Shown here: positions 1 to 64,000 of the stretch, one piece after another
Position numbering within the stretch: the stretch's first letter is position 1
Layout: each line of letters opens with the position of its first letter
Assembly: GCA_907165135.1 (NCBI GenBank)
Contig: OU015568.1
Coordinates: forward strand, 10,788,001 to 10,852,000
Direction of reading: 5' to 3'
Origin: Oikopleura dioica
Lineage: Eukaryota > Animalia > Chordata
Length of the DNA stretch: 64,000 bases
Translations under genes and position numbers: made by a program
Notes under the pieces: generated by a model
Databases searched by the model: none
Told to the model about the DNA's origin: nothing
What the model saw: only the letters and a program-made list of their open reading frames with translations

Positions 1-1
1 G

Positions 2-1096
2 AGAAAATCAAGGCATGAAATTGAGGAACAGCACAAAGCGGAGCTCTTGGAAATGCAAGAAAATCATGAAAAACAGAAGCGCCAAATATTGAAGTCGCAA
101 GAAAATGAAATCAAACGACTTGAAAGCAATCATCTTGATCACGTTTCAGCTTTGCACAAGTCTTTTGAGGATCGACTAGAAGCGGTAAAAATAACAATTT
201 ATTCTTTATAATTCTTATTTGATTTCAGACAAAAACAAACTTGGAAGACAAGCGCAGAGAATTTGACCGACGAGTAGAAAAATGGGAGGCCGACCACAGC
301 ACCCGAACAATGGCTTGGGCGTCGAGAAATTTAGAAAGAAAAAATGAGCATGAGCGGCAGACTCTTCAGGTTTCTATTAATCGACAGCCGGAAGTCTCGG
401 ACATGCCTCAGAACACGATGAATACTTCCAAAGAAAGCCACGGCTCAGGTACCTATTGAAATCATCGATGATCAATCATCTAACTAATTATAAGATCAAC
501 CATTGACAACAAAGGAGCTTGACGAAACAGCAAAAAGTCAAACTGGCCAGAAGAGCAGAATGCCCGAGCAGGATGAATCGAGCGACCGACCGGCGTCTTT
601 GAGACTTCAAGAATATCTTAAATCGCTCGAAGAAAAGATAAACTCGTTCCAAGCACTAAGTAGATCTTCCGAGCCTGATTTTACATCAACGAGAAAGCCA
701 AAAGCCCCTGAGAGTAGGTTCTATTCTTCAAATGATGTCTACAGCTCTGAGGTAAGACAACATTGAACAACCAGCGCTCACGAGTATTTCTAGCGCTGGC
801 GATCGTATTTTGGTGAAGACTACAAATACATTCCTGCTAAGAGTATCCTCAACGACAGAATTATGAACGACTACAAGTATGTTAACTGCCCTCTTCTTTA
901 TCTTAAGCCTTTTTCAGAACGAAAAATCTCCGACGACATCCATTTTCTACCTCCCATTGATTCAACCAAGCTCCTCTTTCAAGCTCCTAACGACTCCCTC
1001 AATTTATTCGCTCTTCCGAATCAAATTCCGATGCTGTACAAAAATATTTTCTTTTATACTTCTGTAATTAATTCTTTCTTTTTCTTATTTTATTAA
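2..1096 (+). CDS. 3' part of a spliced coiled-coil protein gene (5' end outside window; stop position approximate)
   Basis: Frame from position 2 reads RKSRHEIEEQHKAELLEMQENHEKQKRQILK..., with a GT-AG intron at about 185-229 joining in frame to ORF 241-459. Further short exons follow to about 1070-1096. Heptad-like E/K/Q/L composition; no family recognised. Confidence 0.55.
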
Positions 1097-1158
1097 AAAG
1101 TTTTATTTTTCAACTCGTGGTATCAACATAATTCCTTGTAGAGAGTAACACTCGTTAA

Positions 1159-2136
1159 ATGAACATGTGGAGAAAATTTTTGTTGCTTTCGATATCGGCG
1201 CTCGCTTTCGTTGCAGGCCAGGAAGTAGTCGATTCTGAAAGTAGTGAAGCCTCTGATAGTAGCTTGTCAGACGACTTGAAGCTGAAGATTGGAGAAGTCC
1301 CAGAGTAAGCCGATTCTCTCTGACCCTTTTTTATTCTCATTTAGACTCGGCTTCAACCATGGTTTCCTCTCCTCCCTCTCAGTCATTCTCGTTTCCGAAA
1401 TCGGCGACAAAACATTCTTCATCGCGGCTATTATGGCGATGAAGTACAGTAGGCTTACAATCTTCTCGGGTGCCATTCTCGCTCTTGCAACGATGACAGT
1501 CATGTCTGTTTTCATGGGCGCACTTACGACGATCATTCCAAGATACATTACTTTTTACGTCTCTACTGGACTATTCGGTATGCAAGCTATCTATTTTTGA
1601 TTTTAACCTGCATTTCAAGCTATTTTCGGGCTGAAAATGCTCAAAGAAGGCATCGATATGAAGCCTGACGCGGGACTTGAGGAAATGGAAGAAGTCCAGC
1701 AAGAGTTGAAAGAAAAAGACGAGGAGCGAGAGCGAAAATCCGGCGATATTGAGTCCCAAGGCCCTGTTCGAGCTTCTACGAAGCTTAGAAATTGCTTTTC
1801 TGCGGTTTTTCTTCAAGGTAATTTTTCATGAAAGCTCTTGAGCAACATGTTTTAGCGTTCACAATGACCTTTCTTGCCGAGTGGGGCGATCGAAGTCAAT
1901 TGACAACGATTATCCTTGGCGCTCGCGAAGACATCCTCGGCGTGATCGTCGGCGGCATCCTCGGCCATTCAATTTGCACTGGAATGGCAGTTGTTGGAGG
2001 CCGTCTCATTGCTACAAAAATTTCTGTTCGAACTGTCACCATCATCGGCGGCGTCGTTTTCCTTATTTTTGCCCTTTCCGCGGTCGCGTTCCAAGACATG
2101 GACGAGCTCGAGCTTCCCTCCGATGCCTCTCCATGA
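1159..2136 (+). CDS. TMEM165: TMEM165/GDT1 family Golgi Ca2+/Mn2+ transporter
   Basis: Signal peptide MNMWRKFLLLSISALAF. Both family motifs are present: VSEIGDKTFFIAAIMAM and FLAEWGDRSQLTTIIL. Three canonical GT-AG introns. Confidence 0.95.
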
Positions 2137-2633
2137 GCTTAATTTATTATCTTCTGTTTTGTTTACCTAACAGCAGTTGTTTACGTGTATTCTGCAAATA
2201 GTTTTAACAATATGCTACCTTTTGCCTACTGGTGCGCAAGCAATAAAGTTATAAGAAAACCACCATTTTAATGGTATCTCTATCTCAATCGTTAGAATCA
2301 AATCATGTCCTCACTTCAAGATGCGAAATTATCGCAACGATAGCAAACTACCTATTATAATCAATAAATATCTAACCAGTTGTTGCTTTATGGACTATTT
2401 ATAAATATTGATCACAAAACTTTATCTGCTCAGACAAATGGCTGATACTCGCCAAGAAGCACCTTTATTATATATTCTTTCCTGAACTTCTGTGCAATAA
2501 ACCCTCCTCGATTTTTAATACTTATTTTCTTCCTATTCGTTTTCATTATATATATTTATCTCATCCCTCGCAAATTTCGTATTAAATAAATCAGAACTCC
2601 AAAAAGTCGACTTTTGAATATACGTTCTCAGAC

Positions 2634-5600
2634 ATGAAAACGCGTTTCACAGTTCTCGACATAAAAGCAGCGTTGGCCGAAATTCGGGCGAATTTATTGC
2701 ATCACTATGTTCTGAATATCTACGACATAGATGCGAAAACATATCTGTTGAAATTACGAAAATGCGCTTCAAAGCATGTTCTTCTCTTCGAGTCTGGGAC
2801 CCGTGTTCATCCTACGGAAATGGAGTGGCCCAAGAACACAGCTCCTTCGGGATTTAGTATGAAGCTGAGGAAGCATTTGAAGGGGAAACGGTTGATAAAT
2901 GCTAGTCAACTTGGTTTCGATCGAATCATCGACCTTCAATTTGGAACATCAGCTTGTTTGGACGAGTATCATCTGATCATTGAGCTCTACGATCGTGGAA
3001 ACATCATTCTTTGTGACCAAGACTACACTATTCTGAATCTACTCCGAGCTAGAACAGACAAAGCTACGGACGAGAGATTTGCTGTCCGGGAAACATATCC
3101 AGTTGCACAGGCTCAGCCTTTGAAAGAGCCGTATCTATCTGTTGAAGAGCTCCAGGAAAACGTCAAGCCATCTCAAGTCCAAGGGAACAAGAAGAAAAAT
3201 AAGAACTTTACAATCGCCAAGCAGCTTAATTCAAGTCTAGGTTATGGAACTGATGTCATAGAACACTTCCTGATCGAACAGGGCCTTGACGTGGCCACAG
3301 CATCTGTTGTGCAAGACCCTGATGAGATTCTCGAATGCTTACAGAGCTGCTACGACTTTTTGAATTCCAACAAAACGAATTTCCAAGGCTACATATCGAC
3401 CAAAACCGCCGACAACGTCCTCCAATATGTCGATTATCAGCCCTTTCTCTTCCATCAGTCTCAATCAGATAGTACCATTGAGCTTGAAAGATTCTCCCTT
3501 GCTGTTGATAAATTCTATGGCGAAATACAGTCGCAAAAGGCAGAACAAAAGATGGTCCAAGCAGAAAAGGCCGCAATGAAAAAGCTAGAAAATGTAAAGC
3601 TGGATCACATGAAGCGTCTCGAATCACTTAAACTCGCACAAGCCGATAATGTGAGAAAGGCGCAGCTAATTGAGATGAATTTGGAGCTCGTTGATTCCGC
3701 CCTAAATCAAGTGCGCTCGGCGCTCGCTTCTCAAATTGGCTGGGAAGAGATCGAGGAATTCCTCGAGGAGGGGCAGGATGAAGGCTCGAGTTTGAAATTG
3801 TATGTTATTTGAAATAATTTATTTCCTCGTCTCACATGAAGAAAAAATTATTCAAACTTGAAAAGGCGATCCGGTCTCCATCGCGATTAGAGAGCTCAAA
3901 CTAAAGACAAATCAGATTGTGATGATGTTGAGCGAGCCTGATTACGATGACTCCGACTCGAGCTCAGAGGACGAGGACGGTAGCCAGAGCGAATACAACA
4001 AATCTGCGCGTGTTACGGACGGCTCAGATAAAATAATTAAAATAGCGATTTCGTCGACGCCGGTTCGTCTAGCCTCAAACAATTCTAATTCTCAGAGCGA
4101 TTGAATTGATAATAATTACTGCGGCGCCTCTGGGTCTTTCTTATTTTATTTTTATAGCTCATGTTGAAAAATTATAACTTCGTAATCTCCAGTTTACAAC
4201 TACGTCCTGAAGGAATAATTATACGCTTTGAATCCAGTTTTAGAGGAGGATTCATTTTTTTTTCTAAATTGCCTCGTCACAATGACGTTGTGTATAAACC
4301 GTTAATGTTTCCATCGTTATCGTAAATCTGTTATATTTTGGTCATTAATTACGTTGAGAAACTTTCGATATTTGCGTTTACGACATTTGTTTAAACAAAT
4401 ATGTCTGGAACTTCCTCAAAGTCTCCTTTTTTTGCTTCTTATGATTTATTTCTTGGCCACGAGCTGTCTGAGCCATCAATAGCCTTGACCTGTCTCTATC
4501 CGCGTTTGGCAATGCGAAAGCATTTTACGATTCTAAACGCGCCGCTGCTGACAAAGAGTCAAAAACCATTGACGCTAGTAAAAAGGCTTTGAAATCAGCC
4601 GAAAAGAAGACTAATGAAAGTCTCAAAAATATACAGACTGTTCGTCAAGTAAGTAGTTTTTTTACAAGAGCAAAAATTTTTGATGATATTGTGTAGGTCA
4701 CGAAAGTGCGCAAACAAATGTGGTTCGAGAAGTTTTTCTGGTTCATTTCAAGTGAGAATTACTTGGTTATTGCCGGCAAGGACGCTCAACAAAACGAGAC
4801 CATTGTCAAGAAATACTTGAAAAACGGCGATGTCTACGTTCACGCTGATATTCACGGTGCATCATCGTGCATTGGTAAGAATATGTTTCACTCTCCTTTA
4901 TTGTTTTAATTTCATGGAAAAAGTTCTCGTGCTTTGTTTTCAAATATTTATCCAAGGGAGGGCGAAGTATTCACATGTGTGCTGAATAGCTCTACTTCGG
5001 TTTTACTCGTTTACAAAAGATTTTTTTCAGTGAAAAATATTGACCCTTCCAAGCCGGTTTCGCCGGTAACGCTTCACGAAGTCGGACATGCCGCGGTCTG
5101 CCATTCGGCAGCGTGGAATGCAAAGGTACTCACCTCAGCATGGTGGGTACATGCCAATCAAGTGTCCAAAACGGCGCCGTCGGGGGGAGTACTTGACCAC
5201 TGGTAGTTTTATGATCAGAGGCAAGAAGAATTATTTGCCACCGAGTCAGCTCGTCCTCGGCTTTGGTTTCCTTTTCAAGCTCGATGATGCTTCTGTTGCT
5301 AGACATGCCGGCGAGCGGAGGATAAAAGGCCAAGCGAATGAAGTCGAAGAAGATGATATATCAGACCTTGTTGAAATCAAGGAAGAGAACGAAACCGAGC
5401 CCAAGTTAGAAGGCGAGAGTGATGGAGAATCTGACGGGAGGTATTAAATATTACTTTCCCGGCGCGTCCTAATAAGCGTTTTTATTAATCGCTCACAATA
5501 GATTTAGTGACGAAAAATCAGAAGCTCTCCAATTCCCGGATACAAAGATCGACATCAAGTATAATGTGGAGGAAGAAGTTGAAGAAATCGTCAATGTCGG

Positions 5601-6427
5601 TAAAGGTGCCGGAAAGCGAGAGAAGACCAAAGAGGAAAAGAAAGGTCGAGCGAAGCCAGCTTGGCAGTTGGAACATGAACAACAGAGAGCTGAAAAAGAT
5701 AAATTCCGGAAAAAGAGAGGCAAAGCTGGAAAAGAAAAGAAAATGAAGCAAAAATATGGCGACCAGGATGAAGAAGATCGTGCTGCGATGATGGAATTCC
5801 TCGGTAGCGCAGGGGCGAAAAAACAATCAAAGAAATTCCAACGAGCGGAAAAGCGTGAGTTGAAGAAAGGTGGAGGTGCTCGTGGACAGAAAAAGGGGCC
5901 AAAAGAAAAGAAGGCCAACACTTTTGAGCGAGCAAACGAAGAACTGCCACCGCCTGAAGTGCTTCCGGAAGATCCAGATTGTAAAGCGGAAATGGTCATT
6001 GAGCAAATGAAAGAAGACGCGGACGAAGAGGAGATTACCAAGATGCTCGAAGAGGAAGGCTTTGTCGATGATGATGATATATCGATGCTCGACCAGCTCA
6101 CGGGCAAGCCAACAGAAGAGGATTTAGTCCACTACGCCGTTCCAGTTGTGGCACCTTTGTCGAGTTTGCGCGACTACAAGGTACTTATTGTTTAAAGGTT
6201 AAAACTGTAATCATTCATTTCAGTATCATATCAAATTCGTCCCGGGAACAGGCAAGAAAGGAAAATCGGCGAAACAGGCGGTTAGTATTTTCTGTGGGAA
6301 AAAGGAAGCGCGCCAGGTAGAGATCGACTTAATGAGGGCAGTAAAGGATGAAGACATGACCCACAACATGCCCGGAAAACTGAAACTCGCTGGACAGCAA
6401 GTGCAAATGTACAAAAAGAAACACTAA
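2634..6427 (+). CDS. NEMF: NEMF/Rqc2 ribosome quality-control factor
   Basis: N-terminus [12 protein letters not shown], then [73 protein letters not shown] and C-terminal [10 protein letters not shown]...[16 protein letters not shown]. Introns include GC-AG 3784-3865 and GG-AG 4017-4482. One extra G in a G-run near 5185 shifts the frame. Confidence 0.95.
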
Positions 6428-6557
6428 TGCTGCTTATCTATTTCATTTGCCTCTTCAAGTCACTCACTTCAAAGTTCTGTCGGTTCAAAGCTTTACAATA
6501 GGATAAATAAGTGATTCACAAAGTATTACCTATTTTATTTTTTCAGAGCATGGCTTT

Positions 6558-9500
6558 ATGAATGAATCGTTGAAAGGTTTAGCCGTGCCGGGCGTTCAAC
6601 GGCGCCCTAAATCGGCAAATATAGACTCGGACACACACTTGGGATACCAACAGCTAACAGTTATAATCAGGAAAAGTTCAAAATCTATTCTCATGTAATG
6701 TTCAAAAGGCTCAAAAAGGAACTTTCATCAGACGCGATAAAATTGGCTTCGGATTAACATTTGACGGGAATGGAGAAATAAAATCTGTAAGTAGTCCCTT
6801 TTTTCTCTCCTTTAATTGCGCCCAAAATCAACGATCTTTTCTGACACTGCCAGAAATACGCAGTAATTTAAGCAGATCTTGAAATACAGTTTTGATCAAG
6901 CGCAATGACCTGAAATGATCAGTGCATCTCTAATCGATTCTTACAAATCGCCCATTCGCAGAATACTAAGACTCCTTTTTATAAAATTATTCTTCCAATG
7001 CTTCGAAAGCTTTTGCTAGGAAATAACGACAAAACTAGAGATACTTATGGGAGAAGAAAAGAAGAGTCAAGTCATGTTCATATTTTTTTTTAATTTAAGT
7101 TTTCATCAAATATTGGTCGGGCCAATTTGGTCCATTCTAATTAAAAACATCATGAAAGGAATAAAAGATTCCGAAGACGATCTCTAGCGGGACTTCTGCC
7201 TCAACAGAATTCCAATTTCCTGGACGTACAAAATATCTCGTCTAGTGAAAGTAATCTTCGTCGGACTGCGACGGGATACTAATGATTTGTTCGAACATTT
7301 TTTGTTTATTCTGAGCAACTGACAGGGGATTATGTCTAAGTGAGCCTTTTTGTTGTTTTGCGCGGCGCGTTCCCCCGTCGGATAAGTTGAACGGCTTTGA
7401 TGAGCTCCCTCCCAGTCCAAATTAAGAGACAATGAAGCCCAGACGAAGATCGCTAGTGAATATCGAATATTTTCGGCAGAATGCGATGGAATCGTTTTTA
7501 AAATCAGTGAATAGATCTAATTCTAATTCATCGGGTACTCAATCGAGATTGGTGCGGCGGCGATGTACGATTTCTGAAATTAAATTTGATAAAGAGGTCG
7601 TCGATTGATTCTGAAATAACGAAAGGAAATAACCTGCATTATTATTACTTTTTAGATCGAGCCAGATTCACCAGCAGACCGAGAAGACATCCGAGTTGGA
7701 GATCGGCTTGTCCGGGCCAATGGTGTTCGTTTGGATCAGCTACCTCATCGTGAGGTGCAGCGGGTTCTGCAGGACTCTCGCGGTCACACGGAGCTAGTCC
7801 TGCTGCGCAGAACGAAGAGCATGGATTCCCGAGACTTGCGGCACGATATATCCGGTCCCTCGCATAATGCTGGTCATAGCCTGATAGAAAAGAAGCAGAG
7901 AGAACTTTTCCTCGTCGGTGCTATCGAGTGAGTCTTTTTCTTCAATCTGGCACTAGTCCAGTTAGTTTTTATGTAAAATTCATAACGTTAATCCGCCCAT
8001 TTCAGAAAGGAGAAGGAAGCACGCGCCTTTTTGTTGTCCAAATTGGCCGATTGCACTGACGATGAGTCGAGAGCGCGGGTGAATAGGGAATATAAGGAGA
8101 GCGAGACAAAAGAAGATCAGTATCGCCGCCAGTTATTATCCCTCGGTGCCGCCTCTGAAGGCCATGGTCTGAAAACACTCTCATTATCCCAATCGTTTGG
8201 GCTTATCCTCTACTTGTTCCATAGAAATGCGCTCAATAAACTTCTTTATCGCGAGCTATACGACTTGATGCTTGCCGCCAAGAAGGAAAAGGTCGATGGG
8301 CTGATCGATGTAAGTAATTTGTTAATTTAGCTGAGATAGCTTCCGGATTATCGAGAAACGAATACTTATCGGATTCCTAGCGTATCTACCGCGACTGTCT
8401 GAGCAAGGAGGGTGGGATCACTCTCTACGAGACTGAGCAAAGCTCAGACGAAGTAGAAGGCGGCGACACTTATTCAAGAGACATTGAAGAAGCCCAGCAC
8501 GCGATCGAAGAATACAAATCTCGAGATGACTTGGATCCGAAAATCGCACTTGAAAATTTGAGGAGCCGGGTCGACCAAGAGGTCCAAAACTATTTCGAAG
8601 AGTTTGAAGGTTAAATGTTGTCAGTCGATCAATTCCTTATTTTTGCTTTTAAGATCATCTTCAGGAAGAAAAGATCAAAAACCCAGGAATGAAGCAACCA
8701 GAAAATGACGAGATTTTAAAACTTGACGATGACTTCATGCAGTACATTCAAAACCCAACACCTCAAGCAGAAGCTACTATTCAAGTTCTGTGGGAAGTAC
8801 TTAGAGACAAGCTTCCGAAAAACTCCGTTATCACCAGAGAGGCAAAAAAGCGACGAACAACGTCGATGTTTATTCCGAATATGTCAAACATGTCGCGTTC
8901 CTTCTCATCAATATCAACTGCAAAGGAGTCAATAAAATCTCTCTTCTCAGAAACAAGAAAAGCACGAGACAAATCCGCCAGTTTCCACGTGACCTCGCCG
9001 CTGATGGAAACACCAACCGTCGAAACACCTTCTAGGCCCCTGTCGATGGATCAAGAATCAATCGAACAGGCGGAAGAACCAGAAATAGAAATAACACCGG
9101 AGTTTCAAATTCTACCTCTTGTTCCTTGGATTCACGATGTGAAACAGACGCATCCTGATTTTGATTTGTCATCTGTGTCAAAGGAAGAGCAAGGAAGACA
9201 AATGGTTATTCACGAGCTCATTAATGTGCATCACAACGCATCTGCGAAAGTCACCTTTATCAAAGAAATCTTTAAGGTAACTCTTCTTTTTTATCTCCTA
9301 CTCACATTTGCTTCTAGCCAAAAGTTCTTGAATTGACACCTCTCAAAGAGGGTGATGCAGTCTGCGAGAGTATCTTTCGAAATATACACGAGGCGAAGGA
9401 TTTCTTCGACGATCTAAGGGACCAGCTTGAAGCTAGAAAAGAAGAAGACGGCGCATGCATCCGCGGATTGGGCGACATTCTCTTCGCATTTTTCGACCTG

Positions 9501-10880
9501 GATTGTGAGCACGGCAAAAAGTTTCAAAGCGCCATGTCCAACTGGGTCTCGCGTGACTCTGAGTTTCTCAACTCGATGGACAAAATGAAGGGCATGAGCG
9601 GGCCAGATAATGACGATCCACTAGGCTTCTTCAGAGCGATATCATCAGCAGAGGCCGATCCAAGGTTGAATCGCCTCAAGTTCGGAGATATTATGATGGT
9701 GATCTTTCAAACACTGCCGAGATATCCGATGCTGCTCGCTCAACTACTCAAGTACACTGAAAAAGGTCCGCTCTAAAAGTTTTTCAATCGAGTCCAAAAG
9801 AATTTTAGTGGGAGAGGAGCTCCATGAAGAAAAGCAACTCTTGAACAAAGCTCAAAACGCAATCCAGCTTACGGTCGCTGAAATCAACAAACGCGCCGGC
9901 GAAGAGCAACTCTTATCTCGAATCAACCAAATTCTTCAATACCAAAACGTCGGCGACTTCCGCAAATATGTCGCGAAAATTAAGGACGACGACAGAGACA
10001 ACATCGTTTTGAAAAATTTCGGAGAACTGAAGCATCACTTGGATATCCATCAAATCATCAAATATGGCGATTGTAAGGTGCAGGCTATGCTTACCAGACC
10101 GGGGAAGAAGCCTGCTGATTCTGATGCAATGTATTTTTTACTCAACGAGTGGCTCGTTTTCTTCATTCAAAATAAAAAGGTAGCGTCATTGAATTGAATG
10201 TCCAAACTTATCACGACTTTAGTTGTTTTCGATATTAAAAATGGACCGTACTTTCTTCGTGTTTCCGATCAAAGATGTCCACATTCGCCAAGATCAAACG
10301 AACAAAAACTCAGTTTTCCTCCTTCATCTTCAAGGACTCCAGTACAAGCTCCAACTTCCATCATCCGACGATGCTTCTGACCTAGAGCTTACATTCAAGG
10401 CGCAAAAGGCTCTCATCGTTCCACCTGATACACCTCGTATCGCGGCATCACAAAGAATAAGTGGTGGAAAAGTTCAAGATCTTGAAAATGACGAAGAAGA
10501 GGAGGAAGATTCCGAGTCGTTGAGAGAAGCGGAGCAAGATGCTGTTCCGATTAATATTTCGCATCGACTTGATTCTGGTCCCCCTGAGCCGCCTCCAAGA
10601 AGAAATAGAGGAGGACAAGGTCAGAATAGCTCCGCTCACGAAGTTTCTTCCCCACTTACTTCCGATGCAGAAGGTAACTAACATCCTTTGCCCCAGAATT
10701 AAAAGTTCTTTAGAACAAGAAGAAGAGGAAAGCAGCTCACGGATACCTAGCAGATCGTCTCGCGCTAGAACGACCATCCGGCGGCCTACAACGCCAACTC
10801 AAGACGATTTTAATGAACCTTCAAAAACCGACTTGCTCGAAGAGCATCACGATGCAATAGAGAACATTCTCCCCACCTAA
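6558..10880 (+). CDS. ARHGEF12: PDZ-RGS-DH-PH RhoGEF (LARG / PDZ-RhoGEF-like)
   Basis: Spliced PDZ: LTVIIR|RDKIGFGLTFDGNGEIKS|IEPDSPADREDIRVGDRLVRANG. An RGS-like helical region follows, then DH with RQMVIHELI and AEADPRLNRLKFGDIMMVIFQTLPRYPMLLAQLLKYTE, then a PH-like region. First intron 6671-6731 is GA-AG. Paralog assignment (ARHGEF11 vs 12) is uncertain. Confidence 0.85.
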
Positions 10881-11717
10881 AAGACTCGCAAGAGGCGCTG
10901 GACGCTTTCGAGAGGCTAAAACTTACGTTTCTACATATGCGAAATTCATTTCAATAACATTATTCTTCTTTTCACTTATTTACGTTTATCTCTATTTACG
11001 ATCTTTTAAGTTTATGAAAAACTTTTCATATTTTTAAGTTATTTATTCCTACTGACCATTCTCTCCCTCCTTATTCTATTCTGCGAAAGTAAAAACCAAA
11101 GTTCCAAAAATACAAAAAATGTACAAATGTCGACTTTTCGAAAATACAAAAAAACTCAACAATTCTTTTTCTTCAACTGTTTCTTTTCTGCATGATAATC
11201 TAGTTCAAACACAAGGCCAAAGATATAAACAAATGAGTAAACGAAATAAAAATGTTCTCTTCTATGTTTTCAAGCATTGAAAAAAAGTCTTTGCCAAAGG
11301 AATAATAACAAAAGGTGAACGCAAAGAAAAATAAAAAAACTAGTGTTTTAAAAATGCCTTCATATTCACTAACAATGCCTCAGAAAAACCATCGAGCTAA
11401 AAACCTAACTATCTTTCTTATCAAAGCTATCTAACGGTTCTTCTATCAAATTTCGATTTTCAGTTATTTCACATTTTTTTCTTATTTGACAATCAGTTTC
11501 GCCAAAGCACCGAATTTTTTAACAAATCACCTTTTAAAAATAACGCCTTATAAAGTTATAATCTCACTACAAGTCAATTTCTAGTTCCTTTGTTTTGTGT
11601 ATCTTGTTGAATCTGCAAGTTCGAAAAAACTTAATCGTCAAAAAAATCTTGAGCCCTGCACTTCAAATCCTCCTTTCGGACTTTTTGTAAATTTTGCGTA
11701 GATTCTAGAGAAGGAAT

Positions 11718-13077
11718 ATGTCCAGGCGGTATGATGCGAAGACAACGACTTTTAGTCCTGAAGGTCGACTGTATCAGGTACTGTAATTTACCAGAGACAT
11801 ATGAAATAATATGAGTTCAAATTTAAGTTTGAGTAAATTAATTTTGCGGTGATGGAAAAGGTTTTGCTTTAATTTTACTTCCTTTTTGCTTGAGAATCCA
11901 TTTCTCGCAGATTTTGAGTTTTGGCCCACGTGCGCAAACGCTGCGCCGTGAAATGCGCTGACCAATGAGAGCGCGCGATCAGGAATTCATTCACTCGGGC
12001 TCTCCAAAAAACTCCTTCCGTAAAATGAATCGATTTTTTAATTCAAGAGATTTTGTCAAGAAATTTCCGTCATGATTTCCGCAAGGTACCGAATTTCAGA
12101 AATAGAGAAAATCATGAACGCACCTGGAATCGATAAAGTGTTTTTTATAGAAAATATTTGATTTCTTAGGTCGAATATGCGATGGAAGCAGTCGGCCAAG
12201 CCGGTACCTGCCTCGGTATTCTCGCTAAGGACGGCATCGTAATCGTGGCGGAGAAAAAGAACCAGCACAAGCTTCTTGACACGAACCCATCTGTCGCTGA
12301 GAAGATTTACAGAATCGATGATCATTTGGCCGTCGGCATCGCTGGCATCACTTCCGATGCCAACGCGCTCATCTCTCAGCTCAGACTTATTGGTAAGGCT
12401 CCTCTTATTCCTTCAATCAATTTATGATCCACTTTCAGCCCAGCAGCACCGTTTGGTCTACCAAAACCCTATGCCAGTTGAGCAGTTAGTCCGTCGAATG
12501 GCTGACAACAAGCAGTACTTTACCATGCACGGAGGTGTTCGACCCTATGGCGTTTCCATTCTCTACTGTGGTTGGGACAAGCATCTTGGCTTCCAGCTCT
12601 ATCAGGTAAATCCTCCCTAGTCTAATTATTCTAAACAGCGAATCCCAGGGTGACCCATCTGGCAACTACGGTGGCTGGAAGGCAACCTGCATTGGCGGAA
12701 GCAGCCAGTCCGCCACCAGCATGCTCGAACAAGACTACGACGAGAGCATGGACTTGGAAAAGGCAATCAACCTCGCCATGAGCATCTTCCTCAAGACTCT
12801 TGACACTCAGACTCTCAAGTAAGGCTCGCTTTGAGGGGTCGTTCGTTTACTTTTTCTAGCGCTGAAAAGATCGAGGTTTCTCTGATCAAACGGGTCAACG
12901 GCACCGTCCAGTACACTGTCATGAAACCAACTGACGTCAACAAATACTGCAAAAAGGCTGAAGAGGAAAAGGTATTTTAAATGTTCTTTCAGGAGCTCTA
13001 ACAACCGTTTTCAGAAAAAGAAGGCCGAGGAGGAAGAGAAAAAGAGAAAGGAAAAAGCCGCCTCGTCCAAGAAGTAA
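11718..13077 (+). CDS. PSMA4: 20S proteasome subunit alpha type-4 (alpha3)
   Basis: [20 protein letters not shown]|[22 protein letters not shown]...GITSDAN...[25 protein letters not shown]|[16 protein letters not shown]. Five canonical introns. Confidence 0.95.
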
Positions 13078-13249
13078 ACTGCCTAGCTGTACTTTTTTGT
13101 TCCGGTCTGTTCAGAAATTTATTATTGCTTTCGGGCCTTCACAGAGCAATTATCTTACATGTGTTCACTGATACATTTTTCGTAACTCACTAGTTTCTCT
13201 TTCTTTCAATTCTCGTTTTTAGAACTCGTAACCGGCTCTATAAATCAAC

Positions 13250-13989
13250 ATGGCCGACGGATTTGACGCAGTCAAGGTAAATTCCAACTTACAAAACATA
13301 CTCTAAATTATTCCCAGATCATCGATGGTTCCGGCCATCTTTTCGGTCGATTGGCCGCTGTTGTCGCCAAGCAGTGCCTCAACGGACAGAAGGTCGTTGT
13401 TGTCCGATGCGAGAACATGGTTATCTCCGGTAACTTCTACCGAAACAAGCTGAAGGTAAGCACATATGTCTCCACTCACATCACAACATCTTCCCTAGGT
13501 CCTCGAATACCTCCGAAAGCGACATCTCACCAAGCCTTCCCGAGGTCCCTTCCACGGTCGATCTCCCTCCAAGATGTTCAAGCACATCATCCGAGGCATG
13601 CTCCCCCACAAGACCGCCCGCGGTCAGGCTGCCTTCAACTCTCTTAAGGTTGACTCCAGAAGCGTCATAAACCCTTAACTAACCTTCTCTAGTGCTTTGA
13701 AGGCATCCCCGCCCCCTACGACAAGTGCAAGCGAGTCATCGTCCCATCTGCCTACAAGCAGATCAAGCTGAAGCCCAACCGAAAGTACGCTTCCATCGGC
13801 CGACTCGCCGCCGAGACCGGCTGGAAATACCAGACTGTCGTCGAGACCCTCGAAGCCAAGCGACAGGCCAAGGCTAAGGTCTACTTCGAGAAGAAGCAGG
13901 AGCGAGAAAACCAGCTCAAGGCCGCCAAGGAAGCTTGCGCCGCGAAGACCAAGGATATTGATGCTCAGATCGCCGCCTTCGGCTATTAA
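13250..13989 (+). CDS. RPL13A: 60S ribosomal protein L13a (uL13)
   Basis: [71 protein letters not shown] and [10 protein letters not shown]; canonical introns. Confidence 0.97.
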
Positions 13990-14069
13990 ATAAACTGTCC
14001 ATCTCCTTGATTGTCGATTGTGTTATTTGTTGTCTTTTCTTTCGCATGTATAATTTTCGTTGCAATAGA

Positions 14070-15919
14070 ATGCAGGCAGCCGGAGGAACGAGAAAAACCC
14101 GACGTCGGGAGCACCGCGGAGTAGGTGCAAAACATCGGAGGGTCGAGATCATCGAAGGAGCAGATTTTGAATGTCCAGTGCAGCTTTACAACACGCTTCC
14201 GATGTACGAAGACGTCGACCTTGAGCACATAAAAGAAATCACCAAGCAGCGCCAGAGAGCTCTCAACATTATTGACTGTAAGTTCGGAAGATATGGGAAA
14301 GTTAGTAAGCGTTTTCAGCGGTTCATGCGGACTCGGAGGACCAAGATGCTATCAAAAGCAAGCTTGACTTGAAGTTCAAAGGCGAAAAAGTATCACCTCA
14401 CTCGGATTAGACGCATCGAACTCGAACGAAGAAGAGCGAAAGAATGATTCGATTTCTCACTGGATGCTCAAACTGGCGTTTTGCAAGCAGCCAGATTTGA
14501 AGCAATGGTTCGTGCGCAACGAAGTCAACCTCTTCCGATATCGATTCAATAAGATGAGTTCGAAGGGAAAGATACGATTTTTCGAGGTTTGCGAGAAGTC
14601 ATTTTTCAAGGATAAACTTTTTGTAGCTGTCGAAATTCAATCTCGAGAGCATCGAAAAAGGTGAAATTACTGGCGAGTTGGAAGCAAATTTAAATGACTG
14701 CTCTAACATAACAACTGCGTCGGCAAAAACCTGGTATAGAATCCCCTGGACACAGGTTGGGAGACTTGTTACACGACGTAGCATCTTTATTGATGAGGGA
14801 AAAGGTAATGACTGCGCGTAACGCCAGAAGTTATCTCGAAATTTGCAGCTTATGTGCCAGAAGAAGACCTGATCGAATTCGTTGTTGGAAAGTTCCGGTC
14901 TGAATGCAATCGATGGCTCGCAGGACTTGCCAAAAAGTTCGATGTTATGATGGAGAACGAGCAAGAACGTCTTGGTAACTGATTTTTATCTTACAACAGG
15001 TTGATATTCTTTTCTAGTGCCGATTTTGAAGTCGTTTGGCAACACGATTGCGGACGCTGATTTCTCATCGACTGAAGGTCGCTTGACCATCAACTCTATT
15101 GAAACGATGCGAAAGACATCCTTACCTCCTTGCATAAGACAGCTTTTGGATGCACTTCAAGTTGATAACAAGCTGAAACATGACGTAAGAATTCTCTATT
15201 CGATAAGATATTAGCGGCAATTCAGGGACGAGTACACTTGTGGGCATTTTTCAAAGCCGCCGGAATGCCTCTTGAAGATGCGCTAAAGTTCACATTCACG
15301 CGGATGACAGCTTATGCGAATCCCGAGAAAGAGTTCAAATACAACGTTCGACACGTTTACGGAAAAGAAGGAGGTGGAAAAGGAGTCGGTATGTTTGCCA
15401 GTTTATTTTCCTCTTGATAATTTTCTTTTCGTACAGGAGCCTACGGATGTTCTACAAAGATCAAAGCGTTGCCCGTTGAAGGACAATACCAAGGTTGTCC
15501 GTTCAAGCACCAGCGAAACTTGAAGCAGCAGCTTCGCAACTGGGGCGTCAAGGAGGTTGACATCGACAAGATCAAGAAAAAGGCCGATGACGGTCACTAT
15601 CAGGTCGCCTGCAATCAGTTCTTCAAGAGCACTCACAAGGACAAGGAGGAAAAGCTCGATTTGATCACAATCCTTCATCCGAACAATTTCTTCGATCAAA
15701 GTTTCGACTGGAACACCGGCGAGCACAAACTGCTCAAGGCTGAAGACACGGCGAAGAGTGAAGCTATGGAAACATCCACCTATGAGTAAGTGATGAAAAA
15801 ACGAGAATGATTCTAATTCATTTAGGCCGGCTTGGGAAACAACTCTCCCAATGTCCCAGGCGGAGAAAGAATCACAGAGCCAAAAGGAGTTCGAGCAGGA
15901 CGACTTCATGGAAGAGTAG
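14070..15919 (+). CDS. PRIM2: DNA primase large subunit
   Basis: RKNDSISHWMLKLAFC...WFVRNEVNLFRYRF, SLPPCIRQL, KLKHDGRVHLWAFFKAAGMPLEDALKF, YNVRHVYGKEG, YQGCPFKH and GHYQVACNQFF (Fe-S cysteine region). One 1-nt frameshift near 14370. Confidence 0.93.
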
Positions 15920-16133
15920 AATAATCACCAGATCACAATCACAATTAGTTACTTGTATTATTCACCTCATTTACACACTGCCAATACACGACTGCCTTTA
16001 TTGATTTTTAAAATCTATCAATCAAAGAGGTTCAGAAATTTTTGAACTTCTTTGATGTCCAAGTACTTGTTATTTACAAACAAAAATGAACTCTTACTTG
16101 GCCAAATTCCGTCACAAGATTGATACTCGCAAA

Positions 16134-16726
16134 GACGCGCTTTTTTTAAGGTGGTGGAGGTTTTCTAGCCCACTTGCGCCTTATAAACCCTAGAACACCA
16201 TACCTTTTCGGAATCAGCAGGAAATTCTAAGAACTTTGACCCTTTTAGTTTTCGAAAATTCCACTTCCGGTCCGATTCTAGAGCCGGAAGTTGGCGAAAT
16301 TTAGGAGTTAGGGTAAAGTTTGACATATCAAATTGATGCTCAGAAGATTTCCTATAATTTAAAGCAAGAATCGATCCCGACCGCGGTCAAACCAACCTGT
16401 TAAAACTGAAAAAAAAATCATCAATTTATGCGTTTTTTCATAATTTTACCGGTTCGATTGACCACGTTTGGGACTGTTTCATCTGACATATTCATTTCAG
16501 GATGACTCAAAACGTTCCGAGCATCAATTTGATATGTCAAACTTTACCCTAACTCCTAAATTTCGCCAACTTCCGGCTCTAGAATCGGACCGGAAGTGGA
16601 ATTTTCGAAAACTAAAAGGGTCAAAGTTCTTAGAATTTCCTGCTGATTCCGAAAAGGTATGGTGTTCTAGGGTTTATAAGGCGCAAGTGGGCTAGAAAAC
16701 CTCCACCACCTTAAAAAAAGCGCGTC
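16134..16726. mobile_element. Non-autonomous foldback/MITE-like element with 208-bp apparently perfect terminal inverted repeats
   Basis: 16134-16341 is the reverse complement of 16519-16726 (GACGCGCTTTTTTTAAGGTGGTGGAGG ... CCTCCACCACCTTAAAAAAAGCGCGTC). The spacer is about 177 bp with no ORF, and the element is flanked by AAA on both sides. Confidence 0.85.
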
Positions 16727-16985
16727 AAAGCAAACTGAATATAATTACCTTCTCAAATAACAACTCAGCAGGTTTACTGACTAGAGTTATCTCCAATGTC
16801 AAGTTGGCAGGGCAATATTTTTGGAATCAGAAGAGTTATTGTTATTTCGTCATGATTTGACTTTTCAAGGGAGGAAAATCCACCTCTGTTGTGCTGAATT
16901 TATCGCACAATAAAGATATCTAACGAGCTGATGAACGAGAGCTGTAATTCTTAATAAGAGCCGGATCAAGTTGTGTTCGTCTGAG

Positions 16986-17441
16986 CAGGGTGGAACGTTG
17001 GGGCAAAAAAACTGAATTTGGCCGCCCGATTGCCCGCCCGATTAAAATTTTCTTTATCGGCGCCGCCCGATTGCCGCCCGACTTTTTGCCCGCCCGATTT
17101 GCCCGGGCGCCGACTTTTGCCCGGAAATTTCGGCAACCCCCAAACCAAAAAATATGTAAATTTATTGAAGAAAAAGGATTATTTTGTATCCCGAAGGAAG
17201 AAGGGCACTCATGGAGAACCGAAACCGGACGTTTTAAATAAAATTCCAGTATTTATGTCCCTTTAGATACCATTTTTTCTTCTGGGCGCCGACTTTTTTT
17301 CCGGGCGCCGATTTCTGCCCGATTGCCCGACTTTGCCCGATTTTTACCTCGTAAAATCGAGCCTTGCGCCGCCCGATTTGCCCGCCCGCCCGATTTTTTG
17401 CCCGGTTTGCCCGACTTGCCCGGTCCCAACGTTCCACCCTG
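16986..17441. mobile_element. MITE (hAT/P-like termini) with 17-bp TIRs and 7-bp target-site duplication
   Basis: TIR CAGGGTGGAACGTTGGG ... CCCAACGTTCCACCCTG. Direct repeat GTCTGAG at 16979-16985 and 17442-17448. Many subterminal GCCCG(ATT/ACT) motifs; no coding capacity. Confidence 0.88.
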
Positions 17442-18217
17442 GTCTGAGTAATTGACTGATTCTCAACGTATCGTGTTCTCGCAGAACCTGAAAGAGCACA
17501 TCTCGGTATTTCATAATCAAATTTGATGGAGATGATCATGTCTTCATCTTTAGAAACATAAATCTTTGTAATCGGCAATGCCTTGCGGTTGTCCTTAAAC
17601 TCATCAATCTACGAGTTTATGTGCTGACATATTCAAATGACTTTCCTGCGGTTTCTATGAGAACTTCTTCGGGATATTTTGATATTCGGTTACTGCTCGA
17701 ATTTTGTGCGGCTTCATATGGAAAGAACAAGGCATCCTTGGATCTTTCCGAGTCTGGAATCATCGATGATTCCTGTCACAGGAAACGATTCGTGGTTGAT
17801 CTCGTCGCGCCGAGCGGAACACGAGTACCTCGATAACCCGTCTCAAGTTCAAAGGCCTCCGAATTCATCGTCCCAGACTTCAATGAGTTGATCCAGGCCA
17901 TCAGCTCCAGTCAATCATCCCTAATTGCAGAACTCATACGGATATTTGGAGCAAACCTTCGCGTCGTTTTTTGTTTGTCCAAAGATTTAACCGGAGCTAG
18001 AGACGGGATCGCACTCGCCTCCGGCAACGAGTAAGCGCTCAAGTTGTGTGATAAAAATCCAAGTGAACTTTTAATAAATAACTCGGCGCCGCGGGAGATT
18101 GAAATGTCCAGAGATCAACGTTCCGTTTAAAATCACGGCGAATGGAAAGAAACAACGCAGACAGCGAACAGAGAAAAAACAATAACGACTACGACTAAAT
18201 CGGATTAACGAGGCACG

Positions 18218-18883
18218 ATGAAGGTGCTTTACGTTTACGCACTCCTTATCGGATTCACCACCGGAGCTAAGGTTTTCACGAAGAAAAATGGGAAGAAGCG
18301 AGAACATCATGGTAGGGTTAACAATTTTTACGGAAACGAACTCGTGACTTAGTGACGAGAACATCCACAGATGAGTTCTCCCCTGAATTCAGCCTGGAGG
18401 ATCCAATGGCAATTCAGGCAAAACGACGAAAAATGACGATGAAGCTCCGAAGGCAAACGGAGAGAATGATCAAAGCTGCAAGAAAAGCTAAAGGTTTCAT
18501 ATAATAAAATCGATGTCAATTAAACTTTTATTTAGCTAGAGCAGTTAGATCCTCAAGAAGACGATCCAAGCGACACAGGTCAAAAAATCGTGATAAGAAC
18601 GGCCGCAAATCAAGGAGACATCGAGAACCAAAGGAAGAACGAAAATTTAACGATCGATTTTCTGGAATCAGCAAATTGAAAAGCTTTGAGTACGATAGAA
18701 TAAGCAGAGTGAACCAATTCTATCCTTTATTTAAGCGAGTCTGAGGTCCTCGGTACACGACGAGGAAGAAAAGCTGAAATGGCGCGAAACGAGATGCGCG
18801 ATTTCCGACAATTTAGACCACCAGGCTCATTCAACATGCGATTCTCCAGACTCTCTCCAAACGGTTATCGATACCGACCTTGA
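18218..18883 (+). CDS. Small secreted, highly basic orphan protein (4 exons)
   Basis: Signal-like MKVLYVYALLIGFTTGA. Three canonical GT-AG introns join an open frame rich in K/R (RSSRRRSKRHRSKNRDKNGRKSRRH) that ends RYRP*. Confidence 0.65.
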
Positions 18884-19140
18884 TTTGAATGTCAAACAAA
18901 TTTCCTTATTTCTACCTGCAACATAAATATATTTTCAAGCTTGAGCTCTGTAGATTACTTTTCTTTCCAAAAAATCATTCATCTGATCATGAAAATGCCA
19001 GCCTGCCAGGGCTGATTGTATTTGAAAATATTGACAAAATGAGCGGAGAGTGGTAATTTCTTTTGATAAATAAACACAGTAGGGCGGGGGCTTTGGGTAA
19101 AATCAGTATCTTTTGACTTTGAGAGTCCTGACTTGAGAGA

Positions 19141-20693
19141 ATGAAATTGAGCGCTTTTTTACTTGGTCTCGTTGTGAGCGATGAACAGAAGGCAATGGAT
19201 TCTGTCCGATCACTCGGCTGGGAATTTCTCTTCAGGTAAGATAAATAAGCGCTCGTTTTTAATAAGTTAAAGAAACACAAATCTTGCAAAAGGAAATACA
19301 GTAGTATCGCCGCTCTCTATCGTCAGTGCTTTGTACATGCTTGCAGAAGGTACAGATGGTAAAGCGAATTTGGAAATACAAGAAGCGCTCAACGTAACAA
19401 ACAATCCTGCTTATGTCGAAGAATACAGTCATCTTGTCAAAGAACTGAAGAACAATCCGATCGAGAGTGAGGAGAATTCCGAGTATACGCTTGAGCTTGC
19501 AAATGGCGCATTTTATCAGCAAAAGTTCCAGGGCGGCGATATTGCAGTTTTTGCCGAGGTACGATAACCGGCAATTAAGAAAATGCTGATAATTTTTTTA
19601 GAGACTTCATGCTAATTTCATCGAAAACGTTGGGGACATCAAAGGAGTAGACTTTCATAAAGCTCAAGAAGCAACGGATGTTATCAACTCTTGGGTTGAA
19701 GAAAAGACGCATGGCAAGATTCCAACGATTTTTGATGAGCCTCTTGATCAAAATACACTTCTCGTTCTTGCAAGCTCGCTTTACTACAAGGTTAAAGATT
19801 TGGAGAAACAAGGTTTAAACCATTTTAGGCTGAGTGGAAAAGCAAGTTTGAAGAAGAAAAGCCTGGCCAAGTCTGGTTCGGAGAGTATGACGAAGACACG
19901 AACGTTGAATTTATCTATCAAACAGAGAGATTCAGCCATGCGAAGAACGTCTGCCTTAATTATCCCTGCAAGGACAACGATTTACGACTGAATGTTGTCG
20001 AGATTCCTATGAATGGCAAACGAGAACATGGCGATTATGTTAGCCACTTCAATATGAGTAAGACTATACTGAAAACAAAAAATCTTGAACGATTGAAGAT
20101 ATTTGGTACATCGCACCAAAACAAACTCGAGCGATGCGCAGGCACCAAACTATTACGAAGGCGAACGACGAAATGGTCAGAGAAATCATTCAAGCTCGAT
20201 CTGCTGATTACAGGGAGCATATTCCCACGAAGGAATACCTAAGGAGCAGTTTAGTTTGACCGATGTTAGCATGAAAGATTCTTGGAAAAAAAACTTGGTA
20301 AAGACTGATGATTCCAAAGTTCTCTGTGCAAACCGCCGTCGACATGAAATCCCAACTGAAAGAAATGGGAATCAATCAAGTATTCGATGGTGGTGCCGAC
20401 TTCTCACCGATTTTCGGAGACATGGAAGATCTTGACGTTGTTGTTCAAAGCGTCAACCACAAAGTGCAACTCGACGTGGATGAAAATGGAATGGAAGGAT
20501 CCGCCGCTACTGCGATGGCCTTAGCTTTCAGGAGGTAAGGATGAAAAGAAATTTGATAATCAACCCGGATGCAACTGGCATCGGGCTACAAAAATAATTG
20601 CAAAGTCTTCAAGGCCGCGTAGTAGCTGACTTCGCTATTAAAGATATGGATAACTGTGTGACTAACACCTTAGCCCAAGTTAAACAGCACTAG
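19141..20693 (+). CDS. Secreted serpin
   Basis: GNTVVSPLSIVSALYMLAEG, INSWVEEKTHGKIPTIF, LVLASSLYYKAEWKSKF, LMIPKFSV and hinge VNHKVQLDVDENGMEGSAATAMALAFR|S. Includes a probable 29-nt GA-AG intron at 20215-20243 and a 1-nt slip near 20300. Confidence 0.88.
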
Positions 20694-21564
20694 AAAAAAT
20701 AAAATGCCATTTCGCTTGGCTTTATTATGGTTGTCGTTAGAAGTTCTAACTTATAACTGTTAAAGTGGATCGAAATTGAGCAAATTTTCTAGTGCGAGGT
20801 CCCCGCGAAGATTAGACATCAACTCGCCGTTCTACTTTTCCGTCACTAATCGAAAGTACACCTCCGAAAGTACAATATCTGCCAACGTTCCCATATTTGT
20901 TGGCAAAATTTCCAACCCCTAATTGATCAATAAAGTTCCCTTTGCTTTGTTTTATCTCCTGTCGACCTCGAACGCTTATCAAGCCGCTTGTTTTGACGCA
21001 TCTTTCCAGTCCAGTGTCCTGTCTTTTGAAGATTGTTTAAACGCTCTTCCGGGTGAAGGAATTCTAGCAATTCCAGTATTATTTGCCGGAAGGAAGGTGG
21101 TGCGAAAAAATCGAATTTCCAGCAGCGTAAAACAGCATGAAATTTGGCGTCACGCATTGGGGCGCCCCGGGGGTACGATGAAGCTGATAAGGAAAATAGA
21201 TCATTTCGGACTGTGAACAACCGGCGGGTATCACCCTGGCTTAGCCAAGCACTTGACAGGCGCCACTCACATTTTACAAATTGTCTTTTTTGCGCCTCTT
21301 TTTTCTGCTGAATCACTTCCATTGTACGTGTCCCTTCAAGAGAAAATTTTGTAAGCGCTGCTTTTCAATTCAGCAATCTCGTTCACAAAGAGGCCTTAGA
21401 TAGGGCCCTCGCCTCCGTCTTAAACAAGCCTCCATCTAAGGTGAGTTGTCAGAGAGTCTTTTGAAGAGATTAGCGAATACATCCGGACGCCATTATAGAC
21501 AAGACTCGTGCTGATTTTAGCGAAATTACAGAGGAATTTAGACCGCTAGAGAACACGCACCAAA

Positions 21565-22310
21565 ATGAAGATCTTCGCCTTTTTCCTTTCATTCACAATG
21601 GCCAAAGACGTTAGTGTTACTTGTAACACAAATCCGTTCTACAACAAACTTTCAAAATGCGTTATTGACGATTGTACATCAAGGTAAGCGCAAATTAGCA
21701 CATCTCGAACGTCATAGAACTAACCGCAAGAATTCGACTTAGCTTTGCCGGCCAAGAGTCCTTCTTTTGCGGAGATCCCATGACTAGATTATGACGATAA
21801 AAAGTGCACTGAATTTTCACTAATAATTTACTAGGCGATGTATTGAAACAACCTGTAATGTGAGATCTGATGGCTCGCTAGATGGACCGGAAGATTGTCA
21901 AATATTGACGGACCTTCGATACAATAAGCTTTTACCAAAGGAAAGTTTAACAGCGGTTTTGTTTCTTTTTATCGGATTCAGTATTTTAATGCCTTACGTA
22001 GGAGCTTCAAGATCCGGTGATGAAATATCAAAATAAGCGAGATTATTATGAGGTAAGTTCTAATTTCAAGATGAAGTTCTAATTTTTCTTTCAAAGAGTT
22101 CCGCTGATTTCGACTACGACTGTCTCTACGAGTCAGATGACGAGGAACTGAACACAAACTGCCGGAAATTAGTTCAACCCGAACGCCCAACTGCTGTTCT
22201 AGTGCACACGACAACGCCCTGCTCATGGCTTGACTTGCTGATCCTAACTATTGGTTCCTGCCTCGGCTTCATTAGCATAATTATGCTGATTCTGTGTTAT
22301 TTTAAATGGT
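21565..22310 (+). CDS. Orphan single-pass membrane protein with small Cys-rich ectodomain (3' end uncertain, may extend to about 22530)
   Basis: Signal-like MKIFAFFLSFTMA, Cys-rich exons (VTCNTNPFYNKLSKCVIDDC; CIETTCNV) and hydrophobic segment WLDLLILTIGSCLGFISIIMLILCYF. The frame needs two GA-AG introns. Confidence 0.5.
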
Positions 22311-22704
22311 AAATTCTCACCATTTGCCCGTCAAAAATCATAGTGTTGTTTAGCAAAGGGCTGTATTGTTTCGCGCCAGATATTAGCACAGCTGAACGTG
22401 AGAAGATGCTTCAACTTTCTTGAATGGAGAAACTGATGACATTTGTCTTCTCGAATAAGATGATATCATTGAAACAACACCGCCCATGTCCCCACCGAAA
22501 TGTTCATTCTTCAACATTCCCTGTCAATAAATAATAAATAAAAATAGTTTTCTTTTTTCTTCGGCAAATTAGAGGTTGATAACATTAGAATGTGTGGAGG
22601 AATTCATAGATATCATTAAACAGTTTCAATGTTTATTCTCGTACTCTACACTGTAGAGTCTACAGAGTCCTTAGACATACCGTATGTCACATACGACTTG
22701 ATTT

Positions 22705-23200
22705 TTACAGAAGAGTAACGTTGAACCTTGCAAAACATCGTTGGATGGGCATCGGACATTGTTTGGGGTCGAGTTCGATGATCTGATGCTCTTCGCCCGG
22801 GCTAGTGAAGAGCTCCCGTTGAAACCACACTTGACCGTCCATGATGTCAGCCTGTTCAGCTACGGCCTTGAATTTTTCTCCTCTCCATCTAAGCAGTATG
22901 CAATAATTGTCAATAATAAAAATTTTCGAGTGACTTGCAATTTTATATTTTTATTCACATAAAGTAATGTTATCAATTACCTTTGGCCAAGTACAAATGA
23001 AAATCGAGTAAACAGACAACCCCATAAATTGTCAATTTTTTTTCTTCTCGCTTGAACTTGAGCTTCCATCCAGACTCAGTGACCTCCCAGTTATTACCCC
23101 AAAAAACTTCACGAGGTATCTCTTGAAATTATTTATTTGTTTTCAATCATCTAAATTTAAACGGAAATTCTCCTTTTTCTTGAGGTCTATTTCAAGATGG
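22705..23200 (-). pseudogene. Spliced minus-strand coding remnant; 5' end abuts the foldback element
   Basis: Exon-like frames YHLEIDLKKKENF|RYLVKFFG.NNWEVTESGWKLKFKREEK...|...RWRGEKFKAVAEQADIMDGQVWFQRELF* with GT-AG boundaries. No start codon was found before the repeat at 23272. Confidence 0.35.
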
Positions 23201-23271
23201 TACACATTCACACCATTCAATTTTTGATGGTACACACTTTACCCCCTTTCCCCTTTTATGCGCCAAAAGAG

Positions 23272-24506
23272 GGAATGACGACTAGGTTCGTGAGGACTAG
23301 GTTCGTGTGACTAGGTTCGTGGGGGTTCTGCCAGAGTATTGAAATCGGCCTTTATTTTGGGGCAGTAAGGGAAATGGGTTGATGACTAGGTTCGTGTGAC
23401 TAGGTTCGTGAAATTTTAGATAGAAAAAATTTTGGGGCAGTAAGGGAAATGGGTTGATGACTAGGTTCGTGTGACTAGGTTCGTGAAATTTTAGATAGAA
23501 AAAATTTTGGGGCAGTAAGGGAAACGGGTTGATGACTAGGTTCGTGTGACTAGGTTCGTGAAATTTTAGATAGAAAAAATTTTGGGGCAGTAAGGGAAAC
23601 GGGTTGATGACTAGGTTCGGGTGACTAGGTTCGTGAAATTTTAGATAGAAAAAATTTTGGGGCAGTAAGGGAAACGGGTTGATGACTAGGTTCGTGTGAC
23701 TAGGTTCGTGAAATTTTAGATAGAAAAAATTTTGGGGCAGTAAGGGAAACGGGTTGATGACTAGGTTCGTGTGACTAGGTTCGTGAAATTTAAAAAATGA
23801 AAAAATGTGGGACTATATTTGCCAAATAAGTATCCCCCACCCCCGTATAAGCCGCTAGGCTCTCACAATGTTTTATTTAAACTTTTAATTTTAAAGCCTA
23901 ACCCTAACAAACAAAAAATAAAATAAACAACGAACCTTGTCTTCACGAACTTAGTCTTCACGAACTTAGTCTTCACGAACCTAGTCACGCGAACCTAGTC
24001 ATCAACCCATTCCCTTGCTGCCCCAAAATTTTCCTCTTTAAAATTTCACGAACCTAGTCACAGGAACCTTGTCATCAAGCCATTTCCCTTACTGCCCCAA
24101 AATGGTGAAGATACAAAAAAATACATATAAAAATCCAAATTTCACGAACCTAGTCACACGAACCTAGTCTTCACGAACCTAGTCTTCACGAACCTAGTCA
24201 CACGAACCTAGTCTTCACGAACTTAGTCTTCACGAACTTAGTCTTCACGAACCTAGTCACACGAACCTAGTCATCAACCAATTTCCCTTACTGCCCTAAA
24301 ATTTTTCTATTTAAAATTTCACGAACTTAGTCACACGAACCTAGTCATCAACCCATTTCCCTTACTGCCCCAAAATGGTGAAGATACAAAAAATGCATAT
24401 AAAATCCAAATTTCACGAACCTAGTCACACGAACCATTTTTTCCAACATGGCACCCACGAACCTAGTCACACGAACCTAGTCCTCACGAACCTAGTCATC
24501 GGTCTC
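23272..24506. mobile_element. Foldback/Mutator-like element with tandemly repeated inverted arms and 9-bp TSD
   Basis: Left arm carries GACTAGGTTCGT motifs, right arm carries ACGAACCTAGTC. The outer ~46 bp are near-identical inverted copies. CCAAAAGAG is directly repeated at 23263-23271 and 24507-24515. Confidence 0.8.
23356..23790 (+). repeat. 75-bp tandem repeat (about 5.5 copies) in the left arm of the foldback element
   Basis: Unit starts recur at 23384, 23459, 23534, 23609, 23684 and 23759. Inverted, more degenerate copies are interspersed with 14-bp subrepeats at about 23930-24500. Confidence 0.92.
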
Positions 24507-26164
24507 CCAAAAGAGCTCTCGAAATGCGAGCATAAATTTCACAGAGAACATCCGCAGGTACCTCCGCCTGATTTTTAACAATTTCCGGAAACAGCAAAGT
24601 ATTTTTCAAAACTGATAACAAAAAATCAGATATTTTGTTGCATCCACCTCAAAGATGAGAATCAGGTTGAGTACCTGACCTGGAAACACGCGGCTCAAGA
24701 ATATTTTACTTTCGCTACAGCTGGATAAGCTGACCTAGAATGAAAGTTTTATAAATAAGAAAACATTTCCTTCGCGCTGGAAAGGACAATCAAATTGGTG
24801 CGCATCCAATTAATGCATCCGTTGCAAAATACTTCGTACTGTGCAAGGGCAGATGGAGGAAACACAAAACCTTCTCCAAAGTTGATACTTTCGTCGATCG
24901 TAAATCGATCACGGAAATCGCGTCTTTGCCTCGAAAATCAATTGCAAGACGAGAGCTGAGTCCTCATCCTTTCGGACAGATGTTTCTTACGGGCTTCTTG
25001 GAGTACTTAGCCCACTTTTGTTGGACTGCGAATTTGCGCTGTTTGAATATCGCGCAATTGCCGCCTTATCGACATCTGGGAAGTTGATGGAAATAAAGGG
25101 CTGAAAACAATGGCGGAAACGAGGCCTCAGCGAAATTTTACGAGCTTTTTGATAGTTTGAAATCAAAGAACTTTCCAATTTACTGCTCTCAGATGATAAT
25201 CACTTTCGAATTCTATTGTTCCCTTGAAATTGCTTTCCTCGAATGAAGATATGAAGGTAATTATCAACTGGTTTGTACTTTTGAAAAATTGATGGAACTC
25301 GTCTTTGAAGAGGCAATCACGTGCATAACCATGCTGCCACAGCAAGCTTTATTTTTGTTGATTTTGGGAAGTTAAAAGGGCTTATTTGTGTTCAACACAG
25401 AACAGATGGAACCCTCTATCTCTGTCTAAATTTTAAAATCTTACATTGGATGGTGAATTGATAGTTTCGTGTAAATAAAAGACTGCTTTGGGACGATTGT
25501 TTTGAAGATGCTACCGTCATACTGCTACCGTCTTACAACAACTTACGAATAATAAAATTGTTCAATTAGAGTAGGCTTATTTTTCAGGTGGCTCTTACTA
25601 GAGGTTACTACAGACAGGGATAGTTTAAGTATTATTGCCACGTAATACTTGGAAATTGATCGACATTTTGACATCGCGCACGTTAATTAGGATCAAAATA
25701 AGTGTCAAGGTCGGTAATCCCCTTTTCGGACGAGGTACCTCCGCCCAGGGCCAAGGTTCATTGACTTTTGTGCGAGCTGCGCGCGTTTAAAATTGCGCAC
25801 TTTGACGCGCACCTTGTCCAATCGGCTTCCGTAAAGGGGTCTCTTCCCGAGCGCCCTCACCCCTGCCCGCGTTGATCTGCGCGCAAAATATTTCCCTACA
25901 TCCAGTCGAGAAACAATTTATAACCAGCCACGCGACAGAGAATTACCTACTCTTTCCTTCCTTCAACGCTTCTAACAGGTATTCTAGATTGCTTTGGTTA
26001 TTATTTTTGCAACTGAAAAACATCTTTAGTTCTCTAAAGTCCCTTTTTTCGGAACATTCATTTATCCATTTTTACCCCCATTTAGTCCCCCATTCACCCT
26101 CTGTAACAACGAATGTACTAAAACCTCGAACAAGCAAGAAAATCGAAGAGATAGACGAAAAAGA

Positions 26165-27801
26165 ATGATCACGCTGACCCCTGTGGCTAAACGGCTGCAG
26201 CTCTCAAACGTCTCGGACACCTCAACCGACGATGTTTTCGATGCGATGGACGTTGATAGTGAGTAAATTTCACCTGCGGGAAAAGGTCGCTTTTCGAAAA
26301 CAACAGTTTTTAATAAAAACTTTTATATCAAAAAGCTCATTCAATAAGGATTATAAAAAGTTGACTTCTTTGTCTTCTTGATGACGCGTGATTCAAAATT
26401 TCATTAAAATTTACTCCTTTCTTTAGGCCCAGCTGGAGCGCGAAGCCGTTCCCCATCGTCCCCCTTCATGTCCCCACTGGCACTGCGTTCTGCGGAGAAC
26501 TCGAACACTGAGCCCATAGAGCCGCCCGCTGGTAGTTCGCCAACAGTCGGCCTGAAACGCCACGGCTTCCTCGTCATCAGAAAACGACGGTCGACGTTTA
26601 ACGATCGTTTGGCGATTCGGAAGAAGCGGACGTCGAGTCCTCTGCGCCCGTTAAATCGCCCTACTACGCCCGATGATTACATCCTGAAAGAGGTGAAACT
26701 CGTGTCTTCTAATTTACGATGCTAACGGAAATCAAAAGGATAATTTGTGTTCTACTGATGATGCAGGAATGGACTCGCTAATGTCAGCGCCGATCATAAA
26801 AAGACCGACTGGAAGAAACATTCTTCGAAGAAAAAGTGCCCTTCCCTTGGACAATACGTCCAGCTCGCCGATATCTGTACGCCCACAGTAAGTGACTTTC
26901 TTGACGGCGATAAATCATCTATATTTTCTCAGACGAACGATGAGCCTTTGTTCTCCGGCCTTCCGTGAAATCAGAATGCGGACAAATTCGCTTGGCGAGC
27001 ACCAAATTCCCACAGGTAAATTGATCATTTTCATGGCGAATCGGGACACGTTCCATTTTCAGCATCAGCAGAAGCACTCAATCCACTGATGGATAACCAA
27101 AACATGCCAGGCGATCAACTTGCCTTGCCGCTTACGACCGTTGGGAAACACTCCGACCTCCGCTACATTTCTACCGAGACAATGGCAAACCTGTTAGATG
27201 AAAAATTTTCTATAGGTATGGGTAGCTGGGAAAACCCTTTCGACACGTTTATTAACCTTTCAGACTACGAGGTGATCGACGCACGCTATCCATACGAGTT
27301 CAATGGCGGCCACATCAAAGGCGCCAGAAATTTGTTCACAAAAGATATGGTCAGTCAGTCTTCCTTGATTTCAACTCATATTCCCATCTAGATTAATGAA
27401 GCCTTTTTCGGCGAAAACACGCCTCCAGTGGAAGAAGGCTCAAAAAAGAAAATCTTAGTTTTCCACTGCGAGTTTAGCTCTGAGCGAGCACCGTCAATGA
27501 TGAAGCACCTGCGAAAACGCGATCGAGCCAAAAACCGATATCCAAAATTGGACTACCCGGAGATTTATGTCCTCAAGGGGGTTATAAGGTAATATTTCCA
27601 ATATGACTTTATCGATTGAAGTTTCTTTAGGCATTTTACTTCTGTAAGAAAATAACAAACAAGGAGCAGTATTTGGAGCCAAATAAATACACGCCTATGC
27701 TAGACAAGGAATACGCAGATGATCTCAAACATTTCAGAAGAAAATGCAAAACTGCTCCCGTTGGCGACGGCTTCGGTGGGCGCCAGATCAAGTTCAGCTG
27801 A
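26165..27801 (+). CDS. CDC25: CDC25 (string) dual-specificity phosphatase
   Basis: [34 protein letters not shown], active site [16 protein letters not shown]...[16 protein letters not shown] (one G missing in a G-run near 27580) and YTPMLDKEY. Confidence 0.93.
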
Positions 27802-27999
27802 AACAGATTGTACAATTTTGAACGAGAAAACTCGCTCCTTCTGTACAGGCTATATATTCGAAGTTTTTACTCGTTGTCACCAACTTTTAAAAGAAAATAA
27901 AGTTGTGTAATGTTGCACAAACTTAAATCAACGTTCATTTTTATACAGAATGAGGTTTTGCTTTATTTACACGAGGTTTTAAATTGGAAATGTCCAACT

Positions 28000-29776
28000 T
28001 TACTTGTGCTTCTTCAAATGAATCTTCAGGTCTTTGTTACACTGGCGAATGAATTTGCAGATTTCCGCTGCTAAACTTAAATTGCCGGATTTCTTCGATG
28101 AGCTTGTCGATTGATACAAATTTTCTGATACTTTTTCGAATTCGTGCTTTTTGATGATTTATAACTGCTCACGTTTGGAAAGTTTTCTGAGTTTCAAAAC
28201 CATTCCTTTATCTTCGCGAATCCAATCTCCAACTTGAGCAAATACTGCCACTTCTCTCTATCTTTCTTGTTCTTGATATACACCTGCATTAGCGCACAGC
28301 TTTTAAGTCCGTCCTGCTTTTCATAAATTCTAAAGAGACCATTTTCGCAAGAGAACGTCGTCCGTGCTAGGTCGAAGCGATTTTTGAGCTTGAGCCCGCC
28401 ATCACCCGTCCTAGCGCAGAAAACGAGCTGGTTGTCGAAAAGGTAAAGCATGACGGATTCTCGTACTGCTGATTGATACAAAATGCCTTCTGAGTAAAAT
28501 ACCAGTTCTGACGAAGTGTGCTTGAGAGAAGGGCCTGTCCATTGGTGGACCTAAGATTGGGCTCATTTTCATAGAAAAAGTTGGTCGAACCTTATTTTGC
28601 CAAGTATCGATTTCAAGGAAGACTTCGTTTGATTTCTTCTCTTCGTTGATTTCATCAAGTAGTCCCTTGAATCTTGCGGCCAAATTGGCCACTGTCGCTT
28701 TTGTCGAGTCATCCTCGCATATTTTAGCTAAAGCCTCTATTTGCAGAGGATACTTACAGATTCGCTGCACTGGACACAATAAGTAACTGTAGTTATAGCT
28801 CATAGAATGTCAGTTTAATTTGGCAAAAAAGCTTCAAGTAATCATAAAATTGTCACTTTGTGAGCTCTTTACTTGACAGGGGCAGATGCACCATCGTCTT
28901 GTCCTTTGATCTGCACTTGTTGAGGACTTCAGCGTGGATCGGGCTACTGGCGTAGAGCTTTTGCAAATATTTTGCACTCTCGTCAAATTTTGTGCAATAT
29001 GCTTTGTACAGGTAGAAGTGTTTAAAATAGGATTGGAAAAGGTTGACCAGCTCGTGTACCGAGCACTGGACAGATGCAGTCACCATGCGCCGTAATTTCC
29101 GGTGAAAGATCAAGTGAAATTCATACAAAGATTTTATGTTACCAAAGATTTTCGTCACTTGTTCATTAGTGAACAACTTGCTCCCAATCACTGCGGTCAT
29201 GTACTGATCGCAAACGTGGGAGAGCGATGAAACGTATTCCGTCTCATTTGCAAGCAACTCGTCGATAATTTTAATTTTTTACGCTGGAATCTGCTGTCGT
29301 AGGGATTTGCCGTTTGAGCACTCTGTGTTTTGACCGCTTTGTACAAATCCAAAGGGTGGCTCGATTCTTCTACTACTGAAACAAATGTTGCAGAAAATTT
29401 TCAAAGGCAGGTTTTCTTACCGCGAACAAATGCAGTACTAAACCAGCCTTCTCGGTTGTTACATTCTCCCCACCACCAATCATGGTCGGCGGAATCGATC
29501 ACTCTTACCATATCTTTCGAGGTTTTGCAAAGAAAAATTTGATAAAAAAGCTAAAAAAGACAAAATCGATTGTTATTGCAAAGCCATTCCTCCAACATTT
29601 AGCGCTAGCTCATCAGAATTGATGGCATCGTGGCGGTAAATGCATCTGCAGTAAAGCTACTTTGAGTTTCACTAATTCATCCAGTTCTCATGCAAAAAGC
29701 GAGACTTCTGTAATTATGGAACCCGTTCCTTCACATCAGAGTGATCTGATGCATAGTCAGAATCCGAGTCGGCCAT
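28000..29776 (-). CDS. ARHGEF9: SH3-DH-PH RhoGEF, collybistin/ASEF family (additional upstream exons likely at about 30120-30400)
   Basis: SH3 HDAINSDELALNVG|DMVRVIDSADHDWWWGECNNREGWFSTAFVR, DH IIDELLANETEYVSSL...IFGNIKSLYEFH...YLLCPVQRICKYPLQ, PH VMLYLFDNQLVFC. Intron 29514-29589 is GA-AG. An exon ending at about 30120 splices in frame to the ATG exon. Confidence 0.85.
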
Positions 29777-31391
29777 TTTCTCTCTTGGTAAAAAAGGGAT
29801 TTTAGTAATGACATTTTGTTTGCGAAATGAAAATAAATATGATACTTATGATGCTGTTTAGAGCGTTTGTTTATCTCTTATCGTTTTACACACGTGTTTC
29901 AAACAAGGTTGATAGAAACAAGATAGAGATAAACGGTTTATCATAAACCTTTTATGTTGAAACAAACATTTTAGATATATCAAATGATGTCAAAAAGAAT
30001 CAACTTTTAATTTAATAAACCATCAAAAACGTATCATTGACCTAGAATAGTCTTGACTCAAGACTCTTGAGTATACCTTCGATTTTCTCTACATTTCTCT
30101 TTTTATATAAAATGCTTACTTAGTAAATCTGCAATCCAGCGCTTCGTCTACTTCACCAGCTGTTCTGAGTGTGAGCTCGTCTGTAGAATCCGCAGAGCGC
30201 GTATCGGTAAATCGGACAGCGCCGCCGTGCGCGATTCACGGGTGGTGTTTCCACCGCCACCTGCTTCATCACCTTAATTCCGTGGCGGAGGAGCAAGCCG
30301 CCACCCGCAAAGAATCACCGCGCGATGACGGACCGTTGTAAACCGTCTTTGCATCGAATCTACTGTTATCAAATTGAAGATATAATCAGATTTGAATAGA
30401 AATCGAGTTTTTTGGTTTACCTGGGATCAGGGCGAACGAGGCCGAGTCAGAATCCTGTCAAATGGGTAGATTCAATTAAAATTAAGTAACGACTAGAACG
30501 CTTAGAATGGCGCGAGACTAGTTCAATTGTAACGGTGGCGTGAAAACGCATGTCACAATTCATATCTTAGAATAAAAGACTCTGAGTCAAGTTTTTAGAT
30601 GTCGGATTCGATGATTTTTGATAAAAAGGATGAATAAAATGCAAAACTCAAGTCAAAATAATTCAATAGATTGTTCATTTTTGCCGAAAACAACGTAAAA
30701 ATTTTATATCTAACATTCTTTATAAACGGCCTTTAAGTTTCCTTCCATGTGTTTGATTACTTACTTCTATGTAAAATCTAATTTTAACTAAATTATCGAT
30801 GTTAATAGCTCCCCATTGTTGGCAGAGTAACTAACCTTCGGTTTTTCTAATGCAGTATTCGCTGAATAGTGATCTTTCAATTAGTTCGAATTGAACGGCT
30901 TACTCGTTTACGGCCTCATTAGCGGCCAGCTCAACTTAACGAACTTGATTAACCAAATTAAGACAATGTCGGTTAGCTCTCATTATCAACTTGCACAAGT
31001 TGTCTGCTTAGGATTTCGTAGACTCAAAGGTTATATAAGACGATCAATTTAATTTTCATTAGTGGATATTTAGGTATATTTTTGGCGCTGTAAATGAGGC
31101 ACACGAGTATCAGACTTTCATTAGTGGCTTTTTAAAAAGTTTAAATTGATCAAGTGCTCACACGGTTGAGCCTCGATAGAAAAATTCTTGTTACCGCATA
31201 GTTTCAACTTATTAAAAACTCCATAAGCGCCGGTAATTTCAATTTCTTCCTAGAAGACAAATTGATAGTTTATATTTTGCGGTTTTGCCGTATGACTTCG
31301 TTACTTTGTATCATCCTCAAATTGAATCTTGGTTGGACGGGGCGGCTTACCTTTTATAATAAAGCGGAAACACTCGTGTTAGACCCGAGAG

Positions 31392-33442
31392 ATGAAATTT
31401 TGGACATGTGTGTCCCTGCTGATAGGGCTTGCCATTGCAGAACAGCAGCAATATGTAGAATTTACCATAACAGAAGGTATGATGAGATTATTGCTTCCTT
31501 ATTTATTGATAGACATCGAGATCTACAAAAACACAGTAGGAAAATTGCCTCAAGACTCGACTACAAGTATCTATTTCAAAATCAAATAAAGGACTTGAAA
31601 AATAAATGCTTGAAATAACTAATCAGAGCTTTTCGAGACCTCAATATAAGCAAAACACCTTGAAATCACGGTCAAAAGAGAGCATGGTTTTGCGTTGTCC
31701 ATTCTTCTCGAAAGATACAACATCTCATACACCTACAAAATCACGATGGTAAAGCCAACTATGGATAGCCAACGAACTTGGACCTGCCATTCTAACCGGA
31801 CTGACCTGAGTCTGGAAAAATACAACTGCTACGATAATTTCAAACTCATTATGGAGGAGATTGACAGGAGAGATGAAGAAGCGCTCAAGATTATTGGTTT
31901 TACGTATCTTGGAGAACCTATTCACGCTGTCGAGTTTATAAAGAACGATTTGCCATTGATTTATATTCAGTGCGGAATTTACGGAAGTGACTGGATCTCC
32001 ACAGCGGTAAGAGTTCGTAGTTACAGTATCAGACGAATAATCTGCGCAATTTCCGAGTACCACGCTCCAACAGGCTCTTAGTTTTGTCTTCGTCTGATCG
32101 AGGACCTTCTCACGGTTCGCTCTGACTGGCGCTCGGTCGCTTCCTGGTCCATTGTGCCTCTGCTAAATGCCGATGGATACTTGAAAACCACACCCGATCA
32201 TGAGGAGTCAGACCGATTTTGGAGGAGAAACATGAAACAGTCACGGTACAATAGCAACTGCACGGGCATCGATCTCAATACAAATTATGAACGGCTACAT
32301 CAATGGCGAGAATAAATATGTAAAGCGCGAAATGAGATTTTTATACAAAGCGAATCTCTTTTACAAGACTCAGAAGGACAGTTTTGTTACGTCCGTATAT
32401 ATTTCCTAAAATATGTTAAAACCAAATTTTCGCTCTGAAGAATTTAAAATGGGAAATTTGGGAAACAATAAAATATTCATCGTTTTAAAGATTTATTTAA
32501 CATAGAGTAGCAATGAATAGGCGGACAATTCGACCTTCACGGGAACTGATGATTGCCCAAGTTACGCTCGACGAGGTTTCAGCGAGGCCGAGACAGCTGC
32601 CGAGCGTAACTACCTCCAACAGCTCGGACAAAAGAACACATTCATAAGCTATCAATCTTTTGGCAACGCAATTACTTTTCCATCGCTTGTCAAGGATTTG
32701 AACTGCTCAAACAGAAAGAAGAAAAATAAATGCACCGAAAGAAAGCGGTTAAATGTCAATAAAAATGCTTCTAAAACACATAAAAAATCGTTATTAGTGA
32801 GGAAGATGCGGAATTTCGGAAAACAACTATGAAGGTTATTTCTGGGTAAGAATAAATTTATCATAAATAAACTAGCTTTTATCAGTTTAATGGCTCACGG
32901 GGTAAATAGCTCTGTTTTCAACGTCAGTTACGGCCCTGTCGATGTCCTTGCCAACCCTGGATCTGCAGGTACATCACACTTCGTTTTGTTTTTGATACAA
33001 AAGCTGATACTGTTGTCAGTGATAACGTCACATAAGTTAAAATTTAGACGTTTGGGCGCTCAAACACGGCGGCTTCGACCAAGCTTTCACAATCAAGCTG
33101 CCAGACGACGGCGAATACGGTTATTTGCTCCCTGCCAATATGATCAAGCCTACTGCCGATGAATATGTCGCATCGTTAGGTACGATGCGGGGATTGACAA
33201 ATAAAACAAGGGTTGTAAATTGCGCAAATAACGGTGGTTTTCAAGGCAAACTGGTGCAGTTTCTCAACAAAACGATTGTCCTAAGAACGACGACGATTTT
33301 TTACGAATCTGAATGCAGAAAATTTTGCGAGCTTCCGGATCAATACGATAAGTGCGTTGGAACAAGAAATTTTACTGTATGTTCCGCTTTAACCAATTTT
33401 ATTTCACAGATTTTAGTGGCTGTTCTTTTTCTCATTTCCTAG
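31392..33442 (+). CDS. M14 carboxypeptidase-fold protein lacking zinc ligands and catalytic Glu (pseudo-enzyme), hydrophobic C-terminus
   Basis: Signal peptide and pro-domain, then IIGFTYLGEPI, YIQCGIYGSDWISTA, IVPLLNADGY, WRRN, GIDLNTNY, FSEAET, FISYQSFGN and AFTIKLPDDGEYGYLLPANMIKPTADE. Several 1-nt slips in homopolymers. Confidence 0.75.
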
Positions 33443-33837
33443 TTTTCTTTTGTCAGTGTTTTTATAGAATTTTATACCAATAAAAAGAGTTAATTCCTAT
33501 CAATTCTAAATGAGTCTCATTTCAATACTAATTGAGGGTCCTCGGCAGAACATCTCGTTCTGCTGAGAAAAAACCTCCTGGGAGCGCTCCAGCCGTTGAG
33601 GCCTGCCCCTTGACTAATGATCGGACGTGTTCATCTAAGAGCTGGGAGACGGTCAGAAGCCAACCACAAGGGTCGTCAGTTTGGCTCTTTATGTTACATT
33701 GCGGCCAATTGTGAATAAATTAAGTGGTCGGCGGGAGTAATTTATCAACCCGGTAGATTTTCCTTTATTTTTTTTATTTTGAATATTTGGTAGTGCTTCA
33801 GTTTTTAATGTACAGGTGAAAATAGAATTAAGATTTT

Positions 33838-35433
33838 CTACCAGCCAGGTTCGGATTTTTCCGGAGCGCCCCAATTCGATCCGCCAGCCATCGGAGCCTT
33901 TTCCATTGAATCCCTCGAGTTGAGAAGTGGTGTATTCGCATGCGCAAGGCTCGGTGCACTTTGGTGGTACGAGGGTGGAGGAGAATAGACGTTGCTCAAC
34001 GAGCGAGGAGCTGGCTGAGGAGGTGTTTGGACGTATGAAGCTTGGCGAGAAGGAAGGGGAGTGAGAGCTTCGCTATCTTTGGCGACTTTGAGTTGATTCG
34101 CTCCAAAGCAGTTGATGTTGTTGCACATAACACAGTTGCCAGCTTTGTAGCAGACTATAACGATGATTTTAAATGATGCTCAAATTTACGACCGAATTTG
34201 TATTTTTTAATAAAGCAGCAGCTTATGGCCGCGTACTTGAAATCGAGAGGGCATTTGGCAAGCAGAATTACTGTTGCTAAGTGTGGCAGAAAAGTCAAAC
34301 AATGTTATGTGTACTTACTGCAAGCTATGATAGTGACGCAGATCAGGAGAACTACAAGTGCTGAGATCCCCATGATCGTATTTCCAGACGTCCCTCGTGC
34401 TTTTGTCCGTTTAGGGGAGTCGTCATCGGTTTCTGAGTCCTCGCTCGGGTCTTCTTCCGGTTCAAAGTCATCGGGAAAGTCGATATGAGGAGGCGTGAAT
34501 CCTAAAATGCACATTTTCATATTTGTACTTCTTTTTTTGCGGTGCGAGAATTGACACCTGCTTCATTTTCCAGCCAAGTTTGCCGAATTTTGAAAATTTG
34601 TGAAATTTCTCACCTGTGTGTCGGTCTGGCGTTGGTTCACTGTAGCGGGATGATGGGCCAGGCCGCCCGTAAGCGGAAAATGCGTGATTTTCTGGAAGCA
34701 CAATTTGCTGGATCTTCGAGCAATCTGTTGGGACGGTTTTTGGGTCGATTCCGACGTTGTTCTGGGAAAAGAGCTGGCGGTACTTTTTCAAGTGCTCGCG
34801 GGGATCGTAGCCAGTACCGTACATGCACCAGCGACTGAAAGGTTTTATGAAATTGAGAAAATGCCAACTGGACGTAATTATGCCATAAAATAGTCACACT
34901 CGTCCCAAAACTTAATTGCGTCAAGAATGATTAACCAATTTAGGAATTATCAACTCTGCCAAGGTTGCTAGTAGAAACCAAGCTCTATAAATCTTAACTG
35001 TAGCTGACGGGTCAAGTACCATTGTATAGAGTACCGCGGCGATAACGTTATTGTGATAAAACACAAATAATTTATCGCCGAAAAAACTGCCAACAAGCTT
35101 CCTTCCTTGTCAGCGAAGTTATTTAAATCTGTCAGAAAAGGACTATTTGTCTCAATAATACCAGTCAAGCTTGGTTTCCCCGAGAAGAGGCCACTGAATT
35201 AATTCTATTTGCTCGATCTATTTTGGTTATTTATGTTCTTCAAATAGATGGAAATAAATGGGGCGAGGAAGGGTTGACTTCGAGCCTTGGACTTACTTGA
35301 GATCATTTTCCAATTTGTCGATCTTCGGTTTGTAGGGGTTCAACTGGTCGGGAATTTGAGGCTGTCCCCAGTTTGAAATACTGTCGAAAAATCCTCCTGC
35401 TTGGACGACGCTAAGAAGAAATAAACCTCGCAT
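33838..35433 (-). CDS. Orphan type I membrane protein
   Basis: Signal-like MRGLFLLSVVQAGG, several spliced exons, acidic stalk DDFEPEEDPSEDSETDDD, TM IMGISALVVLLICVTIIAC and cytoplasmic tail containing PPPSY. Confidence 0.55.
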
Positions 35434-36908
35434 TTTCGATGTGTCTCTAGGTTTTTGTGGTTCTTCTTTCAAGCTCTCTCTCTTTGTGATTTTCTCTATC
35501 TAAGTCGGTCGCTCTCTTCGCTACAGCTGAAGTCTTCCGGCCAAATATCACCTCGATCCGGTCCCTTTTGTGCGCTTTTCGGGCAAGTCTTCCGTGAAGT
35601 AACTTTTTCTTTTTCGATTATTAACGCCTTTGTTTGTCGATTTTCTGTGCGTAAATCAGTCTTCTTTCAAATTTTCTCTGGCTCGTTATGTGATTTGGAC
35701 GGCGCCTTAGCTCTTCTGCTATCGCCGCCTGGGAAAAAAAGTACTCCGATCGTAAAATATAACAACGGTGGTTATTTGATGTTTCCTTGGTCTTCGATCT
35801 TCCTTTTCTACTCTCCAATTCTTCTTCGTTGATTTGCGCTTTTCTGATTTGGCTCTATGAAAAGAAAATTAAAAAGGGCGAATTAGAAACGCGTTCGCTT
35901 TTGGGTAAACTGAGAGGCTTGGGCACGCGAGCGACTCAAGCGCCACCGGACTGTGTATTTGTGCGGAAGGCAAGAAAAAAATCGAGCGCGAGTAGTATAA
36001 GGGATAACACGGGTCTAAAGTTCTCTGCTTGACGCTGATTGGCTGCGCTCCTTGTTCATTAAATATTCTAGCTTTGCGCTGACTTCAGATTTAAAATGCT
36101 CTCATATTAATCATCGTTCTTCAGATATTTGTCTCCAGTAAATAAAATAAAGAAAAAAACTGTTTTGTAGTTTTGTGTACTTTATAAAATTTACATCTGA
36201 CATATTTTTTCAAAAAGATACACCAAAGCTGATTTATTAAATATTCATAAACGCCAGAATCGAAAATTGGTCACGTGATGGCAATCAAGTAGTTTTAGTT
36301 TTTTGTTTCTATGGTAGTTTATGTTATATAATGACCGAACTTTTTATTACTATACGTGCTAAGTTATTGATTCATTTTATCTCTGCAAGAAAAGAAGAAT
36401 TCAAAAAAAATTCTTGTTTCATTTGAGCAATTTGGCTCTGTGTTGAGACGAGTGTGTATTGATCAGTTCGCATTCGAGTTATGGTTTCTACTTTTTCGCA
36501 CCAAAATCGGTTCGTAGACTACATAAATAAAAAAGATTCTGTTTCATTATGGCATAGGTAAGTTTTCCATATTTTGTAGCTATTATTAAATTTTCATTTG
36601 CGTTATGGTTTTTAGTCCCTGGTAATATCATTCATCAAGCGATCGAGTGTTTTGCCTCATTTTTACAAATTTTTATTCAAAATCATCAAGTAGTTTCTCT
36701 CAAATAAAAATAAGCGTTATGGTGTTTACGTTGGAGTTGTTTTTTTCAGCTTTTGAAAATTCCAGTAAATTTTAGATCTTTACTTTTTGATATTTGCATC
36801 ATTTTAATAGAAACGTGACATGTTTATTTCGTTTCTTAAATTTTCATGCAGAAAAAAAGCAGCAAATTTCAAGTTGTTTTTATATTTATGGGATTTCAAA
36901 ACAGGAGT

Positions 36909-36982
36909 CATTACCCTGATGCGGTGCAGGGGTAATGTGTTACGCCGCAGAGCTAGAGGTCTAGCGTTCGAATCTCGGACCA
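36909..36982 (+). other. Degenerate tRNA-like / SINE-head sequence
   Basis: A-box-like CGGTGCAGGGGTAA (36922-36935) and B-box-like GTTCGAATCT (36966-36975) preceded by GAGGTC. The T-stem does not pair, so this is not a functional tRNA. Confidence 0.3.
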
Positions 36983-37538
36983 AAGCTAGACTGAAAAACG
37001 AGATACACGCTAACATCGACTGTAAGATAACTCAAAAGAGTTGATCATGTGGTCACAACAAACCAATTTTGAATATTGCGCCACTCTGATTGGCGCAGCT
37101 GTTTTTCCTCTTTGCTATTTTTCCTTTTTGCTTTACTTTTCTGTTTCTGCTATTGAGATATTTCTTTTTACAGAGAAAGCAAACTTGTTCTTTTTAGACT
37201 GATTGAAATGGGTCTCTGCTTTTCCACTGCCGAGTCGACAACTGGAACTCGAGACTGTATTGTCAGTCGAGTGAGCAGCAAGTGGACTTTGTCATCCTTG
37301 CAAATTGAAGACTCCGCTTCAAAATATGGCTCCAAGTTTCTTGAAATCTGTGACGAGCGATAAACTCTTGCTTGTGTCTCTTGCAAAATAAAGAGTCCAA
37401 AAATTTGAACCAAACATTGATTTTATTGCAATTTTTATAAGCAAGGAAAGTGATTATAGAGTAAAAGGTTGATCATGCAAAGTTTTCATTATTTTGAAGA
37501 ATTGCAGGTGGCGGCATTTTTTGTATCTTTACCCGGAT

Positions 37539-38858
37539 TTAATGCCGATTTTTAGCGTGAAAATTTAGGCTTAAAATCCGAGTTCCTGATTGCGCCGAAG
37601 TTGAGTTGACTAGTATTTTTCTACTCTTTGGGATCTTATAACCCGGCTTGAACTTAATTTTGTGAAATCCTAACCAACCTTGTTTTGCTTCTGAGTTGTC
37701 TTTGGTAACGCCGAGTTTCACTCCTGAGCCGCATTGTAAAGGGTGGATTTTGGGGCTTTGCTCTTCGGGCTTTCTTTTTTCTGGGCGCTTTCTTCGCATC
37801 GGTTTTTCTTCTAATTGCTTTTGGAGAGGTGCATTCTGGCCTGACGGTATGGTGAATTCTTCGGTTCGCTTCTTTTTCATCCCAAGCATATGGGAAGTTA
37901 TTGATAATGAATCTATTTCTTCTCCACTCTCTTCCGAAGAAAAAATTTCGCTTGTTAATTTCTATTTTTTAAATAAAGTTTTTTATCTTTTTAATTTACC
38001 CCAAAGCTCATGCCAAAATGCCAGTTTTCAATTGTTTCACTCCATTTGGGCACCACTAGATTATTGTTATACTTGTGTTATGATGATACTTTTACCTGAT
38101 TTTTTAATGAGTTGAATTTTCTCCTTCCAGCGGCGATTAAGGTCAGCAATTGCAAAGTCGGCTGCTTCGTCTTTGAGAATCATCAAAGCGCGTTGACTTC
38201 GAATGCAGCTTTCGTAGCAAAGTTGCCGGGCTTTTTACGGATTAAGGGCATATGACTTTAAAATTGTCATGATACCGATTAACACGCAAACTAAAGAGGC
38301 TCGGTTGAGGTAGCGTTCGTTTTTAAAGTCTTTGTAGAGAGGATCTTTTTCAGCTTCGTTGTAGAGAGCATCGTTGGGAAAGGCGAGTGGAATGTCTCTA
38401 AAGTCGCAGTCGTAGGGAGTTCTTTTTTTTGTTTGGAAAAGCACTTTCATAAATGATTGACTCTGATTTTCCAACAAATCTTTTTTTTCCTGGATTGGCT
38501 TCGATCCATTCGGCAGAATCAAAATCAATCGAGTTTGGATAGACGGGGGTTTCATTCAAACTGGTTAGCATTTTCATATATTCCTCGTTTCTGCTCACAA
38601 TTGTATGTATAAATGCTAAAAGATTTTTAGTACTATACTCAATTTAAAAATTTTACCAAAGGGTTTTTGAAATTTTTCCTGGACGCTTCTCAAAATTTTA
38701 GCGCGCTCGGGAAAATGTTTTGTTATGGAGAAAGGGACATAGTCTATTTCTCGGTATGCGGGATTTTTGCGAACAATTTCGCCATCAATGGTGGCGGTAA
38801 AAAATTTACTGTATTTTTCCAAAAATTGGTCAATCTGTGGCTCTAACTCTATTTCCAT
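37539..38858 (-). CDS. Orphan viral protein (4 canonical introns, one homopolymer frameshift)
   Basis: ORF fragments 38616-38858, 38398-38598, 38235-38430, about 38090-38220, about 38000-38050 and 37539-37930 are joined by GT-AG introns. The C-terminus is K/R/P-rich. Confidence 0.55.
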
Positions 38859-39056
38859 GATTCGAGTTTGTCGTAATTTCCAAAGGGTTCTGGTTGTGGT
38901 TTTATACCGAGCGATCTGCTCGACTGTGACTGATTACTGGCGCTGTTGTTGAGCAGACTCAAAAAGTGAATAATTATTTTCTAGAATGGGTGTGTTTTTG
39001 AGAGCAATTTTATTCCGGATGCTCAGTTTACTGGTCTTCAACTGAACAGCGGCTAA

Positions 39057-39676
39057 ATGGTTATCACGGTAGGTTTTTAGTGCGGGGCTTGTTAACAATT
39101 TTCAACTAGCGATCTGCTCGGAATCGAAGAATTCAAAAGGCCTTGAGGGCTGCGGCATCTCAGCTTAGAATCGCCAAGCTCCTTGCGCTTGGCGGCGATG
39201 AAGACGTTGAGCAGGCTCGAGCTCGGGACAATGAAGAAATTCAAGAAGTTCCATCGGAAGAGTTCAATGCTCAATCATCTACCCCTGCGCCGCAAAGAGC
39301 AGCTGCCGAGGAATGCGGGGAAAAAACAAAAAAGAAGGGATTCTTTTCCAAGATGCCCCAGCTTCTTAAAAAAAAGCCCACGCCAAAGTTTGACATTTTC
39401 GGTACGTTTTTGCAATTGAAAATTTACTCACATTTTTTAGATAATGATCAACTTGGCCTTGCGTGTGGATTCGATGAAATCTGCAAGGGGCTGTCTACTC
39501 AAGAAAGGCGAGCCGTAGAAAAAGAGATCTTCCGGCTTCAAGGTCTTTTGGAGAAGGAACGAGATTTTCTTTGGCACGATTTACACGCGCAAAGAGTAAT
39601 CGTGCACATTCGAACAAAGAGCGGCCGCAGTATAATTATCAAAGGCCGAGGCTGGACAAGTGAATACGAACAGTAA
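39057..39676 (+). CDS. Orphan viral protein with basic N-terminus
   Basis: MVIT|RSARNRRIQKALRAAASQLRIAK... via a short GT-AG intron, continuing in ORF 39143-39676 (a second in-frame intron is likely). Confidence 0.55.
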
Positions 39677-39805
39677 ACTATTTGCGCCAAGAAACCTGTA
39701 TATTCCCATCTTGAGCTGCAAATAAAATTTCTTTCATAAATCAAAACAACGAGTTCTAGAATTTCTATTTTTGTTTTTGGTTTTATTGAGCTTGTACAGT
39801 TTTAG

Positions 39806-40541
39806 TTACAGAACATGTCCAAAGACCCATATAAATTCGCCAAGTTGCTCTATTTCGCCAAAGAGATTAGTCAAGGTTCTTGGTTGATTCATAGAGGTGA
39901 TGTCTTTTCGGAATACTTCATATCTAAAACGGGGAACTTGTCTTTCGTTGAACAATTCCTCTGCGGCCTCGTAGCCCTCTTTGTGTCCAGTTTTTGCAGC
40001 TACAGTTGGATTGGTGCTGATGTCTGTATTATTGGTAAAGACAACAAAGACTTGCATACAATTTCTAAAAAAATATAATTTTCTAAAAGGCAATTAAAAC
40101 TTACCGCAGAGTAATGGCTTTTTTTCCTTTTTCATAGAAATTCTGTCCGATAAAAATCATTGAAACACCCAAATGCCTACGTGCATAAGTTAGTAAATAT
40201 TCTACAGTTTCGCTGTCGAGACATTTTGATCACTGATCATCAACAATGATCAAAGTGTCGCGCTTATTGTCGTTGGCAAAATTTTTATCGAGCCAAGTTT
40301 GAGTAGGCAAGCCTATTTTTGTGTAAAGCGTTTGATGAGACGGTAGATTAATGTCTAGATGTTCTATTCTTGGCATAAAGTAATAGATGTTGTTTATTTC
40401 ACCGGCAATCGCTTCATTTTCAATTAGACTTTTTACCCACTCACTTTTTCCAGCGCCAGTTGTTCCACAGATGAAAAAAGCAGTTGGGTGTTTAAAGAGT
40501 AAATCGTCAGAATCTATCATTGGTACTTCAAAACTGGTCAT
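39806..40541 (-). CDS. Maverick A32/FtsK-like genome-packaging ATPase (in-frame TGA at 40230-40232)
   Basis: FKHPTAFFICGTTGAGKS (Walker A), LIIVDDQ (Walker B), then the same frame continues YARRHLGVSMIFIGQNFYEKGKKAITLR|NCMQVFVVFTN. GT-AG intron at 40065-40104. Confidence 0.88.
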
Positions 40542-40543
40542 GG

Positions 40544-40999
40544 TTATTCGCTGTCAGAGGTATCGCTGTCTCCACCCAGCGGTTCTGCCACAATGACATC
40601 AATGAATCCTTCGATGTCGTATTTCAAGGCTTGTTTGCGCGAAGCTTCAGTGTCCGTGTTGCGATCACGGTGATTGTTCACGTACACTCTAATCGTGCGC
40701 ATTTCGTATAGCATTGAAATGAGATTATGAAAGTACGCTACTTGCTCGGGATCAGACTTGTCAAAGTTGTTTTCGTTGATGACAAAGCAACCGGTCTTGT
40801 ATCGTTTGTAGGCTTTGGTGTAGCTTGGAGCAACTCCTTTCTTGGGTTTGTCCTTTTTGATGATTTTGCCTGCAAAGTAGATGGCAGATGGATGCAAGGA
40901 TGGCGTGTTGATGTTTCGTGGCTCAATTGTCAGAGCATATCGTTTTTTCTCTTTCTCAAGCAACTCTTTGAAATCAGATGCTTTTGATTTTTCGGTCAT
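40544..40999 (-). CDS. Hypothetical viral protein, 151 aa, abutting the ATPase start
   Basis: Intact ORF; its stop lies 2 nt upstream of the ATPase ATG. No recognised motif. Confidence 0.65.
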   Translation of the reverse strand: MTEKSKASDFKELLEKEKKRYALTIEPRNINTPSLHPSAIYFAGKIIKKDKPKKGVAPSYTKAYKRYKTGCFVINENNFDKSDPEQVAYFHNLISMLYEMRTIRVYVNNHRDRNTDTEASRKQALKYDIEGFIDVIVAEPLGGDSDTSDSE

Positions 41000-41246
41000 G
41001 TTCGAATGGTTGATGCTTGACCGGTCACTCTGAATATATACTGTTAATTTATGCAGAATACACTAGATGTCAGCCTTTGTAAAAAGTATAAATAGCAGAA
41101 CGGTATTAATTTATAACCATTCCGAAAAAAAGAGAATCAGAGAAGGCACGAATCAAGAAAATTGATAAAAAATTCAGGTAAATAGGAAAATTACGAGTCG
41201 CAGCTTTTTTAATTGAAAAAGAGTAGTGAATGATCGCTACTGAATA

Positions 41247-42182
41247 ATGAGCGCCAGAAAAATAAAGTCGAAAAAGAAATACGCCCTTATCGAAGAGGAC
41301 ATTCTCAAAAGCATCGCTTCCAAATTCAACTACAATCCAGATACCAAGTATTTACGATTTACCGCTCCAAAAACTGGTTTGGAAAATACCCCATTGGTAA
41401 AATATCCAGACTATAATGATATTGAGACGAAAAACGGGGAAAAGCTCGCCAAGGCAGCAAACGTCAAAATCCCGATCGGCGAAAGATATCCCTCCTCCTC
41501 CGAAGAAGAAGAGGACGATGCCGAAGAGGACTCTGAAGAGGAAACCGACAGAGAAGAATATCCCCCTTGGTCGGAATACGACGAGCAGGAAAACAGTACC
41601 GAATCCGAGCCCGATTATTATGAAGCCAAGCGCTACGAACCCAAACCCTATACTGAAGAGGAAAAGGGGTCGACCTCGAAAATACCCACTTCCGGAGAAA
41701 GAAGTGACAATCGATCCGAATCCAGTGAGCATCGACGACGGAACGACAATCGATCCACCACAAGAAAGTCAATTCTCAAACATCGAGATGTGGCAAAACG
41801 ACGTGGCGAAGCATCTAAATCAGTTAGGATTAGGGAGCCAGAGCGCTTCAGCCCAATTCCAACAACTACTCATGCCAGGCGCAATAACAGAAAAAAACGG
41901 TCTGTTGTTTTTGACACATTTGATGGGGGCTCGAAACGAGCGAAACGAGCTGACTATCCCGAAAGAGCTGTTTTCCATGAATCCTCTAGTCCAGCAGCAG
42001 CAGCAGCAGCAGGTGCAGCAGCAGACACCACGCCAAGAGACAAATCCGATACAAAACGTGGAGGGCGAATTCTTGCAGGATCACCAGTCCCACCAGACCC
42101 TGATCGACGAGCCCGCTCCACAAATGACACAATCTGGGCAGAAGGACAGCCCCTTGCCGACTGCGAAAACTTTTGGCAGTAA
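41247..42182 (+). CDS. Hypothetical viral protein, 311 aa, with acidic and Arg-rich low-complexity blocks
   Basis: MSARKIKSKKKYALIEEDIL..., followed by an E/D-rich block and an R-rich block. It overlaps the integrase start by 59 nt. Confidence 0.65.
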   Translation: MSARKIKSKKKYALIEEDILKSIASKFNYNPDTKYLRFTAPKTGLENTPLVKYPDYNDIETKNGEKLAKAANVKIPIGERYPSSSEEEEDDAEEDSEEETDREEYPPWSEYDEQENSTESEPDYYEAKRYEPKPYTEEEKGSTSKIPTSGERSDNRSESSEHRRRNDNRSTTRKSILKHRDVAKRRGEASKSVRIREPERFSPIPTTTHARRNNRKKRSVVFDTFDGGSKRAKRADYPERAVFHESSSPAAAAAAGAAADTTPRDKSDTKRGGRILAGSPVPPDPDRRARSTNDTIWAEGQPLADCENFWQ

Positions 42183-43160
42183 TAACAGTCCCAATGTTTT
42201 TCAAGATTCCTTTTATAATCACGAAAAGCCACTTTCATATACGTCTATGGATTTGAAGCGTTTTAAACGCATGAATCCTATTATATCTAGACATAAACCT
42301 TTTAATTCAAAATTTACACGAAATCCTATTATTGCGCCGTCGCTTTATTCTCACTTGATGTCTGATACGATTCATGCGTATAAAAATGACGGAGGTGTAA
42401 ACAATGGATTTAAATATATTCTTGTTGTGATTGATTGTCTTTCGCGTAAAACTTTTGTTCGACCGTTGAAAACATTAAAAGGGGTCGAGACTGCACGTCA
42501 ACTGGAAGACATATTTATGAGTATGCAAGATCGACCAGGACATTCCTTCTTTGAGACTGATTTGGGTGGAGAATATTCTGATCATGTTTTGCCTTTGCTT
42601 GAAAAATGGAACATGACGCCAGTAAAACTGCGTAACCAGCATAAAGCAGCGTTAGCTGAGAGAGTGATGTGAGTTGAGTTTTTATGTTGCTTTGATGCTG
42701 AGTTTGTTTTTTAGTGGAACTCTTCAAGGCAGACTGAGAAAGTATTTTGATGCTCATGACGGGGTTCGAAGATGGGTTCACATTTTGGAAGATGTGAATA
42801 AAGCTTATAATAACACTGTGCATTCTACTACTAATATGGCGCCTAATGATGTAACTCTTGAAAATTCACTTGATCTTTTTAAACGACTTGAAAAGAAGCG
42901 AATGTCTTCTAAACAAAAAAGACATCAACCAAACGGAGAGTCGGCGATTTGGTTCGCATTCCTGTCAAAACATATCTCAAAAATAAGTTTAAAAGGGTGC
43001 AGATCCAAATTGGTCTGATGAACTTTATAAAATAATCAAAATAGATTTTGGAAGTTTGGTTCCTGTTTTTACTTTGGCAGATGAAAGTGGCGCTCCGCTT
43101 CCACGCCGATATTATGAGAATGAAGTGAATTTTGTTAGAAACGTTCTCGATGAAGAATAA
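42124..43160 (+). CDS. Maverick rve-family (retroviral-like DDE) integrase
   Basis: FYNHEKPLSYTS, LMSDT, NNGFKYILVVIDCLSRK, FETDLGGEY, KAALAERVI|GTLQGRLRKYF, YNNTVHSTTNMAPNDV, RVGDLVRIP and FKKGADPNWSDELYKI. GT-AG intron at 42669-42714; two 1-nt deletions in A-runs near 42920 and 42995. Confidence 0.92.
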
Positions 43161-43236
43161 TTTATCTGTCCTTATTAAACTGCAATGCGCGCACTTACAA
43201 ACACCTGTGTTTTTTGATTTTTTTTTAGAGACATTG

Positions 43237-43732
43237 ATGCTTACTAGACAGGGAGCGTTGAGAAGGCGTAGAACCGGCAGACGAACAACCACCACCACAA
43301 CAAAAACTCGGGCTCAAAACACACGAAGAAGAGGTAGATCTTTTGCTCGAAGAAGCTCTCGAAGAGCTCATACCTCGTCTGGCAGCATTGCAACTTGGTA
43401 TCGAAACAGAAGACGACAATAAAAGTATGAAATTTCGAAAGAGAGCGTTAACATATCCTCCAGATGGCGAATTCGGCGACTTGTTTTCCGATTGGGAAAC
43501 TCATTCCTTGGCTGGCGAAACTTGTCAAGAGAGCATCCAAGAAGACCTTTGCACCGAAAAATGGCACACCAACTGGTACAGCAAGTGGTGTTTCGAAAAT
43601 CGGATGTTGCGAATGGTGTTCAAAGGATGCGTTGACACAAAATCTCTTCTTATAATGACTTTATTGCTGATAATCGTAGTTGGCGTAGTCGTTGTTTTTA
43701 AACTAAATTTTATTTCCTGTGTGATTTTTTAA
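43237..43732 (+). CDS. Small viral gene with ambiguous reading frame (Arg-rich 61-aa ORF vs acidic ORF with C-terminal TM)
   Basis: ATG at 43237 lies just downstream of a T-rich AG. Frame 1 gives MLTRQGALRRRRTGRR...RRQ*. The +1 frame gives EEEVDLLLEEALEELIPRLAAL...LLIMTLLLIIVVGVVVVF. Confidence 0.45.
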
Positions 43733-43747
43733 ATAAATTTTTTTTAG

Positions 43748-45592
43748 ATGGCGGAAACATTTGGACAGCTTCTTTATTTGACTGATAAATCGGCCACAGA
43801 TGATCCTTATAAAGGAGAAATCTGTGTTGGTCGATTGGGGAGTGAAAATACTCCAGGAGTGATTTTTTTTGATGTTCCGGAAGATAAAAGATCGCTCAAG
43901 CCGGAATTGTGCATGTTTACGTATAGGCTTTTGGTAGATTCGAATTACGTTCCGGATAATGGTTTGCACGCTAAAATGATAAGAAGACTGGTCATTAGAC
44001 TTTGTGATAATCGTCTCTTTGATTCGTTTGACTTGCACGAGTATACGTTTATCAATCAGTTTATAACAAAACTGAACATGTCTGAAATGACTCAAAATAC
44101 GGAACTTTTTCCAAGTGGACATTGGGACAGTAGGGAATTGAATACTGATGAGCTGGAGGATCATTCTTTGTATCACAATAACAAAAAAATTGTCGAGCAT
44201 CGACATTCTTATGCGGAAAAGATTTGGAAGCCAAAGTCAAATCTTACAGTCAATACAGATAGTGAGGGTATTTCATGCGAGTATTTGGTTTACGAATATG
44301 ATATAAGAGCGCCGCTTGTTCATGGGTTGGCTAGACAGCCACGCGTCCTTCCGGCAAATACAAGAACTTCTTTTGAAGTTGAGTTGAATACTTTGGCAAA
44401 TTTTTTGATGAAAGTATCCGACTATCAAAAGTATCGAACATCTACAGACAACAGTTCTAAGTTTGTATATCCTTTCAACAAGCACCTTAAAACCACTCGC
44501 AAGAACAAAGCGCATGCGACTGCGGCTGTTTGTGACTGCGCAAATTTTTATAAAAAAGGAGGACATGGAAAGTACACCCATGTTTATAAAACAAAGTCAA
44601 ATGGAAAGTACGATTTTGAAGAAGAAGTTGATGAGACAATTTTCAGCAAGGACAATGACAACGTCAATTGGAAAGCGCATACAGTTTTTTATGATGAAGC
44701 AGATTTGGCTCGAGAAACGATCGATGGTAAAGATTACCTTGTTTTTTATATGGAAAATGTCTTGAAAGAAAATGAATTGGCGAATCCAATAGACTTTATG
44801 CTTGAATCTGTTTTTGTCAACGCGGCAAAGATTGAAAGACCATTGACTACGGGTAAATCAGGTGAAGTGAGTATTCCTTTCTTGTATCCAAAATTTGTGG
44901 CAAAAAGATTCAAACAAGGCTTGCGAACCGACACTTTTGAGGTGTCGTCAGGAAAAGTGAGAATTTCATAGTTTGTTGTTGTTGTTGTTGTTTCAAATTT
45001 TCATTTAATAACAGGTCCGCTTCCACATATGCTCGTTTTGACTGGAATGCCAAATGATCAGTTTACATCTCCTTCTTTTGACACGTGCTTGACAAAAACT
45101 ACGATGAACGATCCTGCCTTTAAAATCAAGGAATTTACAGTTTTTGTCAATTGGAGAACACATTTTAGAACGCCATGGAGAAAACCCCTTGATCATTATC
45201 TAAACTATCTGAGACACAATGGCAGATATGCAAACAAGTCGCTCGGAGGTGGAATGGATTTTTTCAAGTTTCAAAACGAAAATTGGATGGTTCCATTGTG
45301 CTTTGATGACGATATCGGAATGTCGGGCACAGTCAACGTCAAAATCACCTTTGAAAAGCCTGTTGAAAAATTTGGAATTTGCTCGTTATGAAGATTCCGA
45401 TTGAGGAGCTTCATCTTAATAGAACACGAAACGGTTGGTTATTATTTCACTTTTTTTATTATCCATTTTTTAGAAGCATCTGTCATGCAAACAAGTGTGA
45501 CTGGTACAAAACGAAAGACTGATGACTTTTTGCTGTACAATGAAATCGCAAAAAGGCGAATGAAAGAACATCTTGAATCTGTTGAAAAGTAA
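43748..45592 (+). CDS. Maverick major capsid protein (PY, double jelly-roll type), about 580 aa
   Basis: Maverick-MCP-like segments: APLVHGLARQPRVLPANTRTSFEVELNTLANFLMKV, FMLESVFVNAAKIERP, FEVSSG|PLPHMLVLTGMPNDQF, YLNYLRHNG, SGTVNVKITFEKP and WNLLVMKIPIEELHLNR. Introns GA-AG 44952-45014 and GT-AG 45434-45473; 1-nt slip near 45370. Confidence 0.8.
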
Positions 45593-45678
45593 TTGTAACT
45601 GCTCTAATAAGCTCCCTCGTTGAATAATAAATAAGACAGCCCTTTTTAAGCGCGAGTTTAGTAATTGCAGGTGTAGAA

Positions 45679-48600
45679 ATGAAACGGATCTTGGCCCGAG
45701 CGCCAAGAGGCAAAATTGAAAAAAATCAAAGAAAAAAGAACCAAAGATTTTTATTCTCAAGAGAAGAAGGGCAAAGACATCGATCAAAGCAAAATAAAAA
45801 AGACTTGTATACAGGGTATCCTGAGGGTGGATGTTCCTACGAAATATTCGATAGTGAGCAAGTTCCGCCACCATCATCCTCTCCACCGCCACAGTCTCTG
45901 AAGGCGAATGCTACACGTAATTCTCATTCAGAGTGTGCGCTCGAAGATTTGGATTTTGGAAATGGTAGCAGCAGGGATTCTGAGCGGATGTCTGACAATT
46001 ATTTCGATTGTCCTGTGTCTGACAACGATGGTGATGACAGTGACGCTAATTCCCGTGCTGACAGTGATTTATCTTTATCGGAGGGAACTGTCAGCAATGT
46101 TTATTCCGCAATATTGATTGGTATCAATTGGTGGAACTTTTACAAAAATGCTCTCCTCATATTCCAAATAAATTTACAAAAGCGCTTCGTCAAAGTTTGA
46201 TCAAGTGTGACCCTAGTGAGCTGGAGAGGCGATTTGGGCGGCGACCTACTCGAGCACATTTACCCCAGATTGAAGAATATTTGGGGATTGATTTGTATGT
46301 GCTTCTTGGAGGTAAATTTTCTCCATTGGCGATTTCGTACCGACCGTATCGAGCAAGTGGCCCGCTACACATGCGAGATGTTTTTGACGAGATTGAACAT
46401 CAAAATTGCCACTTGGGCACGCATAAAAGACCGGTTGTTGTGCTTCAAGCGGCTCGAGCGTTTTTTCATACTTTGGGCGTTTTTTATACGATTCCACATC
46501 GGCGCTCGCTGCAAGTGATTGAAGGCGACTGGATTAGCATTTGGGCTGCGATTGTTTCCGCACGTTGGCCGAAGCTGCCCAAAGCTCAATACAGTACACA
46601 GATTTTAAAATTAAAAAGCGAGCTTGGGCTTGCTACAAATGAAATGTTTCAAATTTCAGATGGAATATTTCACAAAATCCGGGTTAAATTTGGAATTGCC
46701 GTTCGACTTTTTGTTGCAACCTTTGTCAACGATAATTGCAATGATAAGACGTGTTTTTATTCGACTCTTGGCGAGGCGGACAATGTCGTGCTGAATATAC
46801 TCGTGGCGAGTTATGATGAGGATGATTTTGGTCGAGAATTTCGCGAGTTTTCTGGAATGAGTTATCGTAAGCTGCAAGAGGAGCCATATCGCAATCCGGT
46901 ACTTGCCTCAAACGTGGATTATTCTCGGCGGAAAGAGATTGCCGTCAATATGGAGGATGAAGAGATTTGTCGAGTGATGCGATGGCAAAAAGCTAGCTCA
47001 TTTCACAGTAAACGAGATCGAGCGATTCTTTCAAAGCGCAAATCTACAGATGGAAGATTTCAGCAGTCATCGTCAACAAAAATTGACAGATTAAAAGAGA
47101 TTCACCAAAAACAGTGCGCCGCCATTCGCAAAGAGTCGAAAAAACAGCGCAATGCGTTTATTGACGACGAGGCAGAAGATTCTGACGGAGGATCGTCGTC
47201 AGATTTGAGTCTACACGATAGCGATTTAGAATTCATCAACGATAATGAATCTGATTCGTCGGTTGAAGTCGAGGCCACACCACCACCACTACCACGCCAA
47301 TTGCCTGTTTTTGACGCTGCAAGTAGCAGTAGCAGCGATGAATTTACAAGTTCTTTTGAGCCGGTTCGTAATTTGGCTGGACTGGTTCCAAACGTGTTTG
47401 ATGAGAATACGCGAGTTCGAGTGCTCAAAGATTCAGAAGTCAAGAAATTGCCAGTTTGCCCGACTCGAGGATGCTTGTACACATCGTCTCGAAAAGAGTA
47501 CTTTGACAAGCATGTTAAAACGTGCAGCGGCGAAACAAAGACTTGGATACGCCAGAGTGTTCAAGGTTCACACGTTTTTGATTTCAAAAAAGAACTTGTT
47601 TCCGAAGGCTACTTGCCAAGTGAAGATTTTTGCGTCGACTTTTATGTGGTTTTTGATATTGAATGTTTGATGAGTGTGGGGCCCTTTACCAATTGTACAT
47701 TGAATGAGAATGTGAGCAAATTTCACAATGTGAGCACAATTGCCTGTTTGACCTCTGATTGTCGTCAAATGGGCTTCACTCGACGCGACATGAACTACGA
47801 ATCAAGCCTTGTCATGATCACCGAGTTTGTCAATTATCTGCTCTCTCTAAAGGCGGAATTGCGCCGCGATCACGTGCCAGAATGTGTTCTCACTGGAATT
47901 GACTTTTATTCGGCGCGGATAAAGAGCCGTCTTTCGATGCGCATCAATGATGGAACCACTCTTGCAAGTTATGGCGAAATGGGCGAATTTCGAAAAAAGC
48001 TTCAATATTTGCAGAGTTTTATGAAATTGATGGTTTACAGTTGGTGTGGAGAGACCTATGATCTTACGGTCATTTATCCAATGTTGATGGCGGTTTTTTA
48101 TGAATTTTGCGGTCAGAATACGTCGAAAATCAATGTCATCAAACGAGGCGGCGGCTACATGCTGACAGAATGCATGGGGCTGAGTTTCCGCGATTTTAGA
48201 AATTATACGGCTCCGATGAGCTTGGAAAAGCTGGCAAGATCGTGCGGTCTTGATCCATCACGCTACAGTAAAGGAAGCTATCCGTACGAGTGGTATACGT
48301 CTATTGATCAACTTTCAAGAGCTACAGAATTTCCTGCCTACATTTGTTTCTACTCGTCAATGTATGCAAAAAGTCGCACCCCTGCCGAGCAAATGAATAA
48401 AATAATCTGCGAAAGAGTGGCCAGCAACGACTGGGCACGCAATGAAGACGTATTGCTTGATATTTTTGGCTTTTTGAGACTTGACTCGCTTGAAAACGAT
48501 CCCGCTTTGAGGGAATTCTTTCAGGAGGAAAATTCAATGCTTGTTAGCGATCTGGGCGTCAACAATGCTACTGAGCTGTGCGCGCATTATTTCGAGCAGC

Positions 48601-51600
48601 TCGAAAAGATTTTCGCCTATTCTGAAGAGGCAAATTGCTATCAATGTGATCCCGATTGTGAAGAAGCGCAAGAGTTTTTTCGCTTTTCGATTGTCGATTA
48701 CGAGGCAAGTTTGACACTTTGGCGAGAAATTGAAGCGTCAAATGAGCACCATCGCATGACAATGCTCATGTTTCTGATGAATTATAATTTCAATGACGTG
48801 CGATTGCTTCGAGCGGCGATTGAAGCCTACTCTAGAATGTTTGTTCAGTCGTTCAACGTCAGCATTCATACAGATTTGAGCATTGCCAAAATCGCTCAAA
48901 ACATAGCCATGTCAATGTATCAGCCCAAAGTGCCACCAATTATCTCCATTCCACCTCAAATGGATTTTGTGTACAGAGATTGTCGCAATAAATTGAGTGG
49001 TGGCATTGTCCAAGTCTTTCATCGAGCGGTGTACCTCAATGGGCCCGATGAAGACGTTCCAGTGGCTGCTTATACAGTGCCAAATGGGTGTACTGTTTTG
49101 GCTCTGATTTTGTACGATTATACGTCGCTTTATCCTTTTGCAGTGAAGCAATTTTTGCCATGTGGCCCTGGCATTTGCTACTATCCAAGCGATCGACTGA
49201 TGGAGCTCAAACGGCAGCTAGAAGCAAAAACAAAAAACGTTGAAACGCTTGAAGCCGGATCAAAGAGAACAAGTTCTCTGATTGAAGATGTTTCAGGCAG
49301 TGATAATTCTGACGACGACTACGATGATATTAGCCACTGTAGGAAATCTGTCGACGATTCAGAATTTCGACAGCGGTTTTCATTCAACGATTTTCGCGAA
49401 GTGAGCGGCAACCTCAGTCGAAGATATTACTCGTATGGAATGTTTGCTCAGCGTGAAAATACAAACCTTGATTCTATTCGCTACTTGGAGTACTTGAATT
49501 GGGATCCCCAAAGAGAGTACTCTGGTCGCATCCAACACGCCTACAATTATCAAGAAAAAAAGATTGGAAGATTCAGTGTTGATGGATACTTTGAGAGTGA
49601 CACGTGCATCCCTGGCACAAATATTCCAGTTTGCACGATTATTGAATTCAATGGATGTACGATTCATTGGTGTCCTTGGTGTAAGACGAATCCGTGGCGA
49701 GGCCGTCGCATCAAAGAATACTGTCCAGTGGAGAAAAAACGCATTCTCAAAGTGTTGACGCTAGACGAGCTACTGGCGCGTGATAATGCGAGAATGCATG
49801 AAATTGTCGAGACAATTCGCGCACGAGACAAGATTGTCGATCCGGGTCAGGACACGAGTTGATTATTCTTTTTTTCTTTCTTATTTTGCTGTTGCTGCTG
49901 ATCAACTCGTGGTAGCTACCCTCGCCAAAGCATCAAGGCCCGCGCAATTTTTTTCATAAAATTAAAATCAAATCAATGTGTCGCTGGATGCGCAAATGGA
50001 CATGGCTGTGCTCGGGTCAGCTCAGCCACAGTAAACCCTACTCGCCCCTGTATCCGATGCTGTTCAAATCTGCTCAATCGTGGCGAAATGGTGGTAGTCA
50101 AGATGCAGGAATCACTGCCGACGAGTTCAAACAGTGGGTAAAGCGCCGAGATCCACGCCACCCATCAGAATCTGCCTTTCATGGTCTGGCAATTGTGGAT
50201 TTACTTTCACCAGCTTCCGTAATCGCCGATCATGCAGATTTGCCGCCAATTTTTGACAAAAAAATTCTCACCGCTGACGATTTCAACGGTCTAATGCGCA
50301 CCAGCTTGTCTGAGAAGGAAATTGAGCGAATGTTTCCCCAGGCGGAAAACGTGCTCTGCTACCATGCTTCCAATTATTTGATCACTGGCGAAATGCTCGA
50401 CTATCTTCAGAATAAAGGCGTACTCTATCGAGTGCACTACTTTACTCAGTATTTTAGAGCGGCTCCGTTTGAGCACTTTGTGGAAAAATTGGCCGCCGAG
50501 CGCATCAAAGCTCACATGGCGAAAAACTCTGTCCTCTCGCTCATCATCAAGCTACTAATGAATTCGATGATTGGCCGTTTTGCGCTCGCCGTCTCTCGCT
50601 TCCTGTCAACTCGCGTCGTAGATAGCTCACAAATGGCGCAAATGCTGAGAACGCCAATGCGCCGCGGTACCAAGCACCTTCGCGCCGAAGATGTCTCACT
50701 CGATCCGCTGCATGAAGTGACGCTCAACAAGCGCAACGTCACCGAAGACTTGGCCGTCCACATTCAAAATTTTGTCTATTTGGGACGCGGTTGTACTTTT
50801 TTCCTTTTCCGTTTGCTAGTTCCAAGGGGCCGGGCAAGCGCCCGGGGGTGGGACCTCCCCCCCAGGTCCCGACCGCCCGGGCGGCAGTTTAACGTAAATG
50901 ACTTTCAAAAAGGCATTTTTTAATTTTTTTAAACGTATGGGAGCCCGTATGGGAGCCCGTATGGGAGCCCGTATGGGAGCCCGTATCAACCAAAAAGGCC
51001 GCCAAAACCAACGAGAATATAATCAAAAACAAGGAAGCAGTTATCAATTCACACGAGCGGCGACGTACGTCCCGACGGCTACACAGCAATCAGAAAATGA
51101 AAAGCCTGAAGAAAAAGGTTCGAGAGAAACTTGCCAAAATTCTGGAAGAGCCATACGAAAAGCCATTACCGCCGCCTCCGATTCCAGCGCACGGAATTGA
51201 GCCGCCAGCGGCAGCGCCACTAGCGTCGCAGCCACAACTACCACCGGGACCACAAAAAGGTAAAGAGCGAGTCAATTTTGAAAATTAACGAGTCTAGAAA
51301 AACCTCTTCGCCCATTAACTTCGATAATTGCAAAGAATCCAACCGAAACCCTTCAAAAACAACTCTTCCTTCCAGACAATTGGCCGAAATATCGACTTGC
51401 GCCACCGGTCAAATACGCTTATCCAAAGCAAACACTTCTCGGCTGTAATGGGGAACTGTGTCTCTCCTGTGGAAAGTATTTTGATGCAGAATACTATTTG
51501 GAAATTGATAGATGCATTCGCGAGCAAATTATGCAGAAAAAGGACTTGTGTTTTCCGACGCGCGCACCTCCTCACGCCTTTTTGGATGAGCCGATTCTAC

Positions 51601-52578
51601 TTGTCAATTGTGGACACATAATCTGCAACTCCTGTTTGATCAACAAGGCGGCTCCAGTTCGTGTCAATACGCACACAGTCTACATGCACGACTTTCCATT
51701 TGTTATCGATCAAGAAGACATGGCCAAGATGCTCTGCCCGTTCTGCAAGTCGATCTTCAACTGGGACGGAGTTTATCATTATTAGGAAAACGTATTTTTT
51801 CGTACAACCGCTTTACAAGAATTCAAAACTGCACATGTTTAAATTTGTAGACGTTTTAAAGAAATATATGCGGCCGGGCTCTTATAGATTTTGTTACTGC
51901 GACACCGATTCTCTCATGTTGGCACTTGATAGTAAAAAATTGGACGACTGTGTTGCTGAAAAATACAAATCCGAATGGATAAGCAAGATCAAGCCCGCCT
52001 GGTTTGCAAAAACAGAGTGCCCCATCTCCGAGAAAACGCCCGGCCTGCTTAAAGTTGAAGGATCCCTTTCGGCTGGTTGGTACTTGGCATGCACGCCAAA
52101 ATGCTATCTAATGGCAAAAACGACGCACCTCGACGAAATGGAAAGAAAAATTCTTCGCTTTGCCAAGAAATACTCTAATGGTGTTTACTCGGAACAGCGC
52201 GATTCTGATGCCAAAGAAATCCTCGCAGATATGACGCTTCTTGAGCGCAGCCAAGGCTCAAAAACTCCTTACAATATTGTCAAAAAATCATCCAAGGGAT
52301 GCAATCTCGACATAAAGCTCAGGTAACTCGACAAACGAGGGAAACTATTTTTTTTTTGTAGTCTTTATGCATACATGTGGAGTGTTTTTGGCTGTGATAT
52401 GAGAAATCGTCTCGAAAAGCCCATCACTTCCTTCCAAATGGATAGAAAGCGCAATCGAATGAAGACCACCACAATGCAAAAGAGAATAATGAACCCTCTG
52501 CTCAAGAAGCGACACGTTTGCGACGATCGTATAAGCACTCTTCCCCTTTTCAATTCTGTTACAAATCAATTTTTGTAA
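45679..52578 (+). CDS. polB: Protein-primed family B DNA polymerase, about 1,900 aa, 4 exons
   Basis: Exo I VVFDIECL, exo II SWCGETYD, KGSYPYEW, exo III YNFNDVRLL, SGGIVQVFHR, motif A YDYTSLYPF, nuclease-like insert QHAYNYQEKKIGRFSVDGY...IEFNGCTIHWCPWC, motif B KLLMNSMIGRF, motif C YCDTDS and C-terminal KKRHVCDDRISTLPL. Introns at 49851-49915 (GA-AG), 50783-51819 (GG-AG) and about 52323-52360 (GT-AG). One G-run slip near 46083. Confidence 0.92.
50935..50986 (+). repeat. 12-bp tandem repeat GTATGGGAGCCC x4.3
   Basis: Exact copies start at 50935, 50947, 50959 and 50971, followed by a partial GTAT. Confidence 0.95.
51097..51785 (+). CDS. RING-finger (C3HC4-like) protein nested in the PolB intron
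   Basis: Exon 51097-51259 and GT-AG intron 51260-51297 join in frame to ...ELCLSCGKYF...EPILLVNCGHIICNSCL...MLCPFCKS. The frame is open upstream through the VWEP repeats, so the true start may be near 50900. Confidence 0.8.
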
Positions 52579-52654
52579 AGCTGTTTACGAAAAAATACGT
52601 TAATAAAAATCGTTGCTAATTTTACCCGAATATTTTTGTTTAGATTGAGCAAAC

Positions 52655-53580
52655 ATGGAAAAAAGATATAATATGAGAACAAGACGAGCGCCGCCTCAAC
52701 AACAAACCAAATATAAGCGAAATATGGCTTCAATTATAGACTTTGTAAGGCGTAGACGTAAAGAGACACAAGCTAGATTTGCCACAAATGCGCGAGAAAA
52801 TTTTGTTGCCATCAAAGACACCAACAATAGTGCTTTTGCGCTCACTCCTCAACAAATTGAATGGTTTTACCCCTCAGCAAAGAAGAAAATCAACTGGGGC
52901 TATGGCAAAGATCACATGGGAGTCGCCGCCAGAGCTGACATAAAATTTCTCAAAGAATTCATTCAAAAGCGACCAATTCCGAAAGACTACTTTGAAGAGC
53001 GAGAAAAGCAAGCCCTCATCGCAACAGATTCTCATCTACGATTCCCTCCAAGCTACTATATAAGTTGTAGTTTATTTAAATTCTTTGTTGATTTTTTGTA
53101 GAACAGCGCTGGGAAGCAACTCAAATGTACTTTAATTCAAATCAGACAAAGGGACGCCTCCCACAACACTACAATCGCTACACAATCACAGTTTTAAACG
53201 ATGTTGACTTGCCCGACCTTGTCGAAAAACTGGTGACCAATCTCAACGGAATGATTCAAATCTATCTCGACTGTTACTGTAGCGCGCTAAGCGAGGCAAC
53301 TGCAATCGACGAAATTACCGGCCAGGAATCCAAAATCGAAGTCTGCAAAATAGTTTATCCGAACATGGCGGGGAAAATCAACGATACGACCGAAATTACT
53401 GACCATATTGATCTCGAAAAATTGAGAAGCGAAGCCAAATTTGAAAATTTCACCTCTCGACTTACTCAACGAGTTTTCGAATCTCGAGAAGCTTTCCGTC
53501 AAAGCAACGTTCGTCTCAACCGAATCCTCTGCTACCAGATCACTATTAATGCTTTTCCTCCTAGCTGGAGATTTGCTTGA
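52655..53580 (+). CDS. Viral protein whose C-terminal half resembles the conserved N-terminal domain of Maverick PolB polyproteins
   Basis: Two exons joined by a GT-AG intron at about 53065-53100. Basic N-terminus (RYNMRTRR). C-terminal IQIYLDCYCSAL...EITGQ...KIVYPN...EITDHIDLEKL...SNVRLNRILCYQITIN pattern. The similarity is from memory and needs a profile search. Confidence 0.6.
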
Positions 53581-54219
53581 AATAAAAAGACAGAAATTTA
53601 TGTTTGACAACATTTATTTTTTTTGCATAATTGGCACAGTGTTTTTATACTTTTTTTGGTGTTTTTTTTTTGTTTCGCATGCAGCACAAAAAAGCAGTGT
53701 AAAATAGTAGAAAAGAAAATGTACAGTAGTGAGCACATTAAAAGAAAACCGAAAAATATCAAAAAAGTGTGTAACAACTCCAACGTAAGCTCCCAACGTC
53801 TAATGGTAAGATGAACTTGTAGAAACAGGCTAAAACAAGTCAATCAACTCAGTCCCCTCGCGTTAGAGTCGATCGACGTTGTTCCATCAGCAAAAATAAA
53901 GGACAAAAAAACATGCGCAATAGATAATAAAAGTGTTTGCATCTCATACCTTTTCCATATTAGATAAAAACCGTTGCTAATTTTGTTTAAAGCGATGAAA
54001 AAAAAACGGACACAAAAAATATTGAAAACTCAAAATTGTAAGGCAATGCGCGCACAAACAAAGAGTATTTCCAAATAGATTACTTTTCGAAAAATCAACT
54101 AACTGACCTTTATAATGATAACCAAAAAATAATGACACGAGCGATTATACTAGATGAGAAACAAAGTAGGAGCAATAATTACTTGATCCGCGCGCGCAGT
54201 GATAACAACAAGCAAGAAA

Positions 54220-56309
54220 TTAATTGCTCAGAAGATAATCGATCAGGTCTCCGGTGATTGAGTCACAATCGGCTGGTGCTCTTGTTTTTCCTATATTTTT
54301 TGGTAAATATTTTGAAATTATGAAAAAAGTCTTACCGTTTGATTGTGAAAGAACCGTCGAATCTTCTCTACGATGCGTTTCATCATCTGACTTTGAGACT
54401 TGTTGATCAGCTTTAGGCGGCTGATCGGCGTTTCCAGCGGCAACTCCATCAGTGCAGTTGTTATCGGATGCATTGACTGAGTGCTCATCCGTCTTGCCCG
54501 CCTGTTTTTTAGAAATGAGTGAAGATTTTTCTCCGGTGGTGATTTTTATACCCACAGAGTCGTTCTCCTTAAATATTCATGCTTGATTTTTTGAGTGATC
54601 AATTATATTTTTACCTCGACATTGTCGTAGACGGGTATCGGGTTTCGTGGACCCTTCTTTTTCGAATACATGATAAACTGCCCCGCGCTGTAATAGCCCG
54701 ATTGTTTAACCGTCTCTTTGAATTTGGCCGCTCGATTTTCGTAGTATTCAAGCAGATGTTTTTCTTTCATAAATGCGGAGATCCTATTCTCAACACAATC
54801 GCCAAAACTTCCATTCAGCACCAGCTCGCAATACAAGGCCAAACAACGGGAAATCATAGTATGGATAGTTTTATCAAATCCAGAATTGACAAAACTGCGA
54901 GCGTTGCTTTGTGCACATCTATATCTGTTTCTGGTTTCTTTATGGCGTAGAGTTTCAGCAGTGCCAATATGTTTTGTGTTTTGTAGTACTCGCTCATCCC
55001 AACACATTTGAAACGCATCCTGATACTTGTATCTTTCGTCTTCTGCCCATTCGGCGAGAAATTTTCTAATGAGAATTAGGGCAGCAACATTCGTAAATTT
55101 GTATTCGTCTCGATAAAGAAAGAGTCGATTCATTGCGCAGATAAATTTTTTTGTTCTTTGGTTCCATTCGTTAAACTCTCCAAAGTGGCGACCCAGTGGC
55201 CCATTTACTGTCGCGTTTTTCTTGATGTCGTTGGGAATCTTTTGAAAATGCGCCAAATGATCGAAACTATCGTCGTCGAGTCCTGCAAATTTTGCATCTG
55301 GATAAAGTGAGCTCCCAGCTGAATCGAGAAACATCAAGTACCGAAAAAAGTCGCTGTCAAAAAGAGACTTTGTATCAAACTCTGCATTGCCCACGAAGCC
55401 ATTTGAAACCATTTTTAATTTTGTGTCGAGATAAGTTGTGTCGCAAAGCGTCTTTAGCAGCCCCAGATAATCGTGTGTGATGTCAGTCCCAAAATGAAAA
55501 TCAACATCATCAGCGGCATTATTTTTATACGGAATAGCAGTCCTCTTTAATCGCGAGTAAAGTCGCCAGTTATTATCGTCTTTACGGCCTCCGACCTCGC
55601 AACTTCGATAAAATTTCAAGCCAAGAATAACCGTCCAAAATTCTATCTGAGCAATTTGTCCAGATCTTTGTTGAAGCTGGGGCAAAACGTAAACAGAATC
55701 AGGATTGATGATCATTTTTCCACATTTGTCAAATTTTGAACTTTTATGACAAATTCGCGTAGTAGGATGCCGCAGTTTGCAGCAAACTGCTTTTTTAATT
55801 TCAGTTTTGGAGGCCAGTGTTGGAGGATTCGGTTCAGGAACATAATTTGAAGTCATAAATCGCTCCAAAGCAGCAAATGAAAAAAAGGATCCAATTCCAG
55901 TAGACTCATTTAATCGATGTTTAATGTCCACCCAATTGAGCGCTTTTGGTTGAAATGGTTCTCCGCCTTCAACCATAAGAGGACACTGCTTGAATATACT
56001 ATATCGAGCCGTTACCAATGATTTCATATGTTGGCAATATCTGTACCAAGTGCGAAAGTGGAACGACAGCGGCTTTATTCTTTGACTCTTTCGCAGCGCG
56101 ATCGGCAAATCAGGAGACGTACTCGCAGGTCTTTTTCTTGTCGGAGAGGTGGCTTGAAAAAAAAGAAAAAATAAAAAACATTTTGCGCCGGGTTGCTTAC
56201 CTTTTGGCTTTTCAGGAATAATTTCTTTGAGTGTTTCGGCAGATGAAATACGGGTAGATAAGGCATTTTGATTGACCATTTGAAGATCAGCAGTAGTAAA
56301 AATCGGCAT
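54220..56309 (-). CDS. Large orphan viral protein (about 650 aa, spliced)
   Basis: ORF 54603-56309 splices (YDNVE|ENDSVGIKITT) into ORF 54220-54555. Globular-looking core with many aromatic residues and a Cys cluster CCKLRH...CH...C. Confidence 0.7.
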
Positions 56310-56404
56310 TGTAGATGAAGAATCACACGTTGAAGGAGGAGCTGTACAAGATTGAGAGCTAAATTTTGAAAAAATGAAAAGAAATTGAAAGTTTAAATCT
56401 TACT

Positions 56405-56731
56405 TTAAAGAGTCGAAAAGAAATCCTCCAGTGGAATCTCGCCTCCGGTCGCTACCCACCAAATGAAGAGCACTATCAGAACCATCAGGCATGCCATTCC
56501 TATCGCTCCAGTTATGAACGCACTCGTTAATAGACCCGGCTGGAGTCGAATTAGTCTCTGCTCTTGGGGGTAAAACACTTGAGGTCGTTCCCGAGGAGTA
56601 TACGGTGGTGGTTGATCCTCCGGAAAAGTTTCTTGACTCTCGCTCGAGTTGTAATGCGAGGTCGTGTGGCCCGACCATCCACTGCGAATCGTAGATTCCG
56701 GACTCGAGCCCAGTACAGCTGGAGTTGAGGA

Positions 56732-56768
<37 letters not shown>

Positions 56769-57247
56769 CCACAAGTCATTGGAGGTGGCGGCGGTGTCAA
56801 AGTACTCGTTGAACTGCAGGAGCTCATTGTAGGTGTTGTTAGACGGATTGGAGTGATTGTTCCACTCTGACATCGATCCACCAGTATTGTTGAAACCTCG
56901 ACACCAGTTTCGCTGATTGGAGTCGTCCTCCCGCTTGTTGACGGCTCCCCCCGAGCAAAATAATTCGTCATATAGAGCAGTTGTTCCTCCCATTGAGCCT
57001 CCGGTTCCTCGTATTCCTCCGGCATGTCCATCGACAGAATCGGCTCCTCGTAAATCTCGTCTATGTAGTCCTCCTCTTTCATCAGAGCCATCTCGGGAGC
57101 TGCTTCGAGGGCATCCGTAAATGGAGTCTCGCTGTTCTCCCAAAGCGTGTTCGTCTTTATTTTCAAATTTAATAAAACAAAATTGAAATACAAATTAACC
57201 TGTGTTAGATCTGGATACTCCTGCTGTTTGTTCTGCTGACTTTCCAT
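56405..57247 (-). CDS. Viral tail-anchored membrane protein with PPxY motif
   Basis: Acidic N-terminus, poly-Ser tract, DQPPPYTP and C-terminal TM AFITGAIGMACLMVLIVLFIWWVA. Confidence 0.65.
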
Positions 57248-57399
57248 TCTCGATGCCTTTTTAAAAAAAAAATGTTACAAATAAGTCGCTTGGATGAAAG
57301 TGTGTCTCTTTATTCAAATCTTACTTTTCATACACAGGCTGGTGTCCTGTCGGAAGGTGAGAAAAAATATCAAAAATGCTCACAGGAAAAAGGTTCAAA

Positions 57400-59206
57400 T
57401 TATTTTTTTTTCGCAGCTCTATCAGGCAAAACTCGTCTCGTGGAAGTTTGATCTCGAGCTGGTCGACGTTGCCCCTTTTTATTGCCCACTTCGTTGCTGG
57501 TGACGACTTCGGCGCTATCAGGATTTGGGGTGTTATCCTGTTGAACCTCCTCCTCCTCCGGTTGTTCGACGATGGCGGCGGCGGCGCTTAATGAAAATAG
57601 AGTAAATCACACTCATTTACTGCATACAACGTTACCTCTCTATCTCGATCACAGTCTGCGCCGTAGCATCTGCGACTTCATCCGGATGAGCCTCGTCATT
57701 CTCTTGTTCTCCATCAATCGCCATATCCAAAGGCTTTAATTACTCGTCAAAATCAAAACAAAAAAAATATCACATACCGAGATAGTCTCTTCCAAGTCTT
57801 GGCTCGACAGATTCTTGAGCTTGCTTGTCTCGCCCGCTTCTTTCAATTCGTTCACCAAATGCAAGCATCTGAGCATTTTTTTGGTGTGTGGAGTAATCAA
57901 CAAACCGTTGATTTTCTTTAGCGCCTAATTGATTTCAATTAACACGCAATTCCAAATTATGGCAATAATTACCTTTTTTGGGCTCTCGTGTGCAGTCACA
58001 ATATCCGGGCGAGTTAAATCAACATCGGAAAATGACAATTTGGGAATTGGCGAGAGCGGTACATCCTCCAAGCGAGTAGAAGAAAAATAGTTGACGATGG
58101 CGGGACCAGATGGACTTCGCGGAATTGTTGTTGTAACTTCCGATGGTGGCGGCGGCGGTGGAGGAAAAGAAGCAGGCTGCTGGATAGTCACTTTCGCCTC
58201 GACAGGAACTTGTTCTTCTATCCCTCCTTCGTAAAACGGATTTCCTCGTATCTCGGCGGGATCTTCATAAACAGGCTCTGGAACGAGACGCTCATCAACT
58301 TGTTGAACTGCGGCGTGATGTGGGTTGTCGCGAAATTGCACCCCATTTACTTGTTTCGGCGCTGGCAACAGGGGGTCCTTCTCTTCCTCAGTTCTCACAA
58401 TATTTTTGTTCTCTTTCTTTTTCTTTGATTCGGCTAAAACAACAGATTACTTTTTGATTTTTGAAAAAAAGATAAACCTTTGTAAGAATAGAGACTGCCC
58501 TCGCGATGAAACAAGTACAAATCTTCGCCTTCGTTTGGCTCCTTTTTGCAGCAAACTTCGCAAAAACAGTTCAAGTAGTTGCCGATTCCGTTTTTATGCT
58601 TTGCGCAAAAGTTGCAAATTCTCTTTCTCCAAACTTGCGGAAACTCTTTCATGCAATAAAAGAGCACAAAAAGAACAACACAAACGCAGATGATTATCGA
58701 CCAAGTGTTGTCAGATTCGGCAGCGGTCTGGATTGGCTCAGTAGTCGGTGTTTCGCTGCAAAAAATTTTTTTTGTGTTTTTAAGGTGCATCCAAAACTGA
58801 GGTGCAGTTGAAACTGAGGTGCTTTTCAATTCAAGGTGCGAAAAAAAAAATAATAAGAAAATAATATTCTTTTTTAATAAATCAAAAAACAAGCACCTTG
58901 AATCTAATCACCACCTCAACTCCAAAAGGTACCTTGATTTCAAACTTACCTAGTAACTGGAGATTTTTTCCCTGGAGCGTCTGGTTTGACTACAATTTTT
59001 TTAGTGCCCTTGTTCATCCTCCACTCGATACACTCAAGAGTGAATTCGTCTACGCCGCCCAGCCTGCACCGATTTTCCATATCAATTTGAGTCTAATCAA
59101 GGGCTCAATAATTTCAAAACTTTTAAGCAAAAAAAATCTAAAATTTTGAGACCTTGACCTGAACTTGTGGCAAAAGCCAGACTAGGATGATCATCGTCAA
59201 CGACAT
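57400..59206 (-). CDS. Viral type I membrane glycoprotein-like protein with long Tyr-motif cytoplasmic tail
   Basis: Signal MSLTMIILVWLLPQVQV, short Cys-containing ectodomain, T/P-rich stalk, TM WSIIICVCVVLFVLFYCM, Cys-rich juxtamembrane segment, and a tail with PVYEDP, NPFYE and a polyproline run. At least 6 introns. Confidence 0.6.
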
Positions 59207-59240
59207 GTGACTATCCCCGTCTAAATAATTTTTCTTTGAA

Positions 59241-60523
59241 TTAAAAGTACAAGAAAAATTTTCTTTTTGAAAGGCAGTCGGCAAATTCTTGGCTTTGACT
59301 TTGTCGATTTATGTTGAATTTCTGCCAGCCGCTCCAGGTTGCAATGTCTTTGTCCATTTGTTGTGCGCCAAACTAAAAAACGGCGTTACTTTGAGAAAAA
59401 ACAAATCATCACTTACCAAGCCCATCAGAAAGCCATTTTCCGTAAATGTTTGTTTGATTATGTGTTTGATGTAAGCATCTGTTGGATCGACAATCGGATT
59501 GAGCGCGGTAATTGTAGTAATGCACTTTGGCTTGCAATCGTTCAAGCGCAAACGAATTCCAATCATAAATTTGTCAAAACCCTCTAATCGATCGTTACAG
59601 TTCATTAGACGAGCGCATGAATCGAGCACTTCCGATCGAGGTGTTGTCTTTTTACTCGAAAGCTGGATCGCTCGCCACAAAAAGGTCTCAAGTTGTCGAT
59701 CAATGCAAACACTCTGATGTCGAGATAAATCAGTCGGGGCACGATCGAAAAGAAAACGAGAGTCCATCTAAACATGAATATAAGCTTTTTTCTTCTTGCT
59801 TGATAATGTACCTGAGTAAGTAGTTGTCGTAATCTTTCACAAAATTTGGGTGGTGTTGGACTAGGCAAAAAACCCATCAATAGAAGCAATGATGCTTTTT
59901 CTTCTCCAAGAGGATCTGCTCGTGTAGGCCAAGGACAAGCTATTCGCGGCCCAACAGAACAAGCCGCCTTCAAAACTGTAAACGGATTTCCCAGTGAATT
60001 GTCGCACATGTCAATCAAGTCCCAACTTCCGTCAATAAGCTGAATCTATACAAAATTTCAAAATTTTGGCTTGTTCACGCTTACCCAAACATGAATCTTT
60101 TTTGGAATGATGATTCCAGTCAATGGCGCAGTTGTAAACTCGACAAAAAACCCGCCAATTTGATGCCACGGAATCAAATCGACTTTTTCTGAGCTTTCAA
60201 TGTAAAGGCTGCCAACCATCGGAAGAACACTGGCTATTGGGCGAATGATTTCTACGGCGCGAGGATTAACACAAGATTCGTTGACTTGTTTGCACATCAG
60301 CTGAAAAACGTTGCCGAATCGTGAATGGCAGAGAGAATTGCCAAGTCCAAGGCATTCCGTAGTGACATCGAGATATCTTTTTTTCAAAATATCCGAGGCG
60401 TCGAAGCGAGAATTTTGAGGAGTTTCATCTAAAAAGCCCTTTTTAACACAATGATGGACACGAATAAAGAGAATTACCTAAAGTTTTAGATGAAATATGA
60501 ATCAACTCGAAATACGGATCCAT
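59241..60523 (-). CDS. Orphan viral protein (5 exons, about 370 aa)
   Basis: MDPYFELIHISSKTL| joins by canonical GT-AG introns through ORFs 60058-60387, 59605-60018 (part) and 59309-59767 (part) to a stop at 59241. Confidence 0.65.
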
Positions 60524-60748
60524 AGAAGCAAAACTTGTTTTGTGCTTTAACTGTAATCGACGTCTTGGCGGAGTTTGCGGTCTTTCTAAACGAACTTGAG
60601 TCTTTTCTCGACACGCTCAATTACTTTTTGCTCGCTGAAATTGTGATTCCTTCACACGCGAAAAATTACGTCCCATTCAGGCTAAAACAAAATAATCAAC
60701 CCTGTGTCCTGTTTCAGTAGTAAAGTAGCTCAAAGGTGAAGACAAAAT

Positions 60749-61682
60749 TCAAGTGTTTTTCGTCTTGAGTTCTTCAACAACTTTCTTGAAGTTTTCTCGA
60801 GCCTTGACGGGAGTAGTGGCTAAAAAGAATTGATTACACTCAATTTAAAAATAAAAAAGTTACCTTCTGGAGTGAAGAAGCGAGTTTCCTCTTCTTCGTT
60901 TTCGACTTCCAAAATTCGAGGAATTGGTGGAGCGGGTCGTCGAGGTCGAAGTCTTGGCACTGGAAGCTCATCGTCGAAGAGCAACTGGCGTCGAGACGGC
61001 CCAGCAATCGCCATTGGCGAAATTGTTCGCACTCGCAAGGAAGGTTTCTGCCGAGGCTTGTTTGGAGATCGAGCAAACGCAAATCCTCCGGTGTAGTCGC
61101 CTACATTTCCGCAAATTTGCACTCCAACATCGGAAGTAGCCACGGCTGAACACAATAATTTAAAGCGATCTCACTTGAACTAGAATTACCTCCAACTCCT
61201 TTAGCAATAGTCTTGGCGACGGAAAACGCCTGGCTAATCACAGACTTCTTCTTTTTGGGCTCGGGCGATTCAGGCGGTGTTCGAAAAAGCGACTCTCGGC
61301 GCAAAGGTGCTTCTGGCTCAGCTGGTGGAGGAGCGAACTGAGGGATCGGAGGAAGAGGTCGCGCGAGCACTTGAATATGAAATTAACTCAACTCATTTTT
61401 TGAATTTTTAATACTTTTGTTGGCTTCTTTCTCGAGCAAAGAAACTGCCGCTGTTTTGGCCTTCTTGCCCGCCTTTCGTGCCGCTTTGACGATTTTTCGT
61501 CGGCTAAATTTGATATTTAATATAAACTGATTCATAGTGCTAAAATACCCTTTCTCGATGAATCCGGGGGTCATTTTTGAAGCCGAAGTCGATTGTTGAG
61601 TATCAGCGTAAAGCCTCTTGCGATTCTTCTCGGCGATTCGAGGACTTCGCCTCGGAACTGGTGGAGGAGCTGCGCCAGACAT
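60749..61682 (-). CDS. Pro/Arg-rich disordered viral protein with short linear motifs
   Basis: MSGAAPPPVPRRSPRIAEKNRKR..., several PxxP motifs and SRRQLLFDD; spliced across ORFs 61383-61682, 61101-61370 and 60820-61155. Confidence 0.55.
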
Positions 61683-61900
61683 TTTACACTGAGCCTTCTA
61701 TAAAATTTAAAGAGATTAAATTTTTTCCCTACAAATTTAATAAAGGCCAAATTATGCAATTAACAATGAGAAGAAGGTTGTTGGAACTTGAGCGGAAATA
61801 AAGGCAGATACCGAGTAAAAGTTTAGAGGTAAAGTTAAGAGAGTAAGTTTTTTAGAGGTAAAAATTTCAGAGCCGAATTAAAACTATTTTTTTCAATGAA

Positions 61901-62782
61901 TTAACAACCCTTTCGCTTGCCGAGCTCAAAAAGATCAGGCTGGATGGGTTGATTGTCCACATAAACTGTGGATCCAAGCTCGCTGGAAGACTCTTCGCCC
62001 ATCAATTGCCCATCGTAACGATTGATTGGAATATCTTCCTCGCATCGAATGTATCCCTGAAGTGGCGGATCCACATCATGAACGGTGAAGGTGCGAGTTG
62101 TGTGGATCGTCATTCTGGGGTGAGAGCCGTAAACCGCATTCTCTGGAGGGTTCAAAGTGATGAGCCCAGTGTGTCCAAGTCCCGTCACTCGATACTGATT
62201 GTAGAGTGCCTAAAAAAATTTAATTTTGAACAAAAAAGGATCAAAAGTTTACCTCGTAATGGGGTCGCTTTCGAGGTCGAGACTGGAATGCAGCAAGAGC
62301 CGGAGCTGAGGGTGTAGGCTTCTCCGACGCAGTCTTTTTAGCTACAAGATTTGTAGCGACTTGCGGCGGGGCAGGAGGCAAGATCGTCGAGTATGTCGAT
62401 GGATCTGCAAGAACAACTCCTGTCTTTACATGCGGGGCAAAAGCCGCAAGCGCTGGTGGTTGAGCCGCTGCGGGAGTAGAATCGCCAGCATCAGAGTTGT
62501 CCAAAGTTTTCTTTTGTGCCTTTGGAGAGCCAAAAGGAGAACTATTGGAGTGTATGGTCGGCAGCACCTAAACAAAGACGTCAATTTTTTTCAGCGCTCT
62601 TTTAAACTAACCTGCATCTGTCGAGGACCAAATCGACCACCCCGGTTAAAGTTGCCGCCAAAAGAAGCACGGGGCTTGTACGCTCCAGGAGAAGGCTTGG
62701 CTCGCGGTGGAATTGGCTTCCAGTAATCTTCATCTTCGCTGTCAGAAGACACAGAAACCCGTTTTTGGCTATTTTTTTTCAT
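61901..62782 (-). CDS. Orphan viral protein (3 exons)
   Basis: ORFs 62591-62782, 62241-62567 and 61901-62188 are joined in frame by two GT-AG introns. RGG-like and Pro/Ala-rich N-terminal half. Confidence 0.6.
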
Positions 62783-63179
62783 TTTTTTCGATTATCTAAA
62801 AAGTTAAAACATTTACAAAAAATCAAAGAAATATATTCCAGTGCTGACAGGTGAGAGAAAGAGGCTTGTTATGAACCTTGGGACAAATATTTCAATGGAA
62901 CTTTTAAAACGCGATCTGCGCGTCAAGTAAACTTGACAGATAGAAAAGAAACGCAACTAGCAGGCTAGCAAGTTAACAAAACTAAGCTAAAGAGATAAAC
63001 TTATCTAACAAAGAAAGACGCAACTGGCAAGGACAAGAGTCCTAGAAAGAGAGAGAAGGCTAGAAAAAAAGGCTAAATAAAGCGCAGCCTAGATCAAAAA
63101 TTAAAAATCAAAAATATACGAGGAATGGTGTCTTCGTAACGGCAAAAGTTCCTAAATAAGCAATAAGCTAAACCCTTTT

Positions 63180-64000
63180 TTATGAAAACTTACAGATAAA
63201 AACGGCGGCTTCCATGGCATCTTGGAACTGAGCAATCGCACCTGATCCCTCTTCAATGGCGTCAATGGCGTCTTGAAGATTTGTTGGCGGCTCTGGAACA
63301 TTGTCTTCTTCTCCAGATCCAGATCCTTCTCCAGCAATGTCAGGGTAGAGCTCAGCCATCTTGCGACGAATGTCACTTGTAGTAGATCCCAAGCTCGAGT
63401 AGGAGATTGAATCTAAATAAACAAATTAGCGCTGTTGCGCGAAGCGCGCCACTTACCATCACTAGCCAATGGGGTGACTGAAGAAAAAGACTCGGGAGAA
63501 GCTGGCTCTGACTCTGGAGAAGAAGCTGGAGCGTATGGAGGTGGAGGAGTCTTGGCCATGATGCTTTCTGGGCCAGGTACTTTTGGGTCGGTAGATCGTC
63601 CGCTGCGCCCACGACTTCGACTTCGACTTCGACTTCGAGTAGAGCTTGGAGTCGACTGGGCTAAAATCAAAATTAGAAAAGGATTAATAAATTTTTTATT
63701 ACCGAAGATTTCGTCTTCGTCGCTGGATCGGACGATTCGATTGGCGGTCAGATTGGCGGGGATTTCGGGCGTCGAGGTTTCCGGAGTATTGCAGAACGGC
63801 TGTAACTGCCGCAGGCTTGTAGACAAAACGATCCAAAGGGAAGCGCCCATAACAATTGCGCCAACTGCAAGAACCACGTTCTTCCAGAAGTTGCTGCATT
63901 GGCTTGCCTTCGATCGTTTTGTCTGAATAAAATGCGTCAAAAGTATTCAATAAAAGAAAACAACTCACCTCCAAAACGTAGCCACTGTTCTCCGCAAGAA
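63180..64000 (-). CDS. Viral membrane protein, partial (5' end outside window)
   Basis: TM VVLAVGAIVMGASLWIVLSTSL, RIVR/S, an RS repeat, PPPPY, then a spliced exon with EGSGSGEED and EEGSG. Confidence 0.55.

Follow-up and report, generated by a model that had tools for sequence, protein, structure and literature searches.

Seven of the eight predicted introns with a non-GT donor (GA, GC or GG) in a 64-kb window of the Oikopleura dioica genome, the window being the whole stretch of DNA that was analyzed, have ends complementary to each other, and this is a genuine pattern in the window. The explanation to which we give about an even chance is that these are G-N..AG introns of the U2 spliceosome, with 7-13 bases pairing between their ends at a register of 2-5, whose stems probably came from terminal inverted repeats (TIRs) and were likely kept to aid a weak donor. 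Splicing at the exact junctions, the transposon origin and any role for the stem are what we infer from the DNA sequence.

Most predicted non-GT introns in the window have complementary ends

Introns were counted as stem-closed if their ends could form a helix without breaks that contained 7 or more Watson-Crick pairs, G.U being allowed. This helix was found in 7 of the 8 corrected non-GT introns versus 2 of 79 GT-AG introns (Fisher p=5e-8), which upheld, within the window, the enrichment over GT introns that a preliminary description of this DNA had proposed to look for. The controls were hand-annotated, hand-picked GT-AG introns, mostly without RNA verification; 83 were tried and four that failed to snap to GT-AG were dropped. 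The proportion was 7/7 without the serpin intron and 8/10 after adding two uncertain candidates chosen blind to stems, and the candidate non-GT intron at 32308-32367 was without a strong stem. Among length-matched GT-AG controls (≥55 nt) the helix occurred in 1 of 14 (p=4e-4 for the length-matched test), and stricter pairing (Watson-Crick only, 6-bp cut) gave 6/8 non-GT versus 7/79 GT-AG introns. The sole strong stem among the canonical controls was a 10-bp terminal inverted repeat with register 8 in the CDC25 intron (26259-26426, forward strand). Three stems were individually weak by shuffling (RhoGEF p=0.056, MCP p=0.034, ARHGEF9 p=0.016).

All eight inverted repeats quoted in the preliminary description were present at the coordinates it gave, and the geometry it had described near both intron ends was recovered, with stems starting at +3 to +5 and ending 4-8 nt before the intron 3' end. 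Registers of the seven stems (3' position minus 5' position) were 2, 4, 4, 3, 5, 2 and 4, a range of 2-5 that is narrow under a uniform box (p=0.002); three share register 4, in agreement with the claim of three identical pairing registers. The claim that the stem sequences all differ also held, as the 7-13 nt arms were unrelated among the window introns compared, with no shared end motif, and 0 of 42 cross-pairings reached 7 bp when arms were swapped between different introns. Fewer than 1% of 4897 random G-N..AG pairs attained 7 Watson-Crick pairs. All eight corrected introns begin with G followed by A, C or G and end with AG, and donor positions +3..+6 of the non-GT introns scored -4.5 to 1.8 bits versus a canonical mean of 2.1, measured on the window's own GT consensus. 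The short cases (60-82 nt) have low-complexity interiors and intact arms.

Predicted non-GT introns in host genes

Both candidate introns in NEMF lie on the forward strand. The 82-nt GC-AG intron at 3784-3865 has an 11-bp terminal helix (+3/-5, one G.U, pair probability 0.86-0.90) and a 5-bp direct repeat at its junctions; the 466-nt GG-AG intron at 4017-4482 has a 10-bp helix (+5/-9, pair probability 0.89-0.97) and is without a direct repeat. Both junctions are gap-free against P0002 and P0003, proteins of relatives encoded on contigs too short for introns, and the public gene model P0001 omits the intron at 4017-4482.

In the PDZ-RhoGEF gene, a 61-nt GA-AG candidate (6671-6731, forward strand) has a 7-bp helix (+3/-7) that is weak in the predicted fold (pair probability 0.03-0.34), along with a 5-bp direct repeat. 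A rival GT-AG intron at 6695-6731 is in frame and adds 8 codons, and since a homologue search found no match at E 1e-12, this rival stands. The 76-nt GA-AG intron of the ARHGEF9-like gene (29514-29589, reverse strand) lies within the SH3 domain and forms 9 of 10 pairs (+5/-8). With it removed, SH3 continues in frame and the downstream piece matches ARHGEF9 structures; the helix was absent from the predicted folding ensemble.

The preliminary description had also claimed that all eight introns restore protein motifs. Seven fit homologues or domain motifs, and the exception was the serpin gene, where the proposed 29-nt stem-closed intron (20215-20243) breaks the frame, puts a stop codon at residue 369 and removes the C-terminal end of the serpin. 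Its 6-bp repeat is exonic and occurs by chance. The corrected GA-AG intron, 60 nt at 20244-20303 on the forward strand, has only a 5-bp helix (register 4), which was absent from the predicted folding ensemble. Removing it gives a single 434-aa open frame with a C-terminal piece that is serpin; a first structure search with the upstream piece returned unrelated matches only. The corrected serpin intron is a counter-example, having a GA donor and little stem.

Across the set, homologues or domain motifs pinned down five junctions without recourse to the stems, and in predicted folding only four stems dominate, three not being the dominant fold. RNA reads over 1-20000, which were dominated by another gene and a diverged lineage, came from runs 90-95% alike; the joints listed (15 of 137) were all in PSMA4 or RPL13A and none was at the introns studied. 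Runs X1-X4 were excluded from evidence because of their small shares. The reads differ from the assembly by 1 nt in a homopolymer at 5180.

Interruptions in proviral genes

A proviral gene with a product that is capsid-like (MCP) by ESM Atlas features (0.95), with a low recognition score and no Pfam match, contains a 63-nt GA-AG interruption at 44952-45014 (forward strand). Its 12-bp helix includes 2 G.U pairs (+4/-9) and was absent from the predicted folding ensemble. No in-frame GT-AG rival was found for this putative junction.

Two interruptions on the forward strand split the proviral PolB gene, and the PolB pieces flanking either one abut in homologues. The first (GA-AG, 65 nt, 49851-49915) forms 11 perfect pairs (+3/-5, pair probability 0.98), a helix that can be extended to 13, and is absent from a relative, L001, whose DNA has an empty site. 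The second (GG-AG, 1037 nt, 50783-51819) has a perfect 10-bp helix (+5/-9, pair probability 0.99) and contains a GC-rich hairpin and a nested RING-finger ORF (51282-51785, forward strand; Pfam zf-RING_5 E=1.3e-5, under the curated cut-off). An inverted copy of its 3' end, 29-30 nt with two differences, lies at the PolB stop (52573-52601, reverse strand) and is predicted to out-compete the 5' arm (-33.3 vs -18.7 kcal/mol); given this copy, the PolB stem may serve a viral function at the DNA level. Self-splicing or a known structured RNA family was rejected for 49800-52700, where 0 Rfam matches were found at E up to 1.

The second PolB interruption occupies a position shared among relatives. Out of 18 homologues with the motif, the match ends after the same residue in 11 and runs through without a break in 7 proteins that are more distant and may derive from spliced RNA. 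The next residue is A, V, E or D in all 11 break-bearing homologues and G in the window copy, all specified by GNN codons, and these read-through residues imply GG, GC, GT and GA donors. Eight Polinton-like polymerases that form a clade, with 44-60% identity, have this position in common, and the eight break-bearing rows all fall to the same side of a 97/97 branch in a tree that leaves out P0121, P0138, P0139, P0140 and P0141 (near copies or without the motif); hits P0125 and P0133 were dropped as unrelated. The break-bearing P0136 groups with the continuous rows, and given this placement it is possible that an intron inserted repeatedly at one PolB site. The common position of the second PolB intron with varied donors is new here.

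With neutral change assumed at 0.5 per site in each arm, 10/10 pairs would survive with p ~3e-4. Because the interruption appears old and shared and its stem is still perfect, upkeep is favored over mere decay. Tested with degenerate codons on P0127, the stem fared no better than shuffles, an uninformative outcome. Seven scans of viral contigs for the DNA of break-bearing PolB relatives found no locus; one metagenome scan yielded L001, which stops before interruption 2.

Features relating to a probable transposon origin

Terminal inverted repeats lie near both ends of 7/8 non-GT introns. Direct repeats of 5 bp flank 2/7 stems (NEMF 3784-3865 and RhoGEF), and equally long ones were found in 1/79 GT introns. 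Within the window, none of the arms belongs to a repeated family of sequences. Direct plus inverted repeats in two introns and the empty L001 PolB site would fit insertion.

Comparison with known intron systems

Fritillaria and Amoebophrya have non-canonical introns for which an origin from TIRs has been published, and for Euglena there is a published stem code that has been tested. In O. dioica, the same species and class of intron as the window cases, 11-12% of introns are non-canonical, often AG|GA, and the available portions of these reports do not mention end pairing or register (PMC4122922, PMC8008620, PMC7072748). Our literature search, with incomplete coverage of key papers, found no end-pairing rule for O. 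dioica introns. In this species, Denoeud and colleagues reportedly described in 2010 a few dozen candidate introns that bear inverted repeats and derive from transposons.

Fritillaria borealis, also a larvacean, has U2-spliced non-canonical introns with ends derived from TIRs/MITEs, but these ends are mostly AG-AC/AG-AT and carry YAY signatures, and their recognition is credited to duplicated U2AF and snRNA m6A (PMC11282704, PMC13326754, bioRxiv 2025.08.15.670264). The window cases are instead G-N..AG, with unrelated arms and direct repeats mostly absent. Euglena nonconventional introns resemble them in having spacers of constant length (3 nt and 5-6 nt) and ends that pair, which in Euglena has been shown to be necessary. 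They differ in having a CDG/CHG motif, in not needing G..AG and in being removed by machinery that is unknown (PMC12501133); the window introns are motif-free with spliceosomal-looking termini. Euglenid-type membership was rejected, the window intron ends being without the CDG (+4)/CHG (-8) motif and all G..AG. Amoebophrya introner elements are described as having 8-20 nt inverted repeats that join intron ends and are enriched in non-canonical introns (PMC7789003), and dinoflagellate Maverick-Polinton proviruses contain introners (PMC11957031). Those occur in repeated families whose direct repeats measure 3-5 nt, whereas each window case is unique within the window and one viral position appears old and shared.

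Discussion

The preliminary description had offered either a structural code or transposon relics. Each has evidence, two direct repeats on one side and the old perfect PolB stem on the other, and the two are not mutually exclusive. In the mechanism we propose, small DNA transposons would supply intron ends through their terminal inverted repeats, and the stem would form on nascent RNA with G-N and the last 4-8 nt left free. It could then hold the weak donor beside the acceptor, substituting for U1 base-pairing in site selection. Later unwinding would be needed, as the stem covers donor +3 to +14 together with the pyrimidine/branch region. U1 and U2AF would normally bind less well where a stem lies over the donor and the pyrimidine tract, which counts against a role for the stem.

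Alternatively, transposons may have inserted many times, recently and independently, and left the stems as passive relics, with a permissive larvacean spliceosome accepting AG|G-N donors unaided by structure; we consider this less likely than not. Newly gained O. dioica introns are 3-fold richer in non-canonical introns (PMC4122922, citing Denoeud 2010), and passive origin would also suit the direct repeats at NEMF 3784-3865 and RhoGEF, the lack of PolB interruption 1 in L001, the GT-AG intron that likewise carries a 10-bp terminal repeat, the three stems not predicted to form and the little-stemmed serpin intron. However, the stem is perfect at an old PolB position common to relatives, arms are intact although interiors look shrunken, the register is narrow, a repeated family is absent from the window and 5/7 are without a direct repeat.

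Reader selection plus misplaced junctions in an error-prone long-read assembly could account for part of the pattern, which we judge improbable. One junction in eight had been put onto a chance exonic repeat (serpin), RhoGEF has a GT rival, the homopolymer at 5180 differs by 1 nt in reads and the controls were hand-picked; yet five junctions were fixed without reference to stems, random G-N..AG pairs rarely match the stems, and enrichment persists with the stem-blind cases added. More improbable still is a hairpin that has the intron excised as in SOS splicing (AKAP17A, CAAP1, RTCB), either outside the spliceosome or in a hybrid reaction. SOS splicing is triggered by inverted-repeat pairing of any sequence, a likeness to the window stems, and its hybrids with the spliceosome rely on a single canonical site, but it is described as imprecise and spliceosome-independent and shown with 54-nt repeats (PMC12779559). 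Arms here are 7-13 nt, all cases start with G and end with AG, and conserved motifs demand exact joins.

More tentatively than for the U2-spliceosome reading, and with less than even confidence, we suggest that an RNA-structure code may define the ~1-in-9 non-GT introns of O. dioica. A stem of 7-13 bp, free of sequence requirements and set at register 2-5, would replace U1 pairing, let the second donor base drift (T, C, A, G), be under selection and be used by resident Polinton-like viruses, with one perhaps regulating the polymerase via a competing downstream helix. Larvacean splicing research currently targets U2AF and snRNA modification rather than pre-mRNA structure. If the stems are merely relics, the Fritillaria introner story would be extended to O. 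dioica. If the cis-acting stem rule is true, it would be the first such code for the chordate U2 spliceosome, parallel to Euglena, would give better gene models (one such intron is missing from the public NEMF model) and would explain how transposon ends turn into lasting introns.

Pairing of intron ends

The hairpin pattern is real in this window, with one case corrected. The preliminary description had listed eight hairpin-closed introns with non-GT donors, and seven survive with their stems (two in NEMF, one each in RhoGEF, ARHGEF9 and the capsid-like gene MCP, and two in PolB), while the serpin interval 20215-20243 was wrong and gave a stop at residue 369. Removal of 20244-20303 (GA-AG) gave a single 434-residue frame with the C-terminus of a serpin. 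As controls, 83 introns were chosen by eye from reading frames, and 79 snapped to GT-AG with both sides open. A helix was counted if it ran unbroken, tolerating G.U, through 7 or more Watson-Crick pairs and started at most 8 nt from the 5' end and at most 12 nt from the 3' end. It was found in 7/7 surviving cases, or 7/8 with the corrected serpin, compared to 2/79 GT-AG controls (p=5e-8 for 7/8 against 2/79), bearing out the proposal that non-GT ends in this window pair beyond those of GT-AG introns. The helix occurred in 1/14 controls of at least 55 nt (p=4e-4), while cross-paired ends of different introns reached 7 bp in 0/42 combinations and random G-N..AG pairs in <1%. All statistics are drawn from the 64-kb window alone.

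The registers of the seven stems (3' minus 5' stem position) are 2, 4, 4, 3, 5, 2 and 4, a range this narrow having p=0.002 under a uniform box, and the three cases described as sharing one register do so at 4. The sole strong stem among canonical controls, in CDC25, has register 8. Four of the seven count as strong, with a shuffle p of 0.001-0.005 and an ensemble probability of 0.86-1.0; in RhoGEF, ARHGEF9 and MCP the stem is weak, and it does not dominate the predicted folding.

Support for the junctions

Removing NEMF 3784-3865 and 4017-4482 leaves an open frame that aligns gap-free at both junctions to the homologues P0002 and P0003, whose 3.0-kb contigs would also be too short for introns. 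The public model P0001, which NCBI assigns to O. dioica and to which NEMF exon 1 is 100% identical, contains the first intron and misses the second. Removal of ARHGEF9 29589-29514 makes the SH3 domain continuous in frame, and the pieces flanking PolB interruptions 1 (49851-49915) and 2 (50783-51819), each read separately, abut in homologues. For the candidate MCP junction, no in-frame GT-AG rival intron was found. For RhoGEF 6671-6731 a competing GT-AG intron adds 8 codons, and a homologue search found nothing. None of the eight junctions is among the 15 of 137 RNA-read joints listed, all from two highly expressed genes. Two candidate non-GT introns with uncertain junctions were also noted, 21782-21834 (8-bp helix, register 1) and 32308-32367 (no helix).

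Genomic setting

Compact host genes occupy the window up to about 33500, followed by an intron-rich Polinton/Maverick-like provirus (about 34000-64000) with an rve integrase, a packaging-ATPase-like gene and a protein-primed PolB assigned by Pfam, and a capsid-like gene assigned by ESM Atlas features. Many provirus genes have ordinary GT-AG introns of 38-68 nt, and relatives of the provirus are present in further O. dioica gene sets. Frame breaks at homopolymers in NEMF (5180-5186), PRIM2 (about 14376), CDC25 (about 27578) and ARHGEF9 (about 29273) are probably assembly errors; at 5180, reads from a relative differ by 1 nt. Two intergenic palindromic MITE-like elements (about 16135-16725 and 16985-17445) and a large inverted array of short tandem repeats (about 23270-24510) were seen by eye. 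Thousands of reads share a loose 5' end at 13221, before RPL13A, as expected of trans-splicing, and we take it to be the spliced leader.

Origin and mechanism

Donors are weak beyond +2 (scores -4.5 to 1.8, canonical mean 2.1). In the mechanism that we propose, and to which we give about an even chance, the U2 spliceosome would cut at G..AG, and the stem would bring acceptor and donor together, stand in for part of U1 recognition, and then need opening, as the stem lies over both the pyrimidine tract and the site of U1/U6 pairing. The stems might instead be passive relics, a less likely reading. A transposon origin is favored by 5-bp direct repeats adjoining the NEMF 3784-3865 and RhoGEF stems, by the absence of PolB 49851-49915 from L001, the metagenome DNA of a relative, and by a threefold higher frequency of non-canonical introns among newly gained O. 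dioica introns, as stated in a review (PMC4122922). A table in PMC3443670 places Oikopleura under intron gains by transposon insertion. The direct repeat is missing in 5/7 stem-bearing introns, and no repeated family of these introns was seen in the window.

Selection of cases combined with mis-annotation is improbable: stem-bearing cases may have been preferred in the preliminary description, and one of them, the serpin, was wrong, but the helix is found in 8/10 once the two uncertain candidates, found stem-blind, are included. Least probable is excision resembling SOS splicing, the spliceosome-independent removal triggered by paired inverted repeats.

The hairpin-closed introns of the window would work like introner-derived hairpin introns, and are similar in geometry to the Euglena code yet outside that class. 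No end-pairing rule for O. dioica introns was found in the portions covered of PMC11282704, PMC7072748, PMC9860276, PMC8008620, PMC12130899, PMC12501133, PMC3443670, PMC7789003, PMC4122922, PMC12779559, PMC13326754, PMC11957031 and bioRxiv 2023.05.09.539028 and 2025.08.15.670264; inverted repeats in O. dioica introns may be described already in Denoeud 2010 (reportedly so) and Henriet 2019, supplements included.

A shared intron in PolB

Nineteen PolB relatives were examined, 18 with the motif before interruption 2. Matching ends after the same residue in 11/18 (several being gene models or near copies), while 7/18 continue into the downstream motif. A tree of 15 rows has a 97/97 branch with eight break-bearing rows, 44-60% identical to the window copy, to one side of it; the break-bearing P0136 sits among continuous rows. 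Judging from these sequences, an old origin of the position is therefore probable. The window stem is still perfect, while read-through sequences of relatives differ. Such survival has p about 3e-4 on the assumption that each arm took 0.5 neutral changes per site, and a perfect stem at an old shared position favors its upkeep. Replacement of the intron, or repeated insertion at the site, would be an alternative.

Within interruption 2 there is also a GC-rich hairpin at 50816-50895 (-40.5 kcal/mol, a value without shuffle control), and 50936-50985 is made up of a 12-nt tandem repeat. The read-throughs of P0123, P0124, P0127 and P0137 are likewise Pro/Gly/Arg-rich. A 30-nt inverted repeat surrounds the last PolB exons (51789-51818 and 52573-52601). 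Its downstream copy, which repeats the 3' end of interruption 2 in inverted orientation, is predicted to out-compete the 5' arm of the intron in pairing across the acceptor, and may be a kinetic switch or a DNA-level signal. For the upkeep reading this copy is a caveat, as it hints at a role in regulation or at the level of DNA.

Just past the breakpoint, all 11 break-bearing relatives have one of A, V, E and D and the window has G; all of these have GNN codons, which would imply that a single position carries GC, GT, GA and GG donors. Of the new leads, the strongest is this PolB intron, common to several relatives and with its second donor base free to vary.

Follow-up and report, generated by a model that had tools for sequence, protein, structure and literature searches.

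From position 35,991 to the right edge of the window (the whole stretch of 64,000 nucleotides of Oikopleura dioica DNA under study), the sequence carries the four core genes of a Maverick/Polinton, these being a packaging ATPase, an rve integrase, a major capsid protein and a pPolB. Hand modelling of 35,991-64,000 added approximately 16 genes to these; the preliminary description had counted about 14. That description had also named all four core genes, and these are upheld by Pfam, by sequence motifs, by the ATPase orthologue of the relative L002 and by a structural model of the capsid of another relative (P0021).

Core and accessory genes

The A32/FtsK-type packaging ATPase (39806..40541, minus strand) has Walker A and B motifs, an intron (40,065-40,104) and an in-frame stop codon (40,230-40,232) in this copy. 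It shows 48-65% identity to its L002 orthologue, which itself matches Pox_A32 (E 8.6e-6, above cut-off). The integrase (41401..43160, plus strand) has its DDE motifs, an rve match that lies below the Pfam cut-off (E 2e-4) and orthologues in L002 and P0031; it contains an intron (42,669-42,714) and two assembly frame breaks in its C-terminal exon. The major capsid protein (43748..45592, plus strand) has two introns, a private GA-AG intron (44,952-45,014) and a shared GT-AG intron (45,434-45,473), and one assembly frame break. It matches no Pfam family, while 11 homologues were identified at 33-46% identity. The model of P0021 (46% identical; pLDDT 61) resembles double-jelly-roll capsids, its top PDB matches being the Sputnik, vaccinia D13 and mavirus capsids (E 2e-4 to 9e-4, with low TM-scores); it also matches a MELD virus protein (E 9e-7) and, in the Atlas, Preplasmiviricota clusters (score 0.97, with low recognition). 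The pPolB gene (45679..52578, plus strand) has three introns and one frame break, matches PF03175 on two exons (E 2.5e-8 and 4.5e-10) and has 18 relatives at 35-50% identity, with exonuclease and polymerase motifs intact. A search of PDB sequences with the PolB profile gave a single match (E 0.09).

The four core frame breaks (two in the integrase, one each in the capsid and PolB) are features on which short-read contigs disagree with the assembly. For the integrase, the assembly is contradicted by both X1 and X2, DNA runs from two studies, of which X1 may be the source of the DNA of the window. An intron reading of the breaks in the capsid, the integrase tail and the region of the PolB start was considered and rejected, these being assembly errors. 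The ATPase stop is real in this copy, as the X1 contig agrees with it; X2 differs in the stop codon.

The accessory genes to the left of and among the core genes include gene A (37654..38183, minus strand), modelled as a basic protein of 131 aa with a predicted intron (37,962-38,095) and no Pfam match, and gene B (38235..38858, minus strand), modelled with a predicted intron (38,616-38,656) and one frame break in its second exon, which may be a fifth X1 gap. The gene C model (39057..39676, plus strand; 179 aa) has two predicted introns, one of them in frame and without a stop, while gene E (40544..40999, minus strand; 151 aa) is intronless and has an L002 ORF at the equal place and strand. ORF F (41247..42182, plus strand; 311 aa) overlaps the integrase frame by approximately 780 nt, an overlap also present in L002; its N-terminal part is conserved, with 36-37% identity to L002 and P0031 over 61-67 aa. 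ORF H (43237..43732, plus strand) is arginine-rich (61 aa), is accompanied by an overlapping ORF with a terminal hydrophobic stretch and has no Pfam match; it is possibly a core protein.

Gene L (52655..53580, plus strand; 295 aa; intron 53,064-53,101) lies downstream of PolB, as it does in L001 and L002, to which its second exon is 37-40% identical, and the gene order from ATPase to gene L is conserved in L002. Its low-confidence structural model has no clear fold, and the best viral match is a Drosophila adintovirus 2 protein (E 0.003, a poor model). Beyond it, all genes modelled lie on the minus strand. Gene N (54220..56873; 822 aa) is modelled with four predicted introns, and for a 515-aa part of it no homologue was found among 5.8 billion proteins of 283-902 aa, nor in the Atlas. 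Overprinted on its first exon is gene O (56405..57247; 265 aa), with a predicted membrane anchor near the C-terminus and one predicted in-frame intron. The models continue with gene P (57400..59206; 477 aa, six predicted introns), a predicted membrane protein with a hydrophobic N-terminus and a central hydrophobic stretch; gene Q (59241..60523; 368 aa), whose four predicted introns each hold a stop or change the frame, and for which nothing rose above noise in Pfam; gene R (60749..61682; 251 aa, basic and proline-rich, four predicted introns); gene S (61901..62782; 264 aa, two predicted introns); and gene T (63150..64000; at least 224 aa, four predicted introns and one hydrophobic stretch), which runs off the window edge. 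The LxCxE motif was absent from the 11 ORFs checked.

Ends, size and insertion of the element

The element begins at 35,991, and not at 37,150 as first proposed, with a short left terminal inverted repeat of approximately 42-53 bp (35991..36043, plus strand), read directly from the sequence, whose first letters are AGTAGT. It is preceded by the putative left copy of a target-site duplication, AGCGCG (35985..35990, plus strand), deduced from loose ends in X1 and X2. Empty-site contigs are present in both runs, with loose ends at 35,980 in X1 and 35,990 in X2, and the insertion is polymorphic. A second X1 loose end, inspected by eye, appears to be the right junction, where six additional letters separate flank from repeat. 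The duplication would accordingly be of 6 bp, as judged by eye from these loose ends, its right copy being read only in part.

The right end lies past the window. A single unbranched X1 contig of 17,514 nt joins the right-arm genes to the left-end sequence in inverted form (41 letters aligning with 36,003-36,043 on the opposite strand) and extends 4,466 nt beyond the window edge. The terminal inverted repeats are of the (AGT)2 type, the left read and the right deduced from this 41-letter joint; these repeats and the 6-bp duplication had been anticipated in the preliminary description. Since one contig reaches the inverted copy of the left end, the right-arm genes lie inside the element, and the possibility raised there, that they are host genes outside a repeat-bounded element, does not hold. 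From the contig joint, the length of the element is likely to be approximately 32.5 kb, with a possible range for the right end of 64,001 to about 68,480. Contig depth is 67-91 within the element and approximately 120-200 in the flank, although depth is not equivalent to copy number.

The portion inside the window already measures 28 kb. The element is oversized, as was claimed, against the 13-25 kb of Maverick/Polinton elements, but falls inside the 40 kb reached by reported outliers (PMC6431247). Its size is due mostly to accessory genes and the long polymerase, with introns accounting for only 2.9 kb in the window.

Predicted introns and their conservation

In total, 38 introns were modelled in 16 of the approximately 20 genes, with a median of 44 nt; 32 are of 38-49 nt, and the boundaries are GT-AG in 35, GA-AG in two and GG-AG in one. 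Thirty of the 38 were placed by eye, independently of any homologue, and at least three are in frame without a stop. The claim that nearly all genes, including the four core genes, are split by host-sized introns is borne out as to the genes; as to size, one PolB intron measures 1,037 nt. The adenovirus-like splicing also suggested is not supported, the introns being short and host-style, including Oikopleura-type GA donors, and alternative splicing is not demonstrated.

In the right arm, which holds 25 of the 38 introns, strong donor-acceptor pairs are enriched on the sense strand (17, with four antisense; mean 4.3 and maximum 12 in 200 shuffles). The right arm could be captured host DNA carried as cargo and not a set of viral accessory genes of long residence, a reading compatible with that proposed below for the core but in our view unlikely. 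It draws on the concentration of host-like introns there, on the unrelated minus-strand ORFs which L001 and L002 carry past gene L and on a nematode precedent, wasp and krma, intron-bearing genes carried by nematode Mavericks (bioRxiv 10.1101/2022.07.12.499685). However, the right-arm exons scanned gave no Pfam family, and gene N, the sole right-arm gene searched, has no homologue in a database containing O. dioica proteins. Genes N and O are, moreover, overprinted, and overprinting is a viral habit.

Over the core, donor-acceptor pairs are not enriched (four sense, 12 antisense, 6.1 in shuffles), and the core introns (one in the ATPase, one in the integrase, two in the capsid and three in PolB) therefore rest on homology. 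The left arm likewise shows no enrichment (three sense, six antisense, 3.4 in shuffles). Five core intron positions are common to relatives at approximately 40-50% identity. The ATPase and integrase introns are both also present in L002, that of the ATPase at equal position and phase; L001 and L002 have the C-terminal capsid intron, and the 10 unspliced capsid homologues all terminate within about 14 residues of its position. The last PolB intron is present in L002 and L003 and absent from L001. It is likely that these introns were gained long ago and inherited within the viral lineage, and with core introns at positions kept in distant relatives, the lineage likely depends on the host splicing machinery. 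Both private core introns are GA-AG. A review (PMC4122922) puts this class at 12% of O. dioica introns, with a three-fold higher frequency among new introns. Alternative GT donors at 49,858 and 44,957 were rejected for their wrong phase.

These shared positions also bear on whether the locus is a dead Maverick whose introns are post-integration insertions and decay, as in degraded vertebrate copies. The frame breaks of the assembly and the ATPase stop would suit such a copy, and insertions in decayed copies do get called introns (PMC8097293). Against this, the short-read contigs do not have the four core breaks, five core intron positions recur in relatives, catalytic motifs are intact and the X2 copy differs from the window in only 0.12% of letters in the element (1.6% in the flank; both counted on the listed pieces). 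Decay is thus already largely refuted and highly improbable as an explanation.

The 1,037-nt predicted PolB intron (50783..51819, plus strand) lies at a VYx|NSKL site and has a terminal 10-bp inverted repeat (50,787-50,796 and 51,802-51,811), a GC-rich hairpin, four 12-nt repeats and a folding z-score of -3.3. Nested within it is the model of a RING-finger gene (51097..51785, plus strand; 216 aa) with its own predicted 38-nt intron and a zf-RING_5 match below cut-off (E 1.3e-5). The site is interrupted in six of 13 informative polymerases (the window and five relatives) and continuous in seven. On a polymerase tree of members of this clade only, one change suffices to separate the two groups; shuffles need 4.6, and none of the 500 needs so few, with a branch support of only 35/75. 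All six inserts begin with G, with GG, GA or GT donors, and the two with DNA read both end in AG in phase 0. The L003 insert contains four perfect hairpins with GNA loops (z -7.8). A 16-of-19 motif common to the window and L003 inserts is weak over the whole inserts (reached in 86 of 500 shuffles); within the first 120 nt, a region chosen afterwards, 21 of 2,000 shuffles reach it.

With its GC-rich, structured sequence, pairing ends, variable donors and the L003 hairpins at the equal site, this insert differs from the other introns and could, in place of a spliceosomal intron, be a self-processing or site-specific mobile element, or else a gene-killing insertion. This is quite unlikely, as the six inserts begin with G and both with DNA read end in AG in phase 0, the downstream exon retains YCDTDS and the carriers fall, weakly, on one side of a branch. 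In group I introns a U precedes the 5′ site and the last letter is G, and group II introns follow GUGYG...AY. A self-splicing intron of either group was rejected, the boundaries G|GG...AG and G|GA...AG breaking these rules and no Rfam core being found. Rfam gave no intron family in this insert or that of L003, where the matches were terminator-like hairpins below cut-off, and nothing credible across 35,500-64,000.

With regard to expression, the RNA runs X5, X8, X11, X14 and X17 gave short partial matches only, none across an intron, and neither flank nor element was matched closely. No RNA run was listed as containing 46,001-56,000, which speaks neither for nor against expression. Run X8, in which the host flank was matched in part only, is probably from another population; a capsid gene related to this one is represented in its poly(A) data by a few reads (loose ends of 5 and 4). 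An unpaired-looking acceptor precedes seven of 17 starts, compared to one of 305 internal ATGs and 57 of 536 non-coding positions, the starts having been chosen by eye and partly using acceptors. As introns in cis in 5′ leaders would give an equal signal, the pattern suggests either host-style trans-splicing or such leader introns.

Relatives, placement and significance

Relatives of the element include metagenomic sequences. The capsid profile gave 68 matches among 1.84 billion representatives; for the 20 looked up, O. dioica is the sole name and no known Maverick capsid is named. Viral contigs gave no relative by PolB exon, PolB alignment, capsid alignment or terminal motif. Together with the contig-joined right arm, the capsid results support the earlier proposal that the lineage of this Maverick is divergent, host-adapted and enlarged in its accessory arm. 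An undescribed virus group, known here from genes alone, is plausible, and the literature searches found no description of intron-bearing Oikopleura Mavericks.

Like animal Maverick/Polinton elements (Polintoviricetes; "adintoviruses", PMC8502044; bioRxiv 10.64898/2026.06.19.733378), this one has pPolB, an rve integrase, an A32-type ATPase and a double-jelly-roll capsid, with terminal inverted repeats, an AGTAGT end and a 6-bp duplication. It differs from them in the introns of its four core genes, in its approximately 32.5 kb and 20 genes and in a capsid with no Pfam match or named non-Oikopleura homologue among the matches looked up. A Pfam scan of the window exons, four small ones apart, gave no adenovirus-like maturation protease, usual in group 1 Maverick/Polinton, and no minor capsid gene; approximately 4.5 kb of the element lies past the window. 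The second exon of gene L, folded as a minor capsid candidate, showed no jelly roll (pLDDT 51, best Z 5.3). These absences and the lack of relatives in viral contigs, of particles and of free DNA would suit a lineage that has ceased to form infectious particles, its movement being limited to self-copying as a germ-line transposon. We consider this possible but somewhat unlikely, since the capsid gene is conserved in dozens of diverged relatives with its double-jelly-roll fold kept, the ATPase is conserved in L002, part of the element lies outside the window and Pfam can miss divergent genes, this capsid being an example.

The element is very likely a recently inserted Maverick/Polinton provirus of approximately 32.5 kb, belonging to a divergent and likely larvacean lineage with predicted host-type introns even in its core genes, these being likely old and inherited. 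The rve integrase would insert the element, making the 6-bp duplication, and its protein-primed ends would serve pPolB for replication. Transcription would be nuclear, by host RNA polymerase II, and the permissive Oikopleura spliceosome would remove the introns, those with GA and GG donors included. Capsid and ATPase would package the progeny, the stopped ATPase of this copy requiring that of another. The intron-gain process of the host genome may keep adding private introns, and we propose that such gain would tie the lineage to nuclear life in hosts with this type of spliceosome.

Vertebrate Mavericks (PMC8097293) share the (AGT)2 end, 6-bp duplication, a core flanked by accessory regions and repeats down to 46 bp, but have eight intronless core ORFs in 12.7-24.6 kb and intact copies without introns, a size and an intron-free state from which this element departs. 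The nematode cargo Mavericks also have intron-bearing genes within their repeats (bioRxiv 10.1101/2022.07.12.499685); their introns are confined to 2-5 kb of cargo and the core is intronless, whereas here the core is split. Spliceosomal-type introns inside Polinton-like proviruses are found in dinoflagellates (PMC12166617), although there the introns are recently inserted introners and the host is a protist, and here mostly unrelated short introns occupy deeply kept positions in an animal. The long PolB intron resembles MING-1 and shintrons, the gene-carrying spliceosomal introns of mirusviruses, in being long-lived at a fixed site in a core gene, and mirusvirus intron richness is taken as a sign of nuclear replication (PMC12768974). 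Mirusviruses, however, belong to a different realm, and the cargo here differs between lineages, one having a RING gene and another hairpins, with no nuclease found. Tentatively, and with rather less than even likelihood, the element may represent a family-level larvacean clade of large nuclear polintoviruses, still circulating in the plankton, with host-style expression (core introns and trans-spliced operon-like clusters) and an old cargo-swapping PolB intron as the animal counterpart of MING-1. If true, such viruses could move introns and genes among larvacean lineages.

The predicted introns in all four core genes set this Maverick apart from such elements as described, in which the core is free of introns. 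Surveys choose uninterrupted ORFs (PMC8097293, PMC8502044, PMC10748475), and a lineage rich in introns would accordingly be overlooked or classed as decayed. Inherited introns in polymerase, capsid, integrase and ATPase would require nuclear transcription tuned to the spliceosome of one host, which bears on the site of Polinton replication and on a possible origin of adenovirus-like spliced DNA viruses from Polintons. With old shared introns and private GA-AG introns within the same genes, the element also offers a small system, open to dating, in which to study intron gain in Oikopleura. Given a polymorphic insertion in a host that serves as a laboratory animal, both splicing and free genomes are open to direct search.

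Boundaries and insertion of the element

The left end of the Maverick/Polinton provirus lies at position 35,991 of the window, at an AGTAGT motif, and not at 37,150 as given in the preliminary description, which saw no right end within the window. The host flank (1-35,990) is dense in ordinary genes, among them NFACT/NEMF, a proteasome subunit, ribosomal protein L13, a rhodanese domain gene, a RhoGEF and a carboxypeptidase, and the insertion sits just past an unnamed host gene with partial RNA matches (34,070-34,728) in the poly(A) run X8. The G+C content is 41.5% inside the element and 41.9% outside. The flank also has an inverted repeat (16,134-16,726) with 217-nt arms, 99% complementary and 159 nt apart, which looks like a young MITE, and tandem 75-nt and 15-nt units forming nested inverted arms (23,277-24,500), which are probably a repeat-rich non-autonomous element.

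An empty insertion site was identified in two studies, with contigs of the DNA sequencing runs X1 (possibly the source of the window itself) and X2 exiting the window at 35,980-35,990 and continuing into other DNA. Contig depth, which by itself does not equate to copy number, is approximately 120-200 across the flank and drops to 66-72 immediately within the element. Together these indicate that in both samples only some of the chromosome copies carry the element. In the pieces listed, the X2 copy differs from the window in 0.12% of letters within the element versus 1.6% in the flank, suggesting recent insertion or recent spread of the element.

One X1 contig spans 36,003-50,963. Another, 17,514 nt long, runs from 50,957 to the window edge with no differing letters and then 4,466 nt beyond; a 41-letter stretch of the same contig aligns in reverse orientation to 36,003-36,043. 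As no such opposite-strand match was found within the window, the right repeat is placed past position 64,000, with the end of this contig as its most likely site, giving an element of about 32.5 kb. One of the loose ends of X1, read by eye, appears to cross the right junction and contains six additional letters, which on that reading represent a 6-bp target duplication. The data thus point to the inverted repeat and duplication sought in the preliminary description and, since a single X1 contig joins the right arm (minus-strand genes N-T, 3′ of gene L) to the inverted copy of the left end, the right-arm genes lie inside the repeat-bounded element. Two other X1 contigs (18,148 and 23,240 nt) have short matches within 46,114-49,507 and 56,155-56,174; the 18,148-nt contig meets PolB at two places and probably represents a further member of the family.

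Core genes and their relatives

All four core genes first recognised in the element were borne out. The pPolB gene (45,679-52,578) matches PF03175 with its exonuclease and polymerase motifs intact, the integrase retains its DDE residues, and the ATPase possesses Walker A and Walker B motifs. The capsid gene has no match in Pfam, and its assignment comes from the modelled fold of a relative, P0021 (46% identical; pLDDT 61), whose top PDB matches are exclusively double-jelly-roll capsids; among viral proteins, one labelled as bracovirus and one from a MELD virus ranked highest. A scan of the window, which covered all but four small exons and ended short of the 4.5 kb beyond its edge, detected neither a protease nor a minor capsid gene. 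A stop codon in the ATPase (40,230-40,232) is also present in an X1 contig, while X2 has another codon there.

The polymerase search returned 18 relatives (35-50% identity) from O. dioica and metagenomes, and the capsid profile gave 68 matches among 1.84 billion representatives, with O. dioica being the only species name among the 20 of these looked up. All named relatives of both proteins are from O. dioica and, judged from these database matches, the clade is isolated in sequence. In X8, a few poly(A) reads align with approximately 45 nt of the capsid gene and then, translated by eye, continue like the capsids of relatives; carry-over of DNA is a possible source of these reads.

Predicted introns

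In total, 38 introns were modelled in 16 of about 20 hand-modelled genes, with long frames staying open. These comprise 35 GT-AG, two GA-AG and one GG-AG introns, with a median length of 44 nt, a median A+T content of 73% and a total of 2.9 kb. Their sizes fit those of O. dioica, which peak at 47 bp (PMC5240408). Consensus splice pairs in the right arm are well in excess of chance, numbering 17 in sense versus four in antisense (maximum of 12 in 200 shuffles), and in the core and left arm their count is not above chance. In gene T, the final predicted intron (63,150-63,193) interrupts the stop codon.

It is homology that backs the seven core introns. The ATPase and integrase introns are identical in position and phase in the related DNA sequence L002, and the last capsid intron is common to L002 and a second relative, L001. 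All ten unspliced capsid homologs from the capsid search stop just past this last site, and proteins P0030, P0031, P0046, and P0048 continue into sequence resembling the last capsid exon of the window. The last PolB intron is present in L002 and a third relative, L003, and absent in L001. In gene L, the alignment with L001 and L002 breaks at the identical place in both, that of a predicted intron in the window, which makes it a candidate shared intron. None of the relatives examined has the first intron of capsid or that of PolB, each of which keeps the frame only with a GA donor; GA/AG introns make up 12% of those in O. dioica and are three-fold commoner among new ones (PMC4122922). No RNA evidence of removal was found for any predicted intron of the element. 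Introns in all four core genes, as claimed at the outset, stand as homology-backed predictions. Four core-gene frame breaks were rejected as introns and attributed to assembly errors, as short-read contigs contradict the assembly at each one (two in X1 and X2, two in X1).

The polymerase is interrupted at the VYx|NSKL site, between motifs B and C, by a 1,037-nt insert (50,783-51,819) running from GG to AG, within which is nested a RING gene with its own predicted intron. Among 20 polymerases, the site is interrupted in six, continuous in seven, spliced in two annotations and not reached in five, and the interrupted and continuous states are separated by one change on the upstream-exon tree (weak support, 35/75). 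L003 has an insert at the same site (3127-3468; 342 nt) with perfect hairpins and a GA donor. The insert in the window carries a 10-bp inverted repeat at its ends, a GC-rich hairpin and four 12-nt repeats, and no Rfam intron model fits it or that of L003. A mobile or disabling insert is considered unlikely; the insert is instead read as a putative old spliceosomal intron with changing cargo. The L003 insert has four perfect hairpins of 10-14 bp, every loop being GAA or GGA, and part of it is shared with the tail of P0005; the entire window has only one hairpin of at least 9 bp. The 12-nt repeats (50,936-50,985) resemble an X2 contig sequence that starts with AGTAGT and may be the terminus of another Maverick.

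Accessory arm and comparison with known Mavericks

The gene order of L002 is that of the window, namely ATPase, small gene, an overlapped ORF with integrase, small gene, capsid, PolB and gene L. The window (41,247-42,182) and L002 (1675-3544) also share an arrangement at the 5′ end of the integrase, where a pair of long ORFs overlaps with the same +1 offset; in P0031, an annotated protein of O. dioica, both parts are joined. Past gene L, neither L001 nor L002 has similarity to the right arm of the window, indicating that this arm varies between elements. A search of 5.8 billion proteins for homologs of gene N, the sole right-arm gene so searched, yielded none of similar length.

Gaps between same-strand genes are often 34-86 nt. 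With start codons picked by eye, a strong acceptor directly precedes seven of 17 starts. For internal ATGs the count is one in 305, and for non-coding positions 57 in 536 (p 0.001 for starts versus non-coding positions). Operons and trans-splicing are features of O. dioica gene expression (PMC5240408), which makes trans-splicing of the element's genes a fair prediction, though 5′ leader introns would give the same acceptor signal.

Polintons are described as 13-25 kb with repeats of 100-1,500 bp (PMC10748475), with sizes reaching 40 kb (PMC6431247). Intact vertebrate Mavericks are reported to lack introns (12.7-24.6 kb; PMC8097293), and those of nematodes to have intronless core genes with introns in cargo (bioRxiv 10.1101/2022.07.12.499685). 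Young introners occur inside dinoflagellate polintoviruses (PMC12166617), group I introns inside protist PLVs (PMC12220804), and gene-carrying introns at fixed sites in mirusviruses (PMC12768974). Mavericks are a known repeat class in O. dioica, according to a figure legend (PMC5240408). Passages from PMC8502044, bioRxiv 10.64898/2026.06.19.733378 and bioRxiv 10.1101/2024.03.25.586562 contain no mention of Oikopleura, nor do those from PMC13326754 mention Maverick. No account of introns in O. dioica Mavericks was found in the literature searched.

The element is a genuine Maverick of recent insertion, showing the main defining features of the family. Apparently new here are the inherited, host-type introns predicted in all of its core genes, the predicted gene-carrying intron of its polymerase, and its large orphan accessory arm.

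Follow-up and report, generated by a model that had tools for sequence, protein, structure and literature searches.

The DNA polymerase B gene (polB) of a Maverick/Polinton-type element in Oikopleura dioica is split between its motifs B and C by a 1,037-nt segment. We read this segment, with a probability of roughly 0.6, as an old, stem-assisted, non-canonical intron that carries a passenger RING gene. The data come from a stretch of 64,000 nt, referred to here as the window, and all features lie on its + strand unless stated otherwise.

Results

A stem-closed segment separates motifs B and C of polB

Motif B (KLLMNSMIGRF) lies inside an open reading frame at 49916–50923 and motif C (YCDTDS) inside one at 51640–52326, which is in a different frame. 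The likely intron 2 between them (50783–51819) starts with GGAC and ends with AG, thus having both a G at +1 and a terminal AG. Close to its ends are two 10-nt arms, arm A (50787–50796) and its perfect complement at 51802–51811, each of which is found once in the window. Of 40,000 stretches of 1,037 nt drawn at random from the window, 51 had a stem of at least 10 bp joining their opening 20 nt to their final 22 nt, and none of 51 GT-AG intron-like candidates reached a 9-bp end stem. The split motifs, the GGAC...AG ends and the perfect arms are seen in the sequence just as the original prediction had described them. The prediction had also placed the junction at 50782/51820. Alignment of PolB to uninterrupted relatives agrees with this to the codon, and the residues flanking the junction are conserved on both sides. 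The residue directly before it is Leu in the window and Gln in the relatives. An exonic AG before the donor is present at intron 1 and in intron 2 of a divergent copy in another DNA sample (X2), but is replaced by TG at intron 2 of the window. The final 8 nt of intron 2 match the end of the X2 copy's exon at seven of eight positions, which resembles a target duplication, and the direct repeat over the intron boundaries within the window itself is weak.

Two acceptors inside the segment, at 50819 and 51375, are better than the one at 51819. The first belongs to a pyrimidine tract with AG (50798–50819), a candidate that may serve either as a proximal acceptor, giving a 37-nt intron and an early stop, or as a spliced-leader acceptor for a RING message. 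At 50826–50993, a GC-rich hairpin precedes four tandem copies of a 12-bp repeat (family D5), and the fold of 50760–51000 has z = –3.8. A self-splicing intron was rejected because a search of 49700–52800 for a group I/II catalytic core gave no Rfam match at E up to 1.

Both junctions of the segment are bridged in X2 and X3, two further DNA samples, and no joint that skips the segment was seen in any of four DNA runs. These data rule out misassembly, which had been raised as an explanation of the segment. Sample X1 may be the window's own source and X4 has too few intron-side letters to count as bridging. No single contig runs across the whole segment, since the contigs end at the 12-bp repeats. 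Three of the six raw-read RNA runs were examined for reads on 49750–52750; X8 and X10 gave none and X5 gave two partial reads less than 95% alike, in samples that do not contain the element and with no host-gene control.

Other exons and introns of polB

Exon 1 (45679–49850) covers the N-terminal region, exonuclease and motif A and is colinear with the uninterrupted relative P0126. One frame discrepancy near its start in the window is probably an assembly error; small indels relative to the window in this exon are common to all three short-read runs. It is followed by a likely intron 1 (49851–49915) of 65 nt, GA...AG, with an 11-bp closing stem (49853–49863 / 49901–49911). Intron 1 is absent from P0003, P0004, P0009, P0010, P0128 and the metagenome locus L001, and their register matches its removal. 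All four variants of intron 1 listed in X2 and X3 fall in the loop, with none in the stem arms. Introns 1 and 2 both have GTTG at +8 to +11. Exon 2 with motif B (49916–50782) is identified by homologs and exon 3 with motif C (51820–52322) by alignment to relatives. Intron 3 (52323–52361) is a canonical GT-AG intron of 39 nt, at the position of which P0014, P0015, P0020 and P0126 end. Sequence and comparison with relatives place exon 4 at 52362–52578, up to the stop codon. The window has further candidate stem-closed introns, possibly by chance. The original prediction had missed the breaks at 49851–49915 and 52323–52361, as well as a longer inverted repeat between the 3' end of the segment and the polB stop region; the stem-closed intron 1 and this stronger pairing partner are thus newly noted here.

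The polymerase belongs to a Maverick-type element

The Maverick context claimed earlier is upheld by matches of this protein-primed PolB to Pfam DNA_pol_B_2, which are above cut-off in exons 1 (E 2.5e-8) and 2 (E 4.5e-10). Upstream are a likely packaging ATPase exon with a Walker A motif (40230–40553, – strand; weak FtsK, IVa2 and A32 matches below cut-off), a likely retroviral-type integrase gene of several exons (41244–43018; Pfam rve E 2e-4, on one exon at 22 bits against a cut-off of 32.6) and a likely double-jelly-roll major capsid protein (43748–45391). The capsid candidate has Preplasmiviricota capsid clusters as atlas neighbours (0.95), a recognition value of 1693, under the tool's 2300 mark, and no Pfam capsid match. 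No adenain-like protease was found among 132 ORF queries; the genes consist of short, separate exons and the element exceeds the window, its right end lying beyond 64000, where the X1 contig continues. Host NEMF was the only identification from a PDB search. As in Mavericks/Polintons of the adintovirus type (PMC8502044), a protein-primed PolB stands in one block with genes here identified as a likely rve-like integrase, a likely jelly-roll capsid and a likely packaging ATPase, and on this sequence evidence the interrupted polB belongs to such an element. Unlike in those Mavericks, polB is interrupted by three introns, of which two are non-canonical and one contains a gene. The main text of that paper has no match for splicing or RING, and its sole mention of an intron concerns a group II maturase.

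Related polymerases break at the same codon

Thirteen relatives (41–62% identical) and one divergent copy break at or beside the intron 2 codon. In a tree of 26 family rows, 14 are broken there, nine are ORF calls that run through and three are gene models. The starred clade in which the window falls (support 95/94) has 11 rows, all of them interrupted. Interrupted rows as a whole are not monophyletic (p-AU 0.027), more distant relatives lack intron 2, and its presence on the tree is patchy. The first base of the interruption is G in 13 of 13 clean cases (GA 8, GC 3, GG 1, GT 1). Two of these starts were read from DNA (GG in the window, GA in the X2 copy); the donor types of the other 11, which are not independent, were read from one amino acid each, the first residue past the break (E in six, A in three, D and V once each, all with G-start codons). 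P0003 and P0005 diverge early, by 2 and 4 codons. No relatives' DNA across the junction was found in viral contigs, and L001, the single metagenome locus, stops before it. Judged from these residues and bases, the invariant first G marks a larvacean non-canonical splice donor.

The common break site supports the intron reading. It had been considered that the segment might be a simple inactivating insertion with sibling copies that lack it. For the nearest relatives this fails because the window's clade is interrupted throughout, and a fresh insertion is rejected because the X2 copy and the related polymerases break at the same site. Insertion is a possible origin for the segment, but it would be an old one.

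The segment contains a RING frame

The original prediction had placed a whole spliced RING gene in the segment. The C3HC4-type frame is present. Its splicing is a GT-AG model built on sequence and frame (intron 51260–51375). Modelled exon 1 (51097–51259) is basic and Pro-rich with a hypervariable linker (51204–51254); it has 3 additional nt in X2, and over 50957–51711 the X3 contig exceeds the window by 15 nt. Exon 2 (51376–51785) has eight zinc ligands in C3HC4 order (Cys/His 28, 31, 78, 80, 83, 86, 120 and 123), spaced C-x2-C...C-x-H-x2-C-x2-C...C-x2-C with unusually long loops, and in the atlas it lies next to RING clusters from viruses and eukaryotes (0.89–0.91). The profile search that had been proposed returned zf-RING_5 (E 8e-6, 26.2 bits against a curated cut-off of 27.9) and 12 other Pfam matches, each also under its curated cut-off. 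No sequence relatives were found at E 0.1 among proteins of 80–256 aa, and a single-sequence structure model had a pLDDT of 33. The RING pattern suggests a putative E3-ligase activity.

Competing RNA pairings are predicted at the acceptor

Region B (51789–51823), which includes the downstream arm and the acceptor, is complementary both to A and to region C (52568–52601), an imperfect complement of about 30 nt that overlaps the polB stop and directly precedes AATAAA (52602). B:C pairing was calculated at –37.7 kcal/mol against –22.1 for the next best site, A (1,158 windows, mean –10.8, SD 3.4). The T-run in B is 2–3 nt longer in short-read runs than in the window, and therefore the inner B:C helix contains a bulge; the half of B:C without this run has –27.2 against –18.7 for A:B. 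Predicted A:B pairing is 0.99 with sequence up to 51860 and 0.00 with C present. Equilibrium folds were unstable (A:B 0.18 at 52200, back to 0.82 at 52560), and the donor and acceptor are mostly paired even in the predicted A:B state (unpaired 0.06–0.16). The B:C helix is predicted to mask the intron 2 acceptor. A role for B and C in DNA inversion was rejected, as the joints table holds no inverted form in four DNA runs.

Discussion

How the segment may be spliced

We propose that the host spliceosome would remove the segment, with predicted help from the 10-bp stem joining both ends. It is highly probable that this would be the U2 spliceosome; that of Oikopleura accepts non-GT donors. Introns of the host genome are about 49 nt long. 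It is somewhat probable that the weak GG donor can be joined to its weak acceptor, which is 1 kb off and lies beyond 50819 and 51375, only with the aid of the A:B stem. The RING frame is likely a passenger gene that would use the 3' end of polB. Region C, once transcribed, would displace A and cover the acceptor, and polB would therefore be spliceable only co-transcriptionally; RING messages, made by an internal start or spliced-leader addition, would escape cutting there. We offer this displacement, with its two consequences, tentatively. The toggle between polymerase and E3 ligase suggested in the original prediction has a candidate physical basis in the competing helix, and a regulated switch is plausible, if doubtful at present. 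Extended to the larvacean Polinton family, the idea is speculative: the polymerase would be gated by a weak non-GT intron under mutually exclusive RNA helices, A:B permitting co-transcriptional polymerase splicing and B:C over the stop locking the acceptor in favour of the RING ligase.

Other explanations

An unlikely alternative is a constitutive intron that originated as an introner, a non-autonomous TIR transposon, with nothing regulated. The arms would be relic or tolerated terminal repeats, the RING frame a cargo with its own promoter, and C an unrelated inverted duplication. In the larvacean Fritillaria, the TIRs of introners gave rise to non-canonical splice sites (10.1101/2025.08.15.670264), and Amoebophrya introners have 8–20-nt end repeats (PMC7789003). 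The lineage-specific intron 1 with its perfect stem, the duplication-like last 8 nt of intron 2 and its patchy presence also fit an introner. However, with intron 2 common to proteins only 41–62% identical, its perfect 10-bp stem has probably not survived as a neutral relic. In addition, non-GT donors are kept in 12 of 13 cases against a host rate of 11–12%, C sits exactly over the stop codon beside the polyA signal, and neither arm has a second copy in the window.

Use of canonical GT donors near the junction is very unlikely. In-frame alternatives to the GG...AG junction exist and would give a polymerase 3 or 7–8 residues shorter or, with GT 50790 or 50793 joined to AG 51375, a fusion of the N-terminal part of PolB to the RING exon; a GT at +8 also occurs in intron 1 and the X2 copy. 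Such junctions would delete residues on one side or the other that are conserved in all close relatives, the GTs at +8 and +11 fall within the predicted stem, and the invariant G at +1 would be left unexplained.

Less credible again is that members of the interrupted clade make no functional polymerase and depend for replication on helper elements, found in the same host group, whose polB is uninterrupted. Uninterrupted relatives do exist (P0014, P0015 and P0126), O. dioica annotations of P0011, P0122, P0013 and P0123 end at or just past the break, and the window's donor is atypical. Yet exons 3 and 4 are open and conserved (37–41% to relatives), five of the seven classified polB substitutions in X2 and X3 are synonymous with no stops, and the break, which has a donor-like first base, has been kept among deeply diverged polymerases. 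We give least credence to a two-subunit polymerase, with an N-terminal half ending in the segment and a motif-C half from a separate spliced-leader message at AG 51819; trans-splicing in O. dioica needs no more than an unpaired acceptor (PMC6883708) and a Met lies five codons past the acceptor, but the residues between them are conserved and therefore translated, and the relatives' read-through tails (1–64 aa) are unrelated.

Comparison with known systems

Non-canonical introns make up 11–12% of introns in O. dioica (PMC8008620), so in this larvacean host a non-GT donor alone is unremarkable. Like the GA-AG and GG-AG introns of O. dioica and Eurytemora affinis (PMC7072748, PMC5714493, PMC8008620), intron 2 has G at +1, a variable +2 and an AG end. 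Unlike them, it is 1 kb long, stem-closed, gene-bearing and in a viral gene, its position is held across a divergent family, and the window copy has no exonic AG, which at GA/GG donors is reported to be highly conserved or obligate (PMC7072748, PMC5714493). The available part of PMC13326754 has nothing on stems or viruses. With the TIR introners of Fritillaria and Amoebophrya, intron 2 has in common non-canonical ends, a possible target duplication and a short inverted repeat joining the exon boundaries; their 8–20-nt repeats are matched here by 10 bp in intron 2 and 11 bp in intron 1. By contrast, no repeated family was seen in the window, the arms are set back from the ends, and intron 2 is old, carries an intact gene and has a third, stronger pairing partner. 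In C. elegans eri-6/7 (10.1101/2024.01.15.575659), repeat base pairing also guides unusual splicing and there is a Polinton link, but that is trans-splicing of a host gene via long repeats rather than a short stem in an element's own polymerase.

Viral replication genes can contain group I introns and inteins that encode homing endonucleases (PMC12220804). These resemble the segment in being gene-bearing, at a conserved viral site and patchy among relatives. The segment differs from these in its lack of an Rfam match, its RING cargo in place of an endonuclease and its spliceosomal-looking ends.

The intron of the herpesvirus terminase gene UL15 holds UL16 and UL17. There too an essential DNA-virus gene is split by a gene-containing spliceosomal intron, but in the herpesvirus case a canonical intron contains genes that run on the opposite strand, whereas here the nested gene is on the same strand and the intron is non-canonical and stem-closed. 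Phage polymerase genes provide further examples of endonuclease-bearing group I introns and inteins.

We found almost nothing in the literature on regulation of the polymerase by animal Mavericks, and an intron that separates motifs B and C, is conserved and mostly non-GT, and has a nested gene and predicted competing helices bears on when an endogenous Polinton can replicate. Because of this intron, O. dioica annotations truncate these polymerases, and such copies may therefore be miscounted as dead. The segment is also a test case, being a likely 1-kb intron with weak ends in a genome of 49-nt introns. The gating proposed above, if true, would be a protein-free replicate-or-persist switch made from the host's odd spliceosome.

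Results

The viral block that begins at about 36,000 works like an integrated Maverick/Polinton, although formal membership is incomplete. It encodes a protein-primed PolB (Pfam match above cut-off), an rve-like integrase (E 2e-4), a likely jelly-roll capsid and a Walker-A ATPase, with host genes for NEMF, RhoGEF and carboxypeptidase upstream. The element apparently exceeds 28 kb (36000-64000), which is large for a Maverick (15-40 kb), and it has many unassigned multi-exon genes on the minus strand at 54600-64000. T-rich AG acceptors occur immediately 5' of start codons at 43740-43750, 52602-52660 and 54500-54520, one of them 40 nt past AATAAA, the pattern predicted if the viral genes undergo operon-style spliced-leader processing. 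On the host side there is a MITE-like repeat with 217-nt inverted arms 159 nt apart (16134-16726), and 75-nt/15-nt tandem arrays in inverted orientation (23279-24500). All relatives with a named source species are from O. dioica, a marine metagenome also contains the sequence, and intron-like candidates in the window cluster at lengths of 38-45 nt; together these point to O. dioica or a related species as the probable host.

Motif B of PolB lies inside an ORF at 49916-50923 and motif C inside an ORF at 51640-52326. As originally predicted, a segment of 1,037 nt with GG at its 5' end and AG at its 3' end separates 50782 from 51820. Its arms, 50787-50796 (site A) and 51802-51811 (part of site B, 51789-51823), form a perfect 10-bp inverted repeat, and each arm is single-copy in the window. 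An equal terminal stem was found in 51 of 40,000 random stretches of segment length; the true locus and other repeats are part of this null set. None of 51 intron-like candidates with GT-AG ends reached a stem of 9 bp.

The segment is not an assembly artefact. Contigs from two DNA sequencing runs, X2 from a different study and X3 from a different sample, bridge both junctions, and no joint skipping the segment occurred in four DNA runs, one of which (X1) may itself be the source. Every contig breaks at the 12-bp repeats, so the whole segment is not covered by any single one. This 12-bp tandem repeat (50934-50993) also turns up in X1, X2 and X3 at a second locus, flanked by different sequence. 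Small indels distinguish the window from all three short-read runs at four listed places in 44000-56000; these are probably assembly errors of the window, so stray frameshifts there should not be read as decay. Of seven polB substitutions classified, five were synonymous and none created a stop; an additional change close to the start of the gene is outside this count.

Searches with exon 2 returned 8 relatives in one case and 113 in another. Our tree had 34 rows (the window, 25 family members reaching the junction and 8 outgroups), omitting rows ending before the junction, most of the distant matches and cluster duplicates P0122-P0125. The break is at or beside the same codon in 14 of the 26 family rows; nine are ORF calls continuing uninterrupted towards motif C and three are O. 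dioica gene models that possibly hide an intron. P0014, P0015 and P0126 end exactly at the start of the window's canonical GT-AG intron 3 (52323-52361), and thus derive from unspliced DNA and truly lack the segment (intron 2). The window falls within a clade of 11 interrupted rows (starred; support 95/94), with three other interrupted rows at two further places. A single clade of interrupted rows was rejected (p-AU 0.027), which leaves either an ancestral intron 2 followed by precise losses or repeated gains.

A divergent polB copy on a 3,601-nt X2 contig, approximately 83-86% identical in conserved patches only, stops reading as polymerase at this same codon, where an exonic AG is followed by a GA start and, a few codons later, a stop. 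Its last 807 nt could not be placed on exon 3 at 80%. With relatives and this divergent copy breaking at or beside this codon, the segment is not a fresh insertion. The X2 copy is also 19 nt shorter over 50203-50681, which is not a multiple of three and reflects either a further intron there or a frameshift. In a related polB from a metagenome locus (L001, 1300-1440), the frame changes in a variable Pro-rich linker and an in-frame stop follows further on, reflecting either error or decay.

In 11 relatives with a clean junction the next residue is E in six, A in three and otherwise D or V, and each of these has a G-start codon; P0003 and P0005, which diverge early by 2 and 4 codons, were excluded. 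Once the window (GG) and the X2 copy (GA) are added, G occupies +1 in 13/13, and the start is non-GT in 12 (GA 8, GC 3, GG 1, GT 1), although the rows are related and the count is not a probability. From sequence, the start of the break looks like a spliceosomal donor. Earlier studies report that 11-12% of O. dioica introns are non-canonical and that the median intron length is 49 nt (PMC8008620), and they describe numerous GA-AG introns there (PMC7072748) and GG donors in a copepod (PMC5714493). The same sources describe an exonic AG before such donors as conserved or obligate (PMC7072748, PMC5714493); intron 2 is preceded by TG, which counts against the donor reading. Canonical in-frame sites that could splice intron 2 instead do exist, but their use would delete three conserved residues on the 5' side of the junction or the conserved stretch on its 3' side. 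In gene model P0012 the downstream exon is entered through a Lys, compatible with an AG acceptor.

The original prediction overlooked a second non-canonical break in polB, intron 1 (49851-49915; 65 nt, GA...AG), with an 11-bp stem reached by 13 of 40,000 random 68-nt stretches (the end was set 3 nt too far, leaving the arms unaffected). Its register agrees with six relatives without it, and all four listed variants, including a 1-nt deletion, are in the loop. A fully canonical 80-nt alternative keeps the frame but loses conserved residues. GTTG at +8 to +11 is common to intron 1, intron 2 and the X2 copy. The X2 copy is 62 nt shorter over 49851-49915, so intron 1 is probably absent there too. 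Intron 1 is probably a recent gain.

Site B has a second partner, also overlooked at first: site C (52568-52601), overlapping the polB stop and directly followed by AATAAA. B:C pairing gave -37.7 kcal/mol, and the next best of 1,158 windows was site A (-22.1). Short reads have 2-3 nt more in the T-run of B; the unaffected half still gave -27.2 versus -18.7 for A:B. In folds of the growing transcript, the A:B probability was 0.99 (to 51860), 0.18 (52200) and 0.82 (52560); with C present it was 0.00, B:C was 0.97 and the acceptor was fully paired, with the caveat that equilibrium folds of 1-2 kb are rough. Donor and acceptor were mostly paired even before C appeared.

Of the spliced RING gene proposed inside the segment, the frame with C3HC4 spacing is present, but its splicing is a model only (GT-AG at 51260-51375, joining the ATG at 51097). 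A profile search gave 13 Pfam matches, mostly to RING families but all below their cut-offs, and atlas neighbours were RING clusters at 0.89-0.91. The linker has 3 extra nt in X2, the X3 contig is 15 nt longer across 50957-51711, and the core is near-invariant in both, with one change listed. The frame looks maintained, judging by these comparisons. In X2 and X3 the Pro-rich linker (51204-51254) carries 9 substitutions as well as several indels, compared with 5 and 9 substitutions in the 6-7 kb upstream of it, reflecting either slippage or diversifying selection. An upstream ATG frame (50898-51117) offers an in-frame route to RING exon 2 via the GT at 51118, giving an alternative N-terminus, or, if unspliced, an overlapping upstream ORF. 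Read-through tails of several relatives are Pro/Gly-rich, resembling the GC-rich hairpin region of the window.

Discussion

Each ingredient of this arrangement is already known separately. Oikopleura has non-GT introns, and herpesvirus UL15 has genes nested in a viral intron. Earlier studies describe introners with terminal repeats in Fritillaria and Amoebophrya (10.1101/2025.08.15.670264, PMC7789003), pairing-guided splicing through Polinton repeats in C. elegans (10.1101/2024.01.15.575659) and group I introns in polinton-like viruses, but outside polB (PMC12220804). In the literature covered, mainly open-access main texts including available parts of PMC8502044, we found neither a Polinton polB with a non-canonical intron that carries a gene nor an earlier description of these Oikopleura elements; papers outside this scope, including those that first described the O. 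dioica genome and the Fritillaria introns, may be relevant to the donor consensus and to whether such elements were described before.

The anatomy of the segment, the conservation of its site, its donor-like first base and the complementarity are direct observations. From these we infer, with a probability of roughly 85%, that the host spliceosome removes intron 2. It is somewhat probable that the A:B stem would make the weak donor bypass two acceptors, a strong one at 50819 and that of the RING gene at 51375. Intron 2 contains no AATAAA or ATTAAA; the 3' end of RING messages would therefore fall at 52602, and polB exons 3-4 would form their 3' UTR. Such messages could begin at an internal promoter or via spliced-leader addition; in O. 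dioica an unpaired acceptor is enough for the latter (PMC6883708). More tentatively, in RING messages, where A is absent, B:C would hide the acceptor at 51819, and in full-length transcripts C would end the splicing window of polB. Such an RNA switch, as modeled, is testable but unproven; the segment itself is real, old and common to part of the family.
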